Assembly: GCA_963835795.1 (NCBI GenBank)
Contig: CAWIHJ010000015.1
Span: forward strand, 57-64,056
DNA: 64,000 nucleotides
Origin: an uncultured Gammaproteobacteria bacterium
GTDB lineage: Bacteria; Pseudomonadota; Gammaproteobacteria; GCA-001735895
Direction of reading: 5' to 3'
Part shown: positions 1 to 64,000 of the stretch, piece by piece
Layout of the letters: the number at the start of each line of letters is the position of its first letter
How positions within the stretch are numbered: position 1 is the stretch's first letter
Notes under the pieces: model-generated
Database searches by the model: none
Told to the model about the DNA's origin: nothing
The model's input: the letters and a program-made list of their open reading frames with translations, nothing else
Translations under genes and position numbers: made by a program

Positions 1-1456
1 TGCGCAGGTCCCAGGGCGAAGCCGGATTTGCGACTGTGCCGAAGGCTGGCAGCGTGGCTGCCGCGGCCAGCATCAACGCGCGCTTCAGCCGCTCGCTGTC
101 GTCGGCAAACAGTTGCGCGTGGTGGGTGGCGATAAACCCGGTGTCGAAATCGGCATCGCGAAACGCCGGCATGTCGACCAGCCGGCCGAGAAAATCCAGG
201 TTGGTGCTGAGACCGAGTATCTGGTACTGGCGCAATGCATGCGCAAGCCGCGCCAGTGCCGTTGGCCGATCGGCCGCGTGCACGATCAACTTGGCGATCA
301 TCGGGTCGTAGTTGATGCCGATGCTGTCGCCGCAGCGCACACCGGTATCAACGCGTACCTGCGCCGACAATTCGGGCAGTTGCAGGAAGCGGATTCGACC
401 CGCCGCCGGCATGAAATCGTGCCGCGGTGTCTCGGCGTAGATACGCGCCTCGAAGGCGTGTCCCCGCATCTCGATCTGTGCCTGCTGCAAGGGCAAGGGT
501 TCGCCCGAGGCAACCCGCAGCTGCCATTCCACCAGGTCCTGGCCACTGATCATCTCAGTCACCGGATGCTCGACCTGCAGGCGCGTATTCATTTCCATGA
601 AGAAAAAGCTGCCGTCCTCGTCGAGCAGAAACTCGACGGTTCCCGCACCCTGGTAATTGATGGCGCGCGCGCACTCGACCGCCGCCGCACCCATCTGCGC
701 GCGCAGCGCATCGTCAAGCCCGGGCGCCGGCGCTTCTTCGAGAATCTTCTGATGGCGGCGCTGGATCGAACAATCGCGCTCGAACAGGTGCACACAGTTT
801 CCGAGGGAGTCGGCGAACACCTGCATTTCGACATGGCGGGGACGCGTCAGGTAGCGTTCGATCAGCACTTCATCGTCGCCAAACGCCGCGCGCGCCTCGC
901 GCCGCGCCGAGATCAGGGCTGCCGCGAACTCGCTCTCCTTGTTCACCAGGCGCATCCCCTTGCCGCCGCCTCCGGCGCTCGCCTTGATCAGCTGGGGATA
1001 GCCAACAGCGCGTGATTCCTGCGCCAGGTTCAGGTCTTGCTGGTCTGCCCCGTGAAAGCCTGGAATCAGGGGTACGCCGGCGGCATGCATCAAGGCCTTG
1101 GCTTCACTCTTTGATCCCATGGCGTCGATGGCGCTCGCGGGTGGCCCGATAAAAACGATTCCGGCGGCTTCGCAGGCGCGCGCGAAATCGGCGTTTTCCG
1201 ATAAGAACCCGTAGCCCGGATGGATCGCCTCGGCGCCGCAGTCGCGCGCAACCTGGAGAATGAGTGCGGCGTTCAGGTAACTCTCGCTCGGGCTTGCGCC
1301 GCCGATGCAAAACGCCTGGTCGCAGCTTTCCACGTGCAATGTGTGACGATCGGCAGTGGAGTAAACCGCGACACTGGCGATACCGAGACGGCGTGCGGTA
1401 CGCGCGACGCGTACCGCGATTTCACCGCGATTGGCGATGAGTATCTTGTTAAACAT
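1..1456 (-). CDS. liuD: Methylcrotonyl-CoA (acyl-CoA) carboxylase alpha subunit, biotin carboxylase part. The 5' portion is in the window and the gene runs off the left edge.
   Basis: Manual minus-strand translation from the ATG at 1456-1454 gives MFNKILIANRGEIAVRVARTARRLGI...HPGYGFLSEN...EMNTRLQVEHPVTE, the ATP-grasp biotin carboxylase signature. The frame stays open to position 1. It is absent from the ORF track only because no stop lies in the window. It sits directly downstream of the MCC beta gene. Confidence 0.85.
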   Translation of the reverse strand, partial: MFNKILIANRGEIAVRVARTARRLGIASVAVYSTADRHTLHVESCDQAFCIGGASPSESYLNAALILQVARDCGAEAIHPGYGFLSENADFARACEAAGIVFIGPPASAIDAMGSKSEAKALMHAAGVPLIPGFHGADQQDLNLAQESRAVGYPQLIKASAGGGGKGMRLVNKESEFAAALISARREARAAFGDDEVLIERYLTRPRHVEMQVFADSLGNCVHLFERDCSIQRRHQKILEEAPAPGLDDALRAQMGAAAVECARAINYQGAGTVEFLLDEDGSFFFMEMNTRLQVEHPVTEMISGQDLVEWQLRVASGEPLPLQQAQIEMRGHAFEARIYAETPRHDFMPAAGRIRFLQLPELSAQVRVDTGVRCGDSIGINYDPMIAKLIVHAADRPTALARLAHALRQYQILGLSTNLDFLGRLVDMPAFRDADFDTGFIATHHAQLFADDSERLKRALMLAAAATLPAFGTVANPASPWDLR

Positions 1457-1479
1457 GTTGCGTCTCGATCATCGCTGCT

Positions 1480-3091
1480 TCACATCCGGAAAATGCCAAA
1501 CTCGGTGGTTTCGACCGGCGCGTTGAGCGCGGCTGACAAACCAAGCCCAAGCACCAGCCGTGAATCCGCCGGATCGATGATACCGTCATCCCACAGGCGT
1601 GCGGAGGCGTGGTAGGGATGCCCCTGGGCTTCGTACTGTTCGCGTATCGGTTGCTTGAAGTCCGCTTCATCCTGTTCTGCCCAGGACTCACCACGTGCCT
1701 CGATGCCATCGCGTTTGACCTGCGCCAGCACGGTTGCCGCCTGTTCACCCCCCATTACCGAAATGCGCGCATTGGGCCACATCCACAGGAAGCGGCCACC
1801 GTAAGCGCGCCCACACATGGCGTAGTTTCCAGCGCCGAAACTGCCGCCGACCACCAGCGTCAATTTGGGTACGCGTGCGCAGGCAACCGCGGTCACCATT
1901 TTCGCACCATCGCGCGCAATGCCGCGGTGTTCGTATTTCTGACCGACCATGAAGCCGGTGATGTTCTGCAAGAAAATCAACGGGATACGGCGCTTGGCGC
2001 ACAGCTCGACGAAGTGCGCACCCTTTAACGCCGACTCGGAAAACAGGATGCCATTGTTGGCGACTATGCCCACCGGAATCCCGAATATATGTGCAAAGCC
2101 GCAGATCAGCGTGGTGCCATAGAGTTGCTTGAACTCGTCGAACTCGCTGCGCGTCAACCAGGCGCGCGATGATTTCACGGATATCGAAAGGCTTGCGCAG
2201 GCTACTCGGCACGATGCCATAGAGTTCGTCGACGGGGTACCGGGGCTCCAGCGGTTTACGCAAGGCAATGTCAGGCTGCTTGAAACGATTGAGCGTGCCG
2301 ACGATATCGCGCGCCATGCTGAGCGCGTGTTCATCGTCCTGCGCGTAGTGATCGACTACCCCGGAAATGCGCGCGTGGACGTCGGCGCCGCCGAGATCTT
2401 CGGCGCTGACGACTTCCCCGGTGGCCGCTTTCACCAGCGGCGGCCCACCGAGAAATATGGTGCCCTGTTCGCGCACGATGATCGACTGGTCGCACATCGC
2501 CGGCACGTAAGCACCGCCCGCGGTACAGGAACCCATCACCACCGCAATCTGTGGAATACCACGGGCCGACATGTTCGCCTGGTTATAAAAAATGCGGCCG
2601 AAGTGTTCGCGGTCCGGAAACACGTCCTGCTGGCTCGGCAGGTGCGCCCCGCCCGAATCGACCAGGTAAATACAGGGCAGATTGTTCTGCGCCGCGATGT
2701 CCTGCGCACGCAAATGCTTCTTTACCGTGATCGGGTAATAGGTGCCACCTTTCACGGTCGCATCGTTGGCGACGATCATGCATTCCTGGTCGCGGATGCG
2801 GCCGATACCGGCGATCAATCCGCCGGCGGCAATATTATCTTCACCATACATTTCGTAGCCGGCGAACTGGCCGATTTCAAGAAAGGCGGACCCGGGATCG
2901 ATCAGGCGGTTGACGCGATCGCGCGGCAACAGCTTGTCGCGACTCAGGTGTTTGGCGCGTGCACGTTCACCGCCGCCCTCGGCAATGGTGGCAACCTTTG
3001 CATTCAGATCGTCTACCAGCGCCCGCATCGCCTCGCGATTCTGCACAAATTCGGCGTTGCGACTGCTGATTTTTGATTCAATGATACTCAT
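1480..3091 (-). pseudogene. liuB: Methylcrotonyl-CoA carboxylase beta (carboxyltransferase) subunit, split by one +1 frame break near 2155.
   Basis: ORFs 1745..3091(-) and 1480..2334(-) join into one carboxyltransferase: ...[10 protein letters not shown] | [23 protein letters not shown].... Total length is 1612 nt = 3n+1. Confidence 0.85.
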
Positions 3092-4227
3092 CGGCCTGCC
3101 ACCAGTTCGCGTGCAATCACCAGGCGCTGAACATCGCTGGTGCCCTCGTATATCTGCGCCACGCGAACATCGCGCGCAATGCGTTCCAGCGGAAAGTCAC
3201 GCAGGTAACCGTAGCCGCCGAGCACCTGGATTGCGGCGGAACAGATTTTCTCGGCGACTTCCGAGGCGAACAACTTGGCCTGGCTGGCCTGTCGCAAGCA
3301 GGGAACACCCGCATCGCGCAGGCGCGCGGCGTGGTGCACCATCAGACGCGCTGCATCGAGCTGGGTCGCCATGTCGGCGAGCCGAAAGGCAACCGCCTGG
3401 TGCTCGACAATCGGTTTGCCGAAACTGTTGCGCTCACGGGCGTAGGCAAGTGCGCACTCGTAGGCCGCGCGCGCCATGCCGACGCACTGCGCACCGATGC
3501 CGATGCGCCCGCCTTCGAGATTCATCAGGGCAATCTTGTAGCCCTCGCCTTCGCGGCCGATCAAATGGCTCGCTGGCACCACGCAATCGCGCAGAAAAAC
3601 CTGCACCGTATCCGAGGCATGTTGACCCATTTTCTGTTCGGGCGCGCCTGCCTGGTAGCCGGGATTGTCGGTGGGCACGACAAATGCGCTAATCCCTTTC
3701 TTGCCGGCCTCGGCGTCGGTGACCGCGAACACGATCGCAACGTCGGCATTCTTGCCCGAGGTAATAAAAGCCTTGCTGCCGTTTAACACGAACTCGTCGC
3801 CGCGACGCTCGGCGCACGTGCGCAGCGCGGCCGCGTCGGAACCCGCCTGGGGTTCGGTCAGGCAAAAACAACCGAGGCTTGCACCGCTGGCGAGTGGCCG
3901 CAGAAACTGTTCTTTCTGCCAGGCGTCACCCGAGGCCAGCAATACCCCGCAGACCACCGAGTTGTTGACACTCAGAATGGTCGACAACGCACCATCGCCG
4001 GCGGCCACTTCTTCGATGGCGAGCGCAAACGACAGGTAGTCGGCGCCGCTGCCGCCCCATTCCTCGGGCACGAACATGCCAAACAGGCCGAGCTCGGCCA
4101 TCTGCGTCAACTGCTCGCGCGGGAAATGGCTATCGCGATCCCAGCTTGCGGCATGCGGCAGAATTTGCTCGCGCACAAACTCGCGCACCGCGTCGCGGAT
4201 CAGGCTCTGTTCTTCGCTTAAATACAT
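3088..4227 (-). CDS. Acyl-CoA dehydrogenase (short/branched-chain type).
   Basis: ORF 3088..4284(-). The likely start is MYLSEEQ at 4227. ACAD motifs are present: [10 protein letters not shown] and the C-terminal [21 protein letters not shown] overlap with the downstream gene. Confidence 0.85.
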
Positions 4228-4235
4228 GGGTCGTG

Positions 4236-5417
4236 CTAAACCAGCTCGAGTGCAATCGCGGTGGCTTCGCCACCGCCGATGCACAGACTGGCGACGCCCT
4301 TTTTCAGCCCGCGCCGTTGTAGCGCGGCGATCAGCGTGACCAGGATGCGCGCGCCGGATGCGCCGATCGGATGGCCTAATGCACAGGCGCCGCCGTTGAC
4401 GTTCACCTTGGCGTGATCGAGCCCGAGATCCTTCATCGCCGCCATGGTAACCACCGCAAAGGCTTCGTTGATTTCGTACAGGTCAACCTCGTCGGCAGAC
4501 CAGTTGGCGGCTTCCAGCACTTTTTGCATGGCGCCAACCGGTGCGGTGGTGAACCAGGCGGGTTCATGCGCGTGGGTCGCATGCGCGCGGATCACCGCCA
4601 ACGGGTTCAGCGCGCGCTGCTCGGCCTGCGACGCGCGCATCAGCACCAGCGCCGCCGCACCGTCCGAGATCGAGCTTGAGTTGGCGGCAGTTACGGTACC
4701 GTCGGCGCGAAACGCCGGGCGCAGCCCGGGGATCTTGTCGAGGTTGGCATTGAATGGCTGTTCATCGGTGTCGACCGTGACTTCGCCCTTGCGCGTTTGC
4801 ATCACCACCGGGGTTATTTCATCGGCAAAGGCGCCGCTTTCGATCGCCTGGCGGGCACGCTGCAGCGAAGCGATCGCAAAAGCATCCTGCTGCTCGCGCG
4901 TGAAGCCATAATGCTCCGCCGTATTTTCAGCGAAAACGCCCATCAACTTGCCCTTGTCGTAGGCATCCTCGAGGCCGTCGAGAAACATGTGATCCAGCAC
5001 CTGGCCGTGCCCCATGCGCATTCCCGCGCGCGCCTTGGGAAGCAGGTAGGGTGAGTTACTCATGCTTTCGAAGCCACCGGCGAGCATGATTTGATTGCTG
5101 CCGGCCTTCAATAAATCGTGGGCCAACATGGCGGCTTTCATTCCCGACCCGCACATCTTGTTAACCGTGGTGCAGCCGGTGGCGAGCGACAAACCTGCGC
5201 CGAGCGCCGCCTGTCGCGCCGGCGCCTGGCCGAGGCCAGCCGGTAACACGCAGCCCATGATGACTTCGTCGACAGCATCGACGGGCGCCTTGCTGCGTTC
5301 GACGGCGGCGCGGATTGCGGCCGCGCCCAACTCCATCGCGGTGGCGTTTGCCAGCACACCCTGGAAGCCGCCCATCGGTGTCCGCGCTATTCCGGTTATG
5401 ACGATATCTTCGCCCAT
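4236..5417 (-). CDS. Acetyl-CoA C-acyltransferase (thiolase II).
   Basis: ORF 4236..5450(-), likely start MGEDIVITG at 5417. Thiolase motifs: [38 protein letters not shown]. Confidence 0.85.
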
Positions 5418-5456
5418 GTCAGTCTCTGTATTAATAGTGTTTGAAAACAATAAAAC

Positions 5457-6620
5457 TTAAGCGGTTTCGTTAAACAGTTCGCGTCCGATCAGCATGCGCC
5501 TGATTTCCGAAGTGCCCGCACCGATCTCGTAAAGCTTGGCATCGCGCAACAGGCGCCCCACCGGATACTCGTTGGTGTAGCCATTGCCACCGAGCGCCTG
5601 GATGGCCTCGAGCGCCATCCAGGTCGCCTTTTCCGCGGCGTAGAGGATCGCACCAGCCGCATCCTTGCGCGTGGTTTCGCCGCGATCGCAAGCCTTGCCA
5701 ACCGCGTAGACATAGGCGCGGCAGGCATTCATCGTGGTATACATGTCGGCCAGTTTACCCTGCATCAGTTCAAACTCGCCAATCGCCTGTCCGAACTGCT
5801 TGCGTTCGTGCACGTAGGGCACGACCGCGTCCATGCAGGCCTGCATGATGCCGAGCGGCCCGGCCGACAGCACCGCGCGTTCGAAGTCGAGGCCACTCAT
5901 CAATACCGCCGCACCGCGATTGATTTCACCGAGCAGGTTCTGCTCGGGCACTTCGACATCCTTGAACACCAGTTCACCGGTATTGGAGCCGCGCATGCCG
6001 AGCTTGTCCAGCTTTTGCGCGGTCGTAAAACCGAAGGCTTTTTCGACCAGGAAGGCGCTGATGCCACGCGACCCCGCCTGCGGGTCGGTCTTCGCGTAGA
6101 CCACGATCACATCCGCATCCGGGCCATTGGTAATCCACATCTTGGTGCCGTTCAGCAGGTAACCGTTCGCGGTTTTCTCGGCCTTCATCTGCAGACTGAC
6201 CACATCCGAACCCGAGTTCGGCTCCGACATCGCCAGCGCACCGATGTACTCACCGCTGATCAGTTTCGGCAGGTATTGCTGCTTTTGCGCCTCGCTGCCG
6301 TTGCGGTTGATCTGGTTGACGCAGAGGTTGGAATGCGCCCCGTAGCTGAGCCCTACCGACGCCGAGGCGCGACTGACTTCCTCCATCGCGATGATGTGCG
6401 CCAGGTACCCCATGGCGCTGCCGCCGTAGGTTTCCGCCACGGTGATGCCGAGCAAGCCCATCTCGCCGAGCTTGGGCCAGAGTTCATTGGGAAATTCATT
6501 GCTGCGATCGATCTCGGCCGCGCGCGGCGCGATTTCAGCCTGCGCGAAATCATGCACGACATCGCGCAGCAAATCGATGCTGTCACCCAGATCAAAATTC
6601 AACGAAGGTATGTGGATCAT
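5457..6620 (-). CDS. liuA: Isovaleryl-CoA dehydrogenase.
   Basis: 387-aa intact ORF with ACAD fold motifs ([29 protein letters not shown]). Located next to liuR and the MCC subunits. Confidence 0.88.
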
Positions 6621-6634
6621 GCAAATGCTCCCGG

Positions 6635-7069
6635 TTAAGCGCGGCGCTTCTTGCGGCGCAGGTCAATCAGCGACTGCTCGGCGTTGTTTTCAACCTGCTG
6701 CAGGTCGAGCAAGGCGTGATCGATGTCTTCGCGCTGCGCGAGCAAGGCTTCGCGTCGCTCGCGCAGTTTCACCAGCATCGATTCTAACTGCGCGACCTCG
6801 CCCAGGCTCGAATCGTACAGGTCAAAGGATTCTCGAATTTCGGATAACGACCAGCCAAGCCGCTTGCCGCGCAGGATCAGGCGCAGGCGCACGCGATCGC
6901 GTTCGCTGTAGATGCGGCGGGTGCCGTCACGCGCCGGATCGAGCAAGGCTTCTTCTTCGTAAACCCGCAGGGTACGCGAGGTAATGTCGAATTCTTCGGC
7001 CAGCTCGCCAATGCTGTAGCTGCGACCACCGCTCCCCATGGCTTGCATGGATGCCCCGGTATCACTCAT
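6635..7069 (-). CDS. liuR: MerR-family transcriptional regulator, LiuR-type.
   Basis: 144-aa ORF with an N-terminal MerR HTH ([26 protein letters not shown]) and a coiled-coil tail. Positioned at the head of the liu genes. Confidence 0.8.
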
Positions 7070-7508
7070 TTGCGTACACCGCCATCAGGGTTCCCGTCAT
7101 GCTGGCCACCGGCTTCGACCCCTGGTTGCCGACGGCGAACAATTCAGATTCAGCGACGAATACGCTGCGCCCGGATTTGCGTACCTTGCCGACCGCGCGA
7201 AAGCGCTCGCCCGCGGCGGGCGCGAGTAGGTTGATCTTGAATTCGATGGTCAGCACCCTGGCCTCCGCCGGCATCAGGCTGAAGGCGGCGTAACCGCAGG
7301 CGCTGTCCATGATGATCGACGACACACCGGCATGAATGAATCCGTCCTGCTGGGTCAGGCGCTGGTCATAGGGCAACTCGATCACGACTCGACCCGGCGC
7401 CACCTCGACCAGCTCGGCGCCAATGGTCTGCATGACGGTTTGCGCGGCAAAGCTCTGCGTTACGCGCGCTTTGAAATCGGGATCTCTGGGCTCAAACTGG
7501 CTAGTCAT
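7062..7508 (-). CDS. PaaI/hotdog-fold acyl-CoA thioesterase.
   Basis: This is the 3' 149 codons of ORF 7062..8141(-), starting MTSQFEPRDPDF at 7508. Hotdog motif GFIHAGVSSIIMDSACGYA. The upstream part of the listed ORF is antisense to icmF and is not counted. 8-nt overlap with liuR. Confidence 0.7.
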   Translation of the reverse strand: MTSQFEPRDPDFKARVTQSFAAQTVMQTIGAELVEVAPGRVVIELPYDQRLTQQDGFIHAGVSSIIMDSACGYAAFSLMPAEARVLTIEFKINLLAPAAGERFRAVGKVRKSGRSVFVAESELFAVGNQGSKPVASMTGTLMAVYANE

Positions 7509-7560
7509 AGGTTCGCGTGTTAAAACAAGTCTCGTCGGCGCTAGTTGAGTCAAACATTGG

Positions 7561-7576
7561 TTGACGTTAACGTCAA
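7561..7576. promoter_or_regulatory. Perfect 16-bp palindrome TTGACGTTAACGTCAA, a candidate LiuR (MerR-type) operator in the divergent thioesterase-liuR / icmF control region.
   Basis: Seen directly in the sequence. It is the only strong dyad in the 126-bp intergenic region 7509..7634. The assignment to LiuR is an inference from position and from the ACGT-containing dyads described for LiuR regulons. Confidence 0.45.
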
Positions 7577-7634
7577 CGTAAGTTAATTTATATCGCCGCG
7601 CAATGCAACCACATAATCCCGCTGAGGCAGTGCC

Positions 7635-10600
7635 ATGAGTAGCGCACCACAAAAGGTGATCAATATTCCATCCGCACAGGCGAATAGCGCCAGGCTCCGC
7701 TTCGTCACCGCCGCCAGCCTGTTCGACGGCCACGACGCGGCGATCAACATCATGCGCCGCATCCTGCAATCCTCGGGCGCCGAGGTCATCCACCTCGGGC
7801 ACAATCGCTCGGTCGCCGAGATCGTCAACGCCGCGGTGCAGGAAGACGTGCACGCCATCGCCCTGAGTTCCTACCAGGGCGGTCACGTCGAGTACCTCAA
7901 GTACATGGTCGACATGCTGCGCGACAAGGGCCGCCCCGATATTCGCGTCTTTGCCGGCGGTGGCGGGGTCATCATACCGGCCGAAATCCGCGAGCTCGAA
8001 GACTACGGCGTAACCCGGATCTATTCGCCCGAAGACGGGCAGAAAATGGGGTTGCAAGGTCTGATCACCGATATGCTGGAGCGCTGCCAGTACGATCCGG
8101 CGGCGAATGCGCCCACTGCACTCGATGCCTTGAACGGGCACGACACCGCGGCGCTCGCCAGCCTGATCAGCGGGCTTGAAAACCAGCGCGTCGATGAAGG
8201 CTTGCGCGAACAGATTCGCAAATTAGCGGCTGAGCGCAAGATTCCCGTGCTCGGTATTACCGGCACCGGTGGTTCGGGCAAGTCGTCGCTAACCGACGAA
8301 GTCATTCGCCGCTTCCGTCTCGACTATGCCGACGAATTGCGCATCGCCATCGTGGCGATCGATCCGACGCGGCGCAAGACCGGCGGATCGCTGCTCGGCG
8401 ACCGTATCCGCATGAATGCGATCGACCACCCCAACATCTATATGCGCTCGCTGGCCACGCGCGATTCGGTTGGCGAAATCCCCGAGGTAGTGAGTGACGT
8501 GATAGCCGCCTGCAAACTCTGTGATTTCGATTTCATCATCATCGAAACGCCCGGCATCGGCCAGGGTGACGCCGCGATTGTGCCGCTGGTGGATGTTTCA
8601 CTGTATGTCATGACGCCGGAATTCGGCGCGCAAAGCCAGCTCGAAAAGATCGACATGCTCGACTTCGCCGACGTGGTCGCGATCAACAAGTTCGACCGCA
8701 AGGGCGCCGAGGACGCCTACCGCGACGTCTGCAAGCAGGTACAGCGCAACCGCGCGGCCTTCTCGAAGCCGATCGACAAGATGCCGGTATTCGGCACCAT
8801 CGCCGCTCGTTTCAATGACGACGGTACGACCGCGCTGTACCAGCAGGTGCAGGCCAGGCTGGAGGATATCGGGCTGGCTGCCAGCAGCGCGCGGCTGCCG
8901 CGCGTCAGCACGCGTAAATCCACCGCGGCGACCGTCATCGTGCCGACCGAGCGCGTGCGTTACCTGGCCGAAATCGCCGGCCACGGTACGCGACTACCAC
9001 CGTCACGCTCGCGAGCAGGTCCAACTGGCGCGCGAACGCCAGCAACTGCTGGAAACACGGCGCATGCTCGGTGAGCAGGATCAGGCCAACCCGACGCTCG
9101 ACACCCTGATAGCCGCGCGTGAGCAGGCCCTCGACAGCGCTTCGCACAAGCTGCTCGAACAATGGCCGGCGATACGCGAGAGCTACTCCGGCGACGAATA
9201 CGTGGTGCACATCCGCGACCGCGAGATTCGCACCGAGCTCAAGTACCAGACGCTGTCCGGTTCGAGTATTCCCAAGGTCTCGCTGCCGGACTACGAAGAT
9301 CACGGCGAGCTGTTGAAGTGGCTGCTGCTGGAAAACCTGCCCGGCAGTTTTCCGTTCACCGCCGGGGTATTCGCGTTCAAGCGCGAAGGCGAAGATCCGA
9401 CGCGCATGTTCGCCGGTGAAGGCGATGCGTTTCGCACCAATCGGCGTTTCAAGGAGCTCTCCGAACACTCCGCCGCCAAACGCCTGTCGACCGCCTTCGA
9501 CTCGGTCACGCTGTACGGCTGCGATCCGGACGAGCGCCCCGACATCTACGGCAAGGTCGGCAATTCCGGCGTGTCGATCGCCACCCTGGATGACATGAAG
9601 GTGCTGTACGACGGCTTCGATCTGTGCAATCCGACCACCTCGGTGTCGATGACCATCAACGGCCCGGCGCCGATCATCCTGGCGATGTACCTGAACACCG
9701 CGATCGACCAGCAGCTGGAACGATTCGACAGCGAGAACGAGCGCGCACCCACCGACGCAGGAGATCGACAAGATTCGCGCCTGGGCGCTGGAAAACATCC
9801 GCGGCACGGTGCAGGCCGATATCCTCAAGGAAGACCAGGGGCAGAACACCTGCATCTTTTCCACCGAGTTTGCGCTCAAGATGATGGGCGATATCCAGCA
9901 GTATTTCATCGATCACCGCATTCGCAACTTTTACTCGGTGTCGATTTCCGGTTACCACATCGCCGAAGCCGGCGCCAACCCGATCTCGCAGCTCGCCTTC
10001 ACCCTCGCCAACGGTTTCACCTTCGTCGAGACCTACCTCGCGCGCGGCATGCACATCGACGACTTTGCGCCCAACCTGTCGTTCTTCTTCAGCAACGGCA
10101 TGGATCCGGAATACACGGTCATGGGCCGCGTCGCGCGGCGCATCTGGGCGACGGCGATGCGCGATCAAGTACGGCGCCAACGAGCGCAGCCAGAAACTCA
10201 AGTATCACATCCAGACTTCCGGCCGCTCGCTGCACGCCCAGGAAATGGATTTCAACGATATCCGCACCACGCTGCAGGCGCTGATCGCCATCTACGACAA
10301 CTGCAACAGCCTGCACACCAACGCCTTCGACGAGGCGATCACCACGCCGACCGACGAATCGGTGCGCCGCGCGCTGGCGATCCAGCTGATCATCAACAAC
10401 GAGTGGGGGCTGGCGAAAAACGAGAACCCCAACCAGGGCGCGTTCATCATCGACGAGCTGACCGACCTGGTCGAAGAAGCGGTGTTGCAGGAATTCGAAC
10501 GCATCTCCGAGCGCGGCGGCGTGCTCGGCGCGATGGAAACCGGCTACCAGCGCGGCAGGATCCAGGACGAGTCGATGCTCTACGAACATCGCAAGCACGA

Positions 10601-10899
10601 CGGCACGCTGCCGATCATCGGGGTCAACACCTTCCTCAACCCGGACGGCAACGCCGATCACGAAATCGAACTGGCGCGCTCCACCGACGAAGAAAAACAG
10701 AGCCAGATCAAGCGCCTGCGTGATTTTCAGGCAAGCCACGCAGGATACCCGGGCGGCGGCACTGGCAGCGGTGCAGCAGGCAGCCATCAACAACGACAAC
10801 ATCTTCGCCGAACTGGTCAACGCGGTGCGCCACTGCTCGCTCGGCGAAATCACCAACGCGCTGTTCGAAGTCGGCGGCCAGTATCGACGCAACATGTAG
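7635..10899 (+). pseudogene. icmF: Fused isobutyryl-CoA mutase IcmF (B12-binding domain + MeaB-like GTPase + mutase domain), interrupted by four +1 frame breaks (~8985, ~9755, ~10155, ~10745).
   Basis: ORFs 7635..9074, 8815..10284, 9809..10723 and 10065..10982 plus a final frame ending [14 protein letters not shown] at 10899 concatenate into one ~1086-aa protein. Motifs: [79 protein letters not shown]. The frames run 0>1>2>0>1. Confidence 0.9.
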
Positions 10900-10940
10900 T
10901 CATAATCCTGCAAAAAAACACCGTACCCAATAAAAAAATC

Positions 10941-10965
10941 GTCATTCCCGCGCAAGCGGGAATCT
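10941..10965 (+). repeat. REP-like palindromic unit GTCATTCCCGCGCAAGCGGGAATCT.
   Basis: Hairpin ATTCCCGC-GCAA-GCGGGAAT in the icmF-hbd spacer. The same GTCATTCCCGCGCA core recurs at 19249 and 19273. Confidence 0.6.
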
Positions 10966-11054
10966 TTCACCGAGCTACGTAATGTAAAATTCGGACAACA
11001 CGAACCGGCCTGGCGGGTTTTGCGCTGGGCCTATTTTTGATCAATCATTGCAAG

Positions 11055-11095
11055 ATTCCTGCTTGCGCCGGTTCGACGCATCGAGGAATGACGGT
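11055..11095 (-). repeat. Divergent REP-like unit in the opposite orientation (minus strand reads CGTCATTCCTCGATGCG...GCAAGCAGGAAT).
   Basis: Minus-strand CGTCATTCCT with a complementary AGGAAT arm. It forms an inverted pair with the unit at 10941. Confidence 0.4.
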
Positions 11096-11131
11096 TATCC
11101 CTGAGGATAGGGTTTACAAAAACGAGGACAT

Positions 11132-11989
11132 ATGAACATCAAAACGATTGGCGTGGTCGGCGCCGGCACCATGGGCAACGGTATCGCGCAGGTGTGCGCG
11201 GCGGCGGGCCTTGAAGTCATCATGCAGGACATCAACGATGCCCAGGTCGAGCGCGGAGTGAACACCATCTCCGGCAGCCTCGATCGCCTGATCAAGAAGG
11301 AAAAGATCAGCGATGCCGACAAGCAGGCGACGATGACCAATATCACCACCACCACGGCGCTGACCGAGCTGGCCAATGTCGATATCGTCATCGAAGCCGC
11401 GACCGAGAACGAAGCGCTGAAACTCGACATCTTCCGCCAACTCGACGCGGCCTGCAAACCCGAAGCGATTCTCGCGAGTAATACCTCGTCGATTTCACTC
11501 ACGCGCATCGCCGGCGTGACTTCACGCGCCGGCCAGGTGATCGGTATGCATTTCATGAACCCGGTGCCGATGATGGCGCTGGTCGAAGTGATTCGTGCGC
11601 TGCAAACCACCGACGAGACTTACCGCGCGGTGCACGATCTCAGTGAATTTATCGGCAAGGTTCCGGTCGAAGCCAAGGACAGTCCCGGATTCGTCGCTAA
11701 TCGCATTTTGATCCCGATGCTCAACGAGGCCGCTTACGTGTACTACGAGGGGCTCGCCAGCGCCGAGGGTATCGACGAAATCATGAAGCTTGGCATGGCG
11801 CACCCGATGGGTCCGCTAATGCTCGCCGACCTGATTGGCCTGGACACCTGTTACGCGGTTATCAAGGTATTGCACGAGGGATTTGGCGATTCCAAGTATC
11901 GCCCCTGCCCGATCTGGCAACAAATGGTCGACGCCGGTTACCTGGGTCGCAAGAGCGGTCGCGGATTTTACAATTACGAGGATCAGTAG
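11132..11989 (+). CDS. hbd: 3-hydroxybutyryl-CoA dehydrogenase.
   Basis: 285-aa intact ORF with NAD-binding IGVVGAGTMGNGIAQV and the HADH motifs NTSSISLT, HFMNPVPMMALVE and SPGFVANR. Confidence 0.9.
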   Translation: MNIKTIGVVGAGTMGNGIAQVCAAAGLEVIMQDINDAQVERGVNTISGSLDRLIKKEKISDADKQATMTNITTTTALTELANVDIVIEAATENEALKLDIFRQLDAACKPEAILASNTSSISLTRIAGVTSRAGQVIGMHFMNPVPMMALVEVIRALQTTDETYRAVHDLSEFIGKVPVEAKDSPGFVANRILIPMLNEAAYVYYEGLASAEGIDEIMKLGMAHPMGPLMLADLIGLDTCYAVIKVLHEGFGDSKYRPCPIWQQMVDAGYLGRKSGRGFYNYEDQ

Positions 11990-12168
11990 ACGCAAATTCG
12001 GTGTTCAAGGATCGCGGCGCAGGCCTGTTGGACCACACCGGAGAAAATATATTTTACAGCCCCGGCGTTTAACGCTGTAATACGAACCATTCTTTCCACG
12101 AACTGGTAAACTGTTACACAAAGACCGGCCCAGCGCCGGCGAACCGATACCGAAGTCATAATAAATAC

Positions 12169-14145
12169 ATGGACCAGGCGAGCGATCTCGATACTTTTCC
12201 CAAGCTGCTAGTCAGCCATGTGAAACTGCGCCCGCAAAAAGCGGCGATGCGCGAGAAAGACCTCGGAATCTGGCAATCCTGGAGCTGGGCCGAAGCCGCC
12301 AACGAGATTCGCAGTCTCGCCTGCGGACTGGCAGATCTCGGCCTCAAGCGCGGCGAAAAGCTCGCCATCATCGGTGACAATCGCCCGCGACTCTACTGGG
12401 CGATGACCGCAGCACAAGCGCTTGGCGCCATTCCGGTACCGCTTTACCAGGACGCGGTGGCCGACGAAATGGCTTTTGTGCTCGACAACGCCGATGTCAA
12501 AATTGCCCTTGCCGAAAACCAGGAACAGGTCGACAAGCTGCTCGAAATCCACGCGCGCTGCCCCAGCCTCGAACACATTATTTTCGACGACACCCGCGGT
12601 CTCGGATCCTACCAACACGATTTCCTGCACGACTTCGACCAGGTGCAGCGTGCCGGTGTTGAATTCGATCGCCAGCATGCAGGCTTCTACGACACGGAAG
12701 TCGCGGCCGGTTACGGCAAAGAAATATCGATCATGCTGTACACCTCGGGCACGACCGGCAAGCCCAAGGGCGTGATGCTGAGCAACGACAACGTGATCAT
12801 CACCGCGCGCAACGGCATCGTCCGTGAAGGCCTCGGCGCCGATGAAGAAGTACTCGCTTACCTGCCGATGGCCTGGGTGGGCGACAACCTGTTTTCCTAT
12901 GCACAATCCTATGTCGCCGGGTTTTGCGTCAGCTGTCCGGAAAGCGCTGCCACGGTGGCCAATGATCTGCGCGAGATTGGCCCTACCTATTATTTCGCCC
13001 CGCCGAGCATTTACGAAAACATGCTGACCCAGGTGATGATTCGCATGGAAGACGCAGCACCGATCAAGCGCCGCATGTTCCACTACTTCATGGAGCACGC
13101 GCGCCGGGTGGGTGTGCGCATTCTGAACCGCGAAACGGTCTCGCTCAAGGACTCGCTGATATACCAGCTGGGCAACATTCTCGTCTACGGACCCCTCAAG
13201 GACGTGCTCGGCCTGCGCCGCACGCACCTGGCCTACACCGCCGGCGAAGCCATCGGCCCGGATATCTTCGATTTCTATCGCTCGCTCGGCATCAACATCA
13301 AGCAACTCTACGGCCAGACCGAATGCATGGTGTTTATCTGCGTGCAACCGGACGGTGAGGTCTACGCCGATACCGTGGGCACGCCGGCCATCGATGTCGA
13401 AATCAGGATCGACGACAACGGCGAAATCATGTATCGCAGCCCCGGTGTGTTTCAGTCTTATTACAAGAACCCCGAATCCACCGCCAGCACCAAGACCGAA
13501 GACGGCTGGGTGCATACCGGCGATGCCGGTTTTTTCGACGACAGCAACGGCCATCTGAAGATCATCGATCGCGCCAAGGACGTCGGCAAACTGAACGACG
13601 GCACCCTGTTTGCGCCCAAGTACATCGAAAACAAGCTCAAGTTTTTCTCCTTCATCAAGGAAGCCGTGGTGTTCGGCAACGAGCGCGATTTCAGCACCGC
13701 GTTCATCAACATCGATCTCGACGCGGTCGGCAACTGGGCCGAACGCCGCAACCTCGCCTACTCCGGCTACATCGATCTCGCCGGTCAGGCGGCGGTCTAC
13801 GACTTGATCAAGGACTGCGTCGACAAGGTCAACCAGGATCTTTCGCAGGATTCGCGCCTCGCCAATTCGCAGATTCGACGCTTTCTGATCCTGCACAAGG
13901 AGCTCGACGCCGACGACGGCGAGCTGACCCGTACGCGCAAGGTACGCCGCAGTTTTGTCGGTGAACGCTTCGCCAAACTGGTCGACGCGCTCTACTCCGA
14001 GCAGCGCGAGTGTCACATTGAAACCGAGGTGACCTTCGAGGACGGGCGCACCGGGAAGCTTGCGGCCAACGTGCGCATCTGCGATGCCGAGGTGTATGCG
14101 CCAGACGCGCAACAATCCGCGCAACCGAGGGATGCCGCCGCATGA
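12169..14145 (+). CDS. AMP-dependent acyl-CoA synthetase/ligase (long-chain-fatty-acid-CoA ligase-like), first gene of the ligase-ABC-ligase module.
   Basis: 658-aa intact ORF with the AMP-binding motif LYTSGTTGKPKGVMLS and WVHTGDAGFFD...LKIIDRAKD. 4-nt overlap with the following ABC ATPase gene. Confidence 0.85.
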   Translation: MDQASDLDTFPKLLVSHVKLRPQKAAMREKDLGIWQSWSWAEAANEIRSLACGLADLGLKRGEKLAIIGDNRPRLYWAMTAAQALGAIPVPLYQDAVADEMAFVLDNADVKIALAENQEQVDKLLEIHARCPSLEHIIFDDTRGLGSYQHDFLHDFDQVQRAGVEFDRQHAGFYDTEVAAGYGKEISIMLYTSGTTGKPKGVMLSNDNVIITARNGIVREGLGADEEVLAYLPMAWVGDNLFSYAQSYVAGFCVSCPESAATVANDLREIGPTYYFAPPSIYENMLTQVMIRMEDAAPIKRRMFHYFMEHARRVGVRILNRETVSLKDSLIYQLGNILVYGPLKDVLGLRRTHLAYTAGEAIGPDIFDFYRSLGINIKQLYGQTECMVFICVQPDGEVYADTVGTPAIDVEIRIDDNGEIMYRSPGVFQSYYKNPESTASTKTEDGWVHTGDAGFFDDSNGHLKIIDRAKDVGKLNDGTLFAPKYIENKLKFFSFIKEAVVFGNERDFSTAFINIDLDAVGNWAERRNLAYSGYIDLAGQAAVYDLIKDCVDKVNQDLSQDSRLANSQIRRFLILHKELDADDGELTRTRKVRRSFVGERFAKLVDALYSEQRECHIETEVTFEDGRTGKLAANVRICDAEVYAPDAQQSAQPRDAAA

Positions 14146-14943
14146 GCGAACGCAACATCGGCGACGTCATTCTCAAGGTGGACAACATCAGCCTGTCGTT
14201 TGGCGTGATGAAAGTGCTCGACGACATCAGCTTCGACGTACGCCAGGGTGAAATTCGCTCGATCATCGGACCCAACGGCGCCGGCAAGAGCTCGATGCTG
14301 AACGTGCATCAACGGCTTTTATCATCCGCAGCAGGGCATCGATTACCTTCAAGGGCGAGACCCGCAAGCAGATGGCGCCGCACGCGCCGCAAGCCAGGGC
14401 ATCGCGCGCACCTTCCAGAACATCGCGCTGTTCAAGGGCATGAGCACGCTCGACAACATCATGACCGGGCGCAACCTGAAGATGAAGACCAACCTGTTCT
14501 GGCAGGCCCTGCACATCGGTCCGGCGCGCGCGCGAGGAACTGGAAAATCGCGAGGCGGCGGAACGATCATCGACTTTCTCGAGATCCAGGCGATCCGCAA
14601 AAAACCGGTCGGGCAAACTGCCCTACGGCCTGCAAAAACGCGTCGAACTCGGCCGCGCACTCGCCGCCGAGCCGGAACTGCTGTTGCTCGACGAGCCCAT
14701 GGCGGGGATGAACTCGGAGGAAAAGGAGGACATGTGCCGCTTCATCCTCGACGTCAACGACGAGTTCGGCACCACCATCGCGCTGATCGAGCACGACATG
14801 GGCGTGGTGATGGACCTGTCCGACCGGGTGCTGGTGCTCGACTACGGCAAGCAACTGGCCGACGACTACCCGGACGAGGTGCGCAGCAACCAGACGTCAT
14901 CGACGCCTATCTCGGAGTCCCGCATGAAGAGGTGACCGGCTAA
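14142..14943 (+). pseudogene. livG: LivG-type ABC transporter ATP-binding protein, with about seven frame changes.
   Basis: Conserved segments lie in alternating frames: GPNGAGKSSMLNV | INGFYHPQQG | SITFKGETRKQMAPHA | SQGIARTFQNIALF...HIGPAR | REELENREAAE | IIDFLEIQAIRKKPVG | KLPYGLQKRVELGRALAAEPELLLLDEPMAGMN...IEHDM... | DVIDAYLGVPHEEVTG*. Breaks are near 14307, 14338, 14385, 14530, 14565, 14612 and 14892. Confidence 0.85.
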
Positions 14944-15836
14944 TGCTGTTCTTTATCGAAGTCGTGCTGAGCGGCCTGATGGCCGGCGTCATGTATTCGC
15001 TGGTCGCGCTCGGCTTCGTGCTGATCTTCAAGGCCTCGGGCATCTTCAATTTCGCCCAGGGCGTGATGGCGCTGTTCGCCGCGCTGACCCTGGTCGGCCT
15101 GATGGAAAAGTTCGACTTCCCGGTATGGCTGGCCATCATCGGCACCATCGCGGTGATGATTGCACTCGCCTGGCTGATCGAACGCCTGATGCTGCGCCAC
15201 CTGGTCAACCAGGAACCGATCATCCTGTTCATGGCCACCATCGGCCTCGCCTACGTGCTCGAAGGCATCGGCGACATCCTGTGGGGTTCGGACGTCAAAC
15301 TGCTCGACATCGGCATTCCCCAGGGCGCCTGGGACTGGCTGTGGGATCAGGGCATCTACGTCGAGAAACTGGAGCTGTTCGCCGCTGGCACCGCCGCCAT
15401 CCTGGTCACCGTTCTCGCCATTTTCTTCCAGAAAACGCGCATCGGTCGCGCGCTGCGCGCGGTGGCCGACGATCACCAGGCGGCGCTGTCGGTGGGCATC
15501 TCGCTGAACACCATCTGGGTCATCGTCTGGTCGGTGTCCGGTATCGTCGCGCTGGTCGCCGGCATCATGTGGGGCAGCAAGTCCGGGGTGCAGTTCTCGC
15601 TGTCGCTGATCGCGCTGAAGGCCCTGCCGGTGCTGATCCTCGGCGGCTTCACCTCGGTGCCGGGGGCGATCATCGGCGGCATCATCATCGGCGTCGGCGA
15701 AAAACTGGCCGAGGTCTACCTCGGGCCGCTGGTCGGCGGCGCGATCGAGAACTGGTTTGCCTACATGCTGGCGCTCGCCTTCCTGCTGTTCCGACCGCAG
15801 GGTTTGTTCGGCGAAAAGATCATCGAACGAGTATGA
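14943..15836 (+). CDS. livH: LivH-type branched-chain/HAAT-family ABC permease.
   Basis: 297-aa intact, multi-TM ORF with typical LivH motifs (GIFNFAQG, ALKALPVLILGGFTSVPGAIIGG). Confidence 0.85.
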   Translation: MLFFIEVVLSGLMAGVMYSLVALGFVLIFKASGIFNFAQGVMALFAALTLVGLMEKFDFPVWLAIIGTIAVMIALAWLIERLMLRHLVNQEPIILFMATIGLAYVLEGIGDILWGSDVKLLDIGIPQGAWDWLWDQGIYVEKLELFAAGTAAILVTVLAIFFQKTRIGRALRAVADDHQAALSVGISLNTIWVIVWSVSGIVALVAGIMWGSKSGVQFSLSLIALKALPVLILGGFTSVPGAIIGGIIIGVGEKLAEVYLGPLVGGAIENWFAYMLALAFLLFRPQGLFGEKIIERV

Positions 15837-15850
15837 GCCTGAACTAAGCC

Positions 15851-16930
15851 ATGATTTATCGCGAAACCGGACAATTCAAGACCAGCTACCAGGCCGACCA
15901 GGCGCTGTTTCCGATCGCCCAGGATCGTATCGTTATCCTCGGCGTGCTGATTGTCACCTTTGTCGTCATCCCCTCGTTGTTAAACGAGTACTGGCTGAAC
16001 GCCATCCTGCTGCCCTTCCTGATCTACTCGCTGGCGGCACTCGGACTGAACATTCTGACCGGCTACTGCGGCCAGGTGTCGCTCGGCACCGGCGGCTTCA
16101 TGGCCGTCGGCGCCTACTCGGCATACAAGTTGATGATCGCCTTTCCCGAACTGGGCATTCATTCCACTGGTGCTTGATTTCCGGGGTGATCACCGCCGCC
16201 GTCGGCATCCTGTTCGGTTTGCCGTCGCTGCGCATCAAGGGCTTTTACCTCGCGGTCGCCACCCTGGCGGCGCAGTTCTTCCTGATCTGGTTGTTCAACA
16301 AGGTCGGCTGGTTTTACAACTACAACGCGTCCGGCATGATCAACTCGCCGCCGCTGACCCTGTTCGGCGTGATCGTCACCGGCCCCGAAGGCGACATGAC
16401 CGCCAAGTACTACATGGTCGCGGCCTTCGTGGCGGTGTTTGCGCTGCGCCGCGAAAAACATTGTGCGCGGGCGCATCGGCCGCAACTGGATGGCGATTCG
16501 CGACATGGACATCGCCGCCGAATTGATCGGCGTGCGCCCACTGATCGCCAAGCTGTCGGCGTTCGCGGTGTCGTCGTTTTACATCGGCATGGCCGGCGCG
16601 CTGTATTTCGCCGTCTGGCTGGGTTCCGCCGAACCCACCGAGGCCTTCGACATCAACCAGTCGTTCCTGGTGCTGTTCATGATCATCATCGGCGGCCTCG
16701 GCTCGGTGCTGGGTTCTTTCCTCGGCGCGGCATTTCTGGTGTTGATGCCGATCCTGTTGAAGAATATCATGGTCGACGGCTTCGGCACCGATGCCGCGCT
16801 CGCCACGCACATCGAAATCATCATCATTGGTGTGTTGATCATCTGTTTTCTGATCGTCGAACCGCACGGGCTTGCGCGCCTGTGGCGGATCGCCAAGGAG
16901 AAACTGCGCCTGTGGCCATTCCCGCACTAG
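15851..16930 (+). pseudogene. livM: LivM-type ABC permease with three +1 frame breaks (~16160, ~16177, ~16448).
   Basis: Three pieces concatenate: 15851..16177 (LNILTGYCGQVSLGTGGFMAVGAYS), a middle frame (ISGVITAAVGILFGLPSLRIKGFYLAVATLAAQFF) and 16439..16930 (GRNWMAIRDMDIAAELIGV...). Total length is 3n, consistent with three +1 events. Confidence 0.8.
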
Positions 16931-16998
16931 GGCATATACGCCTGCAGACGCTAATTGCGAATGTTAAAACAGTCACTATAACTGGAGGAAGAAGAGAA

Positions 16999-18338
16999 AT
17001 GAATATTAAAAAACTGACAAGAACCGCTCGCGGCGGCGCTGCTGGCGCTGCCGCTGCTCAGCGGCGTGGCCAGCGCTTACGAACTGGTCATTCCGTCGTT
17101 CGACTACCGGACCGGGCCCTACGCACCGAACGGCATCCCCTTCGCCAATGGCTTCGGCGATTACATGCAGATGCTCAACGAGCGCGACGGCGGCATCAAC
17201 GGTGCCAGAATCAGCCTGGTGCCCTGCGAAACGGCCTACAACACCAAGCATGGCGTCGAGTGCTACGAAAACACCAAGAACGAAGGTCGAATCCGGCGCG
17301 CTGGTTTTCCAGCCGCTGTCCACCGGTATCACCTACCAGCTGATTCCGAAGGCCAGCGTCGACGAGATCCCGATCTTCTCGATGGGCTACGGCCGCACCT
17401 CGGCCGCCAACGGCAAGGTTTTCCCGTGGGTGTTCAACTTCCCGACCACCTACTGGAGCCAGGCCACCGTGTTCGTCAAGTACATCGGCGAGCAGGAAGG
17501 CGGTATGGACAAGCTCAAGGGCAAGAAAATCGCGCTGGTTTACCACAACTCGGCCTACGGCAAGGAACCGATCCGCACGCTGGAAAAGGCCGCGGAAAAG
17601 TTTGGCTTCGAATTCCTGCGCTGCCGGTCGACCACCCGGGCCAGGAACAGAAATCGACCTGGCTGCAGAGTCCGCAAGGAACGTCCCGACTGGGTGCTGA
17701 TGTGGGGCTGGGGTGTCATGAACCAGGTCGCCATCAAGGAAGCCGCTTCGATTCGCTTCCCGATGGATCATTTCATCGGTGTCTGGTGGTCGGGCTCTGA
17801 AAACGACGTGCTGCCTGCCGGCGATGCGGCACATGGCTACCTGTCCGGCGCTTTCCACCAGCCCGGCAGCAATTTCCCGGCACACGCCGACATCCGCAAG
17901 CACGTCTACGACAAGGGCATGGGGCTTGGCGATCGCGATCGCATCGGTGAGGTGCTCTACAATCGCGGGCTGGTCGCGGCGATGTGGACCAGCGAAGCGA
18001 TTCGCAAGGCGATGGAAATCCACGGCACCAATGAAGTCAACGGCAAAATGGTGCGCGATGGCTTCGAAGCGCTCGATGTCGACGAAGCGCGCCTGAAAGA
18101 GCTGGGTCTGCCGAACTTTACCATTCCGGTCAAGATCACCTGTGAAAATCACGAGGGCCCTGGCCAGGTAGCGCTGCAACAGTGGGACGCCAAGGCGAAG
18201 AAGTGGACCCTGGTGAGCGATTTCTACGAGCCGATGCGCGATATTACCGGACCGCTGATCGAGGAAGACTCGGCGCAGTACGCCAAGGAAAACAACATCA
18301 CGCCGCGCGATCTGCTAGGTATTGGCACTGACACCTGA
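16999..18338 (+). pseudogene. livK: LivK-type periplasmic substrate-binding protein with four frame breaks (~17027, ~17285, ~17618, ~17670).
   Basis: Pieces in different frames: MNIKKLT... | LAAALLALPLLSGVASAYELVIPSFDYRTGPYAPNG... | ESGALVFQPLSTGITYQ... | ALPVDHPGQEQKSTWLQ | VRKERPDWVLMWGWGVMNQ.... Signal peptide is present. The RBS GGAGGAAGAAGAG lies upstream of the ATG at 16999. Confidence 0.8.
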
Positions 18339-18444
18339 TAGCAGCCTGGAACGTGAGCGACGCAGACCACGATCGGACTGAGCAGCCGAAGCAACGCTGC
18401 TGTCGGTCAACAATATCGAGGTTATTTACGATCACGTCATCCTG

Positions 18445-19191
18445 GTGTTGAAGGGCGTGTCGTTTGAAGTACCCGAGCAGGGCATTGTTGCCCTGCTCGG
18501 TGCCAACGGCGCGGGTAAGACCACCACGCTGAAGGCGATTTCCAACCTGCTGCGCGCCGAGCGCGGCGACATCACCAAGGGCAGCATCGAATTCGAGGGC
18601 AAGCGCATCGACCGCATGACCCCGGCACATCTGGTGCAACAGGGCGTCATCCAGGTCATGGAAGGCCGCCATTGCTTCGAACATCTCACGGTCGAGGAAA
18701 ACCTGCTTACCGGCGCCTATACCCGGCGCGATGGCGGCGCCGCAATTCAGCGTGACCTGGAACTGGTGTATGGCTATTTCCCACGCCTGAAAAGCCGTAG
18801 CCGCGCACAGGCGGGGTACACCTCGGGCGGCGAACAGCAAATGATCGCCATCGGCCGCGCGCTGATGTCGAAACCGAAAATGATCTTGCTCGACGAACCG
18901 TCGATGGGACTCGCGCCGCAGCTGGTGGAAGAAATATTCGAAATCGTCGCGCGCCTGAACCAGGACCAGGGCGTCACGTTCCTGCTCGCCGAGCAGAACA
19001 CCAACATCGCGCTGCGCTATGCCAATCACGGTTACATCCTCGAAAATGGCCGCGTGGTGCTCGACGGCAGCGCCGCCGAACTGCGCGAAAATACCGACGT
19101 CAAGGAATTCTATCTCGGCATCAGCGAGGGCGAGCGCATCAACTTTCGCGACGTCAAACACTACCGCCGGCGCAAGCGCTGGCTCACCTGA
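18445..19191 (+). CDS. livF: LivF-type ABC transporter ATP-binding protein. The true N-terminus probably lies upstream and appears frameshifted.
   Basis: 248-aa ORF with Walker A GANGAGKTTT, signature SGGEQQM, Walker B ILLDEPSMGLAP. The in-frame upstream peptide LLSVNNIEVIYDHVILV (from ~18388) is the expected first beta-strand but has no start codon. A GTG at 18353 (MSDADHDRTEQPKQ) is in a different frame, implying a -1 break near 18390. Confidence 0.75.
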   Translation: MLKGVSFEVPEQGIVALLGANGAGKTTTLKAISNLLRAERGDITKGSIEFEGKRIDRMTPAHLVQQGVIQVMEGRHCFEHLTVEENLLTGAYTRRDGGAAIQRDLELVYGYFPRLKSRSRAQAGYTSGGEQQMIAIGRALMSKPKMILLDEPSMGLAPQLVEEIFEIVARLNQDQGVTFLLAEQNTNIALRYANHGYILENGRVVLDGSAAELRENTDVKEFYLGISEGERINFRDVKHYRRRKRWLT

Positions 19192-19248
19192 TACCGTTCG
19201 AAGGCGGTTTTTTCGCGATAGCGGCGTCAACCTGATCGGTCCTGATGT

Positions 19249-19296
19249 CGTCATTCCCGCGCATTTTATTTCGTCATTCCCGCGCACAGCGGAATC
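19249..19296 (+). repeat. One and a half copies of the REP-like unit (GTCATTCCCGCGCA ... GTCATTCCCGCGCACAGCGGAATC).
   Basis: Direct reading. It has the same core as the unit at 10941. Confidence 0.55.
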
Positions 19297-19356
19297 TTAT
19301 AACATAGCGTGATCTCTCCCCTGGATCCCGTTCCGGCCAGAATCTGCTGAACTACC

Positions 19357-20599
19357 ATGAGCGAATATTACGACGATCTCGAAACCCGCGGCAGCGATGA
19401 ACGCGCAGCCGCGCAACTGCAGGCGCTGCGCGCGCAACTGCACCACGCCCGGCAAAACACCACGGCCTATGCCGGTTTGCTCAAGGACATCGATATCGAC
19501 TCGATCACCGACTTCGACGCCTTCACCAGCGTGCCGATCACGCGCAAGTCCGAACTGATTACCTGCAGGGCGAGCAGCGCCCTTTCGGCGGCTACACGGC
19601 CCGCGACGGTGCGCAGTTGTCGCACGTCTTCGCGTCACCCGGCCCCATCTACGAGCCCGGTTTCGCGGTTGCCGATTTCTGGCGCTTTGCGCGTTCGCTC
19701 TACGCCAGCGGCTTTCGCCGGGGCGATCTGGTACACAATTGTTTCAGCTATCACTTCACGCCCGCCGGGCTGATGTTCGATGCGGCCGCACAGGCGCTCG
19801 GCTGTGCGATGATTCCGGCCGGCGTCGGCCAGACCGAATTGCAGGTGCAGACCATTGCCGATCTGTCGCCCAGCGCCTATGTCGGCACCCCGTCGTTTTT
19901 GAAAATCATCCTCGAACAGGCCGATGAACTCGGCAGCGACGTCAGCTCGATCGACAAGGCGATGGTCAGTGGCGAAGCCCTGCCGGCGCCATTGCGCGCG
20001 CAGCTTTGGCGAACGCGGCCTGCGCGTGCAACAGTGTTATGGCACCGCGGACCTCGGCCTGATCGCCTATGAATCCAGCGCGCTGGAAGGCTTGATCATC
20101 GACGAGGGCGTTTATGTCGAAATCGTGCGCCCCGGTACCGGCGAAACCGTTGGCGAGGGCGAAGTCGGCGAAGTGGTGGTCACCAACCTCGATGCCAATT
20201 ACCCGTTGATTCGCTTTGCCACCGGTGACCTGTCGGCTTACCTGCCGGGCATCAGCCCCTGCGGACGCACTAACCTGCGCATTCGCGGCTGGATGGGGCG
20301 CGCCGATCAGACCGCCAAGGTGCGCGGCATGTTCATCCATCCCGAGCAGGTCGACAAGGTGGTCAAGCGCCACGCGCGAGATAGGGCGCGCGCGCCTGGT
20401 GATCGACTGGGTCGAGCAAACCGACCAGTTGACCTTGCAATGCGAGTGCGAAACAACCGATGCCGAACTGCAGGCGGCCATCGCCGACAGCATGCGGTCG
20501 ATTTGCAAACTGCGCGCCGAAGTCGAAATCGTGACACCGGGGAGCCTGCCCAATGACGGCAAGGTAATCGACGACATTCGTCAATACGACACGAAATAA
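19357..20599 (+). pseudogene. Phenylacetate-CoA ligase-like (PaaK family) adenylate-forming enzyme with three frame breaks (~19560, ~20008, ~20372).
   Basis: ORFs 19357.., 19617.., 19924.. and 20216.. concatenate: ...VPITRKSELI | YLQGEQRPFGGYTARDGAQLSHVFASPGPIYEP...PSFLKIIL... | FGERGLRVQQCYGTADLGLIAYE...IRGWMGRADQTAKVRGMFIHPEQV... | EIGRARLVIDW... Confidence 0.8.
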
Positions 20600-20614
20600 C
20601 GGGGCGGCTGAAAT

Positions 20615-21715
20615 ATGAAGCCGCGAACCCTGCTTGCCGATGTCCGGGTCGTCGATCTGTCGCAGTACATACCGGGTCCTTTCGCCACCCGCCAGCTCGC
20701 CGATCTCGGCGCCGAGGTGATCAAGATCGAACCGCCCGGCGGCGATCCGATGCGTCATTTCATGCTCGGAGAAACGGCCACGCCCTCGGCGGTTTATCGC
20801 CACCTCAATCGTGGCAAGCGCATCGCCCGGCTCGACCTCAAAACCGAGGTGGATAGTGAGGCGCTGGCAACCTTGCTTGCCGATGCCGACATCCTGCTCG
20901 AGTCCTACCGGCCGGGGGTACTGGCGCGCCTGGGATTCGATCGTAAGCGCATCGATCGGCTCAATCCGCGGCTGATCCACTGCGCGTTATCCGGCTATGG
21001 CCAGACTGGACCCTATGCGCAGCGCGGTGGGCACGACATCAACTACTGCGCGCTGAGCGCGCAATCGATTGTCAGCGGCAATGCCGAGGGTCCGGTCATC
21101 GGTTACCCACCGATTGCCGATCACGCTTCGGCAATGCAGGCGGCGGTCAGCATGCTCGCCGCGCTGCACGCGCGTGACCAGGGCGGCAAGGGTTGCTTTC
21201 TCGACATCAGTATCAGCGAATCGATCCTCGCCTGGCAGTACCTGCCGATATTGGCCGACGCAGACGAGCGCGAGGCAAACATCCTCAATGGCGGGGCCGC
21301 CTGCTACAACATTTACCAGTGCGCCGATGGGGAGTTCGTCAGCCTCGGAGCCATCGAAAGTGGTTTCTGGGAAAGTTTTTGCCGGGCACTCGACCAGTCG
21401 CAGTGGATCGAAAGACAGTACGAAGACCTGCCGCAACAGGCGTTGATTGCCGAGGTCGGGCAGTTGCTGGCGCAATACCCGCGCGATCACTGGAGCGCGC
21501 TACTGCAACGCGTCGACTGCTGCTTCGAAGCCCTGCTCGGCACCGAAGACCTGGCCCGACAAGCACAATTCAAAGCGCGCCAGGCGCTGACCCCGGCCGG
21601 CCCGACTTACCCGGCCTGGATCGATCATCAACCGCTTGATATCAACACCGAACTGGAATCCATCGAAACCGGCGACGACCTCACCTGGCGCACCCCCCGA
21701 ACCTCCAGTCGCTGA
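20615..21715 (+). CDS. Family III CoA-transferase (CaiB/BaiF / alpha-methylacyl-CoA racemase-like).
   Basis: 366-aa intact ORF. N-terminal motif VVDLSQYIPGPFATRQLADLGAEVIKIEPPGGDPMR, then LESYRPGVLARLG and GHDINY. Confidence 0.85.
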   Translation: MKPRTLLADVRVVDLSQYIPGPFATRQLADLGAEVIKIEPPGGDPMRHFMLGETATPSAVYRHLNRGKRIARLDLKTEVDSEALATLLADADILLESYRPGVLARLGFDRKRIDRLNPRLIHCALSGYGQTGPYAQRGGHDINYCALSAQSIVSGNAEGPVIGYPPIADHASAMQAAVSMLAALHARDQGGKGCFLDISISESILAWQYLPILADADEREANILNGGAACYNIYQCADGEFVSLGAIESGFWESFCRALDQSQWIERQYEDLPQQALIAEVGQLLAQYPRDHWSALLQRVDCCFEALLGTEDLARQAQFKARQALTPAGPTYPAWIDHQPLDINTELESIETGDDLTWRTPRTSSR

Positions 21716-23107
21716 TTACTTGCCCTGGTTTTTCAGTTCGTTCCTCAGAATCAAGTGGTAATCGCGGATGCGTTGTACATAGCGAACCGGCTCGTTGCCC
21801 CGCGCATATCCATACTTGAGCTTACGGTAGTAGCGCTTATCGGAGAGCAATGGCAGGACTTGCTGCACATCGCTCCACAGGTGGGGGTTCAAACCCTGCT
21901 GACGCGCCAGTGTCTGCGCATCGTGTACATGCCCGCGACCCACGTTATAGGCGGCCAGCGCCAACCAGGTGCGGTCGGGTTCCTGCACCTGGTCTTCGAA
22001 ACGATCCTTGAGCAATTTCGCCATGTAACGCGCGCCGCCAAAAATACTTTGTCTGGGATCGAGTCGGCTCTTGACCCCCATCGCCCGCGCCGTATCCAGC
22101 GTCAGCATCATGATTCCGCGCACGCCGGTCGGACTGCGCGCATTGGCGCGCCAGTGCGACTCCTGGTAACCCTGCGCCGCCAGCAATAACGGCGACAGTC
22201 CGTATTTCTTCGCCGCTTCGTTAAAATGCTTTTCGTATTTTGGATAGCGCGTCCTGATGCGTTCAATAAACCGGCGCGTATCGACGTAATCGAACAGTTC
22301 GACAAAGCCGTAGTAACGCTCCTGCAACACCGCCAGTTCGCCACTGTTGGCGTAAGGTTCGAACCAGGATTCGATTGCCGAGCGCAAATCGCCGCGCTCG
22401 GCCGACATCATCCAGCCGAGCGTCTCGGATTCGTGCAGATTGATCGGCGCAATCAACTCGGGGAAATAGCGACGGTTGATATCGACGATGTTCGAATCGG
22501 CCACGGTGCAGTCAATCTCGCGCTGCCAGACGGCGCGCAGCAATTGCTCGGTGTCTTCGCTGTCAGTCTCTTCCCAGGCGAGTTCGGGATACTGCGCGCG
22601 CAACACCAGCAGGCGTTCAACGTAGCTGCTGCCGGCAATCACCTTGATTTTCAGTCCCACCAGCTCCTCGATGTTGTCGGGCTGTACATTGTCGCGTCGA
22701 CAAACGACTTGCTGAGTCACGTCCTGGTAGGCGGGGCCAAAGATAAACTTTTGCTGACGTCGCGCGGTGATGGTGAGCCCAGCTGCCGCCAGATCACCCT
22801 CGGCGTTTTCCACCGCGGCGATGATTTCCCGGATCGAATTCTTGATCTTGAACTCAACCTTTACACCGATCGATTCGGCAAAAGATTTCACCAGGTCATA
22901 CTCCGGGCCAGTCTGCTTCTCTTCGCGATCCGTGTACAGGGTGGTCGGGGCATTGCGCGTGAGCACTACCAGTATTCCAGACTCCTGGATTTCAGCGAGG
23001 CTGCGCGTATTCTTTTGCGCTTCGTTGAGCTTCGAATCACAGGCCACCAGCGCCAACACCGCACAGGTTAGCCAAAACCGCTGGTAGCAACGCAAGGATG
23101 AAAACAT
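21716..23107 (-). CDS. mltF: Membrane-bound lytic murein transglycosylase F.
   Basis: ORF 21716..23137(-). Start probably MFSSLRCYQRFWLTCAVLALVAC (lipobox) at 23107. N-terminal SBP-like domain plus a C-terminal SLT domain (QGYQESHW, AAYNVGRGHV). Confidence 0.85.
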   Translation of the reverse strand: MFSSLRCYQRFWLTCAVLALVACDSKLNEAQKNTRSLAEIQESGILVVLTRNAPTTLYTDREEKQTGPEYDLVKSFAESIGVKVEFKIKNSIREIIAAVENAEGDLAAAGLTITARRQQKFIFGPAYQDVTQQVVCRRDNVQPDNIEELVGLKIKVIAGSSYVERLLVLRAQYPELAWEETDSEDTEQLLRAVWQREIDCTVADSNIVDINRRYFPELIAPINLHESETLGWMMSAERGDLRSAIESWFEPYANSGELAVLQERYYGFVELFDYVDTRRFIERIRTRYPKYEKHFNEAAKKYGLSPLLLAAQGYQESHWRANARSPTGVRGIMMLTLDTARAMGVKSRLDPRQSIFGGARYMAKLLKDRFEDQVQEPDRTWLALAAYNVGRGHVHDAQTLARQQGLNPHLWSDVQQVLPLLSDKRYYRKLKYGYARGNEPVRYVQRIRDYHLILRNELKNQGK

Positions 23108-23227
23108 CAGATCATAGTCCTGGATACAGGTGACCATACGAATAATCGATTGTTACAGACTTGCCAACGAATGTCGCCATCTCGTGGGCATCATTCGATG
23201 TTCGTTGATACCCATCCCTGACTTTTC

Positions 23228-23773
23228 TCACGGACTGGTGAAGTACTTGATGGACCCGTCGTAATGACGCGTAGCCACGTAGACGACCCCGTCGTATGAC
23301 GTCGACAGAGCGGTCGTCGTGCGCGCAGCGAGTTCCTTGCGAAATGCTTTTTCCAGGGAACTGCCGGCGCTGTCAGCGTAACTGATCGGCGTACTGTGCA
23401 ACAGGCCCCAGCCATCCAGCGCACCGACGCGACGCACGGTATTGTCGAGCACTTTCAGCATGATTTGCTTGCGTCCGTCGGCCTCCAGGTCGACAAAGTC
23501 ATCCATGGGTTCGGCGCCCGGGTAGATGCGGAAAAAAGTCGACAATACGTTGGAATCGGCATCGTAGGTGATGGACGTCAGGCACAGATCGGCCTCCTCG
23601 GCATTGCTGTTTTTCACCAGCTTGTTGCACTTGGCATCCTCGTAAACGCGAAACAGGAACAGGTCGAAGGCACTCGGTGGGGTTTGCATCATGCGCTCGA
23701 TCTGCGGGCCCGGGCCGGCCAACCCCTGCGTAGCGGTTAACAAGCCCAGAATCAATAATGTACAACGCAACAT
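23228..23773 (-). CDS. Hypothetical secreted protein (181 aa).
   Basis: ORF 23228..23839(-). The internal start MLRCTLLILGLLTATQGLAGP looks like a signal peptide. I recognise no family. Confidence 0.5.
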   Translation of the reverse strand: MLRCTLLILGLLTATQGLAGPGPQIERMMQTPPSAFDLFLFRVYEDAKCNKLVKNSNAEEADLCLTSITYDADSNVLSTFFRIYPGAEPMDDFVDLEADGRKQIMLKVLDNTVRRVGALDGWGLLHSTPISYADSAGSSLEKAFRKELAARTTTALSTSYDGVVYVATRHYDGSIKYFTSP

Positions 23774-23948
23774 GTCGCTCCCCTTTACCGATTGATCGAG
23801 ACCCCAGTATACGCGAATCAAATCCAGTCCCCGCTGCACAGGACCGTCATGAAATCGTCACAACAAGGTCAGACGGTCATCAAGCTTGCTGCGCCGCCGT
23901 GGTGCAAACTTTATCCAACATCAATGAACCCACCACGAGGCAAATGAA

Positions 23949-24188
23949 ATGAACAGCAAAAGCATGCACATCGACCACAGCACCGACCCCGGTGGTACTG
24001 AAAGCTCGGCTTCGATCTTCGCCATACTCGCCAACCTGGTCAATGCAAGGTTTGGCCGTAGCGGGCTTGAAAAAGCGCAGGATTACTACCGTTGCAAGCA
24101 ACAACGCCAGCAACCCCGGCACGACATTCTCGATAGCCTGCCGCTGGAAGCGAAACTGCGCCTCGGCATGCATCGCTGGATCGATTGA
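23949..24188 (+). CDS. Hypothetical small protein (79 aa).
   Basis: The ORF shows host-like third-position GC bias and codon usage, has GAGG about 9 nt upstream of the ATG, and is followed by two hairpins. The overlapping minus-strand ORF 23880..24173 was judged less likely to be coding. Confidence 0.4.
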   Translation: MNSKSMHIDHSTDPGGTESSASIFAILANLVNARFGRSGLEKAQDYYRCKQQRQQPRHDILDSLPLEAKLRLGMHRWID

Positions 24189-24191
24189 AGC

Positions 24192-24252
24192 GACTGCGAT
24201 ATACCGTACACGATCGCAGTCACCCCGGCCCGGTTGCCGGGGTCTTTAATTT
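24192..24252 (+). terminator. Tandem hairpins. The second (CCCCGGC-ccggtt-GCCGGGG then TCTTTAATTT) looks rho-independent.
   Basis: Stem GACTGCGAT/ATCGCAGTC at 24192-24221, then a GC stem at 24223-24242 followed by a T-rich run. Confidence 0.5.
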
Positions 24253-24634
24253 CGTACTGGTGAAGAGAGGCCAACCGCAGCCGCTGTCGAGACCGGTAAC
24301 TAACTCGCCTATCTCACTGATTTACCTGGCGAGTGGGTCGGAAAGACACCGGGGTTGCGGGGTATATATAAAATGGTATTACTTACCGCAGTCGTTGCAA
24401 ACCCAGCGCTCCCCGTGCCTGTGCAAGAAAGCGGCCGCATATACATTTAGTCAGCGGCATTGTTGCCTTGAATCGCTGCGCCGAGCGCCGACTCCGTGCC
24501 GAAACCGTTTTTAAGGCCGGAAAGCCCGTAAAACCGCAGTATAGACCAGTAAATTACCCTATATGGGGGATTCGAAAGTTTAGGGAATACCACAGAATAG
24601 TGCCTAATTATTGCCAGCAATGTGTACTCATCAA

Positions 24635-25339
24635 ATGAATATCAAGCGCTACCCCTCTCTATTTCGCATCGTGTTACCGATCGCCGCTTTCATGCTTACC
24701 GGCGCCACGCAGGCATCCACCATGATTGGCGGCGTAGCAGTCGACTCCGCAGGCAGCAGTACCATGGTTGGGTCCACGCAGTCCGTTACCCATATTCCCG
24801 ATGCGATCAAATACTACATTCCCCTGAGCGCCACCCAACAAGGCACTTACGGCGTTGCCGGCACACCAGCACCCTGTGGTAACGGGTTCCCCGGCACTTT
24901 CGGCGGGGCTGGCACCTGTGCCGACAGTGGATCCGGGTTTGGCTACCTGGATTCCAGTGCCCTGGCGATGAACATCTACTTTGACTTGAGCGGACAGCCA
25001 GCCAGTCAGTCGGCCGAGCTGTCGTTCCTCTTCGACGATCTTGACCTGATCGACAAGAACGATCCGGTCGGCTTTTTCGAGTCGATTTCGCTGTCCTTCT
25101 GGAACTGGGATACCAACACCAATTCTTTCGACGGCACTCCCGTGAACGTGGCCGGAACGATCACAACCGCAGGCGCATCGCCCGATCCCGTAATCGACGC
25201 GGTGGACGACAACCTGATCACCTGGGACCTGGATCTGCTGGCGCTCGGCGCATTGAACGCGAGTGCACAGGCTCAGAACGGCTTCTGGATTCAGCTCGGC
25301 TTCGGTTCCAGATACGTACAAACGATGACGGGCAATTAA
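24635..25339 (+). CDS. Secreted protein (signal peptide, Gly/Thr/Asp-rich). It ends at an in-frame TAA ahead of its apparent PEP-CTERM tail.
   Basis: ORF 24611..25339. Start MNIKRYPSLFRIVLPIAAFMLTGATQAST at 24635. Confidence 0.6.
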   Translation: MNIKRYPSLFRIVLPIAAFMLTGATQASTMIGGVAVDSAGSSTMVGSTQSVTHIPDAIKYYIPLSATQQGTYGVAGTPAPCGNGFPGTFGGAGTCADSGSGFGYLDSSALAMNIYFDLSGQPASQSAELSFLFDDLDLIDKNDPVGFFESISLSFWNWDTNTNSFDGTPVNVAGTITTAGASPDPVIDAVDDNLITWDLDLLALGALNASAQAQNGFWIQLGFGSRYVQTMTGN

Positions 25340-25504
25340 ACTCGACAATCACGGAAACCCGAACCCAACACGGCACAAACACGCCCTGAGTATTTAGCCG
25401 CCAAATTGACCGTTTCGCCGGTACCCGTGCCCGCCGCCGTCTGGCTGTTCGGCACCGCCCTGATCGGCTTTGTCGGCATGTCGCGCAGAACAAAAATTTC
25501 CTGA
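25340..25504 (+). other. Stranded PEP-CTERM-type sorting signal, in the same frame as the upstream ORF.
   Basis: Continuing the 24635 frame past TAA (25337-25339) gives TRQSRKPEPNTAQTRPEYLAAKLTVSPVPVPAAVWLFGTALIGFVGMSRRTKIS*. This has the VPxP motif, a hydrophobic helix and an Arg-rich end. Confidence 0.6.
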
Positions 25505-25521
25505 CCCTTAACCAGGCAGAC

Positions 25522-25555
25522 AAAAAAAACCTCGCCAATCGGCGAGGTTTTTTTT
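25522..25555. terminator. Bidirectional rho-independent terminator (A8-CCTCGCC-aatc-GGCGAGG-T8).
   Basis: Perfect 7-bp GC stem flanked by an A-run and a T-run, lying between convergent genes. Confidence 0.75.
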
Positions 25556-25612
25556 GCCTGCCAGTTTGCATCCACGATTGCCAGCCCAGTATCCGGTGGT
25601 GTTTGCTTCGAT

Positions 25613-26371
25613 CTAACCGCGGCCGATGTAGGGCATGCGCGTCGCCATGATGGTCATGAACTGCACGTTGGTATCGAGCGGCAGCGAAGCCATTTGCAAC
25701 ACCGCCTGGGCAACGTGCTCGACGTCCATGACCGGCTCAGGCTTGCGCTCGCCGTTCGCCTGCGGCACACCCTTCGGCATCGCCTGCGTCATCGGCGTCG
25801 CGGCGTTGCCGATATCGATCTGGCCACAGGCGATGTTGTCGTGGCGACAGTCCAGCGAAATCGACTTGGTCAGGCCGGTAATCGCATGCTTGGTCGAGGT
25901 ATAGGGCGCCGAAAACGGGCGCGGCACGTGCGCCGATATCGAACCGTTATTGATGATGCGCCCGCCCTTCGGCGTCTGCGCCTTCATGATGCGAATCGCC
26001 TGTTGCGCGCACAGAAACGGGCCGGTGAGATTGACATCGACGGTCTGTTGCCACTGCTCGTAGCTCAATTCTTCGAGCGGTACCCCCGGGGTAAAACTGC
26101 CGGCATTGTTAAACAGCAGATCGAGCCGCCCGAAACGCGCTTCGACCTGGGCAAACAATGCCTTGACTGAATCGGGCTTGCCGACATCGGTGGGCACACA
26201 CAGCGTCCGCTCGGCATCGACCTCGGCGAGGGCCACGGTCTCCTGCAAGGGCTCGAGCCGGCGCCCAACGAGCACCAGCCGGTAATCGGCGGCCAGCAAC
26301 GCGAGACTGACCGCGCGACCGATGCCGGTGCCCGCACCGGTGACCAGCGCAACCGGGGAATCATTGTCCAT
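25613..26371 (-). CDS. Short-chain dehydrogenase/reductase (SDR).
   Basis: 252-aa intact ORF with [15 protein letters not shown] and the YTSTK catalytic motif. Confidence 0.85.
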
Positions 26372-26430
26372 GTCTTATCTCCTCGGTAAACCCACGTATC
26401 AAAAACAGGCCGCCGGAAAAGGCAGCCCGA

Positions 26431-27217
26431 TCATTCGAATTCGGGCTTGCGCTTGTCGAAGAATGCCTGGATTCCTTCGCGCCCGTCGGGCGAGGCCGCG
26501 CAGCGTGACAACAGCTGCCCTTCGAGTTCCATCTGCGCCTCGAGATCGTTGCCGGCGCTCGCCAGCAACAGCTTGCGCACGTAGGCGTGCGACAGCCGCG
26601 CACCGTCGGCGAGTTCTGCCGCCAGGCGATCGGTTTCCGCCTGCAGCTCGGCATCCGCCACCACCCGGGTAACAATGCCGATTTCACAGGCCTCGGCGGC
26701 ACTCAGCGTTCGGTTGCTCAACATCAGTTCCTGCGCCCGACGCAGACCAACCAGCCGCGGCAGGTAATAGCTGGAGGCGCCATCCGGGCACAGACCGGCG
26801 CGGGTATAGGCCATGGTGAAGCTGGCCGACTCGGCGGCGAGCACGATATCGCCGATCAGCGAGAAACTGAAACCACCACCTGCGGCGACCCCGTTTACCG
26901 CGACAATCAATAGCGCCTGCATGCGCGACAGGCTCGTGATCGCGGCGTGAAAGTCGTCGGCGAGCGCCTGCGCCGCGTCACCGATGGCATCGCCGTGTGC
27001 CAGCATTTCCCGGAGATCGCCACCGGCGCAGAAGAATCGGCCCTCGGGCGCTGAGCACCACTACCTTGATCTGCGGGTCGTCATCGCATTGCCGCGCCGC
27101 CCGTTTCAACTCGCTGGCCGTTTGGCTGTTCAGGCCATTGGCCGCCTCGGGCCGGTGCAGGGTAATGCGCGCGATCGCGCCCTGCTGTTCAAAAATAATG
27201 CATTCGAATTCGTTCAT
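26431..27217 (-). pseudogene. Enoyl-CoA hydratase/isomerase family protein with one +1 break (~27047, in a G3/C3 run).
   Basis: ORFs 26978..27268(-) and 26431..27006(-) join: MNEFECIIFEQQGAIARITLHRPEAANGL...VVVLSA | GRFFCAGGDLREMLAHG...VNGVAAGGGFSF... Confidence 0.8.
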
Positions 27218-27298
27218 GGCTGTGGCACGCTTACCGCATCGTTGAATTTTGAATAGTGCATAATACACAACCCCTCACGCCTGTTACAGGAGCGAATC

Positions 27299-27589
27299 AT
27301 GGCTGCATTTCTAATCGTCGATACGGTGATCGAAAACGCCGAAGAATACGAAAAGTACAAGGCGCTGGCCAAACCCATCGCGGAGAAATACGGCGGTGTG
27401 TACCGCGTGCGCGGCGGTGACATGGATGTGCGCGAAACCGACCTGTGGTCACCAACGCGCATGGTGATCATCGAGTTCCCCGACATGAAGTCCGCTCGCG
27501 CCTTCGCCGATTCAGAAGAATATGCCCCGGTGAAACCGTTGCGCCGTGACAATGCGCGCTGCACGCTGGTGATCCTCGAGGGCGTGTAA
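27299..27589 (+). CDS. DUF1330 domain protein.
   Basis: 96-aa ORF MAAFLIVDTVIENAEEYEKYKALAKPIAEKYGG...VIIEFPDMKSARAFADSEEY, matching my recollection of the DUF1330 pattern. Confidence 0.75.
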   Translation: MAAFLIVDTVIENAEEYEKYKALAKPIAEKYGGVYRVRGGDMDVRETDLWSPTRMVIIEFPDMKSARAFADSEEYAPVKPLRRDNARCTLVILEGV

Positions 27590-27847
27590 GCGCAGGTAGT
27601 TCACCGTAACCGACTTCAGCTCAACTCCATGCGCCGAATTGCTGCCGGGTGCAAATGTTCTAACTGTCAATGTTCGCAGGCGTCGCGGCGCGCGAACGCG
27701 GTTTGCAGGATTTGCAGCGCATCGCCGTGCGACACCAGCAACAGGCAGCTACCGGAATAGCGCTGTTCGAGGTCGATAATCAATTCGGTGACCCCTGCCA
27801 TCACCTGGTTGGGGCTTTCCGTCTGCCGATAATCACTGTCGGCATTG
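27551..27847 (+). repeat. Left copy of the ~297-bp imperfect direct repeat (3' end of DUF1330 + spacer + 3' end of the histidine phosphatase).
   Basis: Manual ungapped alignment to 31182..31478 (offset 3631) gives about 22 mismatches and no indels. Confidence 0.85.
27616..27847 (-). pseudogene. Truncated duplicate of the histidine phosphatase C-terminus (about 77 codons, with an acquired TGA).
   Basis: The minus strand reads ...NADSDYRQTESPNQVMAGVTELIIDLEQRYSGSCLLLVSHGDALQILQTAFARRDACEH*QLEHLHPAAIRRMELS*. The full gene reads ...NADSDYRQTESPNQVMARVTELIIELEQRYSATCLLLISHGDALQILQTAFARRDVREHRQIEHLHTAEIRRMDLS*. Confidence 0.8.
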
Positions 27848-27850
27848 GGG

Positions 27851-27900
27851 AGTTCCCCGGGACACAAACCCTCCTAGTTCCCCGGGACACACACCCTCCT
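27851..27900 (+). repeat. 2 x 25-bp tandem repeat AGTTCCCCGGGACAC(A/C)ACCCTCCT at the left junction of the insertion.
   Basis: Direct reading; one mismatch between the units. Confidence 0.8.
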
Positions 27901-28319
27901 GGACACGGATTCCAAAGGTTCTGAAATACGAAAATTAACTTAGGAATAACATTTGAGTGTGTGTCTCATGCCTGGCAAGCGCCACGGGCCGAATGCCATT
28001 CCACGGGGTGCTTGGCGCGTTATGCCTTTCCGCTTACGCCCGCGCTGCGCAATATTCCGGCACAGGGGCGATTTCATCTGAGCGTATTTCTCGATGCCCG
28101 TAAGCGATCGAATTAATTGCTATACGAGCCAGTCGGGCAACACGCGCCGGGGGTAAAATACCGTCCGTGACAGAAACATCCCGGGCCGAAATGAAATTTA
28201 AATAAACGGTTTATTGCGCATGTCGCTTGTGAATACTGCTCTATACTCAATTGATTATCATAACTATTTCAGCGAAAACGGTATCGACTGATTCTCGCAT
28301 AGAGCATTTCCACCTTTAT

Positions 28320-30722
28320 ATGGCAAAACTGGGTAATATTTTTTTTGGTAGAACACTAAATCAGTTTCTCGAGTGTCAGGACCCGGGAAGCCGTAAGGGC
28401 ATGGCTCTGGCTAATAAAATCAGGGAGGCGGCCGGCGATAACCTGGAAAAGATACTGGAATCGATTACCCAGGCAGGCGACCCGCATAGCGAGGTGCTGA
28501 AAAACATCTGTCGCGAGTCGGTCGAGGGTTTTTCGGAAGAATATTTTCTGGATGTGCTGTCACACGAAGAGACCGTATTTCGTGCCGCCGCCAGTGACAT
28601 TCTGTCGCATAAAGCCACGGTTGATCCTTCCAAACTGTTCAAGCGTCTACACGATCGCAAAGTTTCCCCGGCCGAGGTTATCGCAGTACTCGATGCACAA
28701 AAGCATCTGTTAAAGCCGGAAGACATTATCAACCACTCGTTAAAACTGGAAGCGGATTACGCGATAGACCTGTTAAAACTGGTCGAAGGTAGCGAGCAGC
28801 CTGTCGATTTATCGAAATTGAGCTTTCAGCTCGACAAGGCCCAAAGCCCGGCTTACAAGATTAACCTGTTGAGTTATTTCGGTAGTGTTAACCAGCCCGG
28901 GATCCCGTTGATAGTAGTTCGCTTTTTAGATGATTCCAACAAGGTCGTCGTTCTCGAAGCGCTCAAGACCCTGGATCGAATGAAAATCGATTTCGATGTG
29001 TCGGTGCTGCTTCCCTATACCGAATCGATGTCAGGTGTTGAGCTACAGCTGGTGCTCAAGATTATCGCCAAGCAGGCCGACGCCAGCCTGGTACCCCATC
29101 TTTCGGGTTACCTGACTTCGAAGTCGAGCGAACTGAACGATTTTTTTGCACGCATTATCGTTGCCAACGCAGACCGGGATACCCTTGAAGAATTTCTCAA
29201 GCGCCTGAGTATCGAAGACGACTGGACCCTGCAGCAAGTGATCGCTTGCTTACAAAAATTTTCCAGTGAAACCCTGTCCGAAGTCGCGCGTGAACTGACC
29301 GACCATGAAGAGGAAGTCGTGCGTAACGCCGCGCAGATGCTGGTAGTCAATCTGATTGGTAAAGAAGATCTCGATAAAATAGAGGAATTTGCGCTCAATG
29401 AAAATTGGCAGGTCCGCGAACGTGCGATCCAGTCACTGTCCAAGTCGACGAACCGAAGTGCACTGACCATCATCAAGAAAATGGTCGAGACCTACCCCGA
29501 TGATTACTTGCTGGCTTTGCGCGCGGTCAAGCGGCTTGGCTTTGGCAAAGGCCTCGAAATCGCTTTCCAGGGTCTAAAAAATTCAGAGGCCAACGTACAA
29601 CGCGCCTCGCTGGAGACGATCGAGGCGATCACCACCGAAAAGCACGCCACCAACGTACGCGACAATTTACTGTGGAGCCTGCCGATGCTGACCACGGAAA
29701 TGCGGGAATTCGCGAAGATGGTGATGTCACAGATCACCAAGGATTTCAATTTGCCCGATATTGAGATTTACGCAGATTCAAACACCGGTTCCGGCGTGGT
29801 TGATGTTTCTCTGTTTACTGGCGGAACCGGCACGATTGTCAGGCCGGATGAGAGCATGTCACCGCTGGACAGGCTCAGCCCCGGCGAGGTTTGGATGAAC
29901 CGTTATCACATCAAGGAAGAGATTGGCCGGGGTGCAATGGGGCGCGTCATGCTGGTCGAAGACGACATGGTCGATGAGTTATTAATATTAAAATTCATGC
30001 TGCCCGCGCTTACCCTGGACCAGCAGTCGACCGAACGCTTCAAGCGTGAAGTCAAGTACGCCCGCAAGATCAGCCATCGCAACGTGATTCGTGTGCACGA
30101 TATTCTGTTAATGGACGATGTCTGCGCGATTTCGATGGAGTATTTCAGGAGCCGCGGACTTGAGACGGTTCTGGCAAAGTTCAAGAGTTTCGAGACCCTC
30201 GAAGGACTCAAGATCATGTACCAGATCGCCAGTGGCATGGCGGCGGCGCACGAACAGGAAGTCATACATCGTGACCTGAAACCCAGCAACATCCTGATCG
30301 ATGACAACTGGCTGGTGAAGATCGTGGACTTTGGTATTGCCTCGGCCGGCACCGCTTCGGAAGCGACCCTGACCCAAACGGGTTCGATAATTGGCAGCCC
30401 GGCCTACCTGGCACCCGAGCGTGCCGAGGGCAAAGATGCCGACGAGCGCAGCGATATCTACTCGTTGGGGGTTATCGCGTATTACATTTTCAGCGGTCAG
30501 TTGCCGTACAGCGGCAAGCCGATGGAAGTGCTGTCGAAACATCGCGAGGGGAACGCGCCTCCGATTGTCAAGATAAAGGATGGCGCCTCGCCCGAGGTTT
30601 CCCGCCTGATTGTAAAAATGATGGCAGTTGATCCGACCGCACGCCCGCAGACGATGGTAGCGGTACGCGACGAAGTGGCGGAACTCGTCAAGTTGTTCAC
30701 ACTGCCCGATACAATCTCGTAA
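28320..30722 (+). CDS. HEAT/ARM-like repeat protein with a C-terminal Hanks-type Ser/Thr protein kinase domain (about 800 aa).
   Basis: ORF 28251..30722. The first ATG (MAKLGNIFFG) is at 28320. Kinase motifs: IGRGAMGRV, LILKF (catalytic Lys), IHRDLKPSNILI, VDFGIA, GSPAYLAPE. The N-terminal ~540 aa is helical and repeat-like, with segments such as DHEEEVVRNAAQMLV and NENWQVRERAIQSL. GC content is visibly lower than the flanks. Confidence 0.85.
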   Translation: MAKLGNIFFGRTLNQFLECQDPGSRKGMALANKIREAAGDNLEKILESITQAGDPHSEVLKNICRESVEGFSEEYFLDVLSHEETVFRAAASDILSHKATVDPSKLFKRLHDRKVSPAEVIAVLDAQKHLLKPEDIINHSLKLEADYAIDLLKLVEGSEQPVDLSKLSFQLDKAQSPAYKINLLSYFGSVNQPGIPLIVVRFLDDSNKVVVLEALKTLDRMKIDFDVSVLLPYTESMSGVELQLVLKIIAKQADASLVPHLSGYLTSKSSELNDFFARIIVANADRDTLEEFLKRLSIEDDWTLQQVIACLQKFSSETLSEVARELTDHEEEVVRNAAQMLVVNLIGKEDLDKIEEFALNENWQVRERAIQSLSKSTNRSALTIIKKMVETYPDDYLLALRAVKRLGFGKGLEIAFQGLKNSEANVQRASLETIEAITTEKHATNVRDNLLWSLPMLTTEMREFAKMVMSQITKDFNLPDIEIYADSNTGSGVVDVSLFTGGTGTIVRPDESMSPLDRLSPGEVWMNRYHIKEEIGRGAMGRVMLVEDDMVDELLILKFMLPALTLDQQSTERFKREVKYARKISHRNVIRVHDILLMDDVCAISMEYFRSRGLETVLAKFKSFETLEGLKIMYQIASGMAAAHEQEVIHRDLKPSNILIDDNWLVKIVDFGIASAGTASEATLTQTGSIIGSPAYLAPERAEGKDADERSDIYSLGVIAYYIFSGQLPYSGKPMEVLSKHREGNAPPIVKIKDGASPEVSRLIVKMMAVDPTARPQTMVAVRDEVAELVKLFTLPDTIS

Positions 30723-30753
30723 GGCCTCCTCGAACAGAGGTTGTGCGACGATT

Positions 30754-30905
30754 TCAGCCCAGCGATTGCAGCGCAGTCAGTGCGATCAGGTTATAGACAT
30801 CTTCCGTGTTACAGCCGCGTGACAGGTCGTTGGCAGGGCGATGGCTAACTCCGTCACCAGTGTGGGGTCGCAGCTCGTCACGCCCTTACCGGCACTATCC
30901 AACCA
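30754..30905 (-). pseudogene. Orphan GC-rich C-terminal gene fragment (unknown family) with an internal frame break.
   Basis: The minus strand reads ...GKGVTSCDPTLVTELAIALP | ANDLSRGCNTEDVYNLIALTALQSLG*. There is no upstream coding continuation. I could not place the family. Confidence 0.3.
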
Positions 30906-31040
30906 AAAAATAAGGGGATTAAATTTTAATCCGCCCCTTTTTCGTCCCCTTTTTCTTGCGCGGAATAAATTCACCAGATTCAATTACTCATTTAGCAGTT
31001 ACTCCGGATCATCTAACTGAGTGCTTGTGTGAAGAGGACA

Positions 31041-31098
31041 ACCCGGGCCTGAGAGCGATCGTTTTCAAATATAGAAACGATCGCTCTACGGCCCGGGT
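31041..31098. repeat. Long inverted repeat/hairpin with 24-nt arms (22/24 paired) and a 10-nt loop.
   Basis: ACCCGGGCCTGAGAGCGATCGTTT-tcaaatatag-AAACGATCGCTCTACGGCCCGGGT. No T-run follows. Confidence 0.75.
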
Positions 31099-31181
31099 AG
31101 CTTACGGTTCAAGTTGCACCGTTTCACCGAAATTCAGGCGTACCAGCCCGATTTAATCGAATAAGGATTCCTCCCACGGAT

Positions 31182-31478
31182 ATTGCACGCTGCACGCTGG
31201 TGATCCTCGACGGTGGATAAGCGCAGGTAGTTCACCGTAACCGACTTCAGCTCAAATCCATGCGCCGAATTTCTGCCGTGTGCAAATGTTCTATCTGTCG
31301 ATGTTCGCGAACGTCGCGGCGCGCGAACGCGGTTTGCAGGATTTGCAGCGCATCGCCGTGCGAGATCAGCAACAGGCAAGTAGCGGAATAGCGCTGTTCG
31401 AGCTCGATAATCAATTCGGTGACCCGCGCCATCACCTGGTTGGGGCTTTCCGTCTGCCGATAATCACTGTCGGCATTG
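31182..31478 (+). repeat. Right copy of the ~297-bp imperfect direct repeat.
   Basis: See the left copy. It contains a 3' DUF1330 remnant (...IARCTLVILDGG*) and the genuine 3' end of the phosphatase gene. Confidence 0.85.
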
Positions 31479-31846
31479 ACCGCATCCTGTTCCCAGACCG
31501 CTGCGTAGCCACTGTCGGCGCCGAGTTCAAGATCACCGAAGTAGCGCTCGCGCAGGCGAACATCGGTTTCGATCGCAGGCCCTGCACCCAACCACTGGCG
31601 CGCAATGGCCGCGGTTTCGACGGCGCGGCTGAAATCGGAACAGACGATAATCGTCGTGGCATCGAGACCCGTGTCCTGGTGCAAACTGGCCTGTACCTGC
31701 CCCCGCCCCTCGTCGCTCAGACCATATCCCGAGCAGCCATTATCGGGGTGGCTGACAATTATTCCCTGTTGATTGGCCAGACTGTGGCCGTGGCGCATCG
31801 CAAAATAACGGTTCCCAAGATGATTTAGAGCAGAAAGATGATTCAA
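31247..31846 (-). CDS. Histidine phosphatase family protein (phosphoglycerate mutase-like).
   Basis: 199-aa intact ORF with the N-terminal catalytic RHG motif (YFAMRHGHSLANQ) and a later SHGDAL. Confidence 0.85.
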   Translation of the reverse strand: MNHLSALNHLGNRYFAMRHGHSLANQQGIIVSHPDNGCSGYGLSDEGRGQVQASLHQDTGLDATTIIVCSDFSRAVETAAIARQWLGAGPAIETDVRLRERYFGDLELGADSGYAAVWEQDAVNADSDYRQTESPNQVMARVTELIIELEQRYSATCLLLISHGDALQILQTAFARRDVREHRQIEHLHTAEIRRMDLS

Positions 31847-32023
31847 AGAATTCCCTCTATATAGTAAGGTATATGCCCGCGAGTGCTCGCCAGCGGAAAA
31901 CAGATGGCAGATGCAGGCAAGGTTGCATCGTCCTTTTTTAACGTCGATAATGCAGCGTCAACGGTGACCGCAGCCAATAAACTAATAAGCGCCGTCAAAC
32001 AAACCACAGAGGGGAAAATTATA

Positions 32024-32995
32024 ATGTCTAAATCCGTATCTATATATAGCCAGCTGATCGGGCTGATACTTTTACTGGGCTTTTCTTTTAGCGCTTCCGC
32101 GGAAGAATGTTATCGCGGTACGCTCGACAAGCAGTACTGCGACCGTGATCGCGACCAGATCGCCGATTTGCCGCTCGATCCGGCCGAATGGGCTAACCCC
32201 GACACCATCATCTTTTCCTACACCCCGGTAGAAGATCCGGCGGTTTACGCCAAGGTCTGGGATGGCTTCATCAAGCACATGTCCGAGGTCACCGGCAAGA
32301 AGGTCGTTTTCTTCCCGGTACAGTCCTACGCGGCCCAGTACGAAGCCATGCGTTCCGGCCGCCTGCACATTGCCGGCGTCAATACCGGGGGTAATCCGGT
32401 AGCCGTTTCCTGCGCCGGACTGGTGCCGTTCGCGATGATGGCGTCGAAAGACGGCTCATTTGGCTACGAAATGGAAATCATCGTGCCCAAAGACAGCGAT
32501 ATCAAATCACCTGCCGACATCAAGGGGCGTTCACTGGCCTTCACTTCACCGACCTCCAATTCGGGCTTCAAGGCGCCTTCGGCACTGCTCAAGTCAGAGT
32601 ACGGCCTGGTCGCCGAGAATGATTACGAGACGGCATTTTCCGGCAAGCACGACAACTCGGTACTCGGCGTCGCCAACAAGGACTACGAGGCCGCGGCCAT
32701 CGCCAACTCGGTCATGAACCGCATGTTCGACCGCAAGGTCGTCGATCCGGCCAGCATTACTTCGATCTACAAGTCGGCCACCTTCCCGACCACCGGTTAC
32801 GGTCACGCCCACAACCTGCATCCGGAAGTCGCGGCGAAGATCAAGCAGGCCTTTTTCACTTTCAAATGGGAAGGTTCGGAGCTGCAAAACGAGTTCAAGA
32901 AGGAAGGTCGCTTCGTCGGCATACATCATAAATCCGACTGGGCCGTTATTCGCAAGATCGATGCCGCCAACGGCGTCAGCTACGACTGCAAGTAA
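32024..32995 (+). CDS. phnD: Phosphonate/phosphite-type ABC transporter substrate-binding protein (PhnD family).
   Basis: ORF 31883..32995. Start MSKSVSIYSQLIGLILLLGFSFSASA (signal peptide) at 32024, with GAGGGG upstream. PhnD-like motifs: FTSPTSNSGF and TFPTTGYG. The phnC/phnE genes follow. Confidence 0.8.
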   Translation: MSKSVSIYSQLIGLILLLGFSFSASAEECYRGTLDKQYCDRDRDQIADLPLDPAEWANPDTIIFSYTPVEDPAVYAKVWDGFIKHMSEVTGKKVVFFPVQSYAAQYEAMRSGRLHIAGVNTGGNPVAVSCAGLVPFAMMASKDGSFGYEMEIIVPKDSDIKSPADIKGRSLAFTSPTSNSGFKAPSALLKSEYGLVAENDYETAFSGKHDNSVLGVANKDYEAAAIANSVMNRMFDRKVVDPASITSIYKSATFPTTGYGHAHNLHPEVAAKIKQAFFTFKWEGSELQNEFKKEGRFVGIHHKSDWAVIRKIDAANGVSYDCK

Positions 32996-33015
32996 ACCGC
33001 AGGCCCACCCCATAA

Positions 33016-33047
33016 CAGTAGCCACGATCCCCGGATCGTGGCTACTG
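33016..33047 (+). other. Perfect 14-bp-stem hairpin in the phnD-phnC spacer (CAGTAGCCACGATC-cccg-GATCGTGGCTACTG).
   Basis: Direct reading. No U-run follows, so it is more likely an intercistronic mRNA stabiliser or attenuator than a full terminator. Confidence 0.6.
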
Positions 33048-33103
33048 GTTCCTCACGGGCCAGGTTTGCACGACCCTGATCACTAGTACCTCGGAAATTA
33101 TCC

Positions 33104-33943
33104 ATGCTGCGTATCGAAAACCTCGAAAAAAGGTATCAGACCGGAGACCTGGCGCTCAACAGCGTCAACCTGGAAGTCCCCAGGGGCCAGGTCATGGCGC
33201 TGATCGGTCCTTCGGGTGCGGGCAAGAGCACGTTGATTCGCTGCGTCAATCGACTCGTCGAGCCCACCGGCGGCAAGATTTTTCTCGGCGATCTGGAACT
33301 GGCCCACCTCGGTTCAGGCGAATTGCGCCGTGCACGGCGGCGTATGGGCATGATCTTTCAGGAATACGCCCTGGTGGAACGCCTGAGCGTAATGGAAAAC
33401 GTGCTGTCCGGAAGGTTGGGTTACGTCGGCTTCTGGCGCAGTTACTTTCGCAAGTTTCCACAATCCGATATCGACGAGGCATTCAACCTGTTGCAACGCG
33501 TCGGTCTCGACCACATGGTCGACAAGCGCGCCGATGAACTGTCGGGCGGTCAGCGACAACGCGTGGGTATCTGCCGCGCGCTGATCCAGAACCCGGACTT
33601 GCTATTGGTCGACGAGCCTACCGCGAGCCTCGATCCGAAGACCTCGCGGCAGATCATGCGTCTGATCTGTGAACTCTGCGAAGAACGGCAACTCGCCGCA
33701 ATCATCAACATCCACGACGTACTGCTGGCACAGATGTTCGCGCGCCGCATCGTCGGACTGCAGCTCGGCGAGATCGTCTACGATGGCCCGCCCGACCAGC
33801 TCACGGCGGATGTGCTGACCCAGATCTACGGTGAAGAAGACTGGGAAGCCACCATCGAGGCAAGCAAAGATCTCGATGAAGACGAAGCCGACGTGATCGC
33901 GGTAGTGGAAAAAGTGATTCACAAAACGGGGGCGAAGGATTGA
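33104..33943 (+). CDS. phnC: Phosphonate ABC transporter ATP-binding protein.
   Basis: 279-aa intact ORF with [38 protein letters not shown]. Confidence 0.88.
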
Positions 33944-34744
33944 ATCAAACCACTAAACCCCGTACCTGGAAACGGCCCCCCTTCATTACTAACCCGACGC
34001 TGCGCTGGGGTTTGTGGCTGGGTCTCGCGATATACCTGGCGCTGGCTTTCGGAACCCTGGAAATCAACTGGGGTCGGGTCGGGGAAGGCATTCTGCGCAG
34101 CGAGCGCTTTATCGCCGCCTTCTTCCCGCCGGATTTCACCTCGCGCTGGGAATCGATCGAAGACGGCATCCTGGAAAGCCTGTGGATGACGGTTACCTCC
34201 ACGGTGGTCGGCATCCTGCTGTCGATTCCGGTTGGCCTCGGCGCCGCACGCAATCTGGCGCTGGCGCCCGGTTTACCTGTTCTGCCGCGGCATCGTCGCG
34301 GTGTCGCGCACCTTTCCCGAAATCATCCTGGCGATCTTTTTCGTCAAGCTGTTCGGCTTCGGCCCGTTTGCGGGTTTTCTCGCACTCTCCGTCGGCACCG
34401 TCGGCTTTTACGGCAAGCTGCTGGCCGAAGACATCGAGGACATGGACCCGGTGCAGGCCGAGGCGGTCAAGTCGGTCGGCGCCAGCTGGTTCCAGTGGCT
34501 GAACTACGCGGTGCAGCCGCAGGTCATGCCGCGCATGATCGGGCTGGGCCTGTATCGGTTCGACATCAACTTTCGCGAATCGGCGGTGGTCGGCATCGTC
34601 GGCGGCGGCGGCATCGGCGCTACCCTGCTGACTTCGTTCGATCGCTACGAGTTCGATTCGGCCGCGGCTATCCTGCTGGTCATCATCGGCATCGTCATGG
34701 CGGTGGAATACAGCTCCGGTTACATCCGCCGGTGGGTGCAGTAA
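33940..34744 (+). pseudogene. phnE: Phosphonate ABC transporter permease PhnE (copy 1) with one +1 break (~34260).
   Basis: ORF 33940.. and ORF 34232..34744 join: ...PVGLGAARNLA | RPVYLFCRGIVAVSRTFPEIILAIFFVKLFGFGPFAG... Confidence 0.8.
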
Positions 34745-35558
34745 TGCCGGTAGTCGAGACCAATGGCCAGAAAATCTGGCACCGGCGCACCACCACGAAA
34801 CAGTGGCCGTGTGGTTCGGCTGGCTGATCGGGGTAGCGATATTCGTTTATTGCTGGCGTCTCATTTCCGATAAGACCATCTGGATGTTCGTCACCGATGC
34901 GCCCAAGCAGGCTGCCGATATGGCGAGCCGCATGGTGCCGCCCAAGTGGTCTTACATGGACACCCTGTGGGCACCGGTGTGGGACACCATCAACATCGCC
35001 ACGCTGGGCACCATGATCGCCCTCGTGATTGCCGTGCCGGTCGCCTTTTGCGCCGCGCACAACACCACGCCCAGCGTCAAGTTCGTGCGCCCGGTGGCAC
35101 TGTTCATCATCGTCTCGTCGCGCTCCATCAACTCGCTGATCTGGGCGCTGATGCTGGTGACGATCATCGGCCCCGGGGTGTTCGCCGGCGTGATCGCCAT
35201 CGGTTTGCGCTCGATCGGTTTTTGCGCCAAGTTGCTCTACGAGGCGATCGAGGAAATCGACCACAGCCAGGTGGAGGCGGTGACCGCCACCGGCTCGTCG
35301 CGTGCGCAGCAGTTGAGCTTCGGCATCGTGCCGCAGATCATGCCCGCCTTCGCCGGCATCTCGGTGTTTCGCTGGGACATCAACATTCGCGAATCGACGG
35401 TGCTCGGGCTGGTCGGCGCCGGCGGTATCGGTCTGCAACTGGACTCGTCGATCTCGACGCTGGCCTGGACCCAGGTTTCGCTGATCCTGCTGGTCATCCT
35501 CGCCACCGTCATCGTCAGCGAATGGGTATCGGCAAAGATTCGCCACGCGATCATCTGA
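34744..35558 (+). pseudogene. phnE: Phosphonate ABC transporter permease PhnE (copy 2) with one -1 break (~34800).
   Basis: The ATG at 34744 overlaps the upstream stop (MPVVETNGQKIWHRRTTTKQ...). The frame then switches to ORF 34803..35558 (VAVWFGWLIG...SRSINSLIWALMLV...FRWDINIRESTVLG). Confidence 0.78.
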
Positions 35559-35572
35559 GCCGCCGTAGTCTC

Positions 35573-36416
35573 GTGGCAATCGACCCACAGCTCGAAGCCA
35601 ACTACAACATCGTAGCCTCGCGTGACGGCGTCGATGAATTGATGCAACGCTGGTCTGCGCAAAGTGCGGAGCAACGTGCCGCAGCCGATGTCAGCCTGGA
35701 CTGTATATACGGCGTCGGAGCGCGCGAGCGCATCGACGTGTTTCGTTGCGGCGTAACCGACGCGCCCTTGTACGCCTACATTCATGGTGGCTACTGGCAA
35801 CGCGGTGACAAATCGCTGTACAGTTTCATCACGGCGCCTTTTCTCGCCGCAGGAATCGACGTCGCCATCATCGGCTACCCGTTGTGTCCGCAGGTGTCGA
35901 TGAGCGAACTGTTGAACTCGATGCGCCAGGCCATCGTCTGTTTGTACCTGAACGCCGATCACCTCGGCGTAAACCGCGAGCGCATCAACCTGTCCGGGCA
36001 TTCCGCGGGTGGACACCTGACGGCGATGGCCGCTTGCACTGACTGGCCAGGCTTCGGCGGCAGGGCTGCCCGCAGACCTGCTAAAAACGGCAATCCCGTT
36101 CAGCGGCCTGTATGACCTGGAACCCTGCTGCACACCAGTATCAGCGAGGCGCTGCGGTTAACCGCTGACGAAATCCTGCAGCTGAGCCCGATTCACTTGC
36201 AACCGACGAGCCAGATGCCGCTGCTCACCATCATCGGAGGTGGCGAAACTCGCGGAGTTTTTTCGCCAGACCGACGCCTTGCACGCGGCCTGGAGCCAGC
36301 ATCTGCCAGCCCTCGACCGGCATGTCGAAGCCGATGTCGATCACCTCGACCTGATCGACCGGCTGGCCACTGCCGACAGCGCGATTTTCCAACGCATCGC
36401 CGGCTGGTTGCGCTAG
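35573..36416 (+). pseudogene. Alpha/beta hydrolase (esterase/arylformamidase-like) with three frame breaks (~36068, ~36125, ~36250).
   Basis: From the GTG at 35573: VAIDPQLEANYN...YIHGGYWQRGDKS...NLSGHSAGGHL (nucleophile elbow GHSAG)... | LPADLLKTAIPFSGLYDLEP | LLHTSISEALRLTADEILQLSP...IIGGGET | EFFRQTDALHAAW...IAGWLR*. Confidence 0.7.
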
Positions 36417-36455
36417 CCTGCATTTCTCTTACTGGTTTTGACACATCCGCGTCAC

Positions 36456-37595
36456 TTATAGAGCGTTCTGGTGGCGCTCGTAGCGATCCATGAATTCCGG
36501 CGCCAGCGCGCGTAATCGCTGCTGATCGATCCGCCCCGACCGGGTCAGGTAGTCGTAGGCAAATTCGATAGCAGGCTTGTTCATGCGCTCGGCGAAGCCG
36601 TCGTACCAGCGCGCGGACTGGTTGGCGGCATCGACGATCTTGCGCACGATGGGCTGGCGCTGTTGCTGAAACGACTGCAGCGCATCGTCCAGGCGATTTG
36701 ACGCGCACAGGGCTTTTACCAGCGCGATCGAATCCTCGAAAGCGAGACGCGTACCCGAACCGATCGAGAAGTGCGCGGTATGCGCGGCATCGCCGAGCAG
36801 GACACGATTGCCAGACACCCAGTTGTCGCACCACAGGCGTGGAAAACGGCGCCAGATGGAATGATTGGTGAGCAGTGTCGCGCCATCGAGGGTATCCGCA
36901 AACAACAGGGAACAACGCGCTGCACTCTGGCGCTCACTCATTTCCGCAAAGCCCTGTGCAGCAAAACTGACCGGATCGCATTCGACGATAAAGGTGCTCA
37001 TTTGCGGCGTATAACGATAGTGATGGGCATTCAATACGCTTCGCTCATTGCGAATAAAGGTTTGCGTCAGCGTAGCGAAGGAGCGCGTTGCACCAAACCA
37101 GGCAAAGTGATTATCAAAATAGTCGAGCGAGGGCTGGAACGCGGCCTCGTCGCTGCGCCGCACCAGCGAATGCAATCCATCCGCGCCGATGATCAGGTCG
37201 GCCTGGTTGGCATCGAGCGATTCGAGCGCCTGCTGGAAACGCAGCTCAACACCGAGCCCGCGCGCCCGCTGTTGCAGGAGTTGCAACATTTGCAGGCGCC
37301 CAATGGCGGCAAAGCCGATGCCGTCGAGGGTGATTTCTGCACCCGCGAGCGCCAGGGTCATGTTGCGCCAACGCTCCATCAGCGGCGTGATCAGGGCGTG
37401 GGTATCGGGGTCGTCGGCCTGCAGAAAATCGAGCGCCTGGTCGGAAAACACCACGCCAAAGCCGAAGGTGGCATCGGCCGCATTTTGCTCGGTTACGCGC
37501 ACCTGGGTTGCCGGTAAGTGCGTTTTCAACAAGATCGCCGTATACAGCCCGGCCGGGCCACCCCCGACAATATCGACCCGCTTCAACGGCAGCAT
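36456..37595 (-). CDS. FAD-dependent aromatic-ring monooxygenase-like oxidoreductase.
   Basis: ORF 36456..37697(-). Likely start MLPLKRVDIVGGGPAGLY at 37595. Motifs: GADGLHSLVR and LLGDAAHTAHFSIGSGTRLAFEDS. Confidence 0.8.
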   Translation of the reverse strand: MLPLKRVDIVGGGPAGLYTAILLKTHLPATQVRVTEQNAADATFGFGVVFSDQALDFLQADDPDTHALITPLMERWRNMTLALAGAEITLDGIGFAAIGRLQMLQLLQQRARGLGVELRFQQALESLDANQADLIIGADGLHSLVRRSDEAAFQPSLDYFDNHFAWFGATRSFATLTQTFIRNERSVLNAHHYRYTPQMSTFIVECDPVSFAAQGFAEMSERQSAARCSLLFADTLDGATLLTNHSIWRRFPRLWCDNWVSGNRVLLGDAAHTAHFSIGSGTRLAFEDSIALVKALCASNRLDDALQSFQQQRQPIVRKIVDAANQSARWYDGFAERMNKPAIEFAYDYLTRSGRIDQQRLRALAPEFMDRYERHQNAL

Positions 37596-37662
37596 GACAA
37601 GGCAGCGAGCCAAAGCACCGGCATTATTGGATTGTGTTTGCGCAAAATCGGGTGCCACCGCC

Positions 37663-38364
37663 TCAGATACCGAGGAAACGGGCCTTGAGCTCAGCATCCG
37701 CGGTCAGTGCCGCCGAATCGCCCTGCCACACCACCCGGCCTTTTTCGATGATGAAATGATGATCGGCAATCTGCGCCATCTCGTCGATGTTTTTGTCGAT
37801 CAGCAATATGGTCAGACCGAGTTGTTTCAACTGTTGCAGGCGACGCCAGATTTCCTGGCGGATCAGCGGTGCCAGGCCCTCGGTCGCCTCGTCGAGGATT
37901 AACAGGCGCGGATTCAGCATCAACGCGCGCCCGATCGCCAGCATCTGCTGTTCGCCACCGGAGAGCTGGCCACCCTGGTTGTCCAGGCGCTCGCGCAAAC
38001 CCGGGAAGAATTCGAGCACCCGCTCGAGCGTCCAGGGATCATCGCTGCGGCTGTAGTTGGCGGCGGTAGCCACCAGATTCTCGCGCACGCTGAGATTGGG
38101 GAAGATCTGCCGTCCTTCGGGCACCAGCCCAATTCCGAGTTGCGCGATGCGGTAGGCCGGCCAACCGTTGATCGCCTGGCCATCGAAACGGATGTCACCA
38201 GCCCGATTCGCCAACAGGCCGATGATCGTGCTGACCGTGGTGGTCTTACCCATACCGTTGCGCCCTAGCAGTGTCGTCACCTGGCCCTCGCGACAGCTGA
38301 GGCTCATGCCGAACAACGCCTGGATGCTGCCATAACAGGTTTCCACACCCTCCAGTTCAAGCAT
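37663..38364 (-). CDS. livF: LivF-type ABC ATP-binding protein (intact second set).
   Basis: Start MLELEGVETCYG at 38364. Motifs: GRNGMGKTTT, LSGGEQQMLAIGRAL, LLILDEATEGLAP. Confidence 0.85.
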   Translation of the reverse strand: MLELEGVETCYGSIQALFGMSLSCREGQVTTLLGRNGMGKTTTVSTIIGLLANRAGDIRFDGQAINGWPAYRIAQLGIGLVPEGRQIFPNLSVRENLVATAANYSRSDDPWTLERVLEFFPGLRERLDNQGGQLSGGEQQMLAIGRALMLNPRLLILDEATEGLAPLIRQEIWRRLQQLKQLGLTILLIDKNIDEMAQIADHHFIIEKGRVVWQGDSAALTADAELKARFLGI

Positions 38365-39118
38365 GGCCGTCCCCGAGATAAGCTTTTTGCACCTCAGTAT
38401 TGGCGCGAATGTTTTCCACGCTGTCGGTGGCAATAATGTGACCATTGACCAGCACCGACAACCGATCGGCGAGGCTGAACACCGCATCCATATCGTGTTC
38501 CACCAGCAAGATAGTCATTTCACCACGCAACCGCTTGAGAATATCGACCATTTTCGCGCCCTCTTCCTTACCCATGCCCGCCATCGGCTCATCCAGCAAC
38601 AGCATGCGCGGTTTCATTGCCAGCGCCATCGCTACCTCGAGCTGGCGTTGTTCGCCATGCGATACCGTGGCGGCGAGGTGATGCGCGCGCGCCTCCAGTC
38701 CCACTTCGGCCAGGCTGGCCAGCGCCGCAGCGCGCATCTCTCGATCTTCGCTCACCGGCGCCCAGAAGCGAAACGAATGCCCGCTGTTGCCCTGCACCGC
38801 GAGCATCACGTTTTCCAGCAGGGTCATCGGCATCACCACGCTGGTGATCTGGAACGAGCGCGCCAGGCCCCGGCGCGCGCGTTCGGCGATGCTGTCGCCG
38901 ACGATACTGCGCCCGGCGAACTCGATGTCACCGGCATCGGGTTTGATCTGACCCGACAACTGTGCGATCAGGGTGGTCTTGCCGGCGCCATTGGGGCCAA
39001 TGACGGCATGAATCTTGCCGGTCTCGACGGCGAGGTTGACGTTGTCGGTGGCGACCACGCCGCCAAAGTGCTTGTGCAAACCGTGGATCGAGAGCAGTGG
39101 TTCAGTCATTGCCAGCAC
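38357..39118 (-). CDS. livG: LivG-type ABC ATP-binding protein.
   Basis: 253-aa intact ORF with GPNGAGKTTL, LLLLDEPMAGMG, LVEHDMD. Confidence 0.85.
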   Translation of the reverse strand: MLAMTEPLLSIHGLHKHFGGVVATDNVNLAVETGKIHAVIGPNGAGKTTLIAQLSGQIKPDAGDIEFAGRSIVGDSIAERARRGLARSFQITSVVMPMTLLENVMLAVQGNSGHSFRFWAPVSEDREMRAAALASLAEVGLEARAHHLAATVSHGEQRQLEVAMALAMKPRMLLLDEPMAGMGKEEGAKMVDILKRLRGEMTILLVEHDMDAVFSLADRLSVLVNGHIIATDSVENIRANTEVQKAYLGDGHA

Positions 39119-40068
39119 CGCTTCGCATCGAGCCGGCTTAACCAGCCGTGAATCCCGCCCTTGCCAAACAACACCAGCGCCACCAGCAGGACGCCAAAAA
39201 TCAGGTGCCAGTAGATGGTGATCGCCGACAGGAATTCTTCCAGCAACACATAGGCAATGGTCCCCACCAGTGGCCCGAACAGCGTTGCGGTGCCGCCGAT
39301 AATGACCATGAATATCAGTTCACCGGAGCGCGACCAACCGATCATGTCCGGGCTGATAAAACCGGTGAAGTTACCCAGTAACACCCCGGCGACACTGCAC
39401 AGCATCGCCGACAGCACGTAGCACACGAGCCGATAACGATAGGTATCGAAGCCGAGCGCCTGCATGCGTTGCTCGTTGAAGCGCGCACCGACGATGACGC
39501 GGCCAAAACGCGAATTGACCAGCCGGTGGGTGAAGTAAAGCGCCAGCAGCAACAGCGCAAAGATCCAGTAGTACAGGCCGTAGCTGCTATCCATGCTGAT
39601 CCAGGCTGGAAATTCACTGCGCGAGTAAATCACCAGGCCATCGTCGGCGCCGTATTCCTCGAGGCTCAGGAAGGTGAAGTACACCATTTGACTGAAGGCC
39701 ATGGTGATCATGATGAAATACACACCCCTGGTGCGCAGGCTGATGGCGCCGGTCAGCAGTGCGAAGGCTGCGCTGACCGCCAGCGCCAGCGCCAGGTGCA
39801 GCCAGCCATTGTAGTAGTCATAGTAAGACGGAATGCCGACACAATAGGCGCCGATGCCGATGTAGGCGGCGTGGCCCAGGCTGACCATTCCGCCGAAGCC
39901 AAGAATCAGGTTGAGGCTGATCGCGGCGATGGCGATGATCAGTGCGCGACTCAGCAGGTCGAGATAAAACGGCTCGCCAATCCAGTCGAAAATAAACGGC
40001 GCGGGCGCGAGCACCAGCAATAACAGCGCATAAAAACGGCCGGAGACATTCGTTGGCAGCCAGTTCAC
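39106..40068 (-). CDS. livM: LivM-type ABC permease.
   Basis: 320-aa intact multi-TM ORF containing LNLILGFGGMVSLGHAAYIGIGAY. Confidence 0.85.
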   Translation of the reverse strand: MNWLPTNVSGRFYALLLLVLAPAPFIFDWIGEPFYLDLLSRALIIAIAAISLNLILGFGGMVSLGHAAYIGIGAYCVGIPSYYDYYNGWLHLALALAVSAAFALLTGAISLRTRGVYFIMITMAFSQMVYFTFLSLEEYGADDGLVIYSRSEFPAWISMDSSYGLYYWIFALLLLALYFTHRLVNSRFGRVIVGARFNEQRMQALGFDTYRYRLVCYVLSAMLCSVAGVLLGNFTGFISPDMIGWSRSGELIFMVIIGGTATLFGPLVGTIAYVLLEEFLSAITIYWHLIFGVLLVALVLFGKGGIHGWLSRLDAKRCWQ

Positions 40069-40991
40069 GGCTTCGCCCCGGCCGGCGGAAATAGCCCTTG
40101 CGGGCGAAACGCGAGCACCGCGGCCATGAGGATATAGATCAACATCGCCGACAACGCGGGCGCGGCGGTTTCGGCATAGTTGTTGGGCATTGCCAGTTTA
40201 AGCAACAGGTCAAGATAAGAGCGGCTCAGGGTATCGATCAGACCGAGCATCATGGCCGCGTAAAAAGCACCCTTGACCGAGCCGATCCCACCGACGATGA
40301 CGACCACGAAAGCGACGATGATGATGTCGTTACCCATGCCGATGCTGGCCTCGGTGATCGGCGCAATCAGCATGCCGGCAAGCCCCGCCATCGCCGCACC
40401 GAGCGCGAACACGAACAGGAACAGACGATTGATGTCGACGCCGAGCGCCTCGACCATGTTGCGATTCGACGCGCCGGCGCGGATCAACATGCCGAGCCGG
40501 GTTTTGCTGACCAGGAAGTACAACACCGCCGCCACCAGCAGGCCGGCGACGATGATCAGCAGGCGATAAGTGGGTAACACCAGGTTGCCGAAGGTCAACT
40601 GACCGTTGAGCACTGCGGGCAGCGGGATCGCGATACCCGAGGCGCCCCAGAACAGGTGCACCAGGGTATCGAAAATCAGGATCAGACCAAAAGTCACCAG
40701 CACGTGATCGAGATGATCCTGGCGGTACAACTTGCGCGCAATGAACCATTCGACCAGCGCACCAACCACGAATACGCCAACCAGCCCAAGCAATACGCCA
40801 AGCACGAAGGATCCGGTTTTGGCGACGATGGTGCCGCAGAAATAGGCCCCGATCATGTAAAACGAGCCGTGCGACAGGTTGATGAAATCCATGATGCCGA
40901 AGATCAGCGTGAGCCCGGAGGCCAGCAAAAAAAGCAACAGGCCCAACTGCAGCCCGTTCATCAATTGAGTGATGAGCAGATTCCAGTCCAT
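40065..40991 (-). CDS. livH: LivH-type ABC permease.
   Basis: 308-aa intact multi-TM ORF containing IFGIMDFINLSHGSFYMIGAY. Confidence 0.85.
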   Translation of the reverse strand: MDWNLLITQLMNGLQLGLLLFLLASGLTLIFGIMDFINLSHGSFYMIGAYFCGTIVAKTGSFVLGVLLGLVGVFVVGALVEWFIARKLYRQDHLDHVLVTFGLILIFDTLVHLFWGASGIAIPLPAVLNGQLTFGNLVLPTYRLLIIVAGLLVAAVLYFLVSKTRLGMLIRAGASNRNMVEALGVDINRLFLFVFALGAAMAGLAGMLIAPITEASIGMGNDIIIVAFVVVIVGGIGSVKGAFYAAMMLGLIDTLSRSYLDLLLKLAMPNNYAETAAPALSAMLIYILMAAVLAFRPQGLFPPAGAKP

Positions 40992-41065
40992 TGCCTTACC
41001 GAGTCAGCGGCGTGTGGTCGAACCCGGTTCCCCTGCCAGGGAACCGGGTGACCGGGAGAGACCGC

Positions 41066-42253
41066 TTACATCTTGCACTTGGATGCGTGCGGATCCTGAT
41101 GATTTTCGAACACGGTCTTGACGATTTTCGTGGTCCAACGTCCTTCCGCATCCTCGACCACTTCGCGCAGGTAGAAGTTCTGGATCGGCATGTGGTTGTT
41201 GCCATAGGTATAAGGACCGCGTACCGAATCGTAATTGGCGGCTTTGAGTGCCGCGCGAATGGCATCCTTGTCCTTCAGGTTGCCGCCGGTAGCTTCGACC
41301 GCACTCTTGATCAACATGATCGAGTCATAGGCCTGCGCACCGTAGAAGGACGGGTACTTGCCGTACAACTTCAGGTAATCGGTGACGAAACGCTGGTTGG
41401 CGGCGTTATCCATGTCGGGCGACCACTCCTGTGTGTTCTTCGATCCGAGCACACCGGTCAGCCCGGCCGCCTGCAGCTTCGGCAGCGCAATTGAATCGAC
41501 GGTAAATACGGTGTAAAGCGGCATCAGGCTCTGCAATCCAGCCTGCTGGTACTGCTTGATGAAGGCGCCACCGGCCTTGCCCGGGTAGAACACGAAGATT
41601 GCCTCGGCGCCCGAAGCTTTCGCCTTGGCGAGCTCCGCGGAAAAGTCGAGCTGCGCATCGGCGCCCCACTTGGTCAGATCCTTGCCCTTGACTTCACCCT
41701 TGAAGGTGGTCTCGACGCCGTTCGCCATGTCTTTGCCAGCGGCATAGTTAGGCGCCATGATGTAAATCGACTTGACGCCTACCTGGTTCAGGTATTCGCC
41801 CATCGCCATCGGCGTCTGATCATTCTGCCAGGAAGTGGAAAAGAAATTCGGATGGCAGCGTGCACCGGCCATCTGCGACGGTCCTGCATTCGCGCTGATG
41901 AGGAACTTGTCGGCATCCAGTACCGATTTGGCCGACGCCAGTAAAACGTGCGACCAGATGTAACCGGCGACGAAATCGACATCATCCTGCTTGACCAGCT
42001 TATCGGTCTTTTGCTTGCCGACATCGGGTTTAAAGCCATCGTCTTCCATGATCAGGTGCACGTCGAGGTTTCCCATCTTGCTACCGATATGCTGCAGCGC
42101 GAGTTCGACCGAGTTTTTCATGTCCTCGCCGATAACGCCCGCGGGTGTGGTCAGCGTGGTGACAAAACCGATCTTGACCTCGGCGGCCTGGGCGGCCCCG
42201 GTCAACGCAATCGCGCTCGCGATCAGCAGCATTCGTATTGTTTTCACTAACAT
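41066..42253 (-). CDS. livK: LivK-type periplasmic substrate-binding protein.
   Basis: ORF 41066..42397(-). Start MLVKTIRMLLIASAIALTGAAQAAEVKIGF at 42253, preceded by GGAGA. Confidence 0.85.
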   Translation of the reverse strand: MLVKTIRMLLIASAIALTGAAQAAEVKIGFVTTLTTPAGVIGEDMKNSVELALQHIGSKMGNLDVHLIMEDDGFKPDVGKQKTDKLVKQDDVDFVAGYIWSHVLLASAKSVLDADKFLISANAGPSQMAGARCHPNFFSTSWQNDQTPMAMGEYLNQVGVKSIYIMAPNYAAGKDMANGVETTFKGEVKGKDLTKWGADAQLDFSAELAKAKASGAEAIFVFYPGKAGGAFIKQYQQAGLQSLMPLYTVFTVDSIALPKLQAAGLTGVLGSKNTQEWSPDMDNAANQRFVTDYLKLYGKYPSFYGAQAYDSIMLIKSAVEATGGNLKDKDAIRAALKAANYDSVRGPYTYGNNHMPIQNFYLREVVEDAEGRWTTKIVKTVFENHQDPHASKCKM

Positions 42254-42468
42254 TGTTGGTCTCCTCTGGAGTTCATTATTCGATCGATGGCTCGCGCCAT
42301 CGGGTTGTCTCACCGGCATCGCTGCTGCGGAATCCTGCGTCAGCAATCGATGCCTGCAGCCCGTAAAACCTGCCGGTAGCCCGCTATTGTCACCCACCGT
42401 CCCTGTCGGCCAGCTGAACCACGGCGCACTTGCTGCTGCGCATTATATTGGATATTCGCCATATGTTA

Positions 42469-43308
42469 TCACTCAATATCACCTAATTTGGCATCAGCAC
42501 GGTGCTGCAGGCTAGTTTCGGCGAAGCCTTTGACGATTTCGATCACCTGCGCGGGCTGGTCGCGATGCGGCGAATGGCGACAATCCGCCAGTTCGACGAC
42601 TTGCGCCTGCGCTACCCGCCGCGCGATGCCGCGCACCTGTTCGAGCGTGCCGTACTCGTCATCGACACCCTGCAGCGCCAGCAGTGGACAACGGATGCCG
42701 GATATTTCATCCTCGATCGACCAATGGCGAAACGCCGCGCGCAGCCAGATATCGTTCCAGCCCCGGAAGGCCGAGTCGGGATCGGCGTGATAGCGCGCCA
42801 GTTTCTGCTTCAGGTCGGTTTCGAGATAGGCGCGGCGCGCGCGCTCAATGTTTGCGATCGAAATGTCTTCGACCAGGATGTGCGGCGCCAACAGCACCAG
42901 CGCGGCGACCCGTTGCGGAAAACGCGCGGCGAACAACAGTGCGATCGAAGCGCCATCGCTATGCCCGAACAGGCACGGTGGATCCTGCCATGTATCGACA
43001 CCCAGTTGCTGCAACAGCAGCGGTAACAGGCCATGCGCCTGGCGATGCATGAAGTCGACATCCCAGGATTCATCCGCGGCGCGGGCAGTCGAACGACCAT
43101 AACCCGGGCGCGAATACACCAGGCCACGAAAGCCCAGCGCGGTGCACAGGGATTGCGGGAAATCTTTCCACATGGCGAGTGAACCCAGCCCTTCGTGTAA
43201 AAACACCATCAGCGGGCCAGGGCCGGTTTTCGATCCGATCCACTGGTACTCGATTTGCAGCCTGCGGCCTTCCCAGTCGAGGGCGATAAACTCGACCGCC
43301 GGGGTCAT
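42469..43308 (-). CDS. Alpha/beta-fold hydrolase (box-cluster lactonase/thioesterase-like).
   Basis: 279-aa intact ORF containing FLHEGLGS and GHSDGASIAL (nucleophile elbow). 4-nt overlap with the ligase gene. Confidence 0.75.
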   Translation of the reverse strand: MTPAVEFIALDWEGRRLQIEYQWIGSKTGPGPLMVFLHEGLGSLAMWKDFPQSLCTALGFRGLVYSRPGYGRSTARAADESWDVDFMHRQAHGLLPLLLQQLGVDTWQDPPCLFGHSDGASIALLFAARFPQRVAALVLLAPHILVEDISIANIERARRAYLETDLKQKLARYHADPDSAFRGWNDIWLRAAFRHWSIEDEISGIRCPLLALQGVDDEYGTLEQVRGIARRVAQAQVVELADCRHSPHRDQPAQVIEIVKGFAETSLQHRADAKLGDIE

Positions 43309-44870
43309 TCGCCGGCTTCGCGGGCGCGCAGTCGAAAACGCTGGATTTTGCCGGTGGCGGTCTTCGGCAGCTCGTCGACGAATTCGATGAAGCGCGGATA
43401 CTTGTACGCCGCGAGACGCTCCTTGACGAAGGCCTTGAGTTCATCCGCGCTCGCTTGCTGCCCGTCGCCAAGCACGACAAAAGCCTTGCTCTTGACCAGG
43501 CCCTCGTCGTCGATCTTGCCGATCACCGCCGATTCCAGTACCGCGGGATGCTGCGCCAGCGTGGCTTCCACTTCAAACGGTGATACGTACATGCCACTCA
43601 CTCTCAACATGTCGTCGGTGCGTCCCGAACAGGTGTAACTGCCGTCCTCGTTGCGCACATACTTGTCGCCACTGCGAGTCCACTCGCCCTGAAAGGTATC
43701 CAGCGTCTTGGCGCGATTGTTCCAGTACATCAGCGCGGCACTCGGGCCGCGCACGTAGAGATCGCCGATTTCACCATCGGCGACCGCAGCACCGTCATCG
43801 CCGCGCAACTCGATATCGTAGCCCGGCACCGGGCTGCCGCTCGAGCCATAGCGCACGGCGCCCGCGCGGTTGGAAATGTAGATGTGCAGCATTTCGGTGG
43901 AACCGATGCCGTCGATGACATCGATGCCAAATTGCCGCGTAAAGCGCTGCGCGAGATCGGCCGGCAAGGCTTCACCCGCCGACACCGCGAGGCGCAAGGC
44001 GAGTTCGTCGGCGGGCGGAATTTCGGCGGCAGCCAGCATCGCCACGTAACCGGTCGGCGCGCCGAAAAACAGCGTCGGCTGGTGCGCCAGCAGGCGCTGG
44101 TAGATCGCCTCCGGCGTCGGCCGGCCGGCAAACAGCACGCTGGTCGCGCCGACGCTGAGCGGAAAGGTCAGCGCATTACCGAGACCGTAGGCGAAAAACA
44201 GCTTGGCAGCGGAAAAACAGATGTCCTGCTCGCTGATTGCGAGCACGCCTTCGCCGTACAACTTGCTGGTCCAGTAAGGGTTGGCGTGGCTGTGCACGGT
44301 GCCCTTGGGCTTGCCGGTCGAGCCCGAGGAATACAGCCAGAAAGCGATGTCATCGGCACAGGTAGGCGCCGCTTGCGGCAGCGCATCGGCCGCTTGCACG
44401 AAGGACTGGAAGTCTTGCTCAGCCGCCTGCAATGCATCGTCACCCGCGGCGACCAGCACGGTTTCGATTTCCAGCCCCCCGGCCTGAATGGCAGCGCGCA
44501 ACGGCGCCAGCAGCGCATTGGACACCAGCACGCTGCGCGCGCGACTGTGTCGCAGCATGTAGTGGTAATCGTCGGCGGTGAGCAGGGTATTGACCGCCAC
44601 CGGCACGATGCCGGCATAGATGGCGCCGAGAAACGCCACCGGCCAGTCGTTGCAGTCGTGCATCAGCAGCAACACCCGCTCTTCGCGGCGCATGCCGCTG
44701 TCGAGCAGCGCCTGGGCCAGTTTGCGCGATTGCTGCTCGAGGTCGCCGAAACTGAGCGTTCCCTGGTCGTCGATGTAAGCGGTTTTCTGTGCGCGCCCGC
44801 GATTCAGCTCGAACAGGTATTCGGCGTAATTAAAATCGTCGCCCGGAGGCGCTACGTCTTCAATATTCAT
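43305..44870 (-). CDS. Benzoate-CoA ligase family (aryl-CoA ligase).
   Basis: ORF 43305..44909(-). Start MNIEDVAPPGDDFNYAEY at 44870 with GGGGAGAAG upstream. Motifs: YSSGSTGKPKGTVHSH, FGAPTGY, YVRGPS...WTRSGDKY. Sits in a box-gene context. Confidence 0.8.
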   Translation of the reverse strand: MNIEDVAPPGDDFNYAEYLFELNRGRAQKTAYIDDQGTLSFGDLEQQSRKLAQALLDSGMRREERVLLLMHDCNDWPVAFLGAIYAGIVPVAVNTLLTADDYHYMLRHSRARSVLVSNALLAPLRAAIQAGGLEIETVLVAAGDDALQAAEQDFQSFVQAADALPQAAPTCADDIAFWLYSSGSTGKPKGTVHSHANPYWTSKLYGEGVLAISEQDICFSAAKLFFAYGLGNALTFPLSVGATSVLFAGRPTPEAIYQRLLAHQPTLFFGAPTGYVAMLAAAEIPPADELALRLAVSAGEALPADLAQRFTRQFGIDVIDGIGSTEMLHIYISNRAGAVRYGSSGSPVPGYDIELRGDDGAAVADGEIGDLYVRGPSAALMYWNNRAKTLDTFQGEWTRSGDKYVRNEDGSYTCSGRTDDMLRVSGMYVSPFEVEATLAQHPAVLESAVIGKIDDEGLVKSKAFVVLGDGQQASADELKAFVKERLAAYKYPRFIEFVDELPKTATGKIQRFRLRAREAGE

Positions 44871-44909
44871 CTTCTCCCCCGGCACCGGCTGGCCCGATGC
44901 CCTGCCCAC

Positions 44910-45374
44910 TCAACGAGTGAATTCTATACTGCCACCGGGCAATAAATACAGGATCAACGCGCGTCCTCCGCTCACCGTCGGATGGTGCGCACTGCCCGCC
45001 GCGTACACCACCCAGCCGGCGGGGTGATCGTCAAATCGCGCATCGCCGTCGAGCGGCATCACCAGGTCGATCTCGCCGGCGGGGTGGCGATGGTGCGGTC
45101 CAGCCAGGTCATCCATGTCCACCACGTCGACCGAAAAACCGTGCAAATCGTCGGCGGGCTTGAACACCCGCCCATAGCGGATGCCCCCGGCTTCGTGCTG
45201 GCACAACCATCCCTCGGCGACGCCGCGCTGGCAGCTTTGCAGCAGTTGCCGGTAACTCTCGCTGTCGGCGCCGTGCTCGCGGTTGAGCCAGTCCTGCATT
45301 TCCTGGTCCAGCGCCTTGCCGGCAAGTTGCGCGGTGAGCGTGGAAACCAGGTGGTGCAATTCGCTACTTGGCAT
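44910..45374 (-). CDS. Small cupin-like protein. I recall this pattern as DUF4863 (sometimes annotated 4-hydroxylaminobenzoate lyase).
   Basis: 154-aa intact ORF. The family assignment is from memory of the HHRHPAGEIDL-type motif and its box-cluster association; it is not verified. Confidence 0.45.
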   Translation of the reverse strand: MPSSELHHLVSTLTAQLAGKALDQEMQDWLNREHGADSESYRQLLQSCQRGVAEGWLCQHEAGGIRYGRVFKPADDLHGFSVDVVDMDDLAGPHHRHPAGEIDLVMPLDGDARFDDHPAGWVVYAAGSAHHPTVSGGRALILYLLPGGSIEFTR

Positions 45375-45497
45375 GATCTACTCCTCGAAAAATCGCCCGG
45401 ATATCGCTCGAAAATAAACAAGGTAATAACAATCTAACTGGCAAACTACCCGAATACACACCGAACTACAGTATAATTTTTTACCTGCGACGAATAT

Positions 45498-45511
45498 TGC
45501 AATATATTGCC
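45498..45511. promoter_or_regulatory. TGCA-N6-TGCC repeat (aTATTGCAaTATATTGCCa) in the divergent box control region. Candidate BoxR/BzdR-type operator.
   Basis: Seen in the sequence 25 nt upstream of the boxC start. A TATAAT hexamer lies at 45472-45477. The operator assignment is an inference from the TGCA-repeat operators described for Azoarcus BzdR/BoxR. No such regulator gene is in this window. Confidence 0.25.
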
Positions 45512-45535
45512 ATACACGATTCCCGGAGTCCTGAT

Positions 45536-47196
45536 TTGAACCATCCCGAGCGCGTCGACTACCAGACCAGCCCCGATCTCTACCGTCACTGGCAGCTTGA
45601 AGTGGACGGCCCGATCGCCACCCTGTGGCGCCGACTTTGACGAGGATGCCGGCCTGCGGCCGGGTTACAAGCTCAAGTTGAACAGCTACGACCTGGGCGT
45701 CGATATCGAACTCAACGACGCCATCAACCGCATTCGTTTCGAGCACCCGCAGGTGCGCTGTGTGGTCATCACCAGCCTCAAGGACAAGGTATTTTGCTCC
45801 GGCGCCAATATTTTCATGCTGGGCGTCAGCAGCCACGCCTGGAAGGTCAACTTCTGCAAGTTTACCAACGAGACGCGCAACGGGCTGGAAGATTCCTCGC
45901 GCCACGACGGCCTCAAGTTTGTCGCCGCGGTCAACGGCGCCTGCGCCGGCGGTGGCTACGAGCTGGCGCTGGCCTGCGACCGCATCATCCTGGTGGACGA
46001 TCGCTCGAGCGCCGTGAGCCTGCCCGAAGTGCCCTTGCTCGGCGTCTTGCCCGGCACCGGCGGCCTGACGCGGGTAACCGACAAACGCCACGTGCGTCAC
46101 GACCTCGCGGATATCTTCTGCACCACCAGCGAAGGCGTACGCGGGCAGAGAGCGAAGGACTGGCGCCTGGTCGACGACATCGCCAAACCGGCACAATTTA
46201 AAGACGCCGTGCAACAGTGCGCAGCGAGCCTCGCCGAGCACAGCGATCGCCCGCCAGGCGCCAGCGGCGTCAAGCTCACCCCGCTTGAGCGCAGCATCGA
46301 GGACGATGCCCTGCGCTACCGCCACGTCCGCGTCGAAATGGATCGCGCAAATCGCACCGCCAGCTTTATCGTCACCGCCCCCGGCGGCGAACAACCGCAG
46401 GACATCGACTCGATCGAGCAGGCCGGCGCGGACTGGTTTCCGCTCGCGCTCGCGCGCGAACTCGACGATGCGATCCTGTCGATGCGCACCAACGAACTCG
46501 AACTCGGCACCTGGATCATCCGCACCGAAGGTGATGCGGCGGCGGTTTTGCAGATGGACGACAGCCTGATCGCGCATCGCGAACACTGGCTGGTGCGCGC
46601 CACTATCGGTTATTTACGTCGCAGCCTGGCTCGGCTCGACGTCTCGGCGCGCAGCCTGTTCGCGCTGATCGACGAGGGCTCGTGTTTTGCCGGCAGCTTC
46701 CTGGAACTGGCGCTGGCCTGCGATCGCAGCTACCAGCTCGCGCTACCTGACGATCCTGACGCGGCGCCGCACATCACGCTGGGCGAGGCCAATTTCGGCC
46801 TGCTGCCGATGGTCACCGACGAGAGCCGCCTGGAACGACGCTTCTATCACGAAACCAGACCGACTGCATGCCGCACGCGATCACCTGTTGCAGGCGCTGG
46901 ACGCCGATGCCGCCTTTGAACTCGGCCTGGTGACCAGTAATCCGGACGATCTCGACTGGGATGACGAGGTGCGCATCGCCATCGAGGAACGCGCTGCGAT
47001 GTCACCCGACGCGCTCACCGGCATGGAGGCCAACCTGCGTTTCAACGGCCGCGAAAACATGGTGACGCGTATCTTCGGGCGCCTCACCGCCTGGCAAAAC
47101 TGGATATTCCAGCGACCCAACGCGGTGGGCGAGCACGGCGCATTAAAAGTCTATGGCAGCGGCGAGAAATCACGTTTCGACTGGGACCGGGTTTAA
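45536..47196 (+). pseudogene. boxC: Benzoyl-CoA-dihydrodiol lyase / 2,3-epoxybenzoyl-CoA dihydrolase BoxC with two +1 breaks (~45626, ~46857).
   Basis: The TTG at 45536 is preceded by GGAG. Concatenation: LNHPERVDYQTSPDLYRHWQLEVDGPIATL | ADFDEDAGLRPGYKLKLNSYDLGVDIELNDAINRIRFEHPQV...GGGYELALACDRI... | DRLHAARDHLLQALDADAAFELGLVT...ALKVYGSGEKSRFDWDRV*. Confidence 0.85.
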
Positions 47197-47212
47197 TCCC
47201 GGGGAGGACATC

Positions 47213-48640
47213 ATGACGGCAATCGATTACAACGAAAAGATCCCGAACAACGTCAACCTGGCCGAGGACCGCGCGCTGAAACGCGCGCTCGAACACTGGC
47301 AACCCAATTACCTGAGCTGGTGGCAGGACATGGGGCCCGATGGCTCACAGGATTTCGATGTCTACCTGCGCACGGCGACCAGCGTCGACCAGGAAGGCTG
47401 GGCGCAGTTCGGCTTCGTCAAGATGCCCGACTACCGCTGGGGAATATTTCTCAACCCGGCGGAAGCGGACCGCAAGATTCACTTCGGCGATCACAAGGGT
47501 GAAGACGCCTGGCAATCGGTGCCCGGCGAATACCGCGCCAACCTGCGCCGCATCATCGTCACCCAGGGCGACACCGAACCGGCTTCGGTCGAACAGCAGC
47601 GTCACCTCGGCCTGACCGCGCCGAGCCTGTACGACCTGCGCAACCTGTTCCAGGTCAACGTCGAGGAAGGCCGCCACCTGTGGGCCATGGTTTACCTGTT
47701 GCACAAGCACTTCGGCCGCGATGGCCGCGAGGAAGCCGAGGCGCTGCTCGAACGCCGCAGCGGCGAGGAAGACAACCCGCGCATCCTGCAGGCATTCAAT
47801 GAACAAACGCCCGACTGGCTGTCGTTTTTCATGTTTACCTACTTCACCGACCGCGACGGCAAGTACCAGTTGCACGCGCTCTCCGAATCCAGTTTCGATC
47901 CGCTGGCGCGCACCACGCGCTTCATGCTGACCGAGGAAGCGCACCACATGTTCGTCGGCGAATCGGGCGTGGCGCGCATCATCCAGCGTACCTGCGACAT
48001 CATGAATGAACTGAAAACCGACGACCCGGCTGAATTGCGCGCCGCCGGTGTGATCGATTTGCCGACCCTGCAGCGTTACATCAATTTCCACTTCAGCGTC
48101 ACCATCGACCTGTTCGGCGCCGACGAATCGAGCAACGCCGCCACTTTCTACACCACCGGGCTCAAGGGACGCTACACCGAACGCAAGCGTAACGATGACC
48201 ACGTGTTGAAGAATGACGCCTACCCGGTACTGCAACTGCGCGACGGCAAGCTGGTGGAAAAAGAAGTGCCCATGCTGAACGCCTTGAACGAGGTGCTGCG
48301 CGATGATTACATCCGCGATACCGTGTCCGGCGTCAAGCGCTGGAACCGGATCATCAACAAGGCCGGCGTCGACTTCCAGCTTGAAGTTCCGCACAAGGGC
48401 TTCAATCGCAAGATCGGTGCGCTCGCAGGGGTGCTGGTCAGCCCGCAGGGCGACGTACTCACGGCCGAGCAATGGCAACAACACCAGGACCAATGGCTGC
48501 CATCACAACGCGATCGCGAGTACATCGCCAGTTTGATGGGGCGCGTGGTAGAGATTGGCAAATTTGCCAACTGGATCGCACCGCCGCCGATCGGCATCAA
48601 TCGACAGCCGATCGAATTCGAATACATCCGCTTCAATTGA
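47213..48640 (+). CDS. boxB: Benzoyl-CoA 2,3-epoxidase (oxygenase) subunit BoxB.
   Basis: ORF 47153..48640. Start MTAIDYNEKIPNNVNL at 47213 after GGGGAGGA. Diiron motifs: QVNVEEGRHLWAM and MLTEEAHHMFVGE. Confidence 0.9.
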   Translation: MTAIDYNEKIPNNVNLAEDRALKRALEHWQPNYLSWWQDMGPDGSQDFDVYLRTATSVDQEGWAQFGFVKMPDYRWGIFLNPAEADRKIHFGDHKGEDAWQSVPGEYRANLRRIIVTQGDTEPASVEQQRHLGLTAPSLYDLRNLFQVNVEEGRHLWAMVYLLHKHFGRDGREEAEALLERRSGEEDNPRILQAFNEQTPDWLSFFMFTYFTDRDGKYQLHALSESSFDPLARTTRFMLTEEAHHMFVGESGVARIIQRTCDIMNELKTDDPAELRAAGVIDLPTLQRYINFHFSVTIDLFGADESSNAATFYTTGLKGRYTERKRNDDHVLKNDAYPVLQLRDGKLVEKEVPMLNALNEVLRDDYIRDTVSGVKRWNRIINKAGVDFQLEVPHKGFNRKIGALAGVLVSPQGDVLTAEQWQQHQDQWLPSQRDREYIASLMGRVVEIGKFANWIAPPPIGINRQPIEFEYIRFN

Positions 48641-48677
48641 CCGCCAAGCATCCAAGCCCGCACCTGGAGATCACGCG

Positions 48678-49472
48678 ATGACCCATCCCGCCCGGCTCAC
48701 ACTGACACAACGCGGCAGCGGTGTGACGCAGATCACCATGTCGCGGCCGGAGGTATTCAATGCCTTCGACGAGGCGATGATTGCCGAACTGGACACAACA
48801 TTCGACCAATTGACGGCCGACGACAGCGTACGCGTGATCGTGCTCGCCGGTGACGGCAAACACTTCAGCGCCGGCGCCGACCTGAAATGGATGCAACGCG
48901 CCAGCCTCGAATCGCGCGAATGGAACCTCGCCGATGCGCGCCGTTTCGCGGCCATGCTGGGCAAAATTGATGCCTGTCCCAAACCGACGCTGGCGCGCAT
49001 CCAGGGCGCAGCGCTTGGCGGTGGCGTTGGCCTCGCCTGCGCCTGCGACGTCGCGATTGCCGCCGACAACGCCAGCTTCGCCATCAGCGAGGCCAAGTTC
49101 GGCATCTTGCCGGCGGTGATCGGCCCCTACCTGACCAACGCGGTCGGCAAGCGTCACGCGCGGCGCCTGGCGCTGACAATGACGCGCATTCGCGCCGCTG
49201 AAGCCCTGGCGCTCGGCCTGGTGCACCAGGTCGCTGCGCTGGACGAACTCGATGCCGCGGTCGATGCCTGTTTGCAGGAGTTGCTCGCCGGAGGGCCAGG
49301 GGCGCAGCGCGAGATCAAGGCGTTGTTCGCCGAGCTCGAAGTCGGACCGGTCACCGAGGCGGTACGCGAACTCACCGCGCAAACCATCAGCCGGGTGCGC
49401 GGCAGCGACGAGGCACGCGAAGGCTTTAACGCATTTCTCGACAAGCGCCCGCCGAACTGGATTGCTGAATGA
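48678..49472 (+). CDS. Enoyl-CoA hydratase (methylglutaconyl-CoA hydratase-like crotonase).
   Basis: Start MTHPARLTLTQRG at 48678. Motifs: FSAGADLKWM and GAALGGGVGLACACD. Confidence 0.85.
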   Translation: MTHPARLTLTQRGSGVTQITMSRPEVFNAFDEAMIAELDTTFDQLTADDSVRVIVLAGDGKHFSAGADLKWMQRASLESREWNLADARRFAAMLGKIDACPKPTLARIQGAALGGGVGLACACDVAIAADNASFAISEAKFGILPAVIGPYLTNAVGKRHARRLALTMTRIRAAEALALGLVHQVAALDELDAAVDACLQELLAGGPGAQREIKALFAELEVGPVTEAVRELTAQTISRVRGSDEAREGFNAFLDKRPPNWIAE

Positions 49473-50971
49473 CAGCAAAGCTTGAGCAATGCCAGGTACT
49501 GGTGGCTGGCGCCGGAATCATGGGCAGTGGCATCGCGCAGGTCGCGGCGCTGGCTGGACATTCCGTGTTGCTGTTCGACAACCGCAAGGAAGCCGCGGTA
49601 TCCGCCAGGGCCGAGCTCGCCAAGCGTTTCGACAAACTGGTCGGCAAGGGCAAAATCAGCGCGGCCAACGCCGCACAGACACTGGCGCGCATCGAACCGG
49701 TTGAGCGCCTGGACGCGGCGGCGCGTTGCGCACTGGTGATCGAAGCAATCGTCGAGGACATCGATGTAAAGCGGCAATTGATGCAGGATTTCGAAACAGT
49801 CGTCAGCGCTGATTGCATACTCGCCAGCAACACTTCGTCAATCTCGATAAGCGCATTGGCCAACGGTCTGCAGCACCCCAAACGACTGGTCGGCATGCAT
49901 TTTTTCAACCCGGCCGCAATCATGAAGCTGGTCGAGGTGGTCTCCGGAATCCACACTGACTGCCGCGTCGCCGAAGCCGTTTTCAAACTCGCCGAGGCCT
50001 GGGGCAAGGTCGCCGTGCACGCACGCTCCACGCCCGGCTTTATCGTCAACCGCATCGCCCGCCCGTTCTATGCCGAAAGCCTCGCACTGTTGCAGGAGCA
50101 GGCCACGACCGTGGCGACGCTCGATGCCTGTATGCGCGGCGCGGGGTTTCGCATGGGTCCCTGCGAACTGATGGACCTGATCGGCCAGGACACCAACCTG
50201 GCGGTCACCCGCTCGGTCTACGAGGCCAATTTTTACGACAAGCGTTACCAGCCTTCGACCTTGCAGCAGGCGTTGGTGGACGCCGGCATGCTGGGCATCA
50301 AGACCGGCCAGGGGTTCTACCAGTACCCGCGGCCCGATGGCGAAGCTGAAGCAGATCTCGGCGTGCGAAAATCGCCACCATCGTCAGCAAATTTGCAGCT
50401 GCATGGCTCCTCTGCACTGGTGGAAAGGTGGATGCAGCGTCTAGACCAACAGGCCGTGGCCTACAAGTCTCTGCCCGACAGCGACTGGAACGGATTGCAG
50501 GTGGGCGCTGCGCAGTTACGCGAAACCGACGGTCGTCCGGCCAGTCAATTAGGCGATGAAATCGCCGTATTCGACCGGGTTATCGATGGCTCGATGGGCG
50601 CGGCGCTTGCCTGGAGCCATTCGTCACGCGCGTCAAGGGAGTGGATAGAACAGGTGGCAAAATGGTTAAAATTCTGCGGAATCAGCGCTCGTTGCATTGC
50701 CGATACCCCGGGCCTCATCGTGGCCCGCACGCTCGCCATGCTGATCAACGAGGCGGCCGATGCCGTGCAACAGGGCGTTTGCACCGAAGCTGACGCCGAC
50801 CGGGCGATGAAACTGGGTGTCAACTATCCGGCCGGACCTTTCGAATGGTTGGCCGGCTGGAATCCGCAGGCGGTCATCGAGCTGCTCGATCGGCTGGATG
50901 AATACTATCGCGGCGAGCGTTACCGGGTAAGCCCGTGGCTGCACCAGCGCGCCTGGCAACAGGGAGAATAG
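49469..50971 (+). CDS. 3-hydroxyacyl-CoA dehydrogenase, long PaaH-like form (500 aa).
   Basis: Intact ORF with VAGAGIMGSGIAQV, NTSSISIS, HFFNPAAIMKLVE and a duplicated C-terminal HADH domain. Confidence 0.85.
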   Translation: MTAKLEQCQVLVAGAGIMGSGIAQVAALAGHSVLLFDNRKEAAVSARAELAKRFDKLVGKGKISAANAAQTLARIEPVERLDAAARCALVIEAIVEDIDVKRQLMQDFETVVSADCILASNTSSISISALANGLQHPKRLVGMHFFNPAAIMKLVEVVSGIHTDCRVAEAVFKLAEAWGKVAVHARSTPGFIVNRIARPFYAESLALLQEQATTVATLDACMRGAGFRMGPCELMDLIGQDTNLAVTRSVYEANFYDKRYQPSTLQQALVDAGMLGIKTGQGFYQYPRPDGEAEADLGVRKSPPSSANLQLHGSSALVERWMQRLDQQAVAYKSLPDSDWNGLQVGAAQLRETDGRPASQLGDEIAVFDRVIDGSMGAALAWSHSSRASREWIEQVAKWLKFCGISARCIADTPGLIVARTLAMLINEAADAVQQGVCTEADADRAMKLGVNYPAGPFEWLAGWNPQAVIELLDRLDEYYRGERYRVSPWLHQRAWQQGE

Positions 50972-50990
50972 TGCCCGTGAAATCTAGCCC

Positions 50991-51435
50991 ATGAAATTCA
51001 AAGATTTCCACGACGGGCAAATCATCGAACTCGGACCGTACCGCGTCGACCAGGACGAAATGATCGAGTTCGCCAGGGACTGGGATCCGCAATGGTTTCA
51101 CACCGATCCGCAAGCCGCCGAGCAGGGACCTTTTGAGGGCCTGATCGGCAGTGGCTGGCTACAGTTGCGGAATCGCCATGCGCCTGGTCGCCGATCATAT
51201 ACTGGCCGGCTCGGAATCGTTCGCCTCACCCGGTCTCAAGTATCTGAAATGGCTGCATCCGGTGCGTCCCGGCGATAGCCTGTCGCTGCGCCTGACGGTG
51301 CTCGAAGTGCGCCGCTCGAGCAAGCGCCCGCAGCTTGGCATTATCGAATGGCGCTGGCAGTTGCATAATCAGCAGGACATCGACGTGCTCGAACTCGAAG
51401 TCACCAGCATGTTTAATCTTCAGGCGGAACACTGA
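50991..51435 (+). pseudogene. MaoC-like (R-specific) hydratase / hotdog protein with one +1 break (~51157).
   Basis: ORF 50991..51278 and ORF 51151..51435 join: ...DWDPQWFHTDPQAAEQGPFEGLIGSGW | YSCGIAMRLVADHIL...WLHPVRPGDSL... Confidence 0.75.
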
Positions 51436-51436
51436 A

Positions 51437-52639
51437 ATGAACCAGGCCTTTATCTGCGATGCGATTCGCACGCCCTTCGGACGTTACGGCGGCGCACTGG
51501 CAACGGTGCGCACCGACGATCTCGGCGCCATTCCCATCCAGGCGATGATGACACGTAACCCGCAGGTGGACTGGGAAGCCATCGCCGATGTGATTTACGG
51601 CTGCGCCAACCAGGCAGGCGAGGACAATCGCAACGTGGCGCGCATGTGTGGCCTGCTCGCGGGCCTGCCGGAATCGGTGCCCGGATCGACCGTCAACCGG
51701 CTGTGCGGCTCGGGGATGGACGCGGTCGGCAGCGCCGCGCGTGCGCTCAAATGCGGCGAGGCGCAGTTGATGATCGCCGGTGGCGTCGAAAGCATGAGCC
51801 GCGCGCCGTTCGTGATGCCGAAGGCTGAAACCGCCTTCAGCCGCGACAACGTGATCTACGACACCACGCTCGGCTGGCGATTCGTCAACCCGTTGATGCA
51901 GCAACAATACGGCATCGATTCGATGCCGGAAACCGCGGAAAACGTCGCCGCCGAATTTGGCATCGATCGCGAGGATCAGGATCGTATGGCGTTGCGTTCG
52001 CAACAAAACACGGCGCGCGCACAGCGCGACGGTTTCTTCGAGGCCGAGATCGCACCGGTCTTCGTGGCGCAACGCAAGGGTGATCCGCTAGTCGTCGAGC
52101 AAGATGAACATCCGCGCGAGACCTCGCTGGAAAAGCTCGCCAGGTTACGCCCGATCGTTCGCGACAATGGTACGGTGACTGCCGGCAATGCCTCCGGCAT
52201 CAATGACGGCGCCTGCGCGCTGTTGCTCGCCGATGAAAGCGCCGCGCAAAAATACGGCTTGACGCCGCGCGCGCGCGTACTGGGCATGGCCAGCAGCGGG
52301 GTCGCGCCGCGCATCATGGGCATTGGGCCGGCACCAGCGACGCGCCGATTGCTGGCGCAGACCGGCCTGCGCCTCGATCAGATCGATGTCATCGAACTGA
52401 ACGAGGCTTTCGCAGCACAAGGCCTCGCCGTGCTGCGCGACCTCGGCCTGCAGGACGACGACCCGCGCGTGAACGCCAACGGCGGCGCGATTGCCCTCGG
52501 CCATCCACTCGGCGCCAGCGGTGCCCGCCTGGTTACCACCGCCGTCAACCAGTTGCACAGGGGCAGCGGCCATTACGCGCTGTGCACCATGTGCGTCGGC
52601 GTCGGCCAGGGCATCGCCATCCTGCTCGAGAAAGTATGA
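51437..52639 (+). CDS. 3-oxoadipyl-CoA/beta-ketoadipyl-CoA thiolase (PaaJ/PcaF-like).
   Basis: Start [19 protein letters not shown] at 51437. Motifs: [37 protein letters not shown]. Confidence 0.9.
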
Positions 52640-52708
52640 TGCGCATACTGCCTGTACAGCACTGCAACACTTTTTAATTCCGGGGAATCGAGCAGCTTGA
52701 TCGCACCG

Positions 52709-53932
52709 ATGGAAAAACCGCCTGGCAAACCGCCCGGGGCACGACGCGTGTGGGCCGATTTCGGCCTCACCTATGCCGCCAACGGATTCGTCGGCTGGCT
52801 GTTCGCGGTGACCGCCCCGGTTGCGATCATCCTTGCCGTCGGCAGTCGCGGCGGACTCAGCGAAGCCGAAATAGCCTCCTGGGTTTTTGGCGTATTTTTC
52901 TTCAACGGCCTGATCACCATCGGATACTGTTGGTTCTATCGGCAACCGTTAGTGTTTTTCTGGACCATACCCGGCGCCGTGCTGGTCGGACCCGCGCTCG
53001 AACACCTGTCCTTCGCCGAGGTCGTCGGCGCCTTTTACCTGACCGGCGTACTGATGTTCCTGCTCAGCATTACCGGATGGGTCAAACGCGCGATGGCGGC
53101 CGTGCCGATGCCCATCGTCATGGGTATGGTGGCCGGCGTGTTCCTGCGCTTCGGCCTCGACCTGGTGCGTGCGCTGCACGCCGATCTCGGCATCGCGGGT
53201 CCGATGGTCATGACCTGGCTGGTATTGAGTGCGATGCCGGCCCTTGGCCGACGCCTGCCGCCGCTGATCGGCGCCTTGCTGGCTGGCATCGCTGCGGCTT
53301 TGCTGGACGGACGCCTGGCGAGCGGGACCTTCGCCACGCTCGATATCATCGAGCCGGTGCTGCAGGCGCCGGCCTGGTCAATCGCCGCGATGATCGAACT
53401 CGTGGTGCCGCTCGCAATTACCGTGCTGGTGGTGCAAAACGGCCAGGGCATTGCCGTGTTACGCGCGGTTGGCCATCAGCCCCCGGTCAACGCGATCACC
53501 GCGGCCTGCGGCATCGGCAGCGTGATCAGTGCTGTCTTCGGCGGGGTCAGTAGCTGCCTGACAGGCCCGACCAACGCGATTGTCAGCAGTTCCGGCGAGC
53601 CAGCGCGCCACTACACGGCCGGCATCTTCGTCGGCGTTCTCGCGCTCGCTTTTGGCCTGCTCGCGCCGACCTTTACCCGTTTCTTGCTCGAAGCACCCGA
53701 GGCGTTCGTGATGACACTCGCAGGCCTGGCGATGCTGAAAATCCTGCAGGCCGCCTTCGTCACCTGCTTCAAGGACCGCTTCACGCTGGGCGCGCTGGTC
53801 GCGTTTCTGGTGACCGTGGCTGACCTGCCGCTGTTTAACATCGGTGCCGCGTTCTGGGGCCTGATCGCAGGCATGCTGATTTCGAGGCTGCTCGAACGCC
53901 AGGATTTCATCGACGCCGGCCGCGCCGGTTGA
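52709..53932 (+). CDS. benE: Benzoate membrane transport protein (BenE family).
   Basis: ORF 52697..53932; the start is either TTG 52697 or ATG 52709. Multi-TM protein with a BenE-like N-terminus (FGLTYAANGFVGWLFAVTAP). Benzoate catabolic context. Confidence 0.75.
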   Translation: MEKPPGKPPGARRVWADFGLTYAANGFVGWLFAVTAPVAIILAVGSRGGLSEAEIASWVFGVFFFNGLITIGYCWFYRQPLVFFWTIPGAVLVGPALEHLSFAEVVGAFYLTGVLMFLLSITGWVKRAMAAVPMPIVMGMVAGVFLRFGLDLVRALHADLGIAGPMVMTWLVLSAMPALGRRLPPLIGALLAGIAAALLDGRLASGTFATLDIIEPVLQAPAWSIAAMIELVVPLAITVLVVQNGQGIAVLRAVGHQPPVNAITAACGIGSVISAVFGGVSSCLTGPTNAIVSSSGEPARHYTAGIFVGVLALAFGLLAPTFTRFLLEAPEAFVMTLAGLAMLKILQAAFVTCFKDRFTLGALVAFLVTVADLPLFNIGAAFWGLIAGMLISRLLERQDFIDAGRAG

Positions 53933-53940
53933 ACCGGGAA

Positions 53941-55113
53941 ATGACGTTACAAGTGACCCATTGGTGGAAAGTCTGGATTGCCTTTCTCGCGGGCTGTGTG
54001 GCCGCCTTCCAGATCGGCAAGACCTTCGCATCGCTGTCGCTGATCATCGATGAACTGAGTTTGAGCCTGGTACAGGCCGGGCTGATCCTGTCGTTGTTCA
54101 GCCTGATCGCGGCCATTGCAGGTGCCGGATTCGGGCTGTTGTCGGACCGTGTCGGTCACTTGCGAATGGCCATGACTGGCTTGACCCTCTCCGCGCTTGG
54201 GTCGTTTGCCGGCGCCCAGGTATCGACCATCGAGTTGCTGTTGCTGTCGCGCCTGTTCGAAGGCTTCGGCTTCATACTCACCATCGTCGCGCTGCCGTCG
54301 TTGATCGGTCGTTCCGCCAGCGACCGCGACCGGCCGTTGGCGATGGGACTGTGGGGTGCTTTCATGCCCGCCGGAATTGGCCTGTCGATGATCATCACAC
54401 CACCGCTGGTGGCATGGCACGGCTGGCGGGGACTGTGGATCGACGTCGGTATCCTGTCATTGCTTTGGGCGGCAGTGCTATACCTCGGCTTCCGTCGATC
54501 GGCATCGCCACCCGGAGTGTCGCTCAGCAGTGTTGATATTGTTGGCAGTATTTTGCGCCTCGGCCCGCTGATGGTAGTCGCCGGCTTCATCTGTTATTCC
54601 AGCCTGTACCAGTCGCTGACGGCGTTTTTACCGACCATGCTGGTTACCGAATACGACCTCTCGCTAGCCAATGCAGCACGCTTTGGTGCGCTGGTGGTAG
54701 TCGGTAACATCATCGGCAACGTCGGTGCTGGCTGGTTGATCGGCCGCGGATTCAGCGCGTGGAAACTGCTCACGGTTTCATTCGTAGTGATGGGATTGTG
54801 CGCGATGCTGGTATTTGCGACCTTCACCGATCCACCGGTCAAGGTGCTCGCCGGTTTTCTTTTTTCCGCGTTTGGCGGCATGTTCCCGGGCACTGCCTTC
54901 GTGCTGGCCGCACGCTTTTCCCCGAGCCCGTCGCAAATGGCGCTGATGGCGGGCTTCATGTTGCAGGGCGCGGGGATCGGTCAAACCATCGGTCCATTGA
55001 TGGTCAGTTCGATTGTCGAGTATGCCGCCAGTTGGAACGCCGCCAACCTGGTAGTCGTCGCCCTGGCGGGCATCGGTCTCGCCTGTGCACTGGTGCTGCG
55101 CCAGCGCAGTTGA
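53941..55113 (+). CDS. MFS transporter.
   Basis: ORF 53929..55113; the start is either TTG 53929 or ATG 53941. About 12 hydrophobic segments, with an LSDRVGHLR MFS loop motif. Confidence 0.78.
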   Translation: MTLQVTHWWKVWIAFLAGCVAAFQIGKTFASLSLIIDELSLSLVQAGLILSLFSLIAAIAGAGFGLLSDRVGHLRMAMTGLTLSALGSFAGAQVSTIELLLLSRLFEGFGFILTIVALPSLIGRSASDRDRPLAMGLWGAFMPAGIGLSMIITPPLVAWHGWRGLWIDVGILSLLWAAVLYLGFRRSASPPGVSLSSVDIVGSILRLGPLMVVAGFICYSSLYQSLTAFLPTMLVTEYDLSLANAARFGALVVVGNIIGNVGAGWLIGRGFSAWKLLTVSFVVMGLCAMLVFATFTDPPVKVLAGFLFSAFGGMFPGTAFVLAARFSPSPSQMALMAGFMLQGAGIGQTIGPLMVSSIVEYAASWNAANLVVVALAGIGLACALVLRQRS

Positions 55114-55139
55114 CCATTACTCGCCTGCTACCAACGGCA

Positions 55140-55805
55140 TCAGCGCAAGTCATCGGCCGCACGCGGCGTCTTGCCACAGCCACCTTCCCGGTCGTTGCGG
55201 TGCACGAAGGCCGGCAGCGAAAGATGGTAGATCATTGCCAGGCCACGCACCGCAAAGGTAGCAACACTGCCCGCGATCAGGGCGATGACGGGTGCAACCG
55301 CCAATTCGATCAGGCAAACGTACAGCGAGGCCCCGACCAGTGCTGCGGTGACGTAGATTTCACGCAACAGGATCAACGGCGTTTCATTGCAGAGGATGTC
55401 GCGGATCAGCCCGCCGAAAGTCGCACTGACCACGCCCAGCAGTGCCGCGATGATCAATGGCGCATCGTTGTCGAGCGCCGTCTGCGCACCCAGCACCGCA
55501 AATACGGCGAGACCGACCGCATCGGCCCACAGCAGTAGTTTGAGCCGCGAAGCGATGATTGGCACGGCGACGAAGGTGACCAGCGCCGCGACCACGCACA
55601 GCACGATGTATTGTGGCTGCTCGATCCAGAAAACCGGCAGGCGGCCGAGCAACATGTCGCGTATGCTGCCACCGCCGATTCCGGTGACGATCCCGAGGAG
55701 CGCAAAGCCCACCACGTCCATGCGCGCACGCGCCGCGGCCAGTGCCCCCGATACCGCAAACACGACAATTCCGAAATAATCCAGAAATTCGATCACCAGA
55801 TTCAC
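55140..55805 (-). CDS. Trimeric intracellular cation channel family protein (UPF0126/YadS-like).
   Basis: ORF 55140..55838(-). The favoured start is the GTG at 55805 (AAGGAA upstream). Duplicated UPF0126 motif: VFAVSGALAA...GIGGGSIRD and VFAVLGAQTA...ATFGGLIRD. Confidence 0.7.
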   Translation of the reverse strand: MNLVIEFLDYFGIVVFAVSGALAAARARMDVVGFALLGIVTGIGGGSIRDMLLGRLPVFWIEQPQYIVLCVVAALVTFVAVPIIASRLKLLLWADAVGLAVFAVLGAQTALDNDAPLIIAALLGVVSATFGGLIRDILCNETPLILLREIYVTAALVGASLYVCLIELAVAPVIALIAGSVATFAVRGLAMIYHLSLPAFVHRNDREGGCGKTPRAADDLR

Positions 55806-55940
55806 GTTTACATTCCTTAAGCCAGATAATCGGCGCACGATACCTACTTCAACGGAAAATAGGTATCGTCCGCAGCGACTATTTTCGTCCGGCGCGCGAA
55901 TTTCTCGGGGAACGGCCTTCCCTGGCCATGGTGTCGAGGA

Positions 55941-57287
55941 TTATTGCAGCAGCTTGGCCTTGAAGCGACGCGTCAGCGGGCTGAAGGGTTTGTGCACTTC
56001 GCGTTCGTTGAGCAGATTGGTGGCCAGGCCCGCCTGGCCGCCGCGAATGGCCGCTTCGATCAGGGTCTGGCTGAGGATATCGCGTTGCGCATTGCTGCCG
56101 CCGAAACGGTTGGCGATGCCGCGGATCGGATACAGGGCGGCGATCGCATCCGCGTATCGCTGTTCAGCAAAGGCGATCATTCCCGTGGCCGCCGGCACGC
56201 CGACATCGCGCGCCATCATGGCGGTCAATGGCGGGTTGGTGGCGACGGCCGCTTGCAGATCGTCGAGGATCGCGCGGGCCTCGGGCAGGCGTCCCGCACC
56301 GAGCAGGGCGATGACGGCGTGCAGGTCATTGAAGGCGTAGTAGCCGTTTTCATCCGGCGTCTTGCGTGCCCACAGTTCGGCGATCAGCTTCCAGCGATCA
56401 CCCAGGTCGACATCCTGCAGATACAGACGCCACAAAAGTGCAGATGCGTCCAGCATTTGCAATGACACTTCCGATTCTTCCGGCAATATCTGCTCATCGT
56501 ATAGATCGATCGCGCTGGCAAAATCTTCCTGCTCCATGTGGAACAACGCCAGGTGCCACCAGTTGTGGAAGGCGAAACCATTGCCCGGCGCCCAGTCGTC
56601 GACGCGGCTGCGCATGAATTGCTGGCCTTCTTCGTAGCGATTCTGCATTTCCAGCACATGCGCCATGGCGTGCACACTCCAGCCGTCGCGCGCTTCAATG
56701 GAAAGCGCCTGCATCGCCGTTTCCTCGGCACGCTCAAACTGGTTGCACTCTTCAAGGCCAAAGGCTTGCATCCCGAGTATGTACGAATAGCCTGGCGTCG
56801 ATTCATCCCAGTTGGCAATTACCCGGCCAATGCGATCGCGCAGATTGACCGCGTCGCCGGTATAAAAATCGGTCAAATGCGCCAATTGGATTGCCAGGGC
56901 ATCGCGCGGATACTCCGCCAGTACCTGGTCCCAGGCGACGCAGGCCGTGTCCCAGCGGCCTTCCATCCAGTGGCGCGTCGCTCCGATCATGGCCTTTTCA
57001 CGATCATTCGATTTGTGTGCCAAGGCCTCGGCAGCCTCGATGCTGGCGCGCACCATCGGCAAATACTGGCGCTCGGACATCATCATCATGGCACTGGCAT
57101 TAAATACGTGCCCCATGACAAATTCGGGATCACTTTCCAGCGTGGTGGCCAGGGTCTCGGTCGGATCGCCAAAATAGCTCTGAAACTGGTAGATGGCACG
57201 CTCGTAGTCTTCGAGTGATTCGGGTAGGCAGGCTGACACCGGCGTGTCACGGGCATCAACTTGGACAGGGTTGGTGGGTATCATCAT
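55941..57287 (-). CDS. Tetratricopeptide-repeat protein (TTC38-like).
   Basis: ORF 55941..57386(-). Start MMIPTNPVQ at 57287 after AGGAGA. All-helical TPR-like repeats. The family call is from memory. Confidence 0.6.
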   Translation of the reverse strand: MMIPTNPVQVDARDTPVSACLPESLEDYERAIYQFQSYFGDPTETLATTLESDPEFVMGHVFNASAMMMMSERQYLPMVRASIEAAEALAHKSNDREKAMIGATRHWMEGRWDTACVAWDQVLAEYPRDALAIQLAHLTDFYTGDAVNLRDRIGRVIANWDESTPGYSYILGMQAFGLEECNQFERAEETAMQALSIEARDGWSVHAMAHVLEMQNRYEEGQQFMRSRVDDWAPGNGFAFHNWWHLALFHMEQEDFASAIDLYDEQILPEESEVSLQMLDASALLWRLYLQDVDLGDRWKLIAELWARKTPDENGYYAFNDLHAVIALLGAGRLPEARAILDDLQAAVATNPPLTAMMARDVGVPAATGMIAFAEQRYADAIAALYPIRGIANRFGGSNAQRDILSQTLIEAAIRGGQAGLATNLLNEREVHKPFSPLTRRFKAKLLQ

Positions 57288-57542
57288 CGCTCTCCTGGAA
57301 TTTAGTGACTGAATCGGCTCGTTTGCACAGACGCTCGGCGGTAGATGCGGATATTCTGACACACCACTCGCGCAAATACAGTGCACTTCAGGTTAACAAT
57401 TTATTCGCTTTACAGGGCCAGCCAATAGTATCCTGAATCGTTCTCGAGGCATTTTGCTGACTCTGAAAGCTGATATAGGTCAAGGGCAGATACCGCGCCG
57501 AAGCCTATTATTGGTATCTAACCCGGTTGAGGCAGAGTATCG

Positions 57543-58121
57543 ATGTCCGCAATCACGATCATCAAAAATGAACACCAGAACCTTGCTGCTGTGCTCTTCA
57601 GCCTGGAGCATTTGCTAGCCGAGATCGATAGCGGCAAGCAGGCGGACTTTGCCGTGTTTCACGGGCTGTTTACCTACATCGACCGCTTTCTCGATCGTTA
57701 CCATCACCCCAAGGAAAACGAATTTCTGTTTCCCGCGCTGTTGGCACGCGCGCCGGATTGCGCGGCACTGGTGCAGCAACTGGGCGAGCAACATCGCGAC
57801 GGCGCAAGGATGTTCGTCGACATGCTGAAAGCCCTGTCGGCCTATGAATTCTGTGGTGCCAGCGAATACGCGAATTTTCGCGATTGCGTACTGGCCTATT
57901 GCCACTTCGAGCGCGAGCACGCGGCGCTCGAAGAGCGCGAGGTACTGCCGCGCGCCATCGAAGTATTTACCGACTCGGATTGGGCTCGGATCAATACGGC
58001 CTTTGGTGAAAATCAGGATCCCATGTTCGGCGATCGGTGGAACGACGAATTCTCCGTGCTGTTCAGTAAGCTGGTCAATTCGCTGCCCAGCCCACTCGGC
58101 CTCGGTGACGCCTGGAAATAA
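57543..58121 (+). CDS. Hemerythrin-like domain protein.
   Basis: 192-aa intact ORF with the His/Glu spacing typical of hemerythrin cation-binding domains (IKNEHQNL, YHHPKENEFLFP, HFEREHAALEE). Confidence 0.7.
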   Translation: MSAITIIKNEHQNLAAVLFSLEHLLAEIDSGKQADFAVFHGLFTYIDRFLDRYHHPKENEFLFPALLARAPDCAALVQQLGEQHRDGARMFVDMLKALSAYEFCGASEYANFRDCVLAYCHFEREHAALEEREVLPRAIEVFTDSDWARINTAFGENQDPMFGDRWNDEFSVLFSKLVNSLPSPLGLGDAWK

Positions 58122-58179
58122 GCCATCGCCAGCAATGGCACCAGTGGATACGGGAATTGACTCGCATTGTTTACCCGGT

Positions 58180-58205
58180 AAACTAATCAGCTTACTGATT
58201 AGTTT
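58180..58205. promoter_or_regulatory. Perfect 11-bp inverted repeat with a 4-bp spacer (AAACTAATCAG-ctta-CTGATTAGTTT) about 95 nt upstream of the 3-hydroxybenzoate 6-hydroxylase gene. Candidate operator.
   Basis: Direct reading. It is AT-rich, which is unusual for this genome, and no T-run follows. The regulator assignment (possibly the MarR at 61553) is an inference. Confidence 0.4.
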
Positions 58206-58299
58206 GTCATCGAGCAGCCATGTTGCCACCTTCCTCGCGTCGTGCTCGGGCCGCCCTGTTAACAGCGGCGCTGGTTGCGCTGCGTGAAAACTTTCAATC

Positions 58300-59487
58300 G
58301 TGACCCGCCTGCCCGTCATTGTTGCCGGCGCAGGTATCGGCGGCCTGGCCGCAGCACTCGGACTGGCGCGCAAGGGCTTTGCGGTCATCGTGCTCGAGCG
58401 TGCTGCCGTCATCGCCGAGATCGGCGCCGGCATCCAGATCGCGCCGAATGCCTTCCACTGCTTCGATTACCTCGGGGTTGGCGCCGAAGCCCGGGCTTCG
58501 GCGGTGTACATCGACAGCCTGCGCCTGATGAACGCCGTCGACGGCAGTGCGATCGCGACCATTCCTTTAGAAGACGAGTTTCGCCAGCATTTCGGTAACC
58601 CCTATGCCGTGGTACACCGGGCCGACTTGCACGGCGTGCTGCTCGATGCCTGTCGCCACAGTGAACTGATTGAATTACGCAGCCAGCACCGGGTCCGCGG
58701 CTATCGCCAGGACGGTGAGACGGTGCTGGTCGACTGCGAGGGCAAGACTGCCCTGCAGGGCCTGGCCCTGATTGGCGCCGATGGCTTGCGTTCGGATGTA
58801 CGCCAACAGCTGGTCGGTGACGGCGAGCCACGCGTTTCCGGGCACAGCACCTATCGTTCGGTGATCCCGACCGACCGCATGCCCGAGGATTTGCGCTGGA
58901 ATGCTGCCACGCTATGGGCGGGGCCGAAGTGTCACATCGTGCATTACCCGTTGAAAGGCTGGAAGCTTTTCAACCTGGTGGTGACCTACCACAACGACGT
59001 GGACGAAGCCGTGGCCGGTCAACCGGTCAGCAAGGACGAGGTGCGCCAGGGTTTTGCACACATTTGCCCGCGCGCGCAGCAAATCATCGAACACGGCGAT
59101 GACTGGAAACTGTGGGTATTGTGCGATCGCGATCCAATTTTGAACTGGGTGGACGGGCGCGTGGCCTTGCTCGGTGACGCCGCGCACCCGATGCTGCAGT
59201 ATTTCGCGCAGGGCGCCTGCATGGCGCTCGAAGACGCCGTTTGTCTCGCGCAGCAGTTTGCGGCGCACGGCGATGACGTGGCGACCGCCCTCGATCACTA
59301 CCAGCGCACACGGCGCGTGCGCACGGCCCGTGTGCAACTCGATTCACGCCTGATTGGCGATTACATTTACCACCCCGACGGCGCTACCGCCGAGGTCCGC
59401 AATCACCTGATGTCGCAGTTAAGCGCACAGCAATGGTACGACAAGCTCGACTGGCTGTATGGCGGCACCGGGCTGGAGACTAATTAA
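58300..59487 (+). CDS. 3-hydroxybenzoate 6-monooxygenase (FAD-dependent).
   Basis: 395-aa intact ORF with VAGAGIGGLAAALGLARKG, GADGLRSDVR and LLGDAAHPMLQYFAQGACMALEDA. Adjacent to gentisate 1,2-dioxygenase. Confidence 0.85.
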   Translation: MTRLPVIVAGAGIGGLAAALGLARKGFAVIVLERAAVIAEIGAGIQIAPNAFHCFDYLGVGAEARASAVYIDSLRLMNAVDGSAIATIPLEDEFRQHFGNPYAVVHRADLHGVLLDACRHSELIELRSQHRVRGYRQDGETVLVDCEGKTALQGLALIGADGLRSDVRQQLVGDGEPRVSGHSTYRSVIPTDRMPEDLRWNAATLWAGPKCHIVHYPLKGWKLFNLVVTYHNDVDEAVAGQPVSKDEVRQGFAHICPRAQQIIEHGDDWKLWVLCDRDPILNWVDGRVALLGDAAHPMLQYFAQGACMALEDAVCLAQQFAAHGDDVATALDHYQRTRRVRTARVQLDSRLIGDYIYHPDGATAEVRNHLMSQLSAQQWYDKLDWLYGGTGLETN

Positions 59488-59769
59488 CCCGGCGACTAAG
59501 TATGTCGTCTTCAGCCAACGCGTGTTTGTTCGCAGCAAGGCATCGGAACGCCGCTTTAGTACTTCTAAAGCAAGTTCCGATAACGCAGGCTGCGGGCAAA
59601 CACGCGTTGGCCTAACTGATTGAATATTAAATGATAGGGGCTTCTGATAAGCGCCATCTCGGCGTTGTCAGCTCTTGTCAATGGAACAACCATTACCTGC
59701 GAGCTGCGCCTTGATCTGGCGCTTATCAGAAGCCCTGAAGACGATATACTTAGTCGCCGGGTTAATTAA
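59481..59769. mobile_element. MITE-like non-coding element (~289 bp) with 34/35-matching terminal inverted repeats and two internal ~100-nt hairpins.
   Basis: Left end TAATTAACCCGGCGACTAAGTATGTCGTCTTCAG (59481-59514) against the reverse complement of the right end (59735-59769) shows one mismatch. The internal dyads are 59515-59610 and 59637-59735. The ends carry TTAATTAA/TAATTAA. It contains no ORF of its own. Confidence 0.6.
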
Positions 59770-59779
59770 GGAGCCTTCT

Positions 59780-60829
59780 ATGTCACTGACCGAAAAGCCT
59801 GTTGAAACGCCCGAACGCCTGGCCTTCTATGAAAAGATCGATCGGCTAGCCTATACCCCGCTGTGGACAGTGTTCGCCGACATCGTCACCCCGCAACCGC
59901 AAAGCCGTTGCCGTGCTCACCTGTGGCATTTCGACCAGGCGCGTGAATGGTTGCTGGAAGCGGGCGAGCTGATTACCGCCGCGGAAGCCGAACGGCGCGT
60001 GCTGATCCTGGAAAATCCCGGCATGCGCGGTGAATCGAAGATTACCACTTCGTTGTACGCGGGGCTGCAACTGGTGATGCCGGGCGAAGTGGCGCCGGCT
60101 CACCGGCATAGCCAGAGCGCGTTGCGTTTCGTCCTCGATGGCGCAGGTGCGCACACCAGCGTCGACGGTGAACGCACGCGCATGGAATTTGGCGATTTCG
60201 TGATTACGCCGCCCTGGGCCTGGCACGACCACGGTAACGACAGCGAACAACCGATGATCTGGCTGGACGGACTCGATATTCCCATGGCCAGTTTCTACGA
60301 TGCTTCGTTTGCCGAAGGTTACGAAGCCGCTGAATATCCACTATCGCGACCCGCAGGCGACAGCCTCGCGCGCTACGGCGCCAACATGCTACCGGTCGAC
60401 TACCAACCGCAGAACCAGGCTTCACCGATTTTCAATTACCCCTACGCGCGTGCACGCGAAGCGCTCGATGCGATGCAGGCCGGACAGGACTGGGATGCCT
60501 GCCACGGCCTCAAGATGCGCTATACCAATCCGCTCGACGGCAGTTCGGCGATGCCAACCATCTCGGCCTTTCTGCAACTACTGCCGGCCGGCTTCGAGAC
60601 ACTCCCCTATCGCAGTTCCGACGCCACCGTGTTCGTCGCCACCGAGGGTAATGGCCGCAGCACCATCGACGGCGAGGTTTTCGAATGGGGGCCACGCGAT
60701 ATCCTGGTGGCGCCGAGCTGGAAGTGGATACGGCACGAAACCAGCAGTGATGCCGTGCTATTCAGCTATTCCGATCGCATTGCGCAACAGAAGCTGGGAT
60801 TCTGGCGCGAGCAGCGCAGCAATACCTGA
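59780..60829 (+). CDS. Gentisate 1,2-dioxygenase.
   Basis: ORF 59675..60829. Start MSLTEKPVETPERLAFYEK at 59780 after AAGGAG. Bicupin with the motif AHRHSQSALRFVLDG...WHDHGN. Confidence 0.9.
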   Translation: MSLTEKPVETPERLAFYEKIDRLAYTPLWTVFADIVTPQPQSRCRAHLWHFDQAREWLLEAGELITAAEAERRVLILENPGMRGESKITTSLYAGLQLVMPGEVAPAHRHSQSALRFVLDGAGAHTSVDGERTRMEFGDFVITPPWAWHDHGNDSEQPMIWLDGLDIPMASFYDASFAEGYEAAEYPLSRPAGDSLARYGANMLPVDYQPQNQASPIFNYPYARAREALDAMQAGQDWDACHGLKMRYTNPLDGSSAMPTISAFLQLLPAGFETLPYRSSDATVFVATEGNGRSTIDGEVFEWGPRDILVAPSWKWIRHETSSDAVLFSYSDRIAQQKLGFWREQRSNT

Positions 60830-60849
60830 TTCAACTACGGAGATTGGCC

Positions 60850-61556
60850 ATGACCGAGTACGTTCTCGAACCCCCCACCACCGCCTCGATTGCCGTCACG
60901 AATTCCGCCGCGCGTTTCCCGGTGCGCCGGATTTTTTGCGTGGGACGCAACTACGCCGCACACGCGCGTGAAATGGGCAAGGATCCGGACCGCGAACCAC
61001 CGTTTTTCTTCACCAAACCGGCCGATGCCGTGGTCGACGATAACGCCGTGGTGGCTTATCCGCCGCTCACCAATAATTTACACTACGAGGCCGAGCTGGT
61101 GGTGGCGATGGGCAGCGGTGGTGTCAATATCGACGAGCAGGACGCACTCGATCACGTCTTTGGATATGCCATCGGCAATGAATTGACGCGCCGCGACCTG
61201 CAACTCGCCGCGCGCGATCATCGGGCGGCCCTGGGACTGGGGCAAGGCTTTCGACCATTCGGCGGTGTGCGGGCCGGTGCATCCGCTTTCCGAGGTTGGG
61301 CACCTGCAGCGGGGATTGATCCGGCTGAGCGGTCAACGGCGAGACCCGCCAGCAGGCCGACCTGCAGGATATGATCTGGAGCATCCCGGAGCAGATCGCC
61401 ATCCTTTCACGCAGCATGACGATCAAACCCGGCGATCTGATTTACAGCGGCACGCCGGCCGGAGTTGGGCCGCTGTTGCCGGGTGACGTTTGCGTGGTAG
61501 AGATCGCGGGTCTCGGGCAACTCACCACGCGCATCGGTGAGCGCGCACCGCTATGA
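60850..61556 (+). pseudogene. FAH-family hydrolase (fumarylpyruvate/maleylpyruvate hydrolase-like) with two +1 breaks (~61221, ~61331).
   Basis: Three frames concatenate: ...RIFCVGRNYAAHAREMG...YEAELVVAMG...LTRRDLQLAARD | GRPWDWGKAFDHSAVCGPVHPL...LIRLS | VNGETRQQADLQDMIWSIPEQIAILSRSMTIKPGDLIYSGTPAGVGPL... Confidence 0.8.
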
Positions 61557-62014
61557 GTGTTGCGCTGACCGCCATGCCAGGACATCTGTTACGCCGCTGT
61601 CAGCAGATCGGCGTCGCCATCTTTCTCGACGAATGCAACGGGCTCGAGCTGACGCCGCTGCAGTTCGCGGTGTTACAGACGCTAGCGAGCCGTGGGGCGT
61701 TGGACCAGGTATCGCTCGGTGGCCTGACGGCGATGGATCGCAGTTCGACCGCGCAGGTGGTGGGCAAGCTGGAACAGCGCAAACTGATAGCGCGCAAGCG
61801 TTCGCTTGCGGATCAACGCGCCAAGATCGTCAGCATCACTACCCAGGGGAAATCTGTGCTGGCTGCCGCCCAGCCGCGTGTCGAAGCCGCCCAGCGGCGC
61901 ATCGTTGCCCCGCTTGACGCACAGGAGCGGAGGCAGTTGATGGTATTGTTGAAAAAACTCGCCGAAGGTAATAACGCGTCCAGCCGGGCACCCGAGAAAA
62001 CACCCCGACCGTAG
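61553..62014 (+). CDS. MarR-family transcriptional regulator.
   Basis: 153-aa intact ORF with a winged-helix region (LTPLQFAVLQTLASRG...DRSSTAQVVGKLEQRKLIARKRSLADQRAK). 4-nt overlap with the FAH gene. Confidence 0.85.
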   Translation: MSVALTAMPGHLLRRCQQIGVAIFLDECNGLELTPLQFAVLQTLASRGALDQVSLGGLTAMDRSSTAQVVGKLEQRKLIARKRSLADQRAKIVSITTQGKSVLAAAQPRVEAAQRRIVAPLDAQERRQLMVLLKKLAEGNNASSRAPEKTPRP

Positions 62015-62026
62015 CGACCGGTCAGA

Positions 62027-62296
62027 TCAGATCGAGAACATCGACTCCAGGTCGTGCCTGGAAAAGGCCTTGAAGGCGAGCATGGTATCGGTTTTCTCGA
62101 TGCCCTCGATCATGCCGATGTGATTGGTCACCAGCTCGGCGACGTCGTCGTTGGTTTTACTGCGCACTATGACCACCAGGTCGTACAGGCCGGTCACCGA
62201 GTAGACTTCAGAAATCTCTTTCATGTCCGCCAGCTGCTCGGCAATCTCGGTGATCCTGTTGCTTCTGACATTGAGTAGAATGATGAAGGTAACCAT
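62027..62296 (-). CDS. Stand-alone Lrp/AsnC ligand-binding (RAM) domain protein.
   Basis: 89-aa ORF MVTFIILLNVRSNRITEIAEQLADMKEISEVYSVTGLYDLVVIV..., matching the RAM-domain pattern. It has no HTH. Confidence 0.65.
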   Translation of the reverse strand: MVTFIILLNVRSNRITEIAEQLADMKEISEVYSVTGLYDLVVIVRSKTNDDVAELVTNHIGMIEGIEKTDTMLAFKAFSRHDLESMFSI

Positions 62297-62358
62297 GTTT
62301 TTTCTCTGCTATCGGTTTGAATGGGTCGTTGACTCGCTATGTTAAACCGGATGCCCCA

Positions 62359-62823
62359 CTAAACGCTAACATCCACGGTGCGCTCGACTGACAACATCGC
62401 CCTGACATCCTGCGGGATCGGGCGCGCTACCAGCCGGGATGGATCCTCGGCATCGGAGTAACCCCATACCCGGGTTTCACTACCAGTCGCTACCGGTTCA
62501 TCGTGATCGTTGCGCCAGAACTCGTGAGCAACTACGAATGAACTGTTACCCAGGCGCTCGACCCTTGAGCGGCATTCGGTGACATCACCGAAATACAGCG
62601 GCTTGCGAAATGACATGTTGCTCGCCACCAGTGGACAACCACGAAAGAGCCTGTCGCTGTGGGTCTGTCCGATCAGGTCGAAGCCGGCCGCCTGCAACAG
62701 CGCATGCGTGCCGGAATCCATCCAGATGTAGTAGTGTGGATTGAAGATGATACCGGCGGGATCGCAATGCGCCCATTCGACGCGAATTCGTTGCGTGGCT
62801 GTAAACATGTCAGGTCTCGTCAA
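62359..62823 (-). CDS. 4HBT/YbgC-like acyl-CoA thioesterase.
   Basis: 154-aa intact ORF with a hotdog N-terminal motif (RIRVEWAHCDPAGIIFNPHYYIWMD). Confidence 0.78.
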   Translation of the reverse strand: MTRPDMFTATQRIRVEWAHCDPAGIIFNPHYYIWMDSGTHALLQAAGFDLIGQTHSDRLFRGCPLVASNMSFRKPLYFGDVTECRSRVERLGNSSFVVAHEFWRNDHDEPVATGSETRVWGYSDAEDPSRLVARPIPQDVRAMLSVERTVDVSV

Positions 62824-62967
62824 ATGGTTCGAAGTGGCCTATTGCCGCGATCAAGTGACTTTAGTCAGCACGGCTTTCCGCGCTACACTGGCGTCAAAAC
62901 AGGTATCAGTATATCGGATAGCGGTCGACACGCGTCAAGCGATGCCAGGCCGCGCCAACCACAGGAA

Positions 62968-63864
62968 ATGCAGATGTTCCCGAAAGACTTCAAACAACAA
63001 ATGATCACGGTCAATGGCATCGAACTGCAGGTGACCACGGGTGGCGCGGGCCCGGCGCTGGTTTTGTTGCACGGTTTTCCACAAACGCATCTTATCTGGC
63101 ACCGCGTAGCACCGCTGCTGGCGCAGCATTTCACGTTGGTGATGCCTGATCTACGCGGCTACGGTCACAGTGCGGCTCCGCCAGGCGATGTAAAACATCA
63201 GTGCTACAGTAAACGCGAAATGGCCCGTGACGTCATCGCCCTTGCCGATCACCTCGGGATCGAACGTTTTGCGCTCGCAGGCCACGACCGCGGCGGGCGC
63301 GTGGCCTATCGACTGGTGCTCGATAACCCGGGCCGGGTGACGCGCTTTTGCGCCATCGATATCATTCCCACCCTCGATGTCTGGGACGAGATGGACACCG
63401 CGGCCACGGTGGCTGCCTTCCACTGGTCGCTGCTGGCGGCAAGCGCGCCGTTACCGGAACGGCTCATCGGGCAAAATCCGGCGCTGTTCTACCGGGCACT
63501 GCTGGAGCGCTGGAGCGGTGACATCGAGCGGCTCGACGCGCAAGCCGTTACGGCTTACCTCGAGCAATATAGCGATGCGGCCAGGATCCATGCGCAGTGC
63601 GAAGACTATCGGGCGGGTGCGACCATCGATCGCGAACTCGACCAGATTGATCGTGACGCCGGACGGCGGCTGGATTGCCCGGTTTTGGTGTTGTGGAGCA
63701 CCGGTTACCTGGCCGACAAGGCGAATTCGCCGCTGGCAAGCTGGCGCAAATGGGCGGACGACGTATCCGAGGTGGCAATCGATTGCGGGCATTTCATCGT
63801 CGAGGAAGAACCGCAAGTGGCGGCGCAGGCGATGCTGGAGTTTTTCAACGAAAACGCAGGCTAA
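62968..63864 (+). CDS. Alpha/beta hydrolase (haloacetate dehalogenase / epoxide hydrolase-like).
   Basis: ORF 62659..63864. Start MQMFPKDF at 62968 or MFPKDF at 62974. Motifs: LLHGFPQTHLIWHRV and AGHDRGGRVAYRL (Asp nucleophile). Confidence 0.8.
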   Translation: MQMFPKDFKQQMITVNGIELQVTTGGAGPALVLLHGFPQTHLIWHRVAPLLAQHFTLVMPDLRGYGHSAAPPGDVKHQCYSKREMARDVIALADHLGIERFALAGHDRGGRVAYRLVLDNPGRVTRFCAIDIIPTLDVWDEMDTAATVAAFHWSLLAASAPLPERLIGQNPALFYRALLERWSGDIERLDAQAVTAYLEQYSDAARIHAQCEDYRAGATIDRELDQIDRDAGRRLDCPVLVLWSTGYLADKANSPLASWRKWADDVSEVAIDCGHFIVEEEPQVAAQAMLEFFNENAG

Positions 63865-64000
63865 TCGATCAGCGCGACTGCATCCCGTGCAAGAATGGGC
63901 GCCAACGCGCCATACTCAAAGGCCTTGCTGCTCGAGGCGTTACCATCCACAGCGCGGCGTAACACGCCCTGCAGAATTGCGGCAAAACGAAAGTAGCTGA
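63861..64000 (-). CDS. 3' end of a phosphotransferase (APH/ACAD10-N-terminal-like) gene; the gene runs off the right edge.
   Basis: The minus strand reads ...SYFRFAAILQGVLRRAVDGNASSSKAFEYGALAPILARDAVALID*. The FRxAxILQG...DGxASS pattern is from memory of this kinase-like family. Its TAG (63861-63863) overlaps the hydrolase stop. Confidence 0.45.
   Translation of the reverse strand, partial: SYFRFAAILQGVLRRAVDGNASSSKAFEYGALAPILARDAVALID

What the first reader, a model, noticed from the sequence alone, without database searches (positions are those of the whole stretch)
1480..61556. About 34 reading-frame breaks in 13 conserved genes, strongly clustered and biased about 3:1 towards +1 shifts
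By stitching conserved peptide segments across frames I count the following breaks. MCC-beta has 1 (~2155). icmF has 4 (~8985, 9755, 10155, 10745). The livG-like gene has 7. The livM-like gene has 3 (~16160, 16177, 16448). The binding-protein gene has 4 (~17027, 17285, 17618, 17670). The livF-like gene probably has 1 (~18390). The PaaK-like ligase has 3 (~19560, 20008, 20372). The crotonase has 1 (~27047). The two phnE genes have 2 (~34260, 34800). The hydrolase has 3 (~36068, 36125, 36250). boxC has 2 (~45626, 46857). The maoC-like gene has 1 (~51157). The FAH hydrolase has 2 (~61221, 61331). By frame bookkeeping, 26 behave as +1 (a single inserted base or a 2-nt loss) and 8 as -1. Most are not in long homopolymers. 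In every case the conserved protein sequence continues unbroken in the new frame, and catalytic motifs are intact. I saw no accompanying nonsense codons in the conserved frames. This argues for assembly or consensus indels, for example residual long-read insertion errors, or else for extremely recent inactivation. The distribution is not uniform. More than 40 kb of genes have no break, including 2-kb and 2.4-kb ORFs and a complete second Liv set. Meanwhile 18 breaks fall between 14.1 and 20.6 kb. Every product call for these genes depends on resolving this.
Basis: partly seen in the sequence, partly recalled or inferred. Interest (0 to 1): 0.6.

Follow-up and report, generated by a model that had tools for sequence, protein, structure and literature searches.

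The report
Assembly-error frameshifts, not broken genes
The roughly 34 single-base frame breaks are really in the deposited sequence, but they are almost certainly consensus errors of this metagenome-assembled genome, so the 13 "broken" genes should be read as intact.

Summary
Alignment to same-genus genomes finds 34 window-specific frame-breaking indels in 13 genes. There are 27 one-base insertions and 7 one-base deletions, at almost exactly the listed coordinates, and 18 lie between 14.1 and 20.6 kb. Only the livF break was not found; the nearest break is at about 18310, at the end of the binding-protein gene.

They are not biology. A genome-wide scan gives 971 frame switches, an estimated 1,200 after correction, with the same 3:1 insertion bias and the same clustering. 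The rate is about tenfold that of relatives. Essential single-copy genes are hit: rpoC is in 7 pieces in this assembly only, and rpoB, rpoA, secY, rplF and rpsC are also split. With the frame shifts aligned out, the window genes show no in-frame stops and dN/dS of 0.09-0.19, like their intact neighbours. Illumina contigs from independent sediment samples (95-98% identical) show the frame-restoring state at all 6 indel sites they span.

About 70% of the insertions look like both alleles of a variable site written in tandem, against 27% for simulated random insertions. That points to a consensus built from a mixed population. The assembly's own reads could not be found. Verdict: artefact, low interest.

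The parts
1480..3091 (-). Methylcrotonyl-CoA carboxylase beta-like carboxyltransferase gene, with one spurious 1-base insertion at about 2150.
   Evidence: 5 relatives lack the base. (intact orthologue matches Pfam Carboxyl_trans, 1.3e-152). (no in-frame stops, dN/dS 0.094).
7635..10899 (+). icmF-like fused B12-binding / MeaB GTPase / acyl-CoA mutase gene, with four 1-base insertions at 8980, 9758, 10165 and 10743.
   Evidence: 11-12 relatives lack each base. (90-95% identical metagenome contigs lack a base at 8978, 9757 and about 10160-10169). (Pfam MM_CoA_mutase, MeaB, B12-binding).
14142..14931 (+). livG-like ABC ATPase gene, with 4 insertions (14306, 14338, 14532, 14610) and 3 deletions (14384, 14565, 14894).
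   Evidence: projected onto the G004 orthologue it is 93.9% identical in protein, dN/dS 0.096, no in-frame stops.
14943..15836 (+). livH-like permease gene, intact. It serves as an internal control inside the densest cluster.
   Evidence: one frame over 301 aa, 94% identical to the G006 orthologue..
15851..16930 (+). livM-like permease gene, with insertions at 16156, 16173 and 16447.
   Evidence: (Pfam BPD_transp_2 in the intact orthologue).
16964..18338 (+). Periplasmic binding-protein gene, with insertions at 17027, 17289, 17669 and about 18310, and a deletion at 17619.
   Evidence: (Pfam Peripla_BP_6). The 18310 event shifts only the last few codons.
18355..19191 (+). livF-like ABC ATPase gene, intact. 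The break suspected at about 18390 is not present.
   Evidence: a single tblastn segment in one frame, 278-285 aa, 87-92% identity.
19357..20599 (+). PaaK-like acyl-CoA ligase gene, with a deletion at 19560 and insertions at 19999 and 20376.
   Evidence: (Pfam AMP-binding, AMP-binding_C_2).
26431..27268 (-). Enoyl-CoA hydratase (crotonase) gene, with an insertion at 27039.
   Evidence: Pfam ECH_1, 5.5e-56.
33940..35558 (+). Two phnE-like permease genes, with an insertion at 34261 and a deletion at 34803.
   Evidence: 6 relatives.
35590..36493 (+). Alpha/beta hydrolase gene, with insertions at 36063 and 36249 and a deletion at 36124.
   Evidence: Pfam BD-FAE / Abhydrolase_3; an Illumina contig of run X1 leaves out one base at 36059 and another has an extra T after 36125, which is the frame-restoring state at two of the three sites.
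45597..47196 (+). boxC-like (crotonase-fold) gene, with insertions at 45628 and 46852.
   Evidence: the Illumina contig of run X22 (45529-45736) leaves out one base at 45629.
50991..51435 (+). MaoC-like dehydratase gene, with an insertion at 51160.
   Evidence: 5 relatives.
60844..61556 (+). Fumarylacetoacetate-hydrolase-family gene, with two +1 shifts at about 61235 and about 61329.
   Evidence: relatives' proteins match frames 1, 2, 3 in succession. (HMM calls at 61231 and 61328). (Pfam FAA_hydrolase).

Best explanation
The frame breaks are errors in the consensus sequence of this metagenome-assembled genome, not mutations carried by the organism. I put this at 0.95 or higher. The 13 genes are functional in the real population and should be annotated from the frame-restored reading.

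The most likely way the errors arose, at about 0.6 given that they are artefacts, is as follows. The contigs were called from reads, or merged contigs, of several co-occurring close strains or species. At sites where these differ, the consensus often kept both alleles one after the other, giving a +1 insertion. Less often it kept neither, giving a -1 deletion.

This would explain the 3:1 insertion excess. It would explain why inserted bases avoid homopolymers, because two different alleles are different bases by definition. It would also explain the clustering, if errors arise only where heterogeneous reads were collapsed. The accessory stretches of the window, which have no counterpart in relatives, have no frame switches.

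Shown: the indels are specific to this assembly, occur genome-wide, hit essential genes, show no relaxed selection, and are absent from independent reads. Inferred: the collapsed-variant mechanism, and the sequencing and assembly method.
For: 1. Specific to this assembly. All 34 indels are absent from every aligned same-genus genome, and those genomes have single intact ORFs.

2. Genome-wide. A frame HMM, validated on the window (24 of 31 known sites found; sensitivity 0.72), frame switches in 3.78 Mb. That is 25.7 per 100 kb, against 2.35 per 100 kb in 468 kb of relatives' DNA. Insertion-like to deletion-like is 738:233, the window's ratio. The variance-to-mean ratio in 5-kb bins is 2.9.

3. 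Essential single-copy genes are hit. rpoC is in 7 pieces on contig C49 of this assembly, with no second copy. It is one open frame of 1404-1432 aa in every same-genus and same-class genome that holds it whole, 11 in all (three further genomes hold only contig-cut pieces, each one open frame). rpoB, rpoA, secY, rplF and rpsC are also split. rpoB and rpoC together carry 18 assembly-specific indels.

4. No decay signature. Projected onto the G004 orthologues' codons, the broken genes have 0 in-frame stops and dN/dS of 0.09-0.19, the same range as intact neighbours. livG, with 7 indels, is the best-conserved protein in the window at 93.9%.

5. Independent reads. Illumina (Nextera, about 151-nt) contigs from sediment runs of one study, 95-98% identical to the assembly, span 6 indel sites and show the frame-restoring state at all 6. 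These are C49 34701, 35776 and 37468 and window 36059, 36125 and 45629. In coding sequence, these were the only indel differences the tool listed.

6. Two-allele signature. For 17 of 24 window insertions and 10 of 14 rpoB/rpoC insertions, the inserted base equals an alternative allele that relatives carry at the adjacent column. Examples are GT[GC] where relatives have GTC or GTG, and [CG]AA where relatives have GAG or CAG. The expectation from 259 simulated random insertions put through the same pipeline is 27%. The combined P is 1e-8.

7. The mutation spectrum is unlike known bacterial indels. Here there is an insertion excess and homopolymer avoidance, 7 of 38 against a 44% null, P = 0.001. 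That real bacterial indels favour deletions and homopolymer runs is established knowledge, not tested here.
Against: - The assembly's own reads were not found. The best public runs hold at most 17% of the window's 31-mers, and no Nanopore or PacBio run was listed. There is therefore no direct per-base support table.
- The Illumina contigs that contradict the indels are 95-98% identical, so they may come from sister strains and not the assembled one.
- For the sub-mechanism: about 30% of insertions are not two-allele doublets, and the deletions are too few to test.
- The rise of error density with local G+C is not predicted by the model. It goes from about 0.5 to about 3 per 5 kb between 50-54% and 60-63% G+C after correcting for detection power. 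It may reflect core versus accessory DNA or coverage bias.
- Pieces near indels are only marginally more divergent from Illumina contigs than pieces elsewhere, 2.6% against 1.7%, P = 0.08.
Confidence: 0.9

Rival explanations
1. The breaks are still an artefact, but a plain one: random residual read errors of a long-read platform, left where coverage was low or short-read polishing failed. Strain mixture plays no role.
For: Insertion-dominated, non-homopolymer errors and patchy distribution are what an incompletely polished long-read assembly can give (general knowledge; frameshifts from indels in long-read assemblies: bioRxiv 10.1101/2021.08.23.457338, PMC9262707). Density rises with G+C, as expected if G+C-biased short-read coverage limited polishing. 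The only near-identical short-read data found are low-depth Nextera libraries.
Against: Random insertions put through the same alignment pipeline give the two-allele pattern in 27% of cases. The observed rate is 71% in two independent regions, P = 1e-8. Random insertions should also duplicate a neighbouring base 44% of the time, against 18% observed. Nanopore consensus errors are mainly in homopolymers (PMC9262707), which is not seen here.
Confidence: 0.3
2. The indels are real. This strain has very recently lost the Liv-type transporter, icmF, the PaaK-like ligase, boxC and the other genes through a burst of single-base indels.
For: The indels are in the deposited sequence. The source reads could not be inspected. 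The contradicting Illumina contigs are 95-98% identical and could belong to sister strains.
Against: The same lesions break rpoC six or more times, and also rpoB, rpoA, secY and ribosomal protein genes, with no second copy. No cell could carry that. There are no in-frame stops and dN/dS is unchanged. With 7 indels in 800 bp of livG, an ordinary indel-to-substitution ratio would imply dozens of substitutions, yet livG is the best-conserved protein in the window. An insertion excess and homopolymer avoidance are the opposite of known bacterial indel spectra (established knowledge). About 1,200 events are estimated genome-wide.
Confidence: 0.03
3. The shifts are decoded, by programmed ribosomal frameshifting, quadruplet decoding or transcript editing, so the genes are expressed despite the breaks.
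For: Most events are +1. Protein similarity continues in the new frame without stops.
Against: There is no shared sequence motif at the sites. A quarter of events are -1, 7 of 34 in the window and 233 of 971 genome-wide, which quadruplet decoding cannot rescue. None of the sites is conserved in any same-genus genome. Up to 7 shifts fall in one 800-bp gene.
Confidence: 0.005

Closest known systems
Spurious frameshifts or false pseudogenes caused by indel errors in long-read or poorly polished (meta)genome assemblies. This is the problem addressed by the IDEEL test and by frameshift-correction tools (bioRxiv 10.1101/2021.08.23.457338; PMC9262707).
   Same: Single-base indels split otherwise conserved genes. 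Protein similarity continues in the new frame. The effect is genome-wide, hits essential genes, and is absent from relatives and from accurate short reads.
   Different: The classic Nanopore case is dominated by homopolymer errors (PMC9262707). Here homopolymers are avoided, insertions outnumber deletions 3:1, and most insertions look like two alleles in tandem. The sequencing platform of this assembly is unknown.
Chimeric population consensus in MAGs from strain-heterogeneous communities (polymorphic-site rate used as a proxy for chimeric population genomes: PMC8012365, PMC9262707).
   Same: The errors concentrate at sites that vary among close relatives and in DNA shared with relatives. The accessory stretches of the window have none.
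   Different: The cited papers discuss fragmentation and chimerism. I found no paper that describes the both-alleles-in-tandem insertion signature, so that mechanism is my inference.
Genuine pseudogene-rich genomes undergoing reductive evolution, such as Mycobacterium leprae or recent host-restricted symbionts (from general knowledge, not tested here).
   Same: Many genes are interrupted by frameshifts.
   Different: In real decay, essential genes are spared. Nonsense codons, larger deletions and raised dN/dS accompany the frameshifts, and deletions and homopolymer slippage dominate. None of this holds here.
Programmed +1 frameshifting, as in prfB (general knowledge).
   Same: A +1 shift with the protein continuing in the new frame.
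   Different: Programmed sites are single, carry a conserved motif and are conserved across relatives. These are many, have no motif, go in both directions, and are unique to one assembly.

Membership tests
Assembly or consensus indel artefact | The indel is absent from orthologous DNA of all close relatives, which have intact ORFs. | tested here: met
   every one of the 34 events is window-specific against 2-12 same-genus genomes.
Assembly or consensus indel artefact | The same error type occurs across the whole assembly at a rate far above comparable genomes. | tested here: met
   25.7 against 2.35 frame switches per 100 kb, with the same 3:1 bias. An estimated 1,200 events after correction.
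Assembly or consensus indel artefact | Essential single-copy genes are also broken. | tested here: met
   rpoC in 7 pieces; rpoB, rpoA, secY, rplF and rpsC split; no second copy; intact in relatives.
Assembly or consensus indel artefact | Accurate reads of the same population contradict the indel. | tested here: inconclusive
   6 of 6 spanned sites show the frame-restoring state, but the contigs are 95-98% identical and come from other samples.
Collapsed-variant (mixed-population) consensus error | Insertions sit at variable sites and consist of two alternative alleles in tandem, more often than random insertions do. | tested here: met
   27 of 38 against 10.2 expected, P = 1e-8.
Collapsed-variant (mixed-population) consensus error | The source reads are polymorphic at the error sites. 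| not testable with these tools
   The source run is not available.
Genuine pseudogenes (genome decay) | Relaxed selection, shown by in-frame stops and raised dN/dS in the broken genes. | tested here: not met
   0 in-frame stops; dN/dS 0.09-0.19, as in intact neighbours.
Genuine pseudogenes (genome decay) | Essential genes are spared. | tested here: not met
Programmed frameshift or recoding | A conserved shift site and motif shared with relatives. | tested here: not met
   no relative has any of the shifts, there is no common motif, and both +1 and -1 occur.
Phase-variable (slipped-strand) contingency loci | The indel lies in a homopolymer or short tandem repeat. | tested here: not met
   only 4 of 24 inserted bases match a neighbouring base (null 44%). 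Only three sites (14532, 19999, 20376) lie in short GC-dinucleotide runs.

The most novel reading that the evidence does not exclude
The indels are real DNA features of a natural population. Single-base 'two-allele' insertions would be created at mismatches during recombination between co-occurring strains. They would be tolerated, even in rpoC, through some large-scale frame-correcting decoding.
Probability: 0.01. Interest if true: 0.9.

Novelty: not a real feature. Interest (0 to 1): 0.08.

Why it matters
There is no new biology here, but there are practical consequences.

- This assembly appears to be the genome held for its species in the reference collection used here. It carries an estimated 1,200 false frameshifts.
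- Gene callers will report hundreds of split or truncated genes and false pseudogenes. Pathway reconstructions will wrongly score functions as lost. In this window those are branched-chain amino-acid-type uptake, icmF, the PaaK-like ligase, the box pathway and phosphonate permeases.
- Completeness estimates (79%) may be depressed.
- Every 'broken gene' finding from this genome should be discounted unless accurate reads confirm it.
- The two-alleles-in-tandem signature is a cheap, read-free diagnostic. It could flag consensus errors caused by collapsed strains in other assemblies.

Tried and rejected
1. Finding the assembly's reads. Four run searches gave at most 0.17 of sampled words and no Nanopore or PacBio run.

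I did not try that stretch by any other route.

3. At 97-98% likeness, no contig spanned a window indel site. A close-up of 9690-10240 showed only short conserved fragments of other organisms that stop at the sites. Lowering the threshold to 95-96% gave the six informative sites.

4. A sequence motif at the sites, such as GCGC or CG context that might suggest methylation-linked errors. About a third of sites have GCGC nearby, by eye, which is not clearly above the background of a 60% G+C genome. I did not pursue it.

5. Correlation with position in the contig or with contig length: weak or absent.

6. Whether Illumina contigs are more divergent near indels: 2.6% against 1.7%, P = 0.08, inconclusive.

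7. Pairwise codon alignments to G004 over-call gap pairs in diverged genes such as 49820-50956 and 20622-21459. Those genes are intact ORFs in the window, so I treated these as alignment noise.

8. Apparent events at 39126, 42389, 42421 and 19192 lie at gene junctions or in spacers and were not counted.


Full report
**What the window is.** The window is bases 57-64056 of contig C15 of a metagenome-assembled genome. The assembly has 129 contigs, 3.78 Mb and 57% G+C, and is rated 79% complete and 3.8% contaminated. Eighteen same-genus genomes are held, and the closest are 78-84% identical in DNA and largely syntenic. Contig C45 of G004 follows the window from end to end. Public runs that share words with the window are marine and sediment metagenomes.

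**Checking the observation.** In the relatives, the region 14.1-20.6 kb holds six intact genes of about 275, 300, 360, 450, 287 and 425 codons.
- tblastn with those proteins shows the window's livG, livM, binding-protein and PaaK-like genes changing frame repeatedly, while livH and livF read in one frame.
- Nucleotide alignments of the whole window against 2-12 relatives, with tblastn for the FAH gene, give 27 window-specific one-base insertions and 7 one-base deletions inside 13 genes.
- The one claim not reproduced is the 'probable' livF break. The nearest event is an extra base about three codons before the stop of the binding-protein gene, at about 18310.
- Eighteen of the 34 events lie in 6.5 kb (P = 6e-10).
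The phnE and MaoC orthologues were not scanned.

**Is it local or genome-wide?** I trained a dicodon frame model on the assembly's long ORFs and ran a seven-state Viterbi decoder.
- A frame switch was called when coding signal passed from one frame to another on the same strand with no stop codon at the junction.
- On the window it recovered 24 of 31 then-known sites plus the two FAH sites. Simulated indels give a sensitivity of 0.72.
- Across the assembly it switches, or 25.7 per 100 kb. In 468 kb of relatives' DNA the rate is 2.35 per 100 kb. Corrected for sensitivity and false positives, that is roughly 1,200 events.
- Insertion-like to deletion-like is 738:233, the same 3:1 as in the window.
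- Counts in 5-kb bins are strongly over-dispersed. The variance-to-mean ratio is 2.9, with 338 empty bins against 200 expected and 48 bins holding 5 or more against 6 expected.
- The window's peculiarities are therefore properties of the whole assembly. Earlier notes of this scan on other windows of the same genome describe the same thing. I treated them as leads and tested the claim independently.

**Essential genes.**
- E. coli ribosomal, RNA polymerase and Sec proteins, searched against the assembly, show frame changes in rpoC (six or more), rpoB, rpoA, secY, rplF and rpsC. All are on contig C49, and there are no second copies.
- The same RpoC query finds one open frame of 1404-1432 aa in the 11 same-genus and same-class genomes that hold the gene whole, and seven pieces only in this assembly.
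- Alignment with six same-genus rpoB-rpoC loci pins down 14 one-base insertions, one two-base insertion and three deletions specific to this assembly.
- A cell cannot live with such an rpoC. At least these events must be errors, and they are indistinguishable in kind from those in the window.

**No sign of decay.** I projected the window onto the codons of the G004 orthologues.
- The broken genes have no in-frame stop codon, and their dN/dS values are 0.09-0.19, the same range as the unbroken neighbours.
- livG, with seven indels in 800 bp, is 93.9% identical in protein, the highest value in the window.
- If seven neutral indels had accumulated there, ordinary indel-to-substitution ratios would predict dozens of substitutions, and stop codons across the cluster. 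That expectation rests on established knowledge and is an inference.

**Independent reads.**
- No run holds the window fully, and none was listed under Nanopore or PacBio.
- Four low-depth Illumina runs of one sediment study carry Nextera adaptor tails and contigs of about 151 nt. They hold the same species at 95-100% identity and depth 2-8.
- At thresholds of 95-96%, their contigs span six indel sites.
  - They leave out one base at C49 34701, 35776 and 37468, which correspond to the assembly-specific insertions at 34700, 35776 and 37467.
  - They leave out one base at window 36059 and 45629, which correspond to the insertions at 36063 and 45628.
  - They carry an extra T after 36125, which corresponds to the deletion at 36124.
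- All six show the frame-restoring state. The other indel differences the tool listed in those contigs lie in spacers: 33033, a C-run just upstream of a start codon at 44875, and upstream of rpoB.
- More distant contigs, 90-95% identical, also lack the extra base at 8978, 9757 and about 10160-10169.
- These contigs are not from the assembly's own sample, so this is strong but not final evidence.

**How the errors probably arose.**
- The inserted bases avoid homopolymers. Only 4 of 24 match a neighbouring base, against 44% for simulated insertions.
- Inspection showed a recurring pattern. The window has two bases where relatives have one variable column, and the two bases are the alleles seen among relatives.
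  - GT[GC] where relatives have GTC or GTG (14306).
  - GG[CA] where relatives have GGA or GGC (14338, 16156).
  - [CG]AA where relatives have GAG or CAG (17289).
  - [AG]TC where relatives have ATT or GTT (17669).
- I scored this formally. An insertion counts if the inserted base equals an alternative allele present in relatives at the adjacent column. The window gives 17 of 24. A null of 259 random insertions placed in intact genes and realigned the same way gives 27%, or 16-37% depending on the number of relatives. The window P is 5e-6.
- The independent rpoB-rpoC region gives 10 of 14. The combined P is 1e-8.
- Neither random read errors nor real mutations should prefer variable sites and alternative alleles. 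A consensus built from reads or contigs of several close strains can do so, by threading through both alleles, which gives an insertion, or through neither, which gives a deletion.
- This reading also fits the clustering. The 14.5 kb of the window without counterparts in relatives, including the low-G+C stretch at 28-32 kb, has no frame switch at all.
- The mechanism is inferred. I found no paper that describes this exact signature. The general link between microdiversity and chimeric population genomes is documented (PMC8012365, PMC9262707), as is frameshifting by indel errors in long-read assemblies (bioRxiv 10.1101/2021.08.23.457338).

**What remains unexplained.**
- Error density rises about six-fold from 50-54% to 60-63% G+C, even after correcting for detection power.
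- Some G+C-rich stretches of the window, at 46-48 and 52-54 kb, are nearly clean.
- Possible causes are core versus accessory DNA, G+C-biased short-read polishing, or a platform effect. None could be tested without the reads.

**Verdict.** The feature is an artefact and has no biological novelty. Its practical importance is as a warning about this assembly's annotation.

Noticed in passing
window 5442, 10899-10993, 14928, 19252, 52639 (spacers): At these intergenic positions several relatives carry extra 40-190-bp elements built around a palindrome of the type CATCCCCGCG(C/T)AAGCGGGGAT. These look like REP- or MITE-like repeats, and the window lacks them at these sites.
   Followed up: no
window 28000-32000: A lower-G+C stretch (50-55%) with an 823-aa ORF at 28251-30722 and no counterpart in the twelve same-genus genomes whose syntenic loci were compared. 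It looks like an accessory island and has no frame switches.
   Followed up: partly
window 44871-44875: A C5 run a few bases upstream of the minus-strand ATG, next to a GGAG-type ribosome-binding site, of the gene ending at 43305. One Illumina contig has C6 here, so this looks like a genuine spacer length polymorphism.
   Followed up: partly
G000 contig C49, 247-892: Seven HMM frame switches fall within about 650 bp at the contig end, the densest patch seen. Contig C49, which holds the ribosomal protein and RNA polymerase operons, has 60 switches per 100 kb.
   Followed up: no
whole assembly (5-kb bins): Frame-switch density rises steeply with local G+C and CpG content (Spearman 0.33 and 0.37). 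It is unrelated to contig length and barely related to distance from the contig end. Detection power explains only a small part of the rise.
   Followed up: partly
runs X6 and X7: These two runs give identical numbers in every table, so they are apparently one data set filed under two studies.
   Followed up: no
window 33033: A 2-base length difference in the spacer between the ORF ending at 32995 and the gene starting at 33104. It is seen in one Illumina contig but not in another, so it looks like a strain polymorphism.
   Followed up: no

Follow-up and report, generated by a model that had tools for sequence, protein, structure and literature searches.

A kinase-bearing insertion between duplicated gene ends, without recognisable mobile-element machinery, in an uncultured gammaproteobacterium

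Main

In a 64-kb stretch of DNA from an uncultured gammaproteobacterium (hereafter the window), a gene for a HEAT-repeat Ser/Thr kinase lies in GC-poor DNA between two imperfect copies of one and the same gene junction, the tail-to-tail meeting point of a DUF1330 gene and a histidine phosphatase gene. How did the kinase come to lie there, and does the arrangement mark a genomic island? An initial annotation of the sequence had offered two routes, a Campbell-type single crossover of a circular molecule carrying a diverged copy of the locus, and island integration that regenerates the 3′ ends of the target genes. Here we compare the repeat copies, the inserted segment and the corresponding loci of related genomes, and weigh the routes that could have produced this layout. 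Feature coordinates are collected in Table 1.

Results

The two junction copies, R1 and R2, lie at an offset of 3631 and align without gaps over 297 bp, with 275 identical positions (92.6%) and 22 mismatches, in close agreement with the earlier estimate of a repeat of about 297 bp at this offset with about 22 mismatches (92–93% identity). All differences are substitutions (7.4% divergence, no indels), and the longest identical runs shared by the copies measure 52, 51 and 38 bp. The edges of the repeat are sharp, as identity over the 50 bp outside each of them falls to 30–33%. A weaker homology, previously thought to run on into the 25-bp tandem units, comes to 16 of 53 positions (30%), which is chance level. 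In a direct-repeat search, the pair was the sole long direct repeat within 20–36 kb, and blastn found no third copy in the 64-kb window. Nothing closer than about 75% to either copy was present in the databases searched.

Each copy reproduces the layout of the empty sites described below, with the make-up that the initial annotation had given it: the last 13 codons and stop of DUF1330 (27551–27589 in the left copy), a 26-bp spacer between the two stop codons, and the last 77 codons and stop of the phosphatase (His_Phos_1) on the minus strand. On the left, the DUF1330 gene is intact (77–89% identity to orthologues in syntenic loci) and the phosphatase fragment is broken by a premature TGA, noticed earlier and here located at 27667–27669, in place of an Arg that is invariant across 119 homologues; codon-by-codon comparison with the 119 homologues revealed three more changes at invariant residues of this fragment (R141G, T190P and E192A). 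On the right, R2 does hold the DUF1330 tail remnant that had been reported beside the intact phosphatase, and full-length homologues of the latter (45–70% identity) occur in conserved synteny with PhnD/PhnC. An imported phosphatase gene was considered in view of its low GC3 (0.64) and rejected: phosphatase GC3 is below that of neighbouring genes in most relatives, and the low value is intrinsic to the family.

Six of the substitutions separating the copies are derived in the left copy and seven in the right, with nine ambiguous. In both halves of the repeat, the functional and the non-functional copy have even shares of the derived changes. The functional halves carry several conservative replacements, and changes there are conservative or synonymous. 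Neither copy is assignable to a donor, because a phosphatase homologue search returned no conspecific filled or empty alleles and its nearest non-self protein had 70% identity.

The empty site that the initial annotation had suggested looking for was found in the closest relatives (L083, L084, L085, L086 and L088; phosphatase identity 67–69%), in which the DUF1330 stop faces the phosphatase stop at a distance of 8–198 bp, and to either side of the insert the window keeps its collinearity with L083. These comparisons show that 3,334 bp (27848–31181) were inserted into a formerly uninterrupted tail-to-tail DUF1330/phosphatase junction with stops 26 bp apart. Because 297 bp of the target were duplicated, both genes are intact and each has left a dead partial copy. 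Since the closest relatives show the empty site, the insertion is lineage-specific. Other occupants of the DUF1330/phosphatase site in relatives comprise an X-Y module and a Na/Pi cotransporter; no comparable direct repeats surround them, and a site-specific hotspot mechanism thus gains no support.

The insert has a GC content of 51.7%, compared with 59.9% for the window, and is the lowest of all 3.3-kb windows (about 3.4 SD under the mean), so that the GC-poor DNA noticed between the repeats is in fact the minimum of the window. Its cargo also answers to the earlier description of one intact HEAT/Ser-Thr kinase gene with non-coding and relic DNA, the kinase being the only insert open reading frame with a Pfam match. 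The whole is a mosaic with four junctions, in which an orphan filler (A), a kinase-locus core (27958–30840, 2,883 bp) and a second orphan filler (C) are separated by abrupt breaks in homology.

Table 1. Coordinates of the target genes, repeat copies and insert components within the 64-kb window
Feature	Position	Strand	Description
DUF1330 gene, intact, 96 aa	27299..27589	+	Pfam PF07045, E=1.9e-27, full length
Left repeat copy R1	27551..27847		DUF1330 tail, 26-bp spacer and phosphatase 3′ fragment; layout as in the empty sites of L083-L086
His_Phos_1 pseudogene fragment, last 77 codons	27616..27847	-	Pfam match to His_Phos_1 positions 111-159
Orphan filler A, 110 bp, 49% GC	27848..27957		Two tandem 25-bp units at 27851-27900
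hyp222 relic, last 49 codons	27958..28104	+	tblastn 65% identity to residues 174-222 of L029 hyp222
Kinase upstream intergenic region	28105..28319	+	Between hyp222 relic and kinase start, as in native loci
HEAT-repeat / Hanks-type Ser/Thr kinase, intact, 800 aa	28320..30722	+	ATG at 28320; Pfam Pkinase E=8.5e-50 (1-259/263), HEAT_2
PTA_PTB relic, last 28 codons and stop	30754..30840	-	82-92% aa identity to native-locus PTA_PTB C-termini
Orphan filler C, 341 bp, 48% GC	30841..31181		Terminator-like hairpin and palindrome
Right repeat copy R2	31182..31478		DUF1330 tail relic (31182-31220), 26-bp spacer and functional phosphatase 3′ end
Histidine phosphatase (His_Phos_1), intact, 199 aa	31247..31846	-	Pfam PF00300, E=9.9e-25

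The core is a fragment of a conserved locus in which hyp222 precedes the kinase and PTA_PTB converges on it. Its hyp222 relic has a blastn match of 78% over 141 nt; a protein search with the relic peptide gave no candidates and is uninformative. The intergenic region that follows has partial blastn matches to two native loci and is presumably the native promoter and 5′ UTR of the kinase, moved along with the gene; we infer the promoter role. The kinase itself is collinear over 800 aa with homologues of 798–801 aa (78–80% identity) and shows no frameshift. Homology to PTA_PTB stops abruptly at 30840/30841, and the sole plasmid-database matches of the insert fall on the PTA_PTB relic. Neither filler A nor filler C matched anything in the rest of the window, in 88 related loci, or among plasmids, phages and viral contigs. 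The hairpin in filler C (30914–30937) is followed by a T run, and the palindrome has 24-nt arms (31041–31064 and 31075–31098; fold z-score −3.5). An Rfam match on this palindrome, the only one found at a permissive threshold, was rejected as a chance match to a miRNA hairpin.

Where does the core belong? In 54 of 54 related loci, which span 57–80% identity, the kinase has hyp222 on one side and PTA_PTB on the other, and in none of them is it near DUF1330, HisPhos or PhnD; the native order ETFQO-CHMI-APH-HydA-hyp222-kinase-PTA-PntAB is fixed across the 54 homologues. The cargo is a piece of this clade-conserved chromosomal locus, not foreign island DNA, and truncated 3′ ends of both native neighbours still flank the kinase. 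The native neighbours themselves (HydA, PntAB and others) do not occur within the 64-kb window, and the protein database, which holds this genome's own kinase, contains no second copy of it above 80% identity. A second copy, which template switching from the genome's own locus would predict, was lost, is missing from the assembly or was never present.

Kinase GC3 is 0.64, compared with about 0.70–0.80 in the neighbouring genes, whereas across 42 relatives the kinase tracks its neighbours (kinase-minus-neighbour GC3, −0.008 ± 0.029). In relatives, the kinase is also about 3 points of GC under its flanks owing to its amino-acid composition, and for that reason about one third of the GC drop of the insert is intrinsic to the kinase; the GC3 deficit, about 0.07–0.10, is the only anomalous part of the low GC. 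The kinase fragment may have come either from the genome's own native locus or from an unsampled related gammaproteobacterium of lower GC, and the low GC3 suggests the latter. Residues 522–791 of the kinase match PADLOC PD-T4-6 profiles (E = 3e-73). A PD-T4-6-type defence gene was rejected, as the similarity is that of Hanks kinases in general and the metabolic context is fixed in 54 of 54 loci.

The machinery of a mobile element was sought in and around the insert. Pfam searches found no integrase or transposase in or beside it, the neighbouring open reading frames at 17–38 kb being metabolic or transport genes, and no phage or conjugation genes at 17–42 kb. The 64 kb contain neither a tRNA nor a tmRNA, and no Rfam family; the initial annotation had likewise seen no integrase, transposase or tRNA. 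No inverted terminal repeats or MITE-like ends were found on the insert, nor, beyond the PTA_PTB relic, any similarity to plasmids, phages or viral contigs. A search with an E. coli-type gammaproteobacterial consensus, which a divergent dif could escape, found no dif-like 28-bp site with ≤3 mismatches. An Xer-dependent integrative element (IMEX), which calls for such a site at the junctions, gains no support from this search.

The locus is a rearrangement scar without recognisable mobile-element machinery, not a genomic island. Of the island insertion first proposed, a real insertion into an uninterrupted convergent junction, with duplication of that junction, stands, but the cargo is not foreign island DNA; and the idea that integration of an island regenerated the 3′ ends finds no integrase, att/tRNA site or mobile-element genes to act on its behalf. 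The kinase has been kept, apparently functional, at its new chromosomal address. RecA recombination between the repeats, using the identical runs given above, can still remove the segment, but an intact phosphatase would result only if the crossover fell within roughly the left third of the repeat.

Discussion

The reading that we favour, tentatively and at somewhat less than an even chance, is a single recombinase-independent duplicative event, either template switching or interchromatid illegitimate joining. At a replication fork, the nascent strand would have left its template at 27847 and been extended on two or three ectopic ones (A, the kinase fragment and C) before returning to the target 297 bp back from where it had departed, as in template switching of the FoSTeS/MMBIR type. 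In an equivalent version, illegitimate joining would have linked an incoming fragment to two sister chromatids, at points 297 bp out of register. The repeat copies would afterwards have diverged by 7.4%, with the non-functional halves gaining a stop and radical changes and the functional halves conservative ones. A duplicated recipient site and a multi-template mosaic insert, as template switching requires, are both present here. Replicative template switching has been documented to yield insertions accompanied by small duplications of the site that receives them (Gu et al. 2016, PMC5120786), and interchromatid integration of donor DNA gives duplications (Johnston et al. 2013, PMC3784515).

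Several observations weigh against this one-step model. A template taken from the genome's own locus predicts a second kinase copy, and none above 80% identity was found in the protein database. The even split of substitutions resembles two once-functional alleles from diverged strains somewhat more than it resembles decay in place. Documented cases of the mechanism come mainly from eukaryotes and laboratory E. coli, and the present one is a single example, on one contig of metagenomic origin from a lineage whose close relatives are unsampled.

A Campbell-type origin is a serious rival, though we consider it rather unlikely. Here a 3.63-kb circle, composed of a diverged junction copy (R′), A, the kinase fragment and C, would have entered the empty site by a single crossover that duplicated R. 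A single crossover would leave exactly this geometry, and the size of the duplication fits experiments in E. coli in which single crossovers of circular molecules duplicated 109–950 bp of the homologous segment (PMC3240628); these parts of the initial proposal hold up. The even split of derived substitutions, together with the conservative or synonymous changes in the functional halves, fits alleles that diverged while functional, and identical runs of 51–52 bp would permit RecA pairing. The circle, however, must have been a chimaera, with a fragment of the target set between orphans C and A and next to a fragment of an unrelated locus, and no replicon, vector or mobile-element sequence accounts for it; the searches turned up no related circle, plasmid or phage. 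The GC3 deficit of the kinase is also left unexplained, since donor and recipient, if only 7% apart in R, should have the same GC3, and with no relative known whose R exceeds 75% identity, no donor is identifiable. The data do not separate this origin from the one-step insertion.

A two-step history seems to us improbable. The mosaic would have been inserted by plain illegitimate recombination at phosphatase codon 123, inactivating the gene, which was repaired later from the DNA of a related strain; the repairing donor, a fragment running from the DUF1330 tail through the spacer and the 3′ end of the phosphatase and beyond, would have undergone a homologous crossover within the 5′ part of that gene and been joined illegitimately to filler C. 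Such a sequence accounts for the intact phosphatase, for the DUF1330 tail relic as a passenger and for the allele-like differences, and homology-facilitated illegitimate recombination is well established in transformation and conjugation (PMC3240628). Two rare events and selection for phosphatase function would be needed, though, and there is no independent sign of import to the right of R2, where the low phosphatase GC3 is a property of the family.

We give little credence to a further notion, that the repeat–insert–repeat unit is a recombinase-free shuttle from which RecA excises a 3.63-kb circle with one hybrid repeat. Relatives with the empty site would then acquire this circle, or linear DNA, and a single crossover at the conserved DUF1330/phosphatase junction would integrate it anew. 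Were it true, a core signalling gene would spread horizontally from strain to strain with nothing but 297 bp of portable target homology, and the 7% repeat divergence and the foreign-looking GC3 of the kinase would be traces of transfer.

It is very unlikely that the insert is what remains of an integrase-type island or prophage which had the phosphatase (or DUF1330) 3′ end as its target, brought along a replacement 3′ end and later lost its recombinase and mobile genes by deletion: direct repeats drawn from target-gene 3′ ends, regenerated intact genes, empty sites and lower GC are what it would leave, but no integrase, transposase, tRNA, phage or conjugation gene occurs in 17–42 kb, no plasmid, phage or viral-contig similarity and no dif-like site was found, and the cargo is a housekeeping-context locus fragment with truncated native neighbours instead of patchy accessory genes. 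Equally remote is an assembly artefact, either a chimaeric metagenomic contig or a free circle threaded in through the shared 51–52-bp runs, because, although the source is apparently a metagenome-assembled genome (MAG), the closest relatives are all MAGs or metagenome contigs, several window genes are frameshifted, which makes consensus quality uncertain, and paths in a low-k assembly graph could be fused through the identical runs in R, some real molecule must contain the junctions R/A and C/R and both relics, gene truncations with orphan fillers cannot come from misassembly, 22 substitutions with no indel are unlike typical consensus errors, and the flanks are perfectly collinear with L083.

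No new molecular system is revealed by this locus, and the event, single-copy and from a metagenome-derived genome, is only modestly interesting. It is a clean natural case of a conserved, non-mobile chromosomal gene relocated, or imported from a relative, without mobile-element machinery, and the target duplication is unusually long (297 bp), with both target genes kept intact. It also counsels caution in island prediction, as a segment that combines low GC and direct repeats with empty sites in relatives would ordinarily be scored as a genomic island, whereas the cargo here is a fragment from a housekeeping context. With the rest of the genome in hand, the locus could separate template switching from Campbell integration of circularised chromosomal DNA in uncultured marine Gammaproteobacteria.

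Prophages and islands such as e14 and phage 21, which integrate at icd, both duplicate and replace the 3′ end of a protein-coding target; they have phage genes and an integrase of their own. The present locus resembles them in its imperfect repeats of a target 3′ end, with the gene intact and a displaced dead copy at the other end. It differs in having no integrase, in a repeat that spans two convergent gene ends, and in a cargo consisting of a kinase fragment from a housekeeping context.

Suicide-plasmid Campbell integration (Amarir-Bouhram et al. 2011, PMC3240628) likewise leaves an insert flanked by a duplicated contiguous target and revertible by recombination, and the 297-bp duplication is within the 109–950 bp range of those experiments. 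Unlike such products, the insert described here has no plasmid or vector sequence and consists of a fragment from another locus with orphan fillers, and the copies differ by 7.4%. Transformation-induced merodiploidy (Johnston et al. 2013, PMC3784515), in which a short donor bridges offset sister chromatids and yields a tandem duplication with donor DNA at the joint, offers another parallel, but there homologous pairing with repeated IS fragments duplicated 100–900 kb, whereas here 297 bp are duplicated and the joints are illegitimate. FoSTeS/MMBIR (Gu et al. 2016, PMC5120786) has been documented in human rearrangements and laboratory E. coli rather than in natural bacterial genomes at such a scale; the likeness lies in a non-adjacent segment brought in as a templated mosaic, with duplication of the recipient site and no site-specific enzyme.

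A direct repeat duplicates the ends of two convergent genes

The segments at 27551-27847 and 31182-31478 (offset 3631) align without gaps at 275 of 297 positions (92.6%), leaving exactly 22 mismatches and bearing out the imperfect direct repeat, with about 22 mismatches, described in the initial annotation. They form the only long direct repeat pair in the region, and no third copy of the 297-bp unit was found in the 64-kb window. Identity just beyond either edge falls to 30-33%; the homology thought to trail into the 25-bp tandem units on the left did not hold up (16/53 identical). In the right copy, a DUF1330 tail relic precedes the phosphatase portion.

Features of the repeat pair and the intervening DNA
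Feature	Position	Strand	Description
Intact DUF1330 gene	27299-27589		Pfam E=1.9e-27; last 13 codons and stop within repeat unit
Left repeat	27551-27847
Spacer in repeat unit			26 bp; separates DUF1330 and His_Phos_1 stops
His_Phos_1 3' end in repeat unit		minus	last 77 codons and stop
TGA in left phosphatase fragment	27667-27669
Filler A	27848-27957		orphan; two tandem 25-bp units; links core to repeat
Relic of hyp222 (222-aa protein gene)	27958-28104		last 49 residues; 65% identity to L029, a related locus
Kinase gene	28320 (ATG)-30722		800 aa; HEAT repeats and full Hanks-type kinase domain
PTA_PTB relic	30754-30840	minus	last 28 residues and stop; 82-92% identity
Filler C	30841-31181		orphan; links core to repeat
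Hairpin in filler C	30914-30942		bidirectional terminator-like, T run after
Palindrome in filler C	31041-31098		near-perfect; 24-nt arms, 92% complementary; 10-nt loop
Right repeat	31182-31478
Intact phosphatase	31247-31846		199 aa; its 3' end lies in the right repeat copy

The insert carries a fragment of a conserved kinase locus

Among uncultured Gammaproteobacteria of marine and sediment origin, over 120 homologues of the kinase are known at 57-80% identity. From NCBI, ENA, Logan and JGI assemblies we collected 54 of these loci together with their flanks. Wherever flank was present, the context was the same: ETFQO, CHMI, APH (minus), hydantoinase A, hyp222, kinase, PTA_PTB (minus), PntA and PntB. 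DUF1330, the phosphatase and PhnD lay near the kinase in 0/54. In the window, homology to this native locus stops abruptly at the outer edges of the hyp222 and PTA_PTB relics, and none of the remaining native neighbours occurs anywhere in the 64 kb. The core (27958-30840; 2,883 bp) is therefore a piece of a conserved chromosomal locus rather than mobile-element cargo.

Fillers A and C had zero matches in the window, the 88 collected loci, plasmids, phages or viral contigs, and neither the palindrome nor the hairpin of filler C recurred in the window or any searched collection. No tRNA, Rfam family, integrase or transposase was found. The kinase domain matches PADLOC PD-T4-6 profiles (E=3e-73), as well as mad6, MkoA and PglW. 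We rejected a single-gene PD-T4-6 defence system: the similarity is generic to Hanks kinases, and the one metabolic setting that the family keeps across 54 loci speaks against a role in defence.

The closest relatives have an empty target site

Synteny between the window flanks and related genomes is strong: PhnC-PhnD-phosphatase borders the site at one end, DUF1330-enoyl-CoA hydratase-SDR at the opposite end. The content of the phosphatase-DUF1330 interval varies with distance from the window. The search for empty sites proposed in the initial annotation came out in favour of insertion: related loci L083/L084, L085 and L086/L088 (phosphatase 67%, 69% and 68% identical to that of the window) have the two stops facing each other across spacers of 198, 8 and 137 bp, respectively. 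Because each window repeat copy reproduces this architecture, the site was empty in the ancestor of the window lineage, with 26 bp of spacer between the stops, and the kinase fragment was later inserted there.

At 57-63% phosphatase identity, six loci (L003, L004, L005, L009, L010 and L014) carry a conserved two-gene module in the interval (L005:10845-14047); at 61-63%, L002 and L006 carry a Na/Pi cotransporter, adjoined in L002 by a relic of module gene 1 only. No repeats flank the module or the cotransporter in these relatives. The product of gene 1 (767-1062 aa) has a membrane segment at its N-terminus and a MotB/ZorB-like C-terminus (PADLOC ZorB, E=5e-25), with a long repetitive coiled coil as well; gene 2 encodes a 320-aa MotA/ExbB-like protein. 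Together they make a putative stator-like pair with a long coiled coil on the MotB-like partner.

Base composition suggests a related, lower-GC donor

Lower GC between the repeats, also anticipated, was confirmed: the 3,334 bp have 51.7% GC vs 59.9% for the whole window, the lowest of all 3.3-kb windows. In relatives the kinase lies about 3 GC points under its flanks owing to amino-acid composition (lower GC1 and GC2), and its GC3 differs from that of neighbours by -0.008 +/- 0.029 (42 loci). The window kinase has a GC3 of 0.64 vs about 0.70-0.80 in surrounding genes, a deficit (0.07-0.10) equalled by only 1/42 relatives. This suggests, without being decisive, that a related lower-GC lineage supplied the fragment and not the native locus of the same genome. 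The nearest sampled homologues are comparably distant for kinase (78-79% nt) and flanking genes (73-81% nt), so no sampled lineage is the donor. The low GC3 of the window phosphatase is a family trait.

Repeat divergence and possible excision

Polarised against four empty-site outgroups, the 22 differences comprise 6 derived changes in the left copy, 7 in the right and 9 ambiguous, with derived changes evenly split in the DUF1330 and phosphatase parts alike. Positions that never vary among 119 homologues have changed in the dead phosphatase fragment (R141G, R183stop, T190P, E192A), and the derived replacements of the live copy are conservative (D148E, V161I, A179V, L185I). In the dead DUF1330 tail the conserved ARCTL core is still present, and most differences affect third codon positions or residues that vary. 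This pattern fits in-place decay within a fast-evolving gene, but is somewhat better matched if two alleles, each functional during their divergence, were brought together; 22 differences are too few to decide. The copies still share identical runs of 52, 51 and 38 bp, long enough for RecA pairing given its minimal length, so homologous excision is still possible. Only a crossover left of about 27641-27669 would restore an intact phosphatase.

Other variation in the neighbourhood

Compared with their full-length L002 and L005 orthologues, four nearby genes are frame-split: enoyl-CoA hydratase (26431-27268, minus; shift near 27041, within a CCC/GGG run), PhnE, an AMP-binding ligase (three frames) and a BD-FAE/Abhydrolase_3 hydrolase, the further regions being 33940-34741 (+), 19357-20590 (+) and 35570-36410 (+). 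Either genome erosion has made real pseudogenes of them, or the splits are indel errors of a long-read assembly. Relatives have a class IV aminotransferase (Aminotran_4, about 300 aa) between the hydratase and SDR (L083:9980-10894; L005:15048-16148; L002, about 13851-14770); in the window these genes are only 60 bp apart (26372-26430), indicating clean deletion in this lineage. The universal stress protein and Na/alanine symporter genes between the hydrolase and an FAD-binding monooxygenase in L083 (764-3427) are missing at about 36415-36524. A second variable spot, 23451-25608 (~2.2 kb; GC somewhat lower, 53-57%), does not align to the otherwise collinear L083, where a 315-aa hypothetical gene stands; ORFs 23228-23839 (minus) and 24611-25339 (plus) had zero Pfam matches. 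The L003 contig ends in a 2.3-kb inverted self-duplication (3726-5993; 89% identity) with two head-to-head DUF1330 copies, probably an assembly fold-back artefact in a public MAG.

Origin and classification of the locus

The target is duplicated contiguously, the insert is a mosaic with four junctions and its core comes from a fixed chromosomal locus, with no recombinase or mobile-element trace and with empty sites in relatives. Replication-associated duplicative insertion would be the most economical single event covering all of this. It may have proceeded by iterative template switching of the FoSTeS/MMBIR type, which yields complex insertions and small recipient-site duplications (PMC5120786). 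Equally possibly, an incoming fragment may have been illegitimately joined to two sister chromatids at offset positions, by analogy with the interchromatid model of transformation-induced duplications (PMC3784515).

A Campbell-type single crossover of a circular molecule into the target is a real rival: it produces exactly this repeat-insert-repeat geometry, and in E. coli experiments gave 109-950-bp duplications (PMC3240628), but it presupposes an unexplained chimeric circle in which fillers C and A already enclosed the 297-bp junction. The locus may also have formed in two steps, the insert first entering the phosphatase gene and homology-facilitated illegitimate recombination with DNA of a relative later repairing it. 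Neither a degraded integrase-type island nor an assembly artefact is likely.

The locus has some interest because a core signalling gene was here relocated or imported in nature with no mobile-element machinery, leaving a long target duplication, and it is a warning for island callers. Present in one copy on one metagenome-derived contig, it adds an instance to a known rearrangement type and is not a new system: it behaves like a Campbell/duplicative-insertion product, and the defining tests of genomic islands, prophage remnants, Xer-dependent elements and defence islands each place it outside those classes.

Follow-up and report, generated by a model that had tools for sequence, protein, structure and literature searches.

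Among described bacterial Ser/Thr kinases, the closest solved kinase domains to the one analyzed here belong to the PASTA kinases; S. aureus Stk1/PknB, S. pneumoniae StkP and M. tuberculosis PknB/PknA, which are matched with E-values of 1e-42 to 1e-34. A soluble Hanks kinase with a helical-repeat domain is known from M. tuberculosis, where PknG carries a rubredoxin-like N-terminal module and a TPR domain C-terminal to the kinase, and acts on the FHA protein GarA. The P. aeruginosa T6SS is controlled by the threonine-phosphorylation pathway PpkA–Fha1–PppA, whose kinase PpkA sits in the membrane, with its kinase domain at the N-terminus and its vWA domain in the periplasm. Additionally, a Hanks kinase domain is found in the defence kinases PD-T4-6, Stk2 and MAD6, the first two being single-gene systems. 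As regards helical repeats, the alphaRep proteins were designed from prokaryotic PBS-HEAT repeats.

In this study we analyze a kinase gene within a 64,000-nucleotide stretch of DNA (hereafter the window) from an uncultured gammaproteobacterium. An initial annotation, made from the letters of the window, described this gene as an orphan with an inverted architecture and weighed a link with phage defence equally with a plain regulatory role. The outcome is deflationary for the gene itself, which is best seen as an additional paralogue, copied laterally, of a signaling kinase typical of the lineage, and nothing points to defence. At the same time the analysis brings out a large family, with a fixed plan of solenoid first and kinase last, that has no description in the literature searched.

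The reading frame can start with TTG at 28251 or with ATG at 28320 and ends at 30722; the orthologues share a MAK(L/I)G N-terminus with the ATG-started protein, which has 800 aa. Pfam recognises Pkinase (PF00069) over residues 529-783 (E 8e-50) with a score of 170 bits (cut-off 31.7) and a match that spans positions 1-259 of the 263-position profile, and the best PDB match of this domain is Stk1/PknB (4eqm, 1.5e-42), followed by StkP and Mtb PknB. All of the catalytic motifs listed in the initial annotation are complete and lie where it had put them; the Gly loop G536-RGAM-G541 (G536/G538/G541), the beta3 Lys K558 in LILK, HRDLKPSN at 650-657 (H650, R, D652, K654 and N657), DFG at 670-672 and APE at 698-700. 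The protein also has the alphaC Glu E577, P699-E700, the subdomain XI Arg R775 and a PknB-like TLTQTG activation loop at 683, and is an RD kinase. The catalytic residues are invariant in alignments of 30-34 homologues. With a fold above the curated threshold and a full set of catalytic residues the protein qualifies as a Hanks-type kinase and, as the initial annotation also held, is probably catalytically competent as judged from its motifs.

The N-terminal half is a HEAT-repeat protein by both profile and fold, in agreement with the inverted architecture first proposed. HEAT_2 and HEAT are found at aa 263-374 (54.8 bits against a cut-off of 27.7, and 23.8 against 23.5), a profile search of PDB retrieves alphaRep (1.5e-18), and Foldseek matches PP2A PR65, importins, AP2 and alphaRep, with TM-scores that are low (0.15-0.26). 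The AF2 models (pLDDT 82-83; solenoid 82.9) predict tandem helical hairpins over the N-terminal 480 aa, as in PBS-lyase-type HEAT proteins and PR65; what is shared is the repeat type alone, without a link to a lyase or a phosphatase. Neither Foldseek nor the PDB profile search assigned the solenoid to a characterised domain; their matches are all generic HEAT/ARM scaffolds. The earlier estimate of a solenoid of ~540 aa was right as to type and too long, as it ends at ~480 aa and is followed by a linker that is disordered, like the activation loop, in the models and is the least conserved stretch in two homologue alignments. A TM segment (top 19-residue Kyte-Doolittle window 1.22) and a signal peptide are both absent from the sequence, as stated previously, and it has no recognisable secretion signal. 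The gene therefore encodes a soluble, cytoplasmic Hanks-type RD Ser/Thr kinase behind a HEAT solenoid and a linker (Table 1).

Table 1. Features of the kinase gene, of the insert that carries it and of its flanks (window coordinates)
Feature	Position	Strand	Remarks
Intact DUF1330 gene, left host flank	27299..27589	+	Pfam DUF1330, E 1.9e-27
Left 300-nt direct repeat (DUF1330 3' end, spacer, histidine-phosphatase 3' end)	27548..27847		92% identical to 31179-31478
Histidine-phosphatase pseudogene fragment, aa 122-199	27619..27852	-	82% aa identity, one in-frame TGA
25-bp tandem duplication, left junction	27851..27900		copies 96% identical
~96-nt element with inverted termini GGGACACACAC…GTGTGTGTCCC	27876..27971		second copy on contig C71, same genome
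Ferredoxin-like gene remnant, last ~45 codons (full ~222-228 aa)	27961..28116	+	left end of transferred segment
Native leader/promoter region travelling with kinase	28117..28319	+	GC 0.44
HEAT-solenoid/Hanks Ser/Thr kinase gene	28320..30722	+	800 aa
HEAT/ARM-type alpha-solenoid, aa 1-480, 29 helices	28320..29759	+	AF2, Foldseek, profile, Pfam HEAT_2
Disordered Gly/Ser/Thr-rich linker, aa 483-513 (~35 aa)	29766..29858	+	pLDDT <50 in both AF2 models
Hanks-type kinase domain, aa 529-783	29904..30668	+	Pfam Pkinase, PDB matches, motifs
pta remnant, last ~27 codons, convergent with kinase	30767..30842	-	right end of transferred segment
AT-rich non-coding filler	30843..31178		GC 0.485; hairpins, 24-nt arms at 31041-31098
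Right 300-nt direct repeat	31179..31478		alignment to left copy
Intact histidine-phosphatase gene (His_Phos_1), right host flank	31247..31846	-	Pfam E 1e-24

The PASTA kinases share with this protein a TxTQTG-type activation loop, the RD type and all catalytic motifs, and they provide its best NCBIfam match (NF033483, 251 bits), in which only the kinase part is aligned. However, this score falls below the equivalog cut-off of 450, Pfam finds no PASTA domains, a TM helix is missing, and the kinase lies C-terminal behind a 480-aa HEAT solenoid in a protein predicted to be cytoplasmic. On these grounds membership in the PASTA kinases was rejected. A looser analogy can be drawn with PknG, which likewise combines a soluble kinase with a helical-repeat interaction domain and has an FHA partner; the ancestral cluster of the present family also encodes an FHA protein. 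The repeats of PknG are nevertheless of the TPR type and C-terminal, in contrast to the N-terminal HEAT repeats found here, and the FHA gene of the cluster was not found in the genome of the window. We know of no sequence relationship between PknG and this family outside the kinase core.

The insert that contains the kinase (27848-31178) occupies a slot between the DUF1330 gene and the histidine-phosphatase gene. It is bracketed by direct repeats of 300 nt that are built of host gene ends, with the last 42 nt of the DUF1330 gene belonging to the left repeat. The kinase is its sole ORF of more than 150 aa, and for this interval the description as the only intact gene is correct, an intact DUF1330 gene being located directly outside; the absence of a PP2C or FHA partner within the insert was confirmed as well. 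There is no transposase or integrase gene within the insert, and the repeats are 300-nt host gene ends and not a short TSD, which led us to reject a transposon, IS or integron cassette. Scans of the whole window for tRNA genes and Rfam elements found none, and thus no tRNA-linked island. The ~96-nt element is matched by C71:72896-72991 with 91.7% identity over 96 nt (blastn), and the filler has no match elsewhere in the genome.

A 2.87-kb piece of this insert (27972-30842) derives from a different species group of the genus, namely from its syntenic locus, and consists of the kinase with its native leader, flanked by 3' stubs of the upstream gene and of pta. The order at that locus is hydantoinase, ferredoxin-like gene, kinase and pta, and the hydantoinase–kinase–pta block is kept in at least 12 genomes of the genus, including the window genome's own C105 locus. 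At the left end of the piece, the ferredoxin-like remnant matches the C-terminus of a 228-aa ORF at C105 (58% over 45 aa, E 2.7e-17, blastp) and also aligns as DNA to the syntenic locus of the related genome G002, to whose upstream region the proximal part of the leader can be aligned, with a common TCTATACT box. At the right end, the pta remnant matches the 3' end of the C105 pta gene (88% over 74 nt, blastn), its translation (RPANDLSRGCNTEDVYNLIALTALQSLG, ending in a stop) was set against the Pta C-termini of C105 and G002, and its convergent orientation relative to the kinase is the same as at the syntenic locus.

Phylogenetic analysis groups the window gene with the syntenic copies of G002, G015 and FCS_Gamma_010 (SH-aLRT 98), while the two other full-length copies of the same genome, C105 in the syntenic slot and C118 upstream of bolA, pair with G006, apart from the window gene. 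On this placement an in-genome duplication of C105 was rejected as the source. The window gene is the third copy in its genome and a xenologue of the clade of syntenic copies (clade A). Because the genome is a MAG (79% complete, 3.75% contamination), the statement that three paralogues reside in one cell depends on binning, which the evidence for a translocated cassette does not. The receiving backbone, SDR–ECH…HisPhos–PhnD, is syntenic in relatives that have different cargo in the slot; their histidine-phosphatase orthologues adjoin phnD, are 2.7-6.7 kb from ECH/SDR and are never beside the kinase of this family. The cassette provides a clear natural case in which a regulatory gene has moved between congeneric species with its leader and stubs of both neighbours, and it helps to understand how uncultured bacteria of sediments and symbioses enlarge their signaling repertoires.

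The surroundings of the gene are scarred by gene stubs, the 25-bp duplication, a pseudogene fragment with a stop and an adjoining frameshifted ECH gene, and other core genes (ClpB, hydantoinase) are frameshifted in the same MAG. In addition, neither a consensus sigma-70 promoter nor a Shine-Dalgarno sequence was found upstream of the kinase, and in a promoter and terminator scan of the cassette no signal on the coding strand exceeded what shuffled sequence gives. The right junction is covered by no public contig, and at most 22% of the sampled words are present in any public run. All of these features would suit a redundant, decaying duplicate or an artefact of assembly or binning, such as a recombination scar, a strain-mixture chimera or a silent copy. 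We nevertheless regard this explanation as unlikely. The frame has stayed open over 800 codons although the branch of this gene has accumulated ~0.15-0.18 substitutions per site, and its dN/dS of ~0.12, as compared with 0.09-0.11 among syntenic orthologues, indicates that function has been retained; the N-terminal value is slightly higher in the window copy (0.164 vs 0.114), and the catalytic and family-invariant solenoid residues are kept. As for artefacts, public contigs X1 and X3, from two other runs, match the left junction (27672-27866) exactly, and mis-assembly of the syntenic locus could not give rise to stubs on both sides. Alternative flanks taken from public contigs have no match in the genome. 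Metatranscriptome contigs with ~96% identity also cover the leader (28142-28387) and the gene; their depth is low, they stem from a ~96% relative and may reflect DNA carry-over, and so support expression weakly.

The description as an orphan does not hold. Besides the two paralogues, more than 388 full-length homologues were found. Full-length homologues occur throughout the genus, and a match at the kinase level or better is present in 38 of 41 relatives. A profile of the N-terminal region detects the ~800-aa architecture in 51 of 400 sampled genomes, representing 41 of 320 genera of the class (~13%). These profile matches sit in open frames of ~780-860 aa, and all ten distant N-terminal relatives that were sampled are ~800-aa proteins with HEAT repeats and a C-terminal Pkinase domain. 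For example, the window protein aligns end-to-end with an operon-linked member (28% identity over 808 columns, E 1e-101). The window kinase is thus a member of a widespread, unnamed family of ~800-aa proteins in which a HEAT solenoid is followed by a kinase.

Outside the genus two PilT-like ATPase genes nearly always come directly after the kinase gene, the pair being adjacent in ~39 of 41 distant genomes, and an FHA gene is adjacent in ~16 of 35. In most lineages the kinase is thus the first gene of a cluster with the two ATPase genes, often with FHA after them and a DUF6812-like gene before the kinase, and the clusters examined contain no PP2C phosphatase. The ATPase pair is distinct from the canonical pilT/pilU-type genes in the same genomes. 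In the window's genus it is absent, PilT-like genes being found at the canonical level only (45-46% identity), and orthologues of the DUF6812-like and cluster-FHA genes were not found in the window's own genome. Instead, a clpB–kinase–bolA arrangement is present in 19 of 20 genus genomes. The adjacency to bolA extends to two deeper relatives; that to ClpB was discarded as a family-wide context, since it holds only in the genus and near relatives. Clade A is sister to the bolA-linked clade B of the genus (support 98), and the group that also holds the bolA-linked P0127 and P0132 has a support of 100. By phylogeny the window gene therefore lies inside a bolA-linked subgroup without having bolA immediately downstream; bolA follows the C118 paralogue, whereas the window copy is followed by the pta stub and then by non-coding DNA. 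In the lineage of the window's genus the ATPase partnership was lost, the kinase gene came to lie upstream of bolA in a two-gene pair (clade B), and the clade B kinase was then duplicated into the hydantoinase–kinase–pta site (clade A).

The ancestral cluster could be likened to PpkA–Fha1–PppA in that a Hanks kinase and an FHA adaptor are encoded beside an ATPase-driven machine and would control it; this machine is a T6SS in P. aeruginosa as opposed to a PilT-like ATPase pair. Literature searches (HEAT and Hanks, PilT-like and FHA, DUF6812, BolA and kinase) returned no description of this family or its clusters, which appear to be undescribed. Two very conserved partnerships are thereby brought to light, the kinase with two PilT-like ATPases and FHA in dozens of gammaproteobacterial families, and the kinase with bolA in the window's lineage. 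They yield testable hypotheses on the substrates of bacterial HEAT-kinases, and the first points to an unstudied PilT-like ATPase pair.

These contexts also bear on the suggestion that the gene is a single-gene anti-phage kinase, whose solenoid would sense a phage protein and whose kinase would phosphorylate host or phage targets and so abort infection, following the logic of Stk2 and PD-T4-6. The gene was indeed acquired laterally, as a self-contained cassette of one gene, and occupies a slot whose content varies. In G002 the same slot holds a MotA/MotB-like pair, of which the MotB/OmpA-like protein matches the ZorB HMM (2.5e-24) and the ZorA-like match is weak, and because of this pair the slot may act as a hot spot where accessory or defence cargo accumulates. 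PADLOC kinase models likewise score high (PD-T4-6, 3e-73; mad6, 1e-65; Stk2, 6e-24), but these matches are restricted to the generic kinase domain (aa ~522-791), no defence model matches the solenoid, and the NCBIfam defence equivalogs, among them PglW and MAD6 (158 bits, cut-off 460), remain far under their cut-offs. Moreover, the solenoid is under purifying selection (dN/dS 0.09-0.16) with no diversifying selection, whereas arms-race sensors typically diversify. Nearly every genome of the genus has the family, as chromosomal and syntenic genes with ordinary GC and housekeeping or regulatory contexts; no integrases, transposases, restriction or other defence genes lie beside its members in the contexts examined, and its ancestral partners are PilT-like ATPases and FHA. 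For the family as a whole, syntenic genes of this kind are what the initial annotation had named as evidence against its own proposal. A defence function thus seems quite improbable to us, and the regulatory role is the better of the two readings offered initially.

Both HEAT/ARM repeats and Hanks kinases count as classic "eukaryote-like" modules, and among the carriers of close homologues are the Olavius algarvensis Gamma 3 endosymbiont and further MAGs of symbionts of worms, gutless worms included. Such a distribution might suggest an effector that is delivered into, or acts on, an animal host, by analogy with the LegK-type kinases of Legionella. Yet the carriers are mostly free-living marine-sediment MAGs from dozens of families, the protein lacks a signal for export, the conserved operon partners (PilT-like ATPases, FHA and BolA) are cytoplasmic bacterial proteins, and NCBIfam LegK1 scores 41 bits against a cut-off of 550. 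We consider an effector role very improbable.

The explanation that we favor, with moderate confidence, is that the gene encodes a regulatory, laterally copied HEAT-solenoid signaling kinase, present as a third paralogue, and not a stand-alone phage-defence gene. In such a kinase the solenoid probably acts as a protein-docking platform that recruits substrates or regulators. Phosphorylation of the TLTQTG activation loop would presumably switch the kinase on, the active kinase would phosphorylate its docked partner or partners, and the extra copy would add or modify a signaling input. A broader scenario, which we offer tentatively and hold to be somewhat doubtful, is that the HEAT-kinases form a signaling module not described before, in which the kinase, often together with an FHA adaptor and a DUF6812-like protein, controls a dedicated PilT-like hexameric ATPase pair as a motor other than the canonical pilT/pilU retraction system of these genomes, and that in the window's lineage the kinase was first rewired to BolA and later duplicated. 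The window would then catch its interspecies spread as a self-contained 2.9-kb promoter-plus-gene cassette without recognisable mobile-element machinery.

The low GC content that was ascribed to the insertion exists as a mild dip and had been overstated. The kinase gene has a GC content of 52.2% as compared with a genome mean of 57.2%, which places it at the 7.7th percentile of 2.4-kb windows. GC2 is very low (2nd percentile) and GC3 is only at the 21st percentile, so the depression mostly reflects amino-acid composition. We accordingly reject in large part the idea of a low-GC foreign island, as GC3 is ordinary and the same mild depression is seen in paralogues and orthologues within their own genomes, both same-genome paralogues having 54% GC.

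The window gene is a single long forward-strand reading frame whose start is placed at its ATG, giving a protein of 800 amino acids, because orthologues share a MAK(L/I)G N-terminus. The protein is soluble, and a flexible tether joins its HEAT scaffold to a complete Hanks kinase of the RD type. Pfam defines a full protein kinase domain at residues 529-783 (E = 8e-50) with HEAT repeats in the N-terminal half, and each of the kinase motifs quoted in the initial annotation is present, namely the Gly loop (536-541), Lys558, HRDLKPSN (650-657), DFG (670) and APE (698). The catalytic residues are all invariant in alignments of 30-34 homologues, and the activation loop, TLTQTG, is PknB-like. A kinase without a TM segment had also been proposed, and indeed no 19-residue window of the protein reaches the threshold for TM-like hydrophobicity (maximum 1.22). 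AlphaFold models (pLDDT 82-83) support the proposed order of a helical solenoid followed by a C-terminal kinase, but reduce the solenoid from the 540 residues first suggested to about 480 (residues 1-480, built of 29 helices). The linker (residues 483-513) and the kinase activation loop are both disordered, and the low pTM of 0.44 indicates that the solenoid and kinase halves lack a fixed mutual packing. The nearest relatives of the kinase domain are Stk1/PknB, StkP and PknB/PknA of Mtb, matches to the solenoid are confined to generic HEAT/ARM scaffolds (PP2A PR65, importins, AP2 and designed alphaRep), and fold and profile searches returned no sensor domain of known type that accounts for it. 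The gene belongs to a kind already known, Hanks kinases joined to repeat scaffolds, and adds a member to a variant of it that is uncharacterised.

The gene had been called an orphan, a description that does not hold given two paralogues in its own assembly and full-length homologues across the genus. A word-indexed search returned more than 388 homologues, of which scores are full-length and 57-79% identical, all from uncultured Gammaproteobacteria; among the named records are MAGs from marine sediment and symbionts of gutless worms, for example the Olavius algarvensis Gamma 3 endosymbiont. Full-length homologues occur genus-wide, usually two per genome, with a kinase-level match or better in 38 of 41 relatives. 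The source MAG (G000) holds three full-length copies, one on the window's contig C15 and others on contigs C105 (59% identical) and C118 (46%), although their presence in the same cell depends on binning. The C118 copy belongs to clade B, which occupies the block rluD–pgeF–clpB–kinase–bolA; the clade B kinase lies directly upstream of bolA in 19 of 20 genus genomes, and this pairing recurs in two more distant metagenomic relatives, in one of them with a 4-bp gene overlap. Clade A is found in at least 12 genus genomes with a hydantoinase gene and a small ferredoxin-like gene on one side and, on the other, a convergent pta and then pntAB; in the source MAG this slot is held by the C105 copy. Both sites are ordinary syntenic chromosomal positions. 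The initial annotation had raised an accessory, defence-related role as speculation and had named syntenic, chromosomal homologues as the outcome that would speak against it, and this is what was observed.

The family extends well beyond the genus. With just the solenoid as query, HMMER returned only 200 matches among 1.84 billion representative proteins, the distant ones being collinear proteins of ~800 amino acids with 16-32% identity. All 10 distant relatives tested combine HEAT repeats with a C-terminal Pkinase domain, none of the 10 is named, and the window protein and a distant family member align over their entire lengths (E = 1e-101). Across the class, the solenoid profile detects the family in 51 of 400 evenly sampled genomes and 41 of 320 genera, mostly as one copy in frames of ~780-860 amino acids. 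In each of five well-assembled distant genomes two genes for ~360-aa T2SSE/PilT-like ATPases come after the kinase, the stop of one gene abutting or overlapping the start of the next, and coordinate comparison places the orthologous ATPase pair directly downstream of the kinase in ~39 of 41 distant genomes. These genomes carry another pair, of the pilT/pilU type, at a different site. In ~16 of 35 genomes the gene after the second ATPase encodes a full-length orthologous FHA protein, and a small DUF6812-like protein precedes the kinase in 4 of 7 loci examined. PilT-like genes of the window's genus match at the canonical level only (45-46% identity), and a search of the source MAG found neither a DUF6812-like gene nor the matching FHA gene. 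Contig C29 of this MAG has a tandem array of three PilT-like ATPase genes that share 36-50% identity with the kinase-linked pair found in other lineages and apparently form the canonical pilT/pilU-type cluster of the organism. A family-wide tree splits the PilT-linked kinases from the bolA-linked group, with clade A and the window gene nested inside the latter. A literature search, made mostly without subscription journals so that absence is not proof, found no description of an N-terminal-HEAT/C-terminal-Hanks kinase family; nor, with the same scope, did it yield an account of the kinase–PilT-like–PilT-like–FHA cluster, a kinase–bolA operon or DUF6812. One by-product of this analysis is a kinase family, widespread and unstudied, that shows two strong gene partnerships. 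The solenoid may dock protein partners; for the ancestral clusters the obvious candidates are the PilT-like ATPases together with the FHA adaptor, and for the window's lineage BolA or proteins acting with BolA. Phosphorylation of the TLTQTG loop would activate the kinase, which would then phosphorylate the docked partner or partners.

The position of the window copy requires a separate explanation. The neighboring SDR, enoyl-CoA hydratase (ECH), histidine phosphatase and phnD genes are syntenic in relatives, while the stretch from ECH to the phosphatase differs in content by species and is a cargo hot spot. The insert is bracketed by a direct repeat made of the DUF1330 3' end, a spacer and the phosphatase-gene 3' end, the phosphatase end of the left repeat being a pseudogene with a stop codon. 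Upstream of the kinase lie a remnant of a ferredoxin-like gene, its last ~45 codons (58% identical to the homologue on C105, E = 3e-17), and a leader that resembles by homology the one at the syntenic clade A locus, and downstream lie the last ~27 codons of pta in their native convergent orientation. These neighbor-gene stubs and the homologous leader indicate that the segment was copied from a hydantoinase–kinase–pta locus. In a maximum-likelihood tree the C105 and C118 copies each pair with the related genome G006, which is the species signal, and the phosphatase flanking the insert is also closest to G006; the window gene nests instead with syntenic copies of G002, G015 and one worm-symbiont MAG (SH-aLRT 98), which points to a donor in another species group of the genus. 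Since its identity to relatives reaches at most 79%, with dS ~1, either the donor is unsampled or the transfer was not recent. Neither a transposase or integrase nor a tRNA gene or short target duplication was found at the insert, for which a Campbell-type single crossover and duplication followed by insertion are candidate mechanisms. A clean gene-cassette transfer between species is a second by-product of the analysis.

Coordinates of the window cassette, its flanks and related loci (G000, source MAG; C, its contigs except C140; L, loci)
Feature	Location	Description
Window gene	window 28251 (TTG)/28320 (ATG)-30722, +	kinase; ECH–phosphatase slot cargo on C15
Slot cargo, G002	L016:2691-5893 (C140), equivalent to window 27600-31250	767-aa OmpA/MotB-like and 299-aa MotA/ExbB-like proteins
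Slot cargo, G004		Na/Pi cotransporter
Direct repeat	window 27548-27847 and 31179-31478	300 nt, 92% identical
Short element	window 27876-27971	~96 nt, inverted termini GGGACACACAC…GTGTGTGTCCC; left junction of insert
Short element, second copy	G000:C71:72896-72991	92% identical
Copied segment	window 27972-30842	2.87 kb
AT-rich non-coding filler	window 30843-31178	between pta stub and right repeat
Hairpin in filler	window 31041-31098	24-nt arms
ECH	window 26431-27268, -	two frames
ClpB	C118:6593-9194	three frames
Hydantoinase	C105:7854-9870	in-frame TAG
Kinase–bolA pair of G000 (clade B)	C118:3735-6480 (L014)	
Distant kinase–bolA pairs	L082:6001-8708; L084:6001-8733	
Distant clusters	L070-L078, e.g. 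L074:5332-11149, L072:5548-11447	DUF6812-like – HEAT-kinase – two PilT-like ATPases – FHA; Gammaproteobacteria
PilT-like trio	G000:C29:14344-17657	tandem genes

Base composition was considered as a signature of foreign DNA and largely rejected. The window gene has 52.2% GC against a genome mean of 57.2% (7.7th percentile among 2.4-kb windows), but only its GC2 is extreme (0.35, 2nd percentile) while GC3 is ordinary (0.64, 21st percentile), both paralogues have 54% GC and the G002 orthologue shows a similar mild dip relative to its own flanks. The low GC therefore largely reflects a helical protein rich in Leu, Glu, Lys and Ile together with the AT-rich filler.

The frame of the window gene is intact, and its dN/dS against the nearest relatives is 0.116-0.128, compared with 0.09-0.11 among syntenic orthologues, the solenoid being slightly relaxed in the window copy (0.164 versus 0.114). 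Identical contigs in two public runs cover the left junction (27672-27866), and no contig covering the right junction was found in public runs. Contigs of ~96% identity from two metatranscriptome runs span the leader from position 28142 onward together with a large part of the gene. One of them, a 765-nt contig of run X5, covers the 3' end of the kinase gene and then the pta stub (30249-30842), stops matching exactly at 30842 and continues into sequence absent from G000; it is either chimeric or shows the same cassette end placed in another context. Upstream of the gene neither a consensus promoter nor a Shine-Dalgarno sequence was found. The source MAG is 79% complete, and in it the core genes for ECH and ClpB are split by frameshifts and the hydantoinase gene is interrupted by a stop, through either assembly indel errors or real decay; because core genes are split, broken neighbors are poor evidence of an island. 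Most likely, the window copy would duplicate or modify the clade A signaling function.

That the window gene is instead a phage-defence kinase is very improbable. PADLOC PD-T4-6, mad6 and Stk2 and the NCBIfam defence equivalogs match the kinase core only and below curated cut-offs, the conserved contexts of the family are regulatory or housekeeping, and the solenoid is under purifying selection, all of which weigh against the single favorable point that the window copy is an accessory gene, located in a slot that in G002 holds a MotAB-like (ZorAB-HMM-matching) pair. The 767-aa slot protein of that genome has a C-terminal OmpA/MotB-like domain, a ZorB HMM match of 2.5e-24 and weak coiled-coil-type matches. 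The suggestion of an orphan, possibly defensive kinase is mostly deflated.

The non-coding parts of the insert have features of their own. The filler, which has no match elsewhere in G000, contains besides its hairpin a palindrome framed by GGGG…CCCC with T runs. The short element at the left junction may represent a MITE-like repeat or else a structured RNA; its second copy is flanked by genes for a Ser/Thr kinase and an FHA protein, close to an hcp-like gene, and a third context is present in public run X2.

What the first reader, a model, noticed from the sequence alone, without database searches (positions are those of the whole stretch)
59481..59769. MITE-like structured element inserted exactly at the junction between the 3-hydroxybenzoate 6-hydroxylase and gentisate dioxygenase genes
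A ~289-bp non-coding element has terminal inverted repeats matching at 34 of 35 positions. The left end is TAATTAACCCGGCGACTAAGTATGTCGTCTTCAG and the right end is CTGAAGACGATATACTTAGTCGCCGGGTTAATTAA. Inside are two long imperfect hairpins (59515-59610 and 59637-59735) separated by an AT-rich linker. The hydroxylase stop codon (TAA, 59485-59487) lies inside the left terminal TAATTAA. The dioxygenase RBS (AAGGAG) starts immediately after the right terminal TTAATTAA. Removing the element and one copy of the terminal word restores a tight operon junction: ...GAGACTAATTAAGGAGCCTTCTATG. That is what a target-site duplication at a TTAA/TAATTAA site would produce. The element now places about 280 nt of extremely structured RNA between two genes of one pathway. 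It could attenuate or uncouple their expression, or stabilise the upstream message. I saw no second copy in this window.
Basis: partly seen in the sequence, partly recalled or inferred. Interest (0 to 1): 0.65.

Follow-up and report, generated by a model that had tools for sequence, protein, structure and literature searches.

The report
Miniature transposon inside a gentisate operon
The structured 0.29-kb spacer between the two aromatic-degradation genes is one copy of an apparently undescribed family of miniature transposons (MITEs) that is abundant in marine sulfur-oxidising bacteria; it is real, but of an ordinary kind.

Summary
Window 59481-59768 has 34-nt terminal inverted repeats (33/34 matching), two long inner hairpins and an AT-rich linker. 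It folds far better than shuffles (z = -21). There is only one copy in the window.

It is a MITE. The terminal 18-mer occurs in more than 116 loci of public genomes, including 62 loci in one Candidatus Thiodiazotropha genome. Full-length relatives, 75-95% identical, sit at unrelated loci. Internal-deletion derivatives with identical breakpoints recur at 5-10 loci each. The closest relatives of the flanking genes (84-88% protein identity) have an empty junction, either a 17-nt spacer or overlapping genes.

Three filled/empty ortholog pairs indicate a 2-bp TA duplication, with element termini TTAACCC...GGGTTAA. That matches IS630/Tc1-mariner-type mobilisation. The window copy is atypical: it carries one extra A:T pair at each end, so its exact pre-insertion junction stays ambiguous.

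No autonomous parent was found. All three stems are kept by compensatory changes (32 of 101 pairs). A regulatory effect on the operon is possible but untested. There is no terminator-like site in the element, and a weak promoter-like site points into the dioxygenase gene. I file this as a new member of a known kind, of moderate interest.

The parts
59484..59765 (+). MITE copy between the family's canonical termini (TTAACCC...GGGTTAA), 282 bp. Orientation is hairpin 1 then hairpin 2 on the + strand.
   Evidence: It aligns end to end with copies at unrelated loci. Identity is 95% to L124, 94% to L139, 92% to L125, 86% to L049 and about 75-78% to Thiodiazotropha copies.
59481..59482 (.). Left flanking TA, the putative target-site duplication copy
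   Evidence: The family consensus is Y-TA-[TTAACCC...GGGTTAA]-TA-R. Empty sites show a 2-bp gain.
59483..59483 (.). Extra A between the flanking TA and the canonical terminus (atypical)
   Evidence: Nearly all other copies read TA-TTAACCC. The window reads TA-A-TTAACCC. This A puts the terminus TAA in frame as the hydroxylase stop (sequence).
59484..59514 (+). Left terminal inverted repeat (31 nt canonical; 34 nt if 59481-59483 are included)
59485..59487 (+). Stop codon (TAA) of the 3-hydroxybenzoate 6-monooxygenase gene, supplied by the element terminus
   Evidence: L049 and L141 also have long ORFs that stop at this terminal TAA.
59514..59611 (+). Inner hairpin 1 (long imperfect stem with a tip hairpin)
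   Evidence: The stem is kept through compensatory changes between subfamilies.
59612..59637 (+). AT-rich unpaired linker
59638..59735 (+). Inner hairpin 2 (19-bp perfect basal stem plus an imperfect distal part)
59735..59765 (+). Right terminal inverted repeat
59723..59750 (+). Promoter-like hexamers TTATCA-16 nt-TATACT reading out of the element towards the dioxygenase gene. T59745, the only TIR mismatch, makes the -10 TATACT; the other subfamily copies whose right end was read have CATACT (one has TATATT).
   Evidence: The match is only 9/12, which is at chance level for a region this size.
59766..59766 (.). Extra T between the canonical right terminus and the flanking TA (atypical)
59767..59768 (.). 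Right flanking TA, the putative target-site duplication copy
59768..59773 (+). Ribosome-binding site AAGGAG of the gentisate 1,2-dioxygenase gene, 6 nt before ATG 59780
   Evidence: It is unpaired in the centroid fold of 59441-59830.
58300..59487 (+). 3-hydroxybenzoate 6-monooxygenase gene (upstream flank)
59780..60829 (+). Gentisate 1,2-dioxygenase gene (downstream flank)

Best explanation
Window 59484-59765 is one copy of a multi-copy, non-coding terminal-inverted-repeat transposon (MITE).

Anatomy and origin:
- The master form is about 277-282 bp: two 31-nt inverted termini enclose two long hairpin modules and an AT-rich linker.
- The family is abundant in Candidatus Thiodiazotropha (symbionts of lucinid clams) and also occurs in other uncultured marine Gammaproteobacteria.
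- This copy entered the short junction of the hydroxylase-dioxygenase gene pair after the host lineage split from its nearest sequenced relatives.

Mobility:
- Shown at family level: insertion occurs at TA in a Y-TA-R context and duplicates the TA.
- Inferred: the element is moved in trans by a cut-and-paste DDE transposase of the IS630/Tc1-mariner type. That transposase was not found here.

Local consequences:
- Read directly from the sequence: the element terminus now supplies the hydroxylase stop codon, the dioxygenase RBS and start are intact, and the two genes are 292 nt apart instead of 17 nt or less.
- Inferred: transcription reads through, because this copy has no terminator-like hairpin plus U-run.
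- Inferred: the bicistronic mRNA carries a very stable three-helix (Y-shaped) fold. This could serve as a processing or stability site, as described for Correia and ERIC elements.
- Inferred: a weak outward promoter-like site may add some dioxygenase transcription.

The most likely net status is a tolerated selfish insertion with at most a modulatory effect.
For: Multi-copy at unrelated loci:
- The 18-mer AACCCGGCGACTAAGTAT hits 116 loci, and the scan stopped at its cap. Of these, 62 are in Thiodiazotropha sp. DIVDIV and 31 in sp. 6PLUC1. The rest are in other Thiodiazotropha MAGs, five loci of three unclassified Gammaproteobacteria MAGs, one Chromatiales MAG, and one likely chance hit in a Proteiniphilum MAG.
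- Within these loci I found 50 paired and 79 solo or truncated termini.
- Copies of the window's own subfamily, 89-95% identical over the full length, occur in metagenome contigs. None shares the window's flanks.

Evidence of propagation:
- Deletion derivatives with identical breakpoints recur. The 192-bp form is at 10 loci and the 181-bp form at 5 loci.

Empty sites at the window's junction:
- L118-L123 read TGA + 17 nt + ATG.
- L117, the closest relative at 88% identity, has overlapping genes and no element.

TA duplication (family level):
- Filled: 6PLUC1 ACAC-TA-[element]-TA-AGATC. Empty: DIVDIV ACAC-TG-AGATC.
- L014 filled against L081 empty.
- L065 against L103.
- L077 carries a direct TG/TG flank.

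Other support:
- The element is 50% G+C in a 60% G+C window.
- No terminator-like site lies in 59481-59769, and a promoter-like site lies at 59723-59750.
- IS630-family elements insert at TA and duplicate it (PMC2170065). Known bacterial MITEs share these properties (PMC2229807, PMC2649163).
Against: - No autonomous element or transposase with these termini was found. I checked the fetched loci, plasmids and viral contigs, so the IS630-type assignment rests on the TA duplication alone.
- The window copy does not have canonical ends. It reads TA-A-TTAACCC...GGGTTAA-T-TA.
- Removing the element plus one TA leaves GAGACTAAGGAG. That has no hydroxylase stop codon and would fuse the two genes in frame (my arithmetic). 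At least one extra 1-nt event, or imprecise end cleavage, must be assumed.
- The inner hairpins are conserved by compensatory changes. A DDE transposase would not obviously require this.
- No expression data exist.
Confidence: 0.8

Rival explanations
1. Exapted MITE. The copy (or the family) is maintained for an RNA-level or promoter function. In the window it would act as an operon-internal module that uncouples or boosts dioxygenase expression, through an element-borne promoter and/or an mRNA processing or stabilising structure.
For: - All three stems are kept by compensatory changes: 32 of 101 pairs, 97.9% of cells paired, against about 34% when partners are slid.
- Non-Watson-Crick pairs are mostly G.U on one strand, 98 cells against 21 A.C.
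- Between co-directional ORFs the orientation is biased 19:4, and this does not follow local GC skew.
- The only TIR mismatch in the window improves a -10-like hexamer facing the dioxygenase gene.
- Precedents exist in Correia and ERIC elements (PMC2229807, PMC2649163).
Against: - The compensated differences separate subfamilies (master copies). Individual copies carry uncompensated private mutations and many are truncated. That points to selection on propagation rather than on host function.
- The promoter match is 9/12, at chance level.
- The window copy lies in the minority orientation.
- The next gene of the pathway is frameshifted, so the operon may be decaying.
- The ORF calls behind the orientation test are crude.
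Confidence: 0.13
2. The element targets TTAA (or TAATTAA) and duplicates it, with CCC...GGG ends, like piggyBac/IS1380-type elements.
For: - TTAA is nearly invariant next to CCCGG at both ends.
- Removing the element plus one TTAA gives a 26-nt junction with an in-frame stop, the same length as in L118 and L121 (plus my arithmetic).
Against: - Empty sites in orthologous loci lack TTAA and are 2 bp, not 4-8 bp, shorter than the flank sum.
- Under this model almost every insertion would need the 8-bp palindrome TATTAATA as its target. That is implausible for more than 60 copies in one genome.
Confidence: 0.04
3. A structure-dependent repeat moved as single-stranded DNA (REP/BIME-RAYT or IS200/IS605-like) rather than by a DDE cut-and-paste enzyme.
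For: Hairpins are conserved with compensatory changes, the non-canonical pairs are strand-asymmetric, and there is an orientation bias.
Against: - The element has long, near-perfect 31-nt terminal inverted repeats and a 2-bp target duplication. Those families lack both.
- Orientation does not correlate with local GC skew.
- No RAYT or TnpA-like ORF was seen among the recurrent or flanked ORFs examined.
Confidence: 0.03

Closest known systems
Correia repeat-enclosed elements (CREE/NEMIS) of Neisseria
   Same: - Non-coding MITE with terminal inverted repeats of about 24-26 nt and TA at the termini, with target duplication.
- Full-length and internally deleted size classes.
- Mostly intergenic and co-transcribed with neighbouring genes.
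- The RNA forms a long stem-loop, promoter-like sequences lie at the ends, and no parent transposase is known (PMC2229807, PMC2649163).
   Different: - The window element is roughly twice as long (282 bp against about 105-155 bp).
- It has a three-helix architecture with two inner hairpin modules.
- Its hosts are marine sulfur-oxidising Gammaproteobacteria.
- RNase III or IHF involvement was not tested here.
- I did not compare it with a Correia sequence; I recall no similarity (own knowledge).
RUP of Streptococcus pneumoniae (proposed to be mobilised by IS630-Spn1)
   Same: A small TIR element inserted at TA, taken as evidence for mobilisation by an IS630-family transposase in trans (PMC2229807).
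   Different: RUP is 107 bp, and its termini match a known IS. For the present family no matching IS was found.
ERIC/IRU of enterobacteria
   Same: An imperfect palindromic MITE with TA ends. It is co-transcribed with flanking genes, and its effect on mRNA stability depends on orientation (PMC2229807). An orientation bias is seen here too.
   Different: ERIC is 127 bp with a single long stem. Its effect on mRNA was shown experimentally, whereas here it is only inferred.
IS630/Tc1-mariner insertion sequences (for example ISY100)
   Same: Insertion almost exclusively at TA with a 2-bp duplication, and terminal inverted repeats bound by the transposase (PMC2170065).
   Different: The window element encodes nothing, and no cognate transposase has been identified.

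Membership tests
Bacterial MITE (non-autonomous TIR transposon) | Terminal inverted repeats | tested here: met
   The arms are 34 nt long with 33/34 matching. They are conserved across more than 100 copies.
Bacterial MITE (non-autonomous TIR transposon) | Small size and no coding capacity | tested here: met
   The element is 282 bp. Only short ORFs of 42-54 aa overlap it, apart from a mechanical TTG-started upstream extension of the dioxygenase reading frame. No protein-family search was run on them.
Bacterial MITE (non-autonomous TIR transposon) | Many copies at unrelated loci | tested here: met
   More than 116 loci carry the terminus, 62 of them in one genome. The window's own subfamily occurs at other loci in metagenomes. 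The window itself holds one copy.
Bacterial MITE (non-autonomous TIR transposon) | Empty sites at orthologous positions | tested here: met
   The window's junction is empty in L117-L123. Empty sites for other copies were also found.
Bacterial MITE (non-autonomous TIR transposon) | Target-site duplication | tested here: met
   At family level the duplication is TA. For the window copy itself the result is inconclusive. TA flanks it only if one extra A:T pair is counted as part of each terminus.
Bacterial MITE (non-autonomous TIR transposon) | A cognate autonomous IS with matching termini | tested here: inconclusive
   None was found in about 1 Mb of fetched loci, in plasmids or in viral contigs. 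Whole carrier genomes and ISfinder could not be searched.
IS630/Tc1-mariner-mobilised element | Insertion at TA with a 2-bp duplication | tested here: met
   The target context is Y-TA-R.
IS630/Tc1-mariner-mobilised element | Termini matching those of an IS630-family IS, with a DDE_3 transposase in the same genomes | tested here: inconclusive
   No such IS lies in the fetched loci.
piggyBac/IS1380-like TTAA-duplicating elements | A 4-bp TTAA target duplication | tested here: not met
   Empty sites lack TTAA, and the gain is the element plus 2 bp.
REP/BIME (RAYT-associated) | Short palindromic units (about 20-40 nt) without terminal inverted repeats or target duplication | tested here: not met
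   The element has 31-nt TIRs and a TA duplication.
Correia/CREE | Sequence similarity to the Correia terminal repeat, and a Neisseria host | not tested
   No Correia sequence was available in the tools. All carriers found here are Gammaproteobacteria MAGs.
Any curated RNA family (Rfam 15) | A covariance-model match | tested here: not met
   There were no hits at E <= 1 around the element, and none at gathering score in the whole window.

The most novel reading that the evidence does not exclude
The family may be more than a selfish DNA parasite. Three observations point that way:
- Its three-helix fold is preserved by compensatory substitutions, including in inner hairpins that a DDE transposase should not need.
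- Its non-canonical pairs are strand-asymmetric (G.U on one strand).
- Its orientation relative to neighbouring genes is biased 19:4.

Together these would mean that a single-stranded form (RNA or ssDNA) of one strand is functional. That form could be required for a structure-dependent transposition step, or it could act as a portable mRNA processing/stability or promoter module. The window copy would then have been co-opted to uncouple dioxygenase from hydroxylase expression.
Probability: 0.12. Interest if true: 0.6.

Novelty: new member of a known kind. Interest (0 to 1): 0.4.

Why it matters
The finding adds a well-defined MITE family: termini, TA target, size classes and a conserved fold. 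I found it in no paper of the searched library. The family reaches at least 62 loci in one clam-symbiont genome and spans hosts from 48% to 61% G+C. That makes it a useful marker of horizontal exchange and genome plasticity among marine sulfur-oxidising Gammaproteobacteria, and a cause of assembly breaks: contigs of Thiodiazotropha sp. 6PLUC1 end inside copies.

At this locus it shows a MITE that supplies a gene's stop codon and places about 290 nt of folded RNA inside a catabolic operon. This gives a natural test case for the Correia/ERIC-type effects of MITEs on operon expression. The finding does not reveal a new kind of system.

Tried and rejected
- **Exact-protein look-up of the dioxygenase.** Not on record.
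- **Plasmid collection.** No match to the whole element or to the terminus alone, apart from three chance 21-nt hits in Bacillus.
- **Viral contigs.** Three hits to the terminal 17-mer, all chance matches in coding sequence.
- **Search for an autonomous parent.**
  - Terminus pairs 400-3000 bp apart enclose ordinary genes such as cytochrome-like and secreted proteins.
  - ORFs recurring near copies are GGDEF, ABC-ATPase and similar paralogues.
  - No multi-copy segment of 450 bp or more exists within a genome among the loci.
  - Pairs of short terminus cores 0.8-2.6 kb apart enclose non-transposase ORFs.
- **Hit at window 12906.** Chance match in coding sequence.
- **TTAA, TAATTAA and 3-bp duplication models.** Rejected against the empty sites.
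- **L109/L093 as an empty site.** L093 carries a decayed terminus, so it is not empty.
- **Replication-strand explanation of the orientation bias.** No correlation with local GC skew.
- **Literature.** Searches for Thiodiazotropha with MITE, and for the terminus sequence itself, found nothing.
- **Covariance model.** I did not build a model of the full element, because at about 285 positions it would exceed the calibration limit.
Full report
**1. The observation**

- Inverted arms lie at 59481-59514 and 59735-59768. They are 34 nt long with 33 matching.
- They enclose two long imperfect hairpins. Hairpin 1 has arms at 59514-59536/59589-59611, and hairpin 2 at 59638-59656/59717-59735.
- A 26-nt AT-rich linker separates the hairpins.
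- As RNA, the + strand folds into a three-way junction at -182 kcal/mol. Shuffles average -83 +/- 4.7, so z = -21. The - strand folds nearly as well, with z = -18.
- The upstream ORF, 58300-59487, ends with TAA at 59485-59487, inside the left terminus.
- AAGGAG at 59768-59773 and the ATG at 59780 follow the right terminus directly.
- NCBIfam equivalog models name the flanking genes 3-hydroxybenzoate 6-monooxygenase and gentisate 1,2-dioxygenase. Both score above their cut-offs.
- The element occurs once in the 64 kb and matches no Rfam family.

**2. It belongs to a multi-copy family**

- 62 loci are in Candidatus Thiodiazotropha sp. DIVDIV.
- 31 loci are in Thiodiazotropha sp. 6PLUC1.
- The rest are in other Thiodiazotropha MAGs and in a few unclassified marine Gammaproteobacteria and Chromatiales MAGs. 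One hit, in Proteiniphilum, looks like chance.

Within these loci I found 50 elements with both termini and 79 solo or truncated termini.

Similarity to the window copy:
- The Thiodiazotropha full-length form spans 277 bp between AACCC and GGGTT. It aligns with the window copy over its whole length at about 75-78% identity.
- A copy in MAG SZUA-75 (L049) is 86% identical.
- A metagenome scan with the hairpin-2 arm found 19 contigs. The window copy is 95, 94, 92, 91 and 89% identical to L124, L139, L125, L132 and L133. None of these shares the window's flanking sequence, so they are independent insertions.

Shorter size classes are internal deletions of the master form. The same breakpoints recur at different loci: the 192-bp form at 10 loci and the 181-bp form at 5. 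So the deletion derivatives themselves spread.

The element is 50% G+C. The window is 60% and the Thiodiazotropha loci average 48%.

**3. The junction is empty in relatives**

The hydroxylase's closest homologues are 84-88% identical and come from uncultured Gammaproteobacteria. I read their contigs.
- In L118-L120 and L121-L123 the hydroxylase stop (TGA) is followed by 17 nt and then the dioxygenase ATG.
- In L117, the closest at 88%, the hydroxylase reading frame runs 11 nt into the dioxygenase gene. No element is present.
- The insertion is therefore younger than these splits.
- Homologous hydroxylases almost always end one residue after the GL[D/E/N] motif (GL[D/E/N]x-stop). The window protein ends two residues after it, GLETN-stop.

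**4.

Across the family the flanks read nnY-TA-TTAACCCGG...CCGGGTTAA-TA-Rnn. Because the terminus is an A/T palindrome, TA, TTAA or longer duplications cannot be told apart within a single copy. Orthologous filled and empty sites decide the question.
- 6PLUC1 has ACAC-TA-[element]-TA-AGATC, where DIVDIV has ACAC-TG-AGATC. The filled site was assembled from two contig ends that break inside the copy.
- L014 (filled) and L081 (empty) agree in length only if the element plus 2 bp is removed.
- L065 (a remnant) against L103 (empty) fits the same rule to within 1 nt.
- L077 carries a direct TG/TG flank.
- A TTAA duplication would also require nearly every insertion to hit the 8-bp palindrome TATTAATA.

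So the family duplicates TA. Among bacterial elements this is the hallmark of the IS630/Tc1-mariner group (PMC2170065), and it has been used to link RUP to IS630-Spn1 (PMC2229807).

**5. The window copy is atypical at its very ends**

It reads GAGAC-TA-A-TTAACCC...GGGTTAA-T-TA-AGGAG, with one extra A:T pair at each end.
- Copies of the same subfamily in metagenomes have canonical ends.
- One-sided versions of the extra base occur in L049 and L107. L023 and L066, whose other end is missing, show the same extra A.

I weighed three reconstructions of the pre-insertion junction.
- Remove the element plus one TA. This leaves GAGACTAAGGAG, which has no hydroxylase stop and fuses the genes in frame.
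- Remove only the canonical 282 bp.
- Assume an ancestral GAG ACT TAA GGAG, with insertion into the TA of the stop codon. This fits the usual GL[D/E/N]x-stop C-terminus and the Y-TA-R target, but needs one further 1-nt change.

Possible causes of the extra bases:
- Cleavage one nucleotide outside both ends of a TA-flanked donor would explain the symmetric extra A and T. Imprecise cleavage is documented for ISY100 on linear substrates (PMC2170065). This is inference only.
- The extra A could have been selected. Without it the hydroxylase would read 43 codons into the element.
- The extra bases could be assembly errors. The next gene downstream carries two 1-nt insertions.

I leave the exact junction history open.

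**6. The fold is conserved**

In an alignment of 18 copies from three subfamilies:
- 97.9% of cells in 101 predicted pairs form standard pairs.
- 32 pairs show changes on both sides that keep the pair.
- When partners are slid by 1-3 columns, pairing drops to about 34% and double changes to 1-6 pairs.
- The compensation affects both inner hairpins and the terminal stem. For example, L128, L135 and L132 changed both termini in step.
- Private mutations in single copies are mostly uncompensated, and many copies are truncated.

The constraint therefore seems to act on the propagating master copies, not on every insertion.

Non-canonical pairs are mainly G.U on the strand that is the + strand in the window, 98 cells against 21 A.C.

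Between co-directional ORFs, the copies are oriented 19:4 opposite to the window copy. With stricter ORF limits the ratios are 13:3, 7:2 and 10:1. There is no link to local GC skew.
- The ORF calls are crude, so this result is tentative.
- One possible cause: in Thiodiazotropha copies the tip hairpin of hairpin 1 is followed by AAGUUUUGAU, which the scan flags as terminator-like.
- The window copy has AAGUUCCGAU at that position and no terminator-like site.

**7. What it probably does here**

Shown:
- The element supplies the stop codon.
- The RBS and start codon are untouched.
- The spacer has grown to 292 nt.

Inferred:
- The pair is still co-transcribed.
- The mRNA carries a very stable Y-shaped structure next to a free RBS. 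As with Correia and ERIC elements, such a structure could be cut by double-strand-specific RNases or could protect the upstream message (PMC2229807, PMC2649163).
- A 9/12 promoter-like site (TTATCA-16-TATACT, 59723-59750) faces the dioxygenase gene. Its -10 owes one match to the only mismatch between the termini. The score is at chance level.

The fumarylpyruvate hydrolase gene downstream is frameshifted twice. The pathway may therefore be under relaxed selection, or the assembly may be imperfect. I judge a tolerated selfish insertion most likely, and a co-opted regulatory role possible (about 0.13).

**8. What is missing**

No autonomous parent was found. I looked between distant terminus pairs, among recurrent ORFs, among repeated segments, in plasmids and in viral contigs.

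**9. Novelty and verdict**

Full-text searches found no paper linking Thiodiazotropha to MITEs and no occurrence of the terminus sequence.
- In kind, this is a classical bacterial MITE, closest in behaviour to Correia, RUP and ERIC elements.
- It differs in size, in its two-hairpin modular core and in its hosts.
It is a new member of a known kind, of moderate interest.

Noticed in passing
window 60850-61560: The fumarylpyruvate hydrolase (FAA_hydrolase) gene after the dioxygenase is split over three frames. Two single-base insertions, near 61218 and 61331, cause this relative to the intact 234-aa gene of L121. It is either a pseudogene or an assembly error.
   Followed up: partly
window 58157-58205: A perfect 11-bp inverted repeat, AAACTAATCAG-CTTA-CTGATTAGTTT (58180-58205), overlaps the -10 of a promoter-like site (TTGACT-16-TAAACT) upstream of the hydroxylase. 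A similar imperfect palindrome lies at the same place in L117. It may be the operator of the MarR-family regulator encoded at 61553-62014.
   Followed up: partly
L021:46-86, L025, L030, L065, L074, L084, L088, L097:3057, L110 and others: A recurrent 37-bp form occurs at 9 or more Thiodiazotropha loci. It consists of a full terminus joined directly to GGGTTAA: TATTAACCCGGCGACTAAGTATGTCGTCTTCAGGGTTAATA. L008 carries an element with an intact right end and hairpin 2 (its left part is missing or decayed) where the orthologous L021 has this form. It therefore arises by in-situ deletion, probably at the GGG microhomology.
   Followed up: partly
L059 (end of contig JBEVWG010000030) and L073 (start of JBEVWG010000038): Two contigs of Thiodiazotropha sp. 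6PLUC1 break inside one copy of the element. Their outer flanks are adjacent in DIVDIV (L085, about 6765). The family therefore fragments assemblies.
   Followed up: yes
L001-L116 and L124-L141 (family-wide): Between co-directional ORFs the element orientation is biased 19:4 (10:1 with one of the stricter ORF limits). Stem mismatches are mostly G.U on one strand (98 against 21 A.C). Orientation is unrelated to local GC skew (24 against 23). The ORF calls are crude and the cause is unexplained.
   Followed up: partly
L128:258-543, L135:178-519, L132:5636-5919: Single copies or subfamilies carry matched changes in both terminal repeats. In L128, for example, GGCGAC changed to GATGCC and the partner arm changed in step. 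The two termini therefore co-evolve.
   Followed up: partly
L135:178-519, L141:1059-1400, L129:579-893, L093:3419-3722: Longer variants of 304-334 bp carry an extra G+C-rich insert in the distal part of hairpin 2. L135 and L141 carry a second insert as well. The core of the element therefore accepts additional modules.
   Followed up: no
L049:109-405 and L141:1059-1400: In other copies, too, a long flanking ORF (386 and 125 open codons) stops at the TAA of the element terminus. Insertion at gene 3' ends with a donated stop codon is thus not unique to the window.
   Followed up: partly
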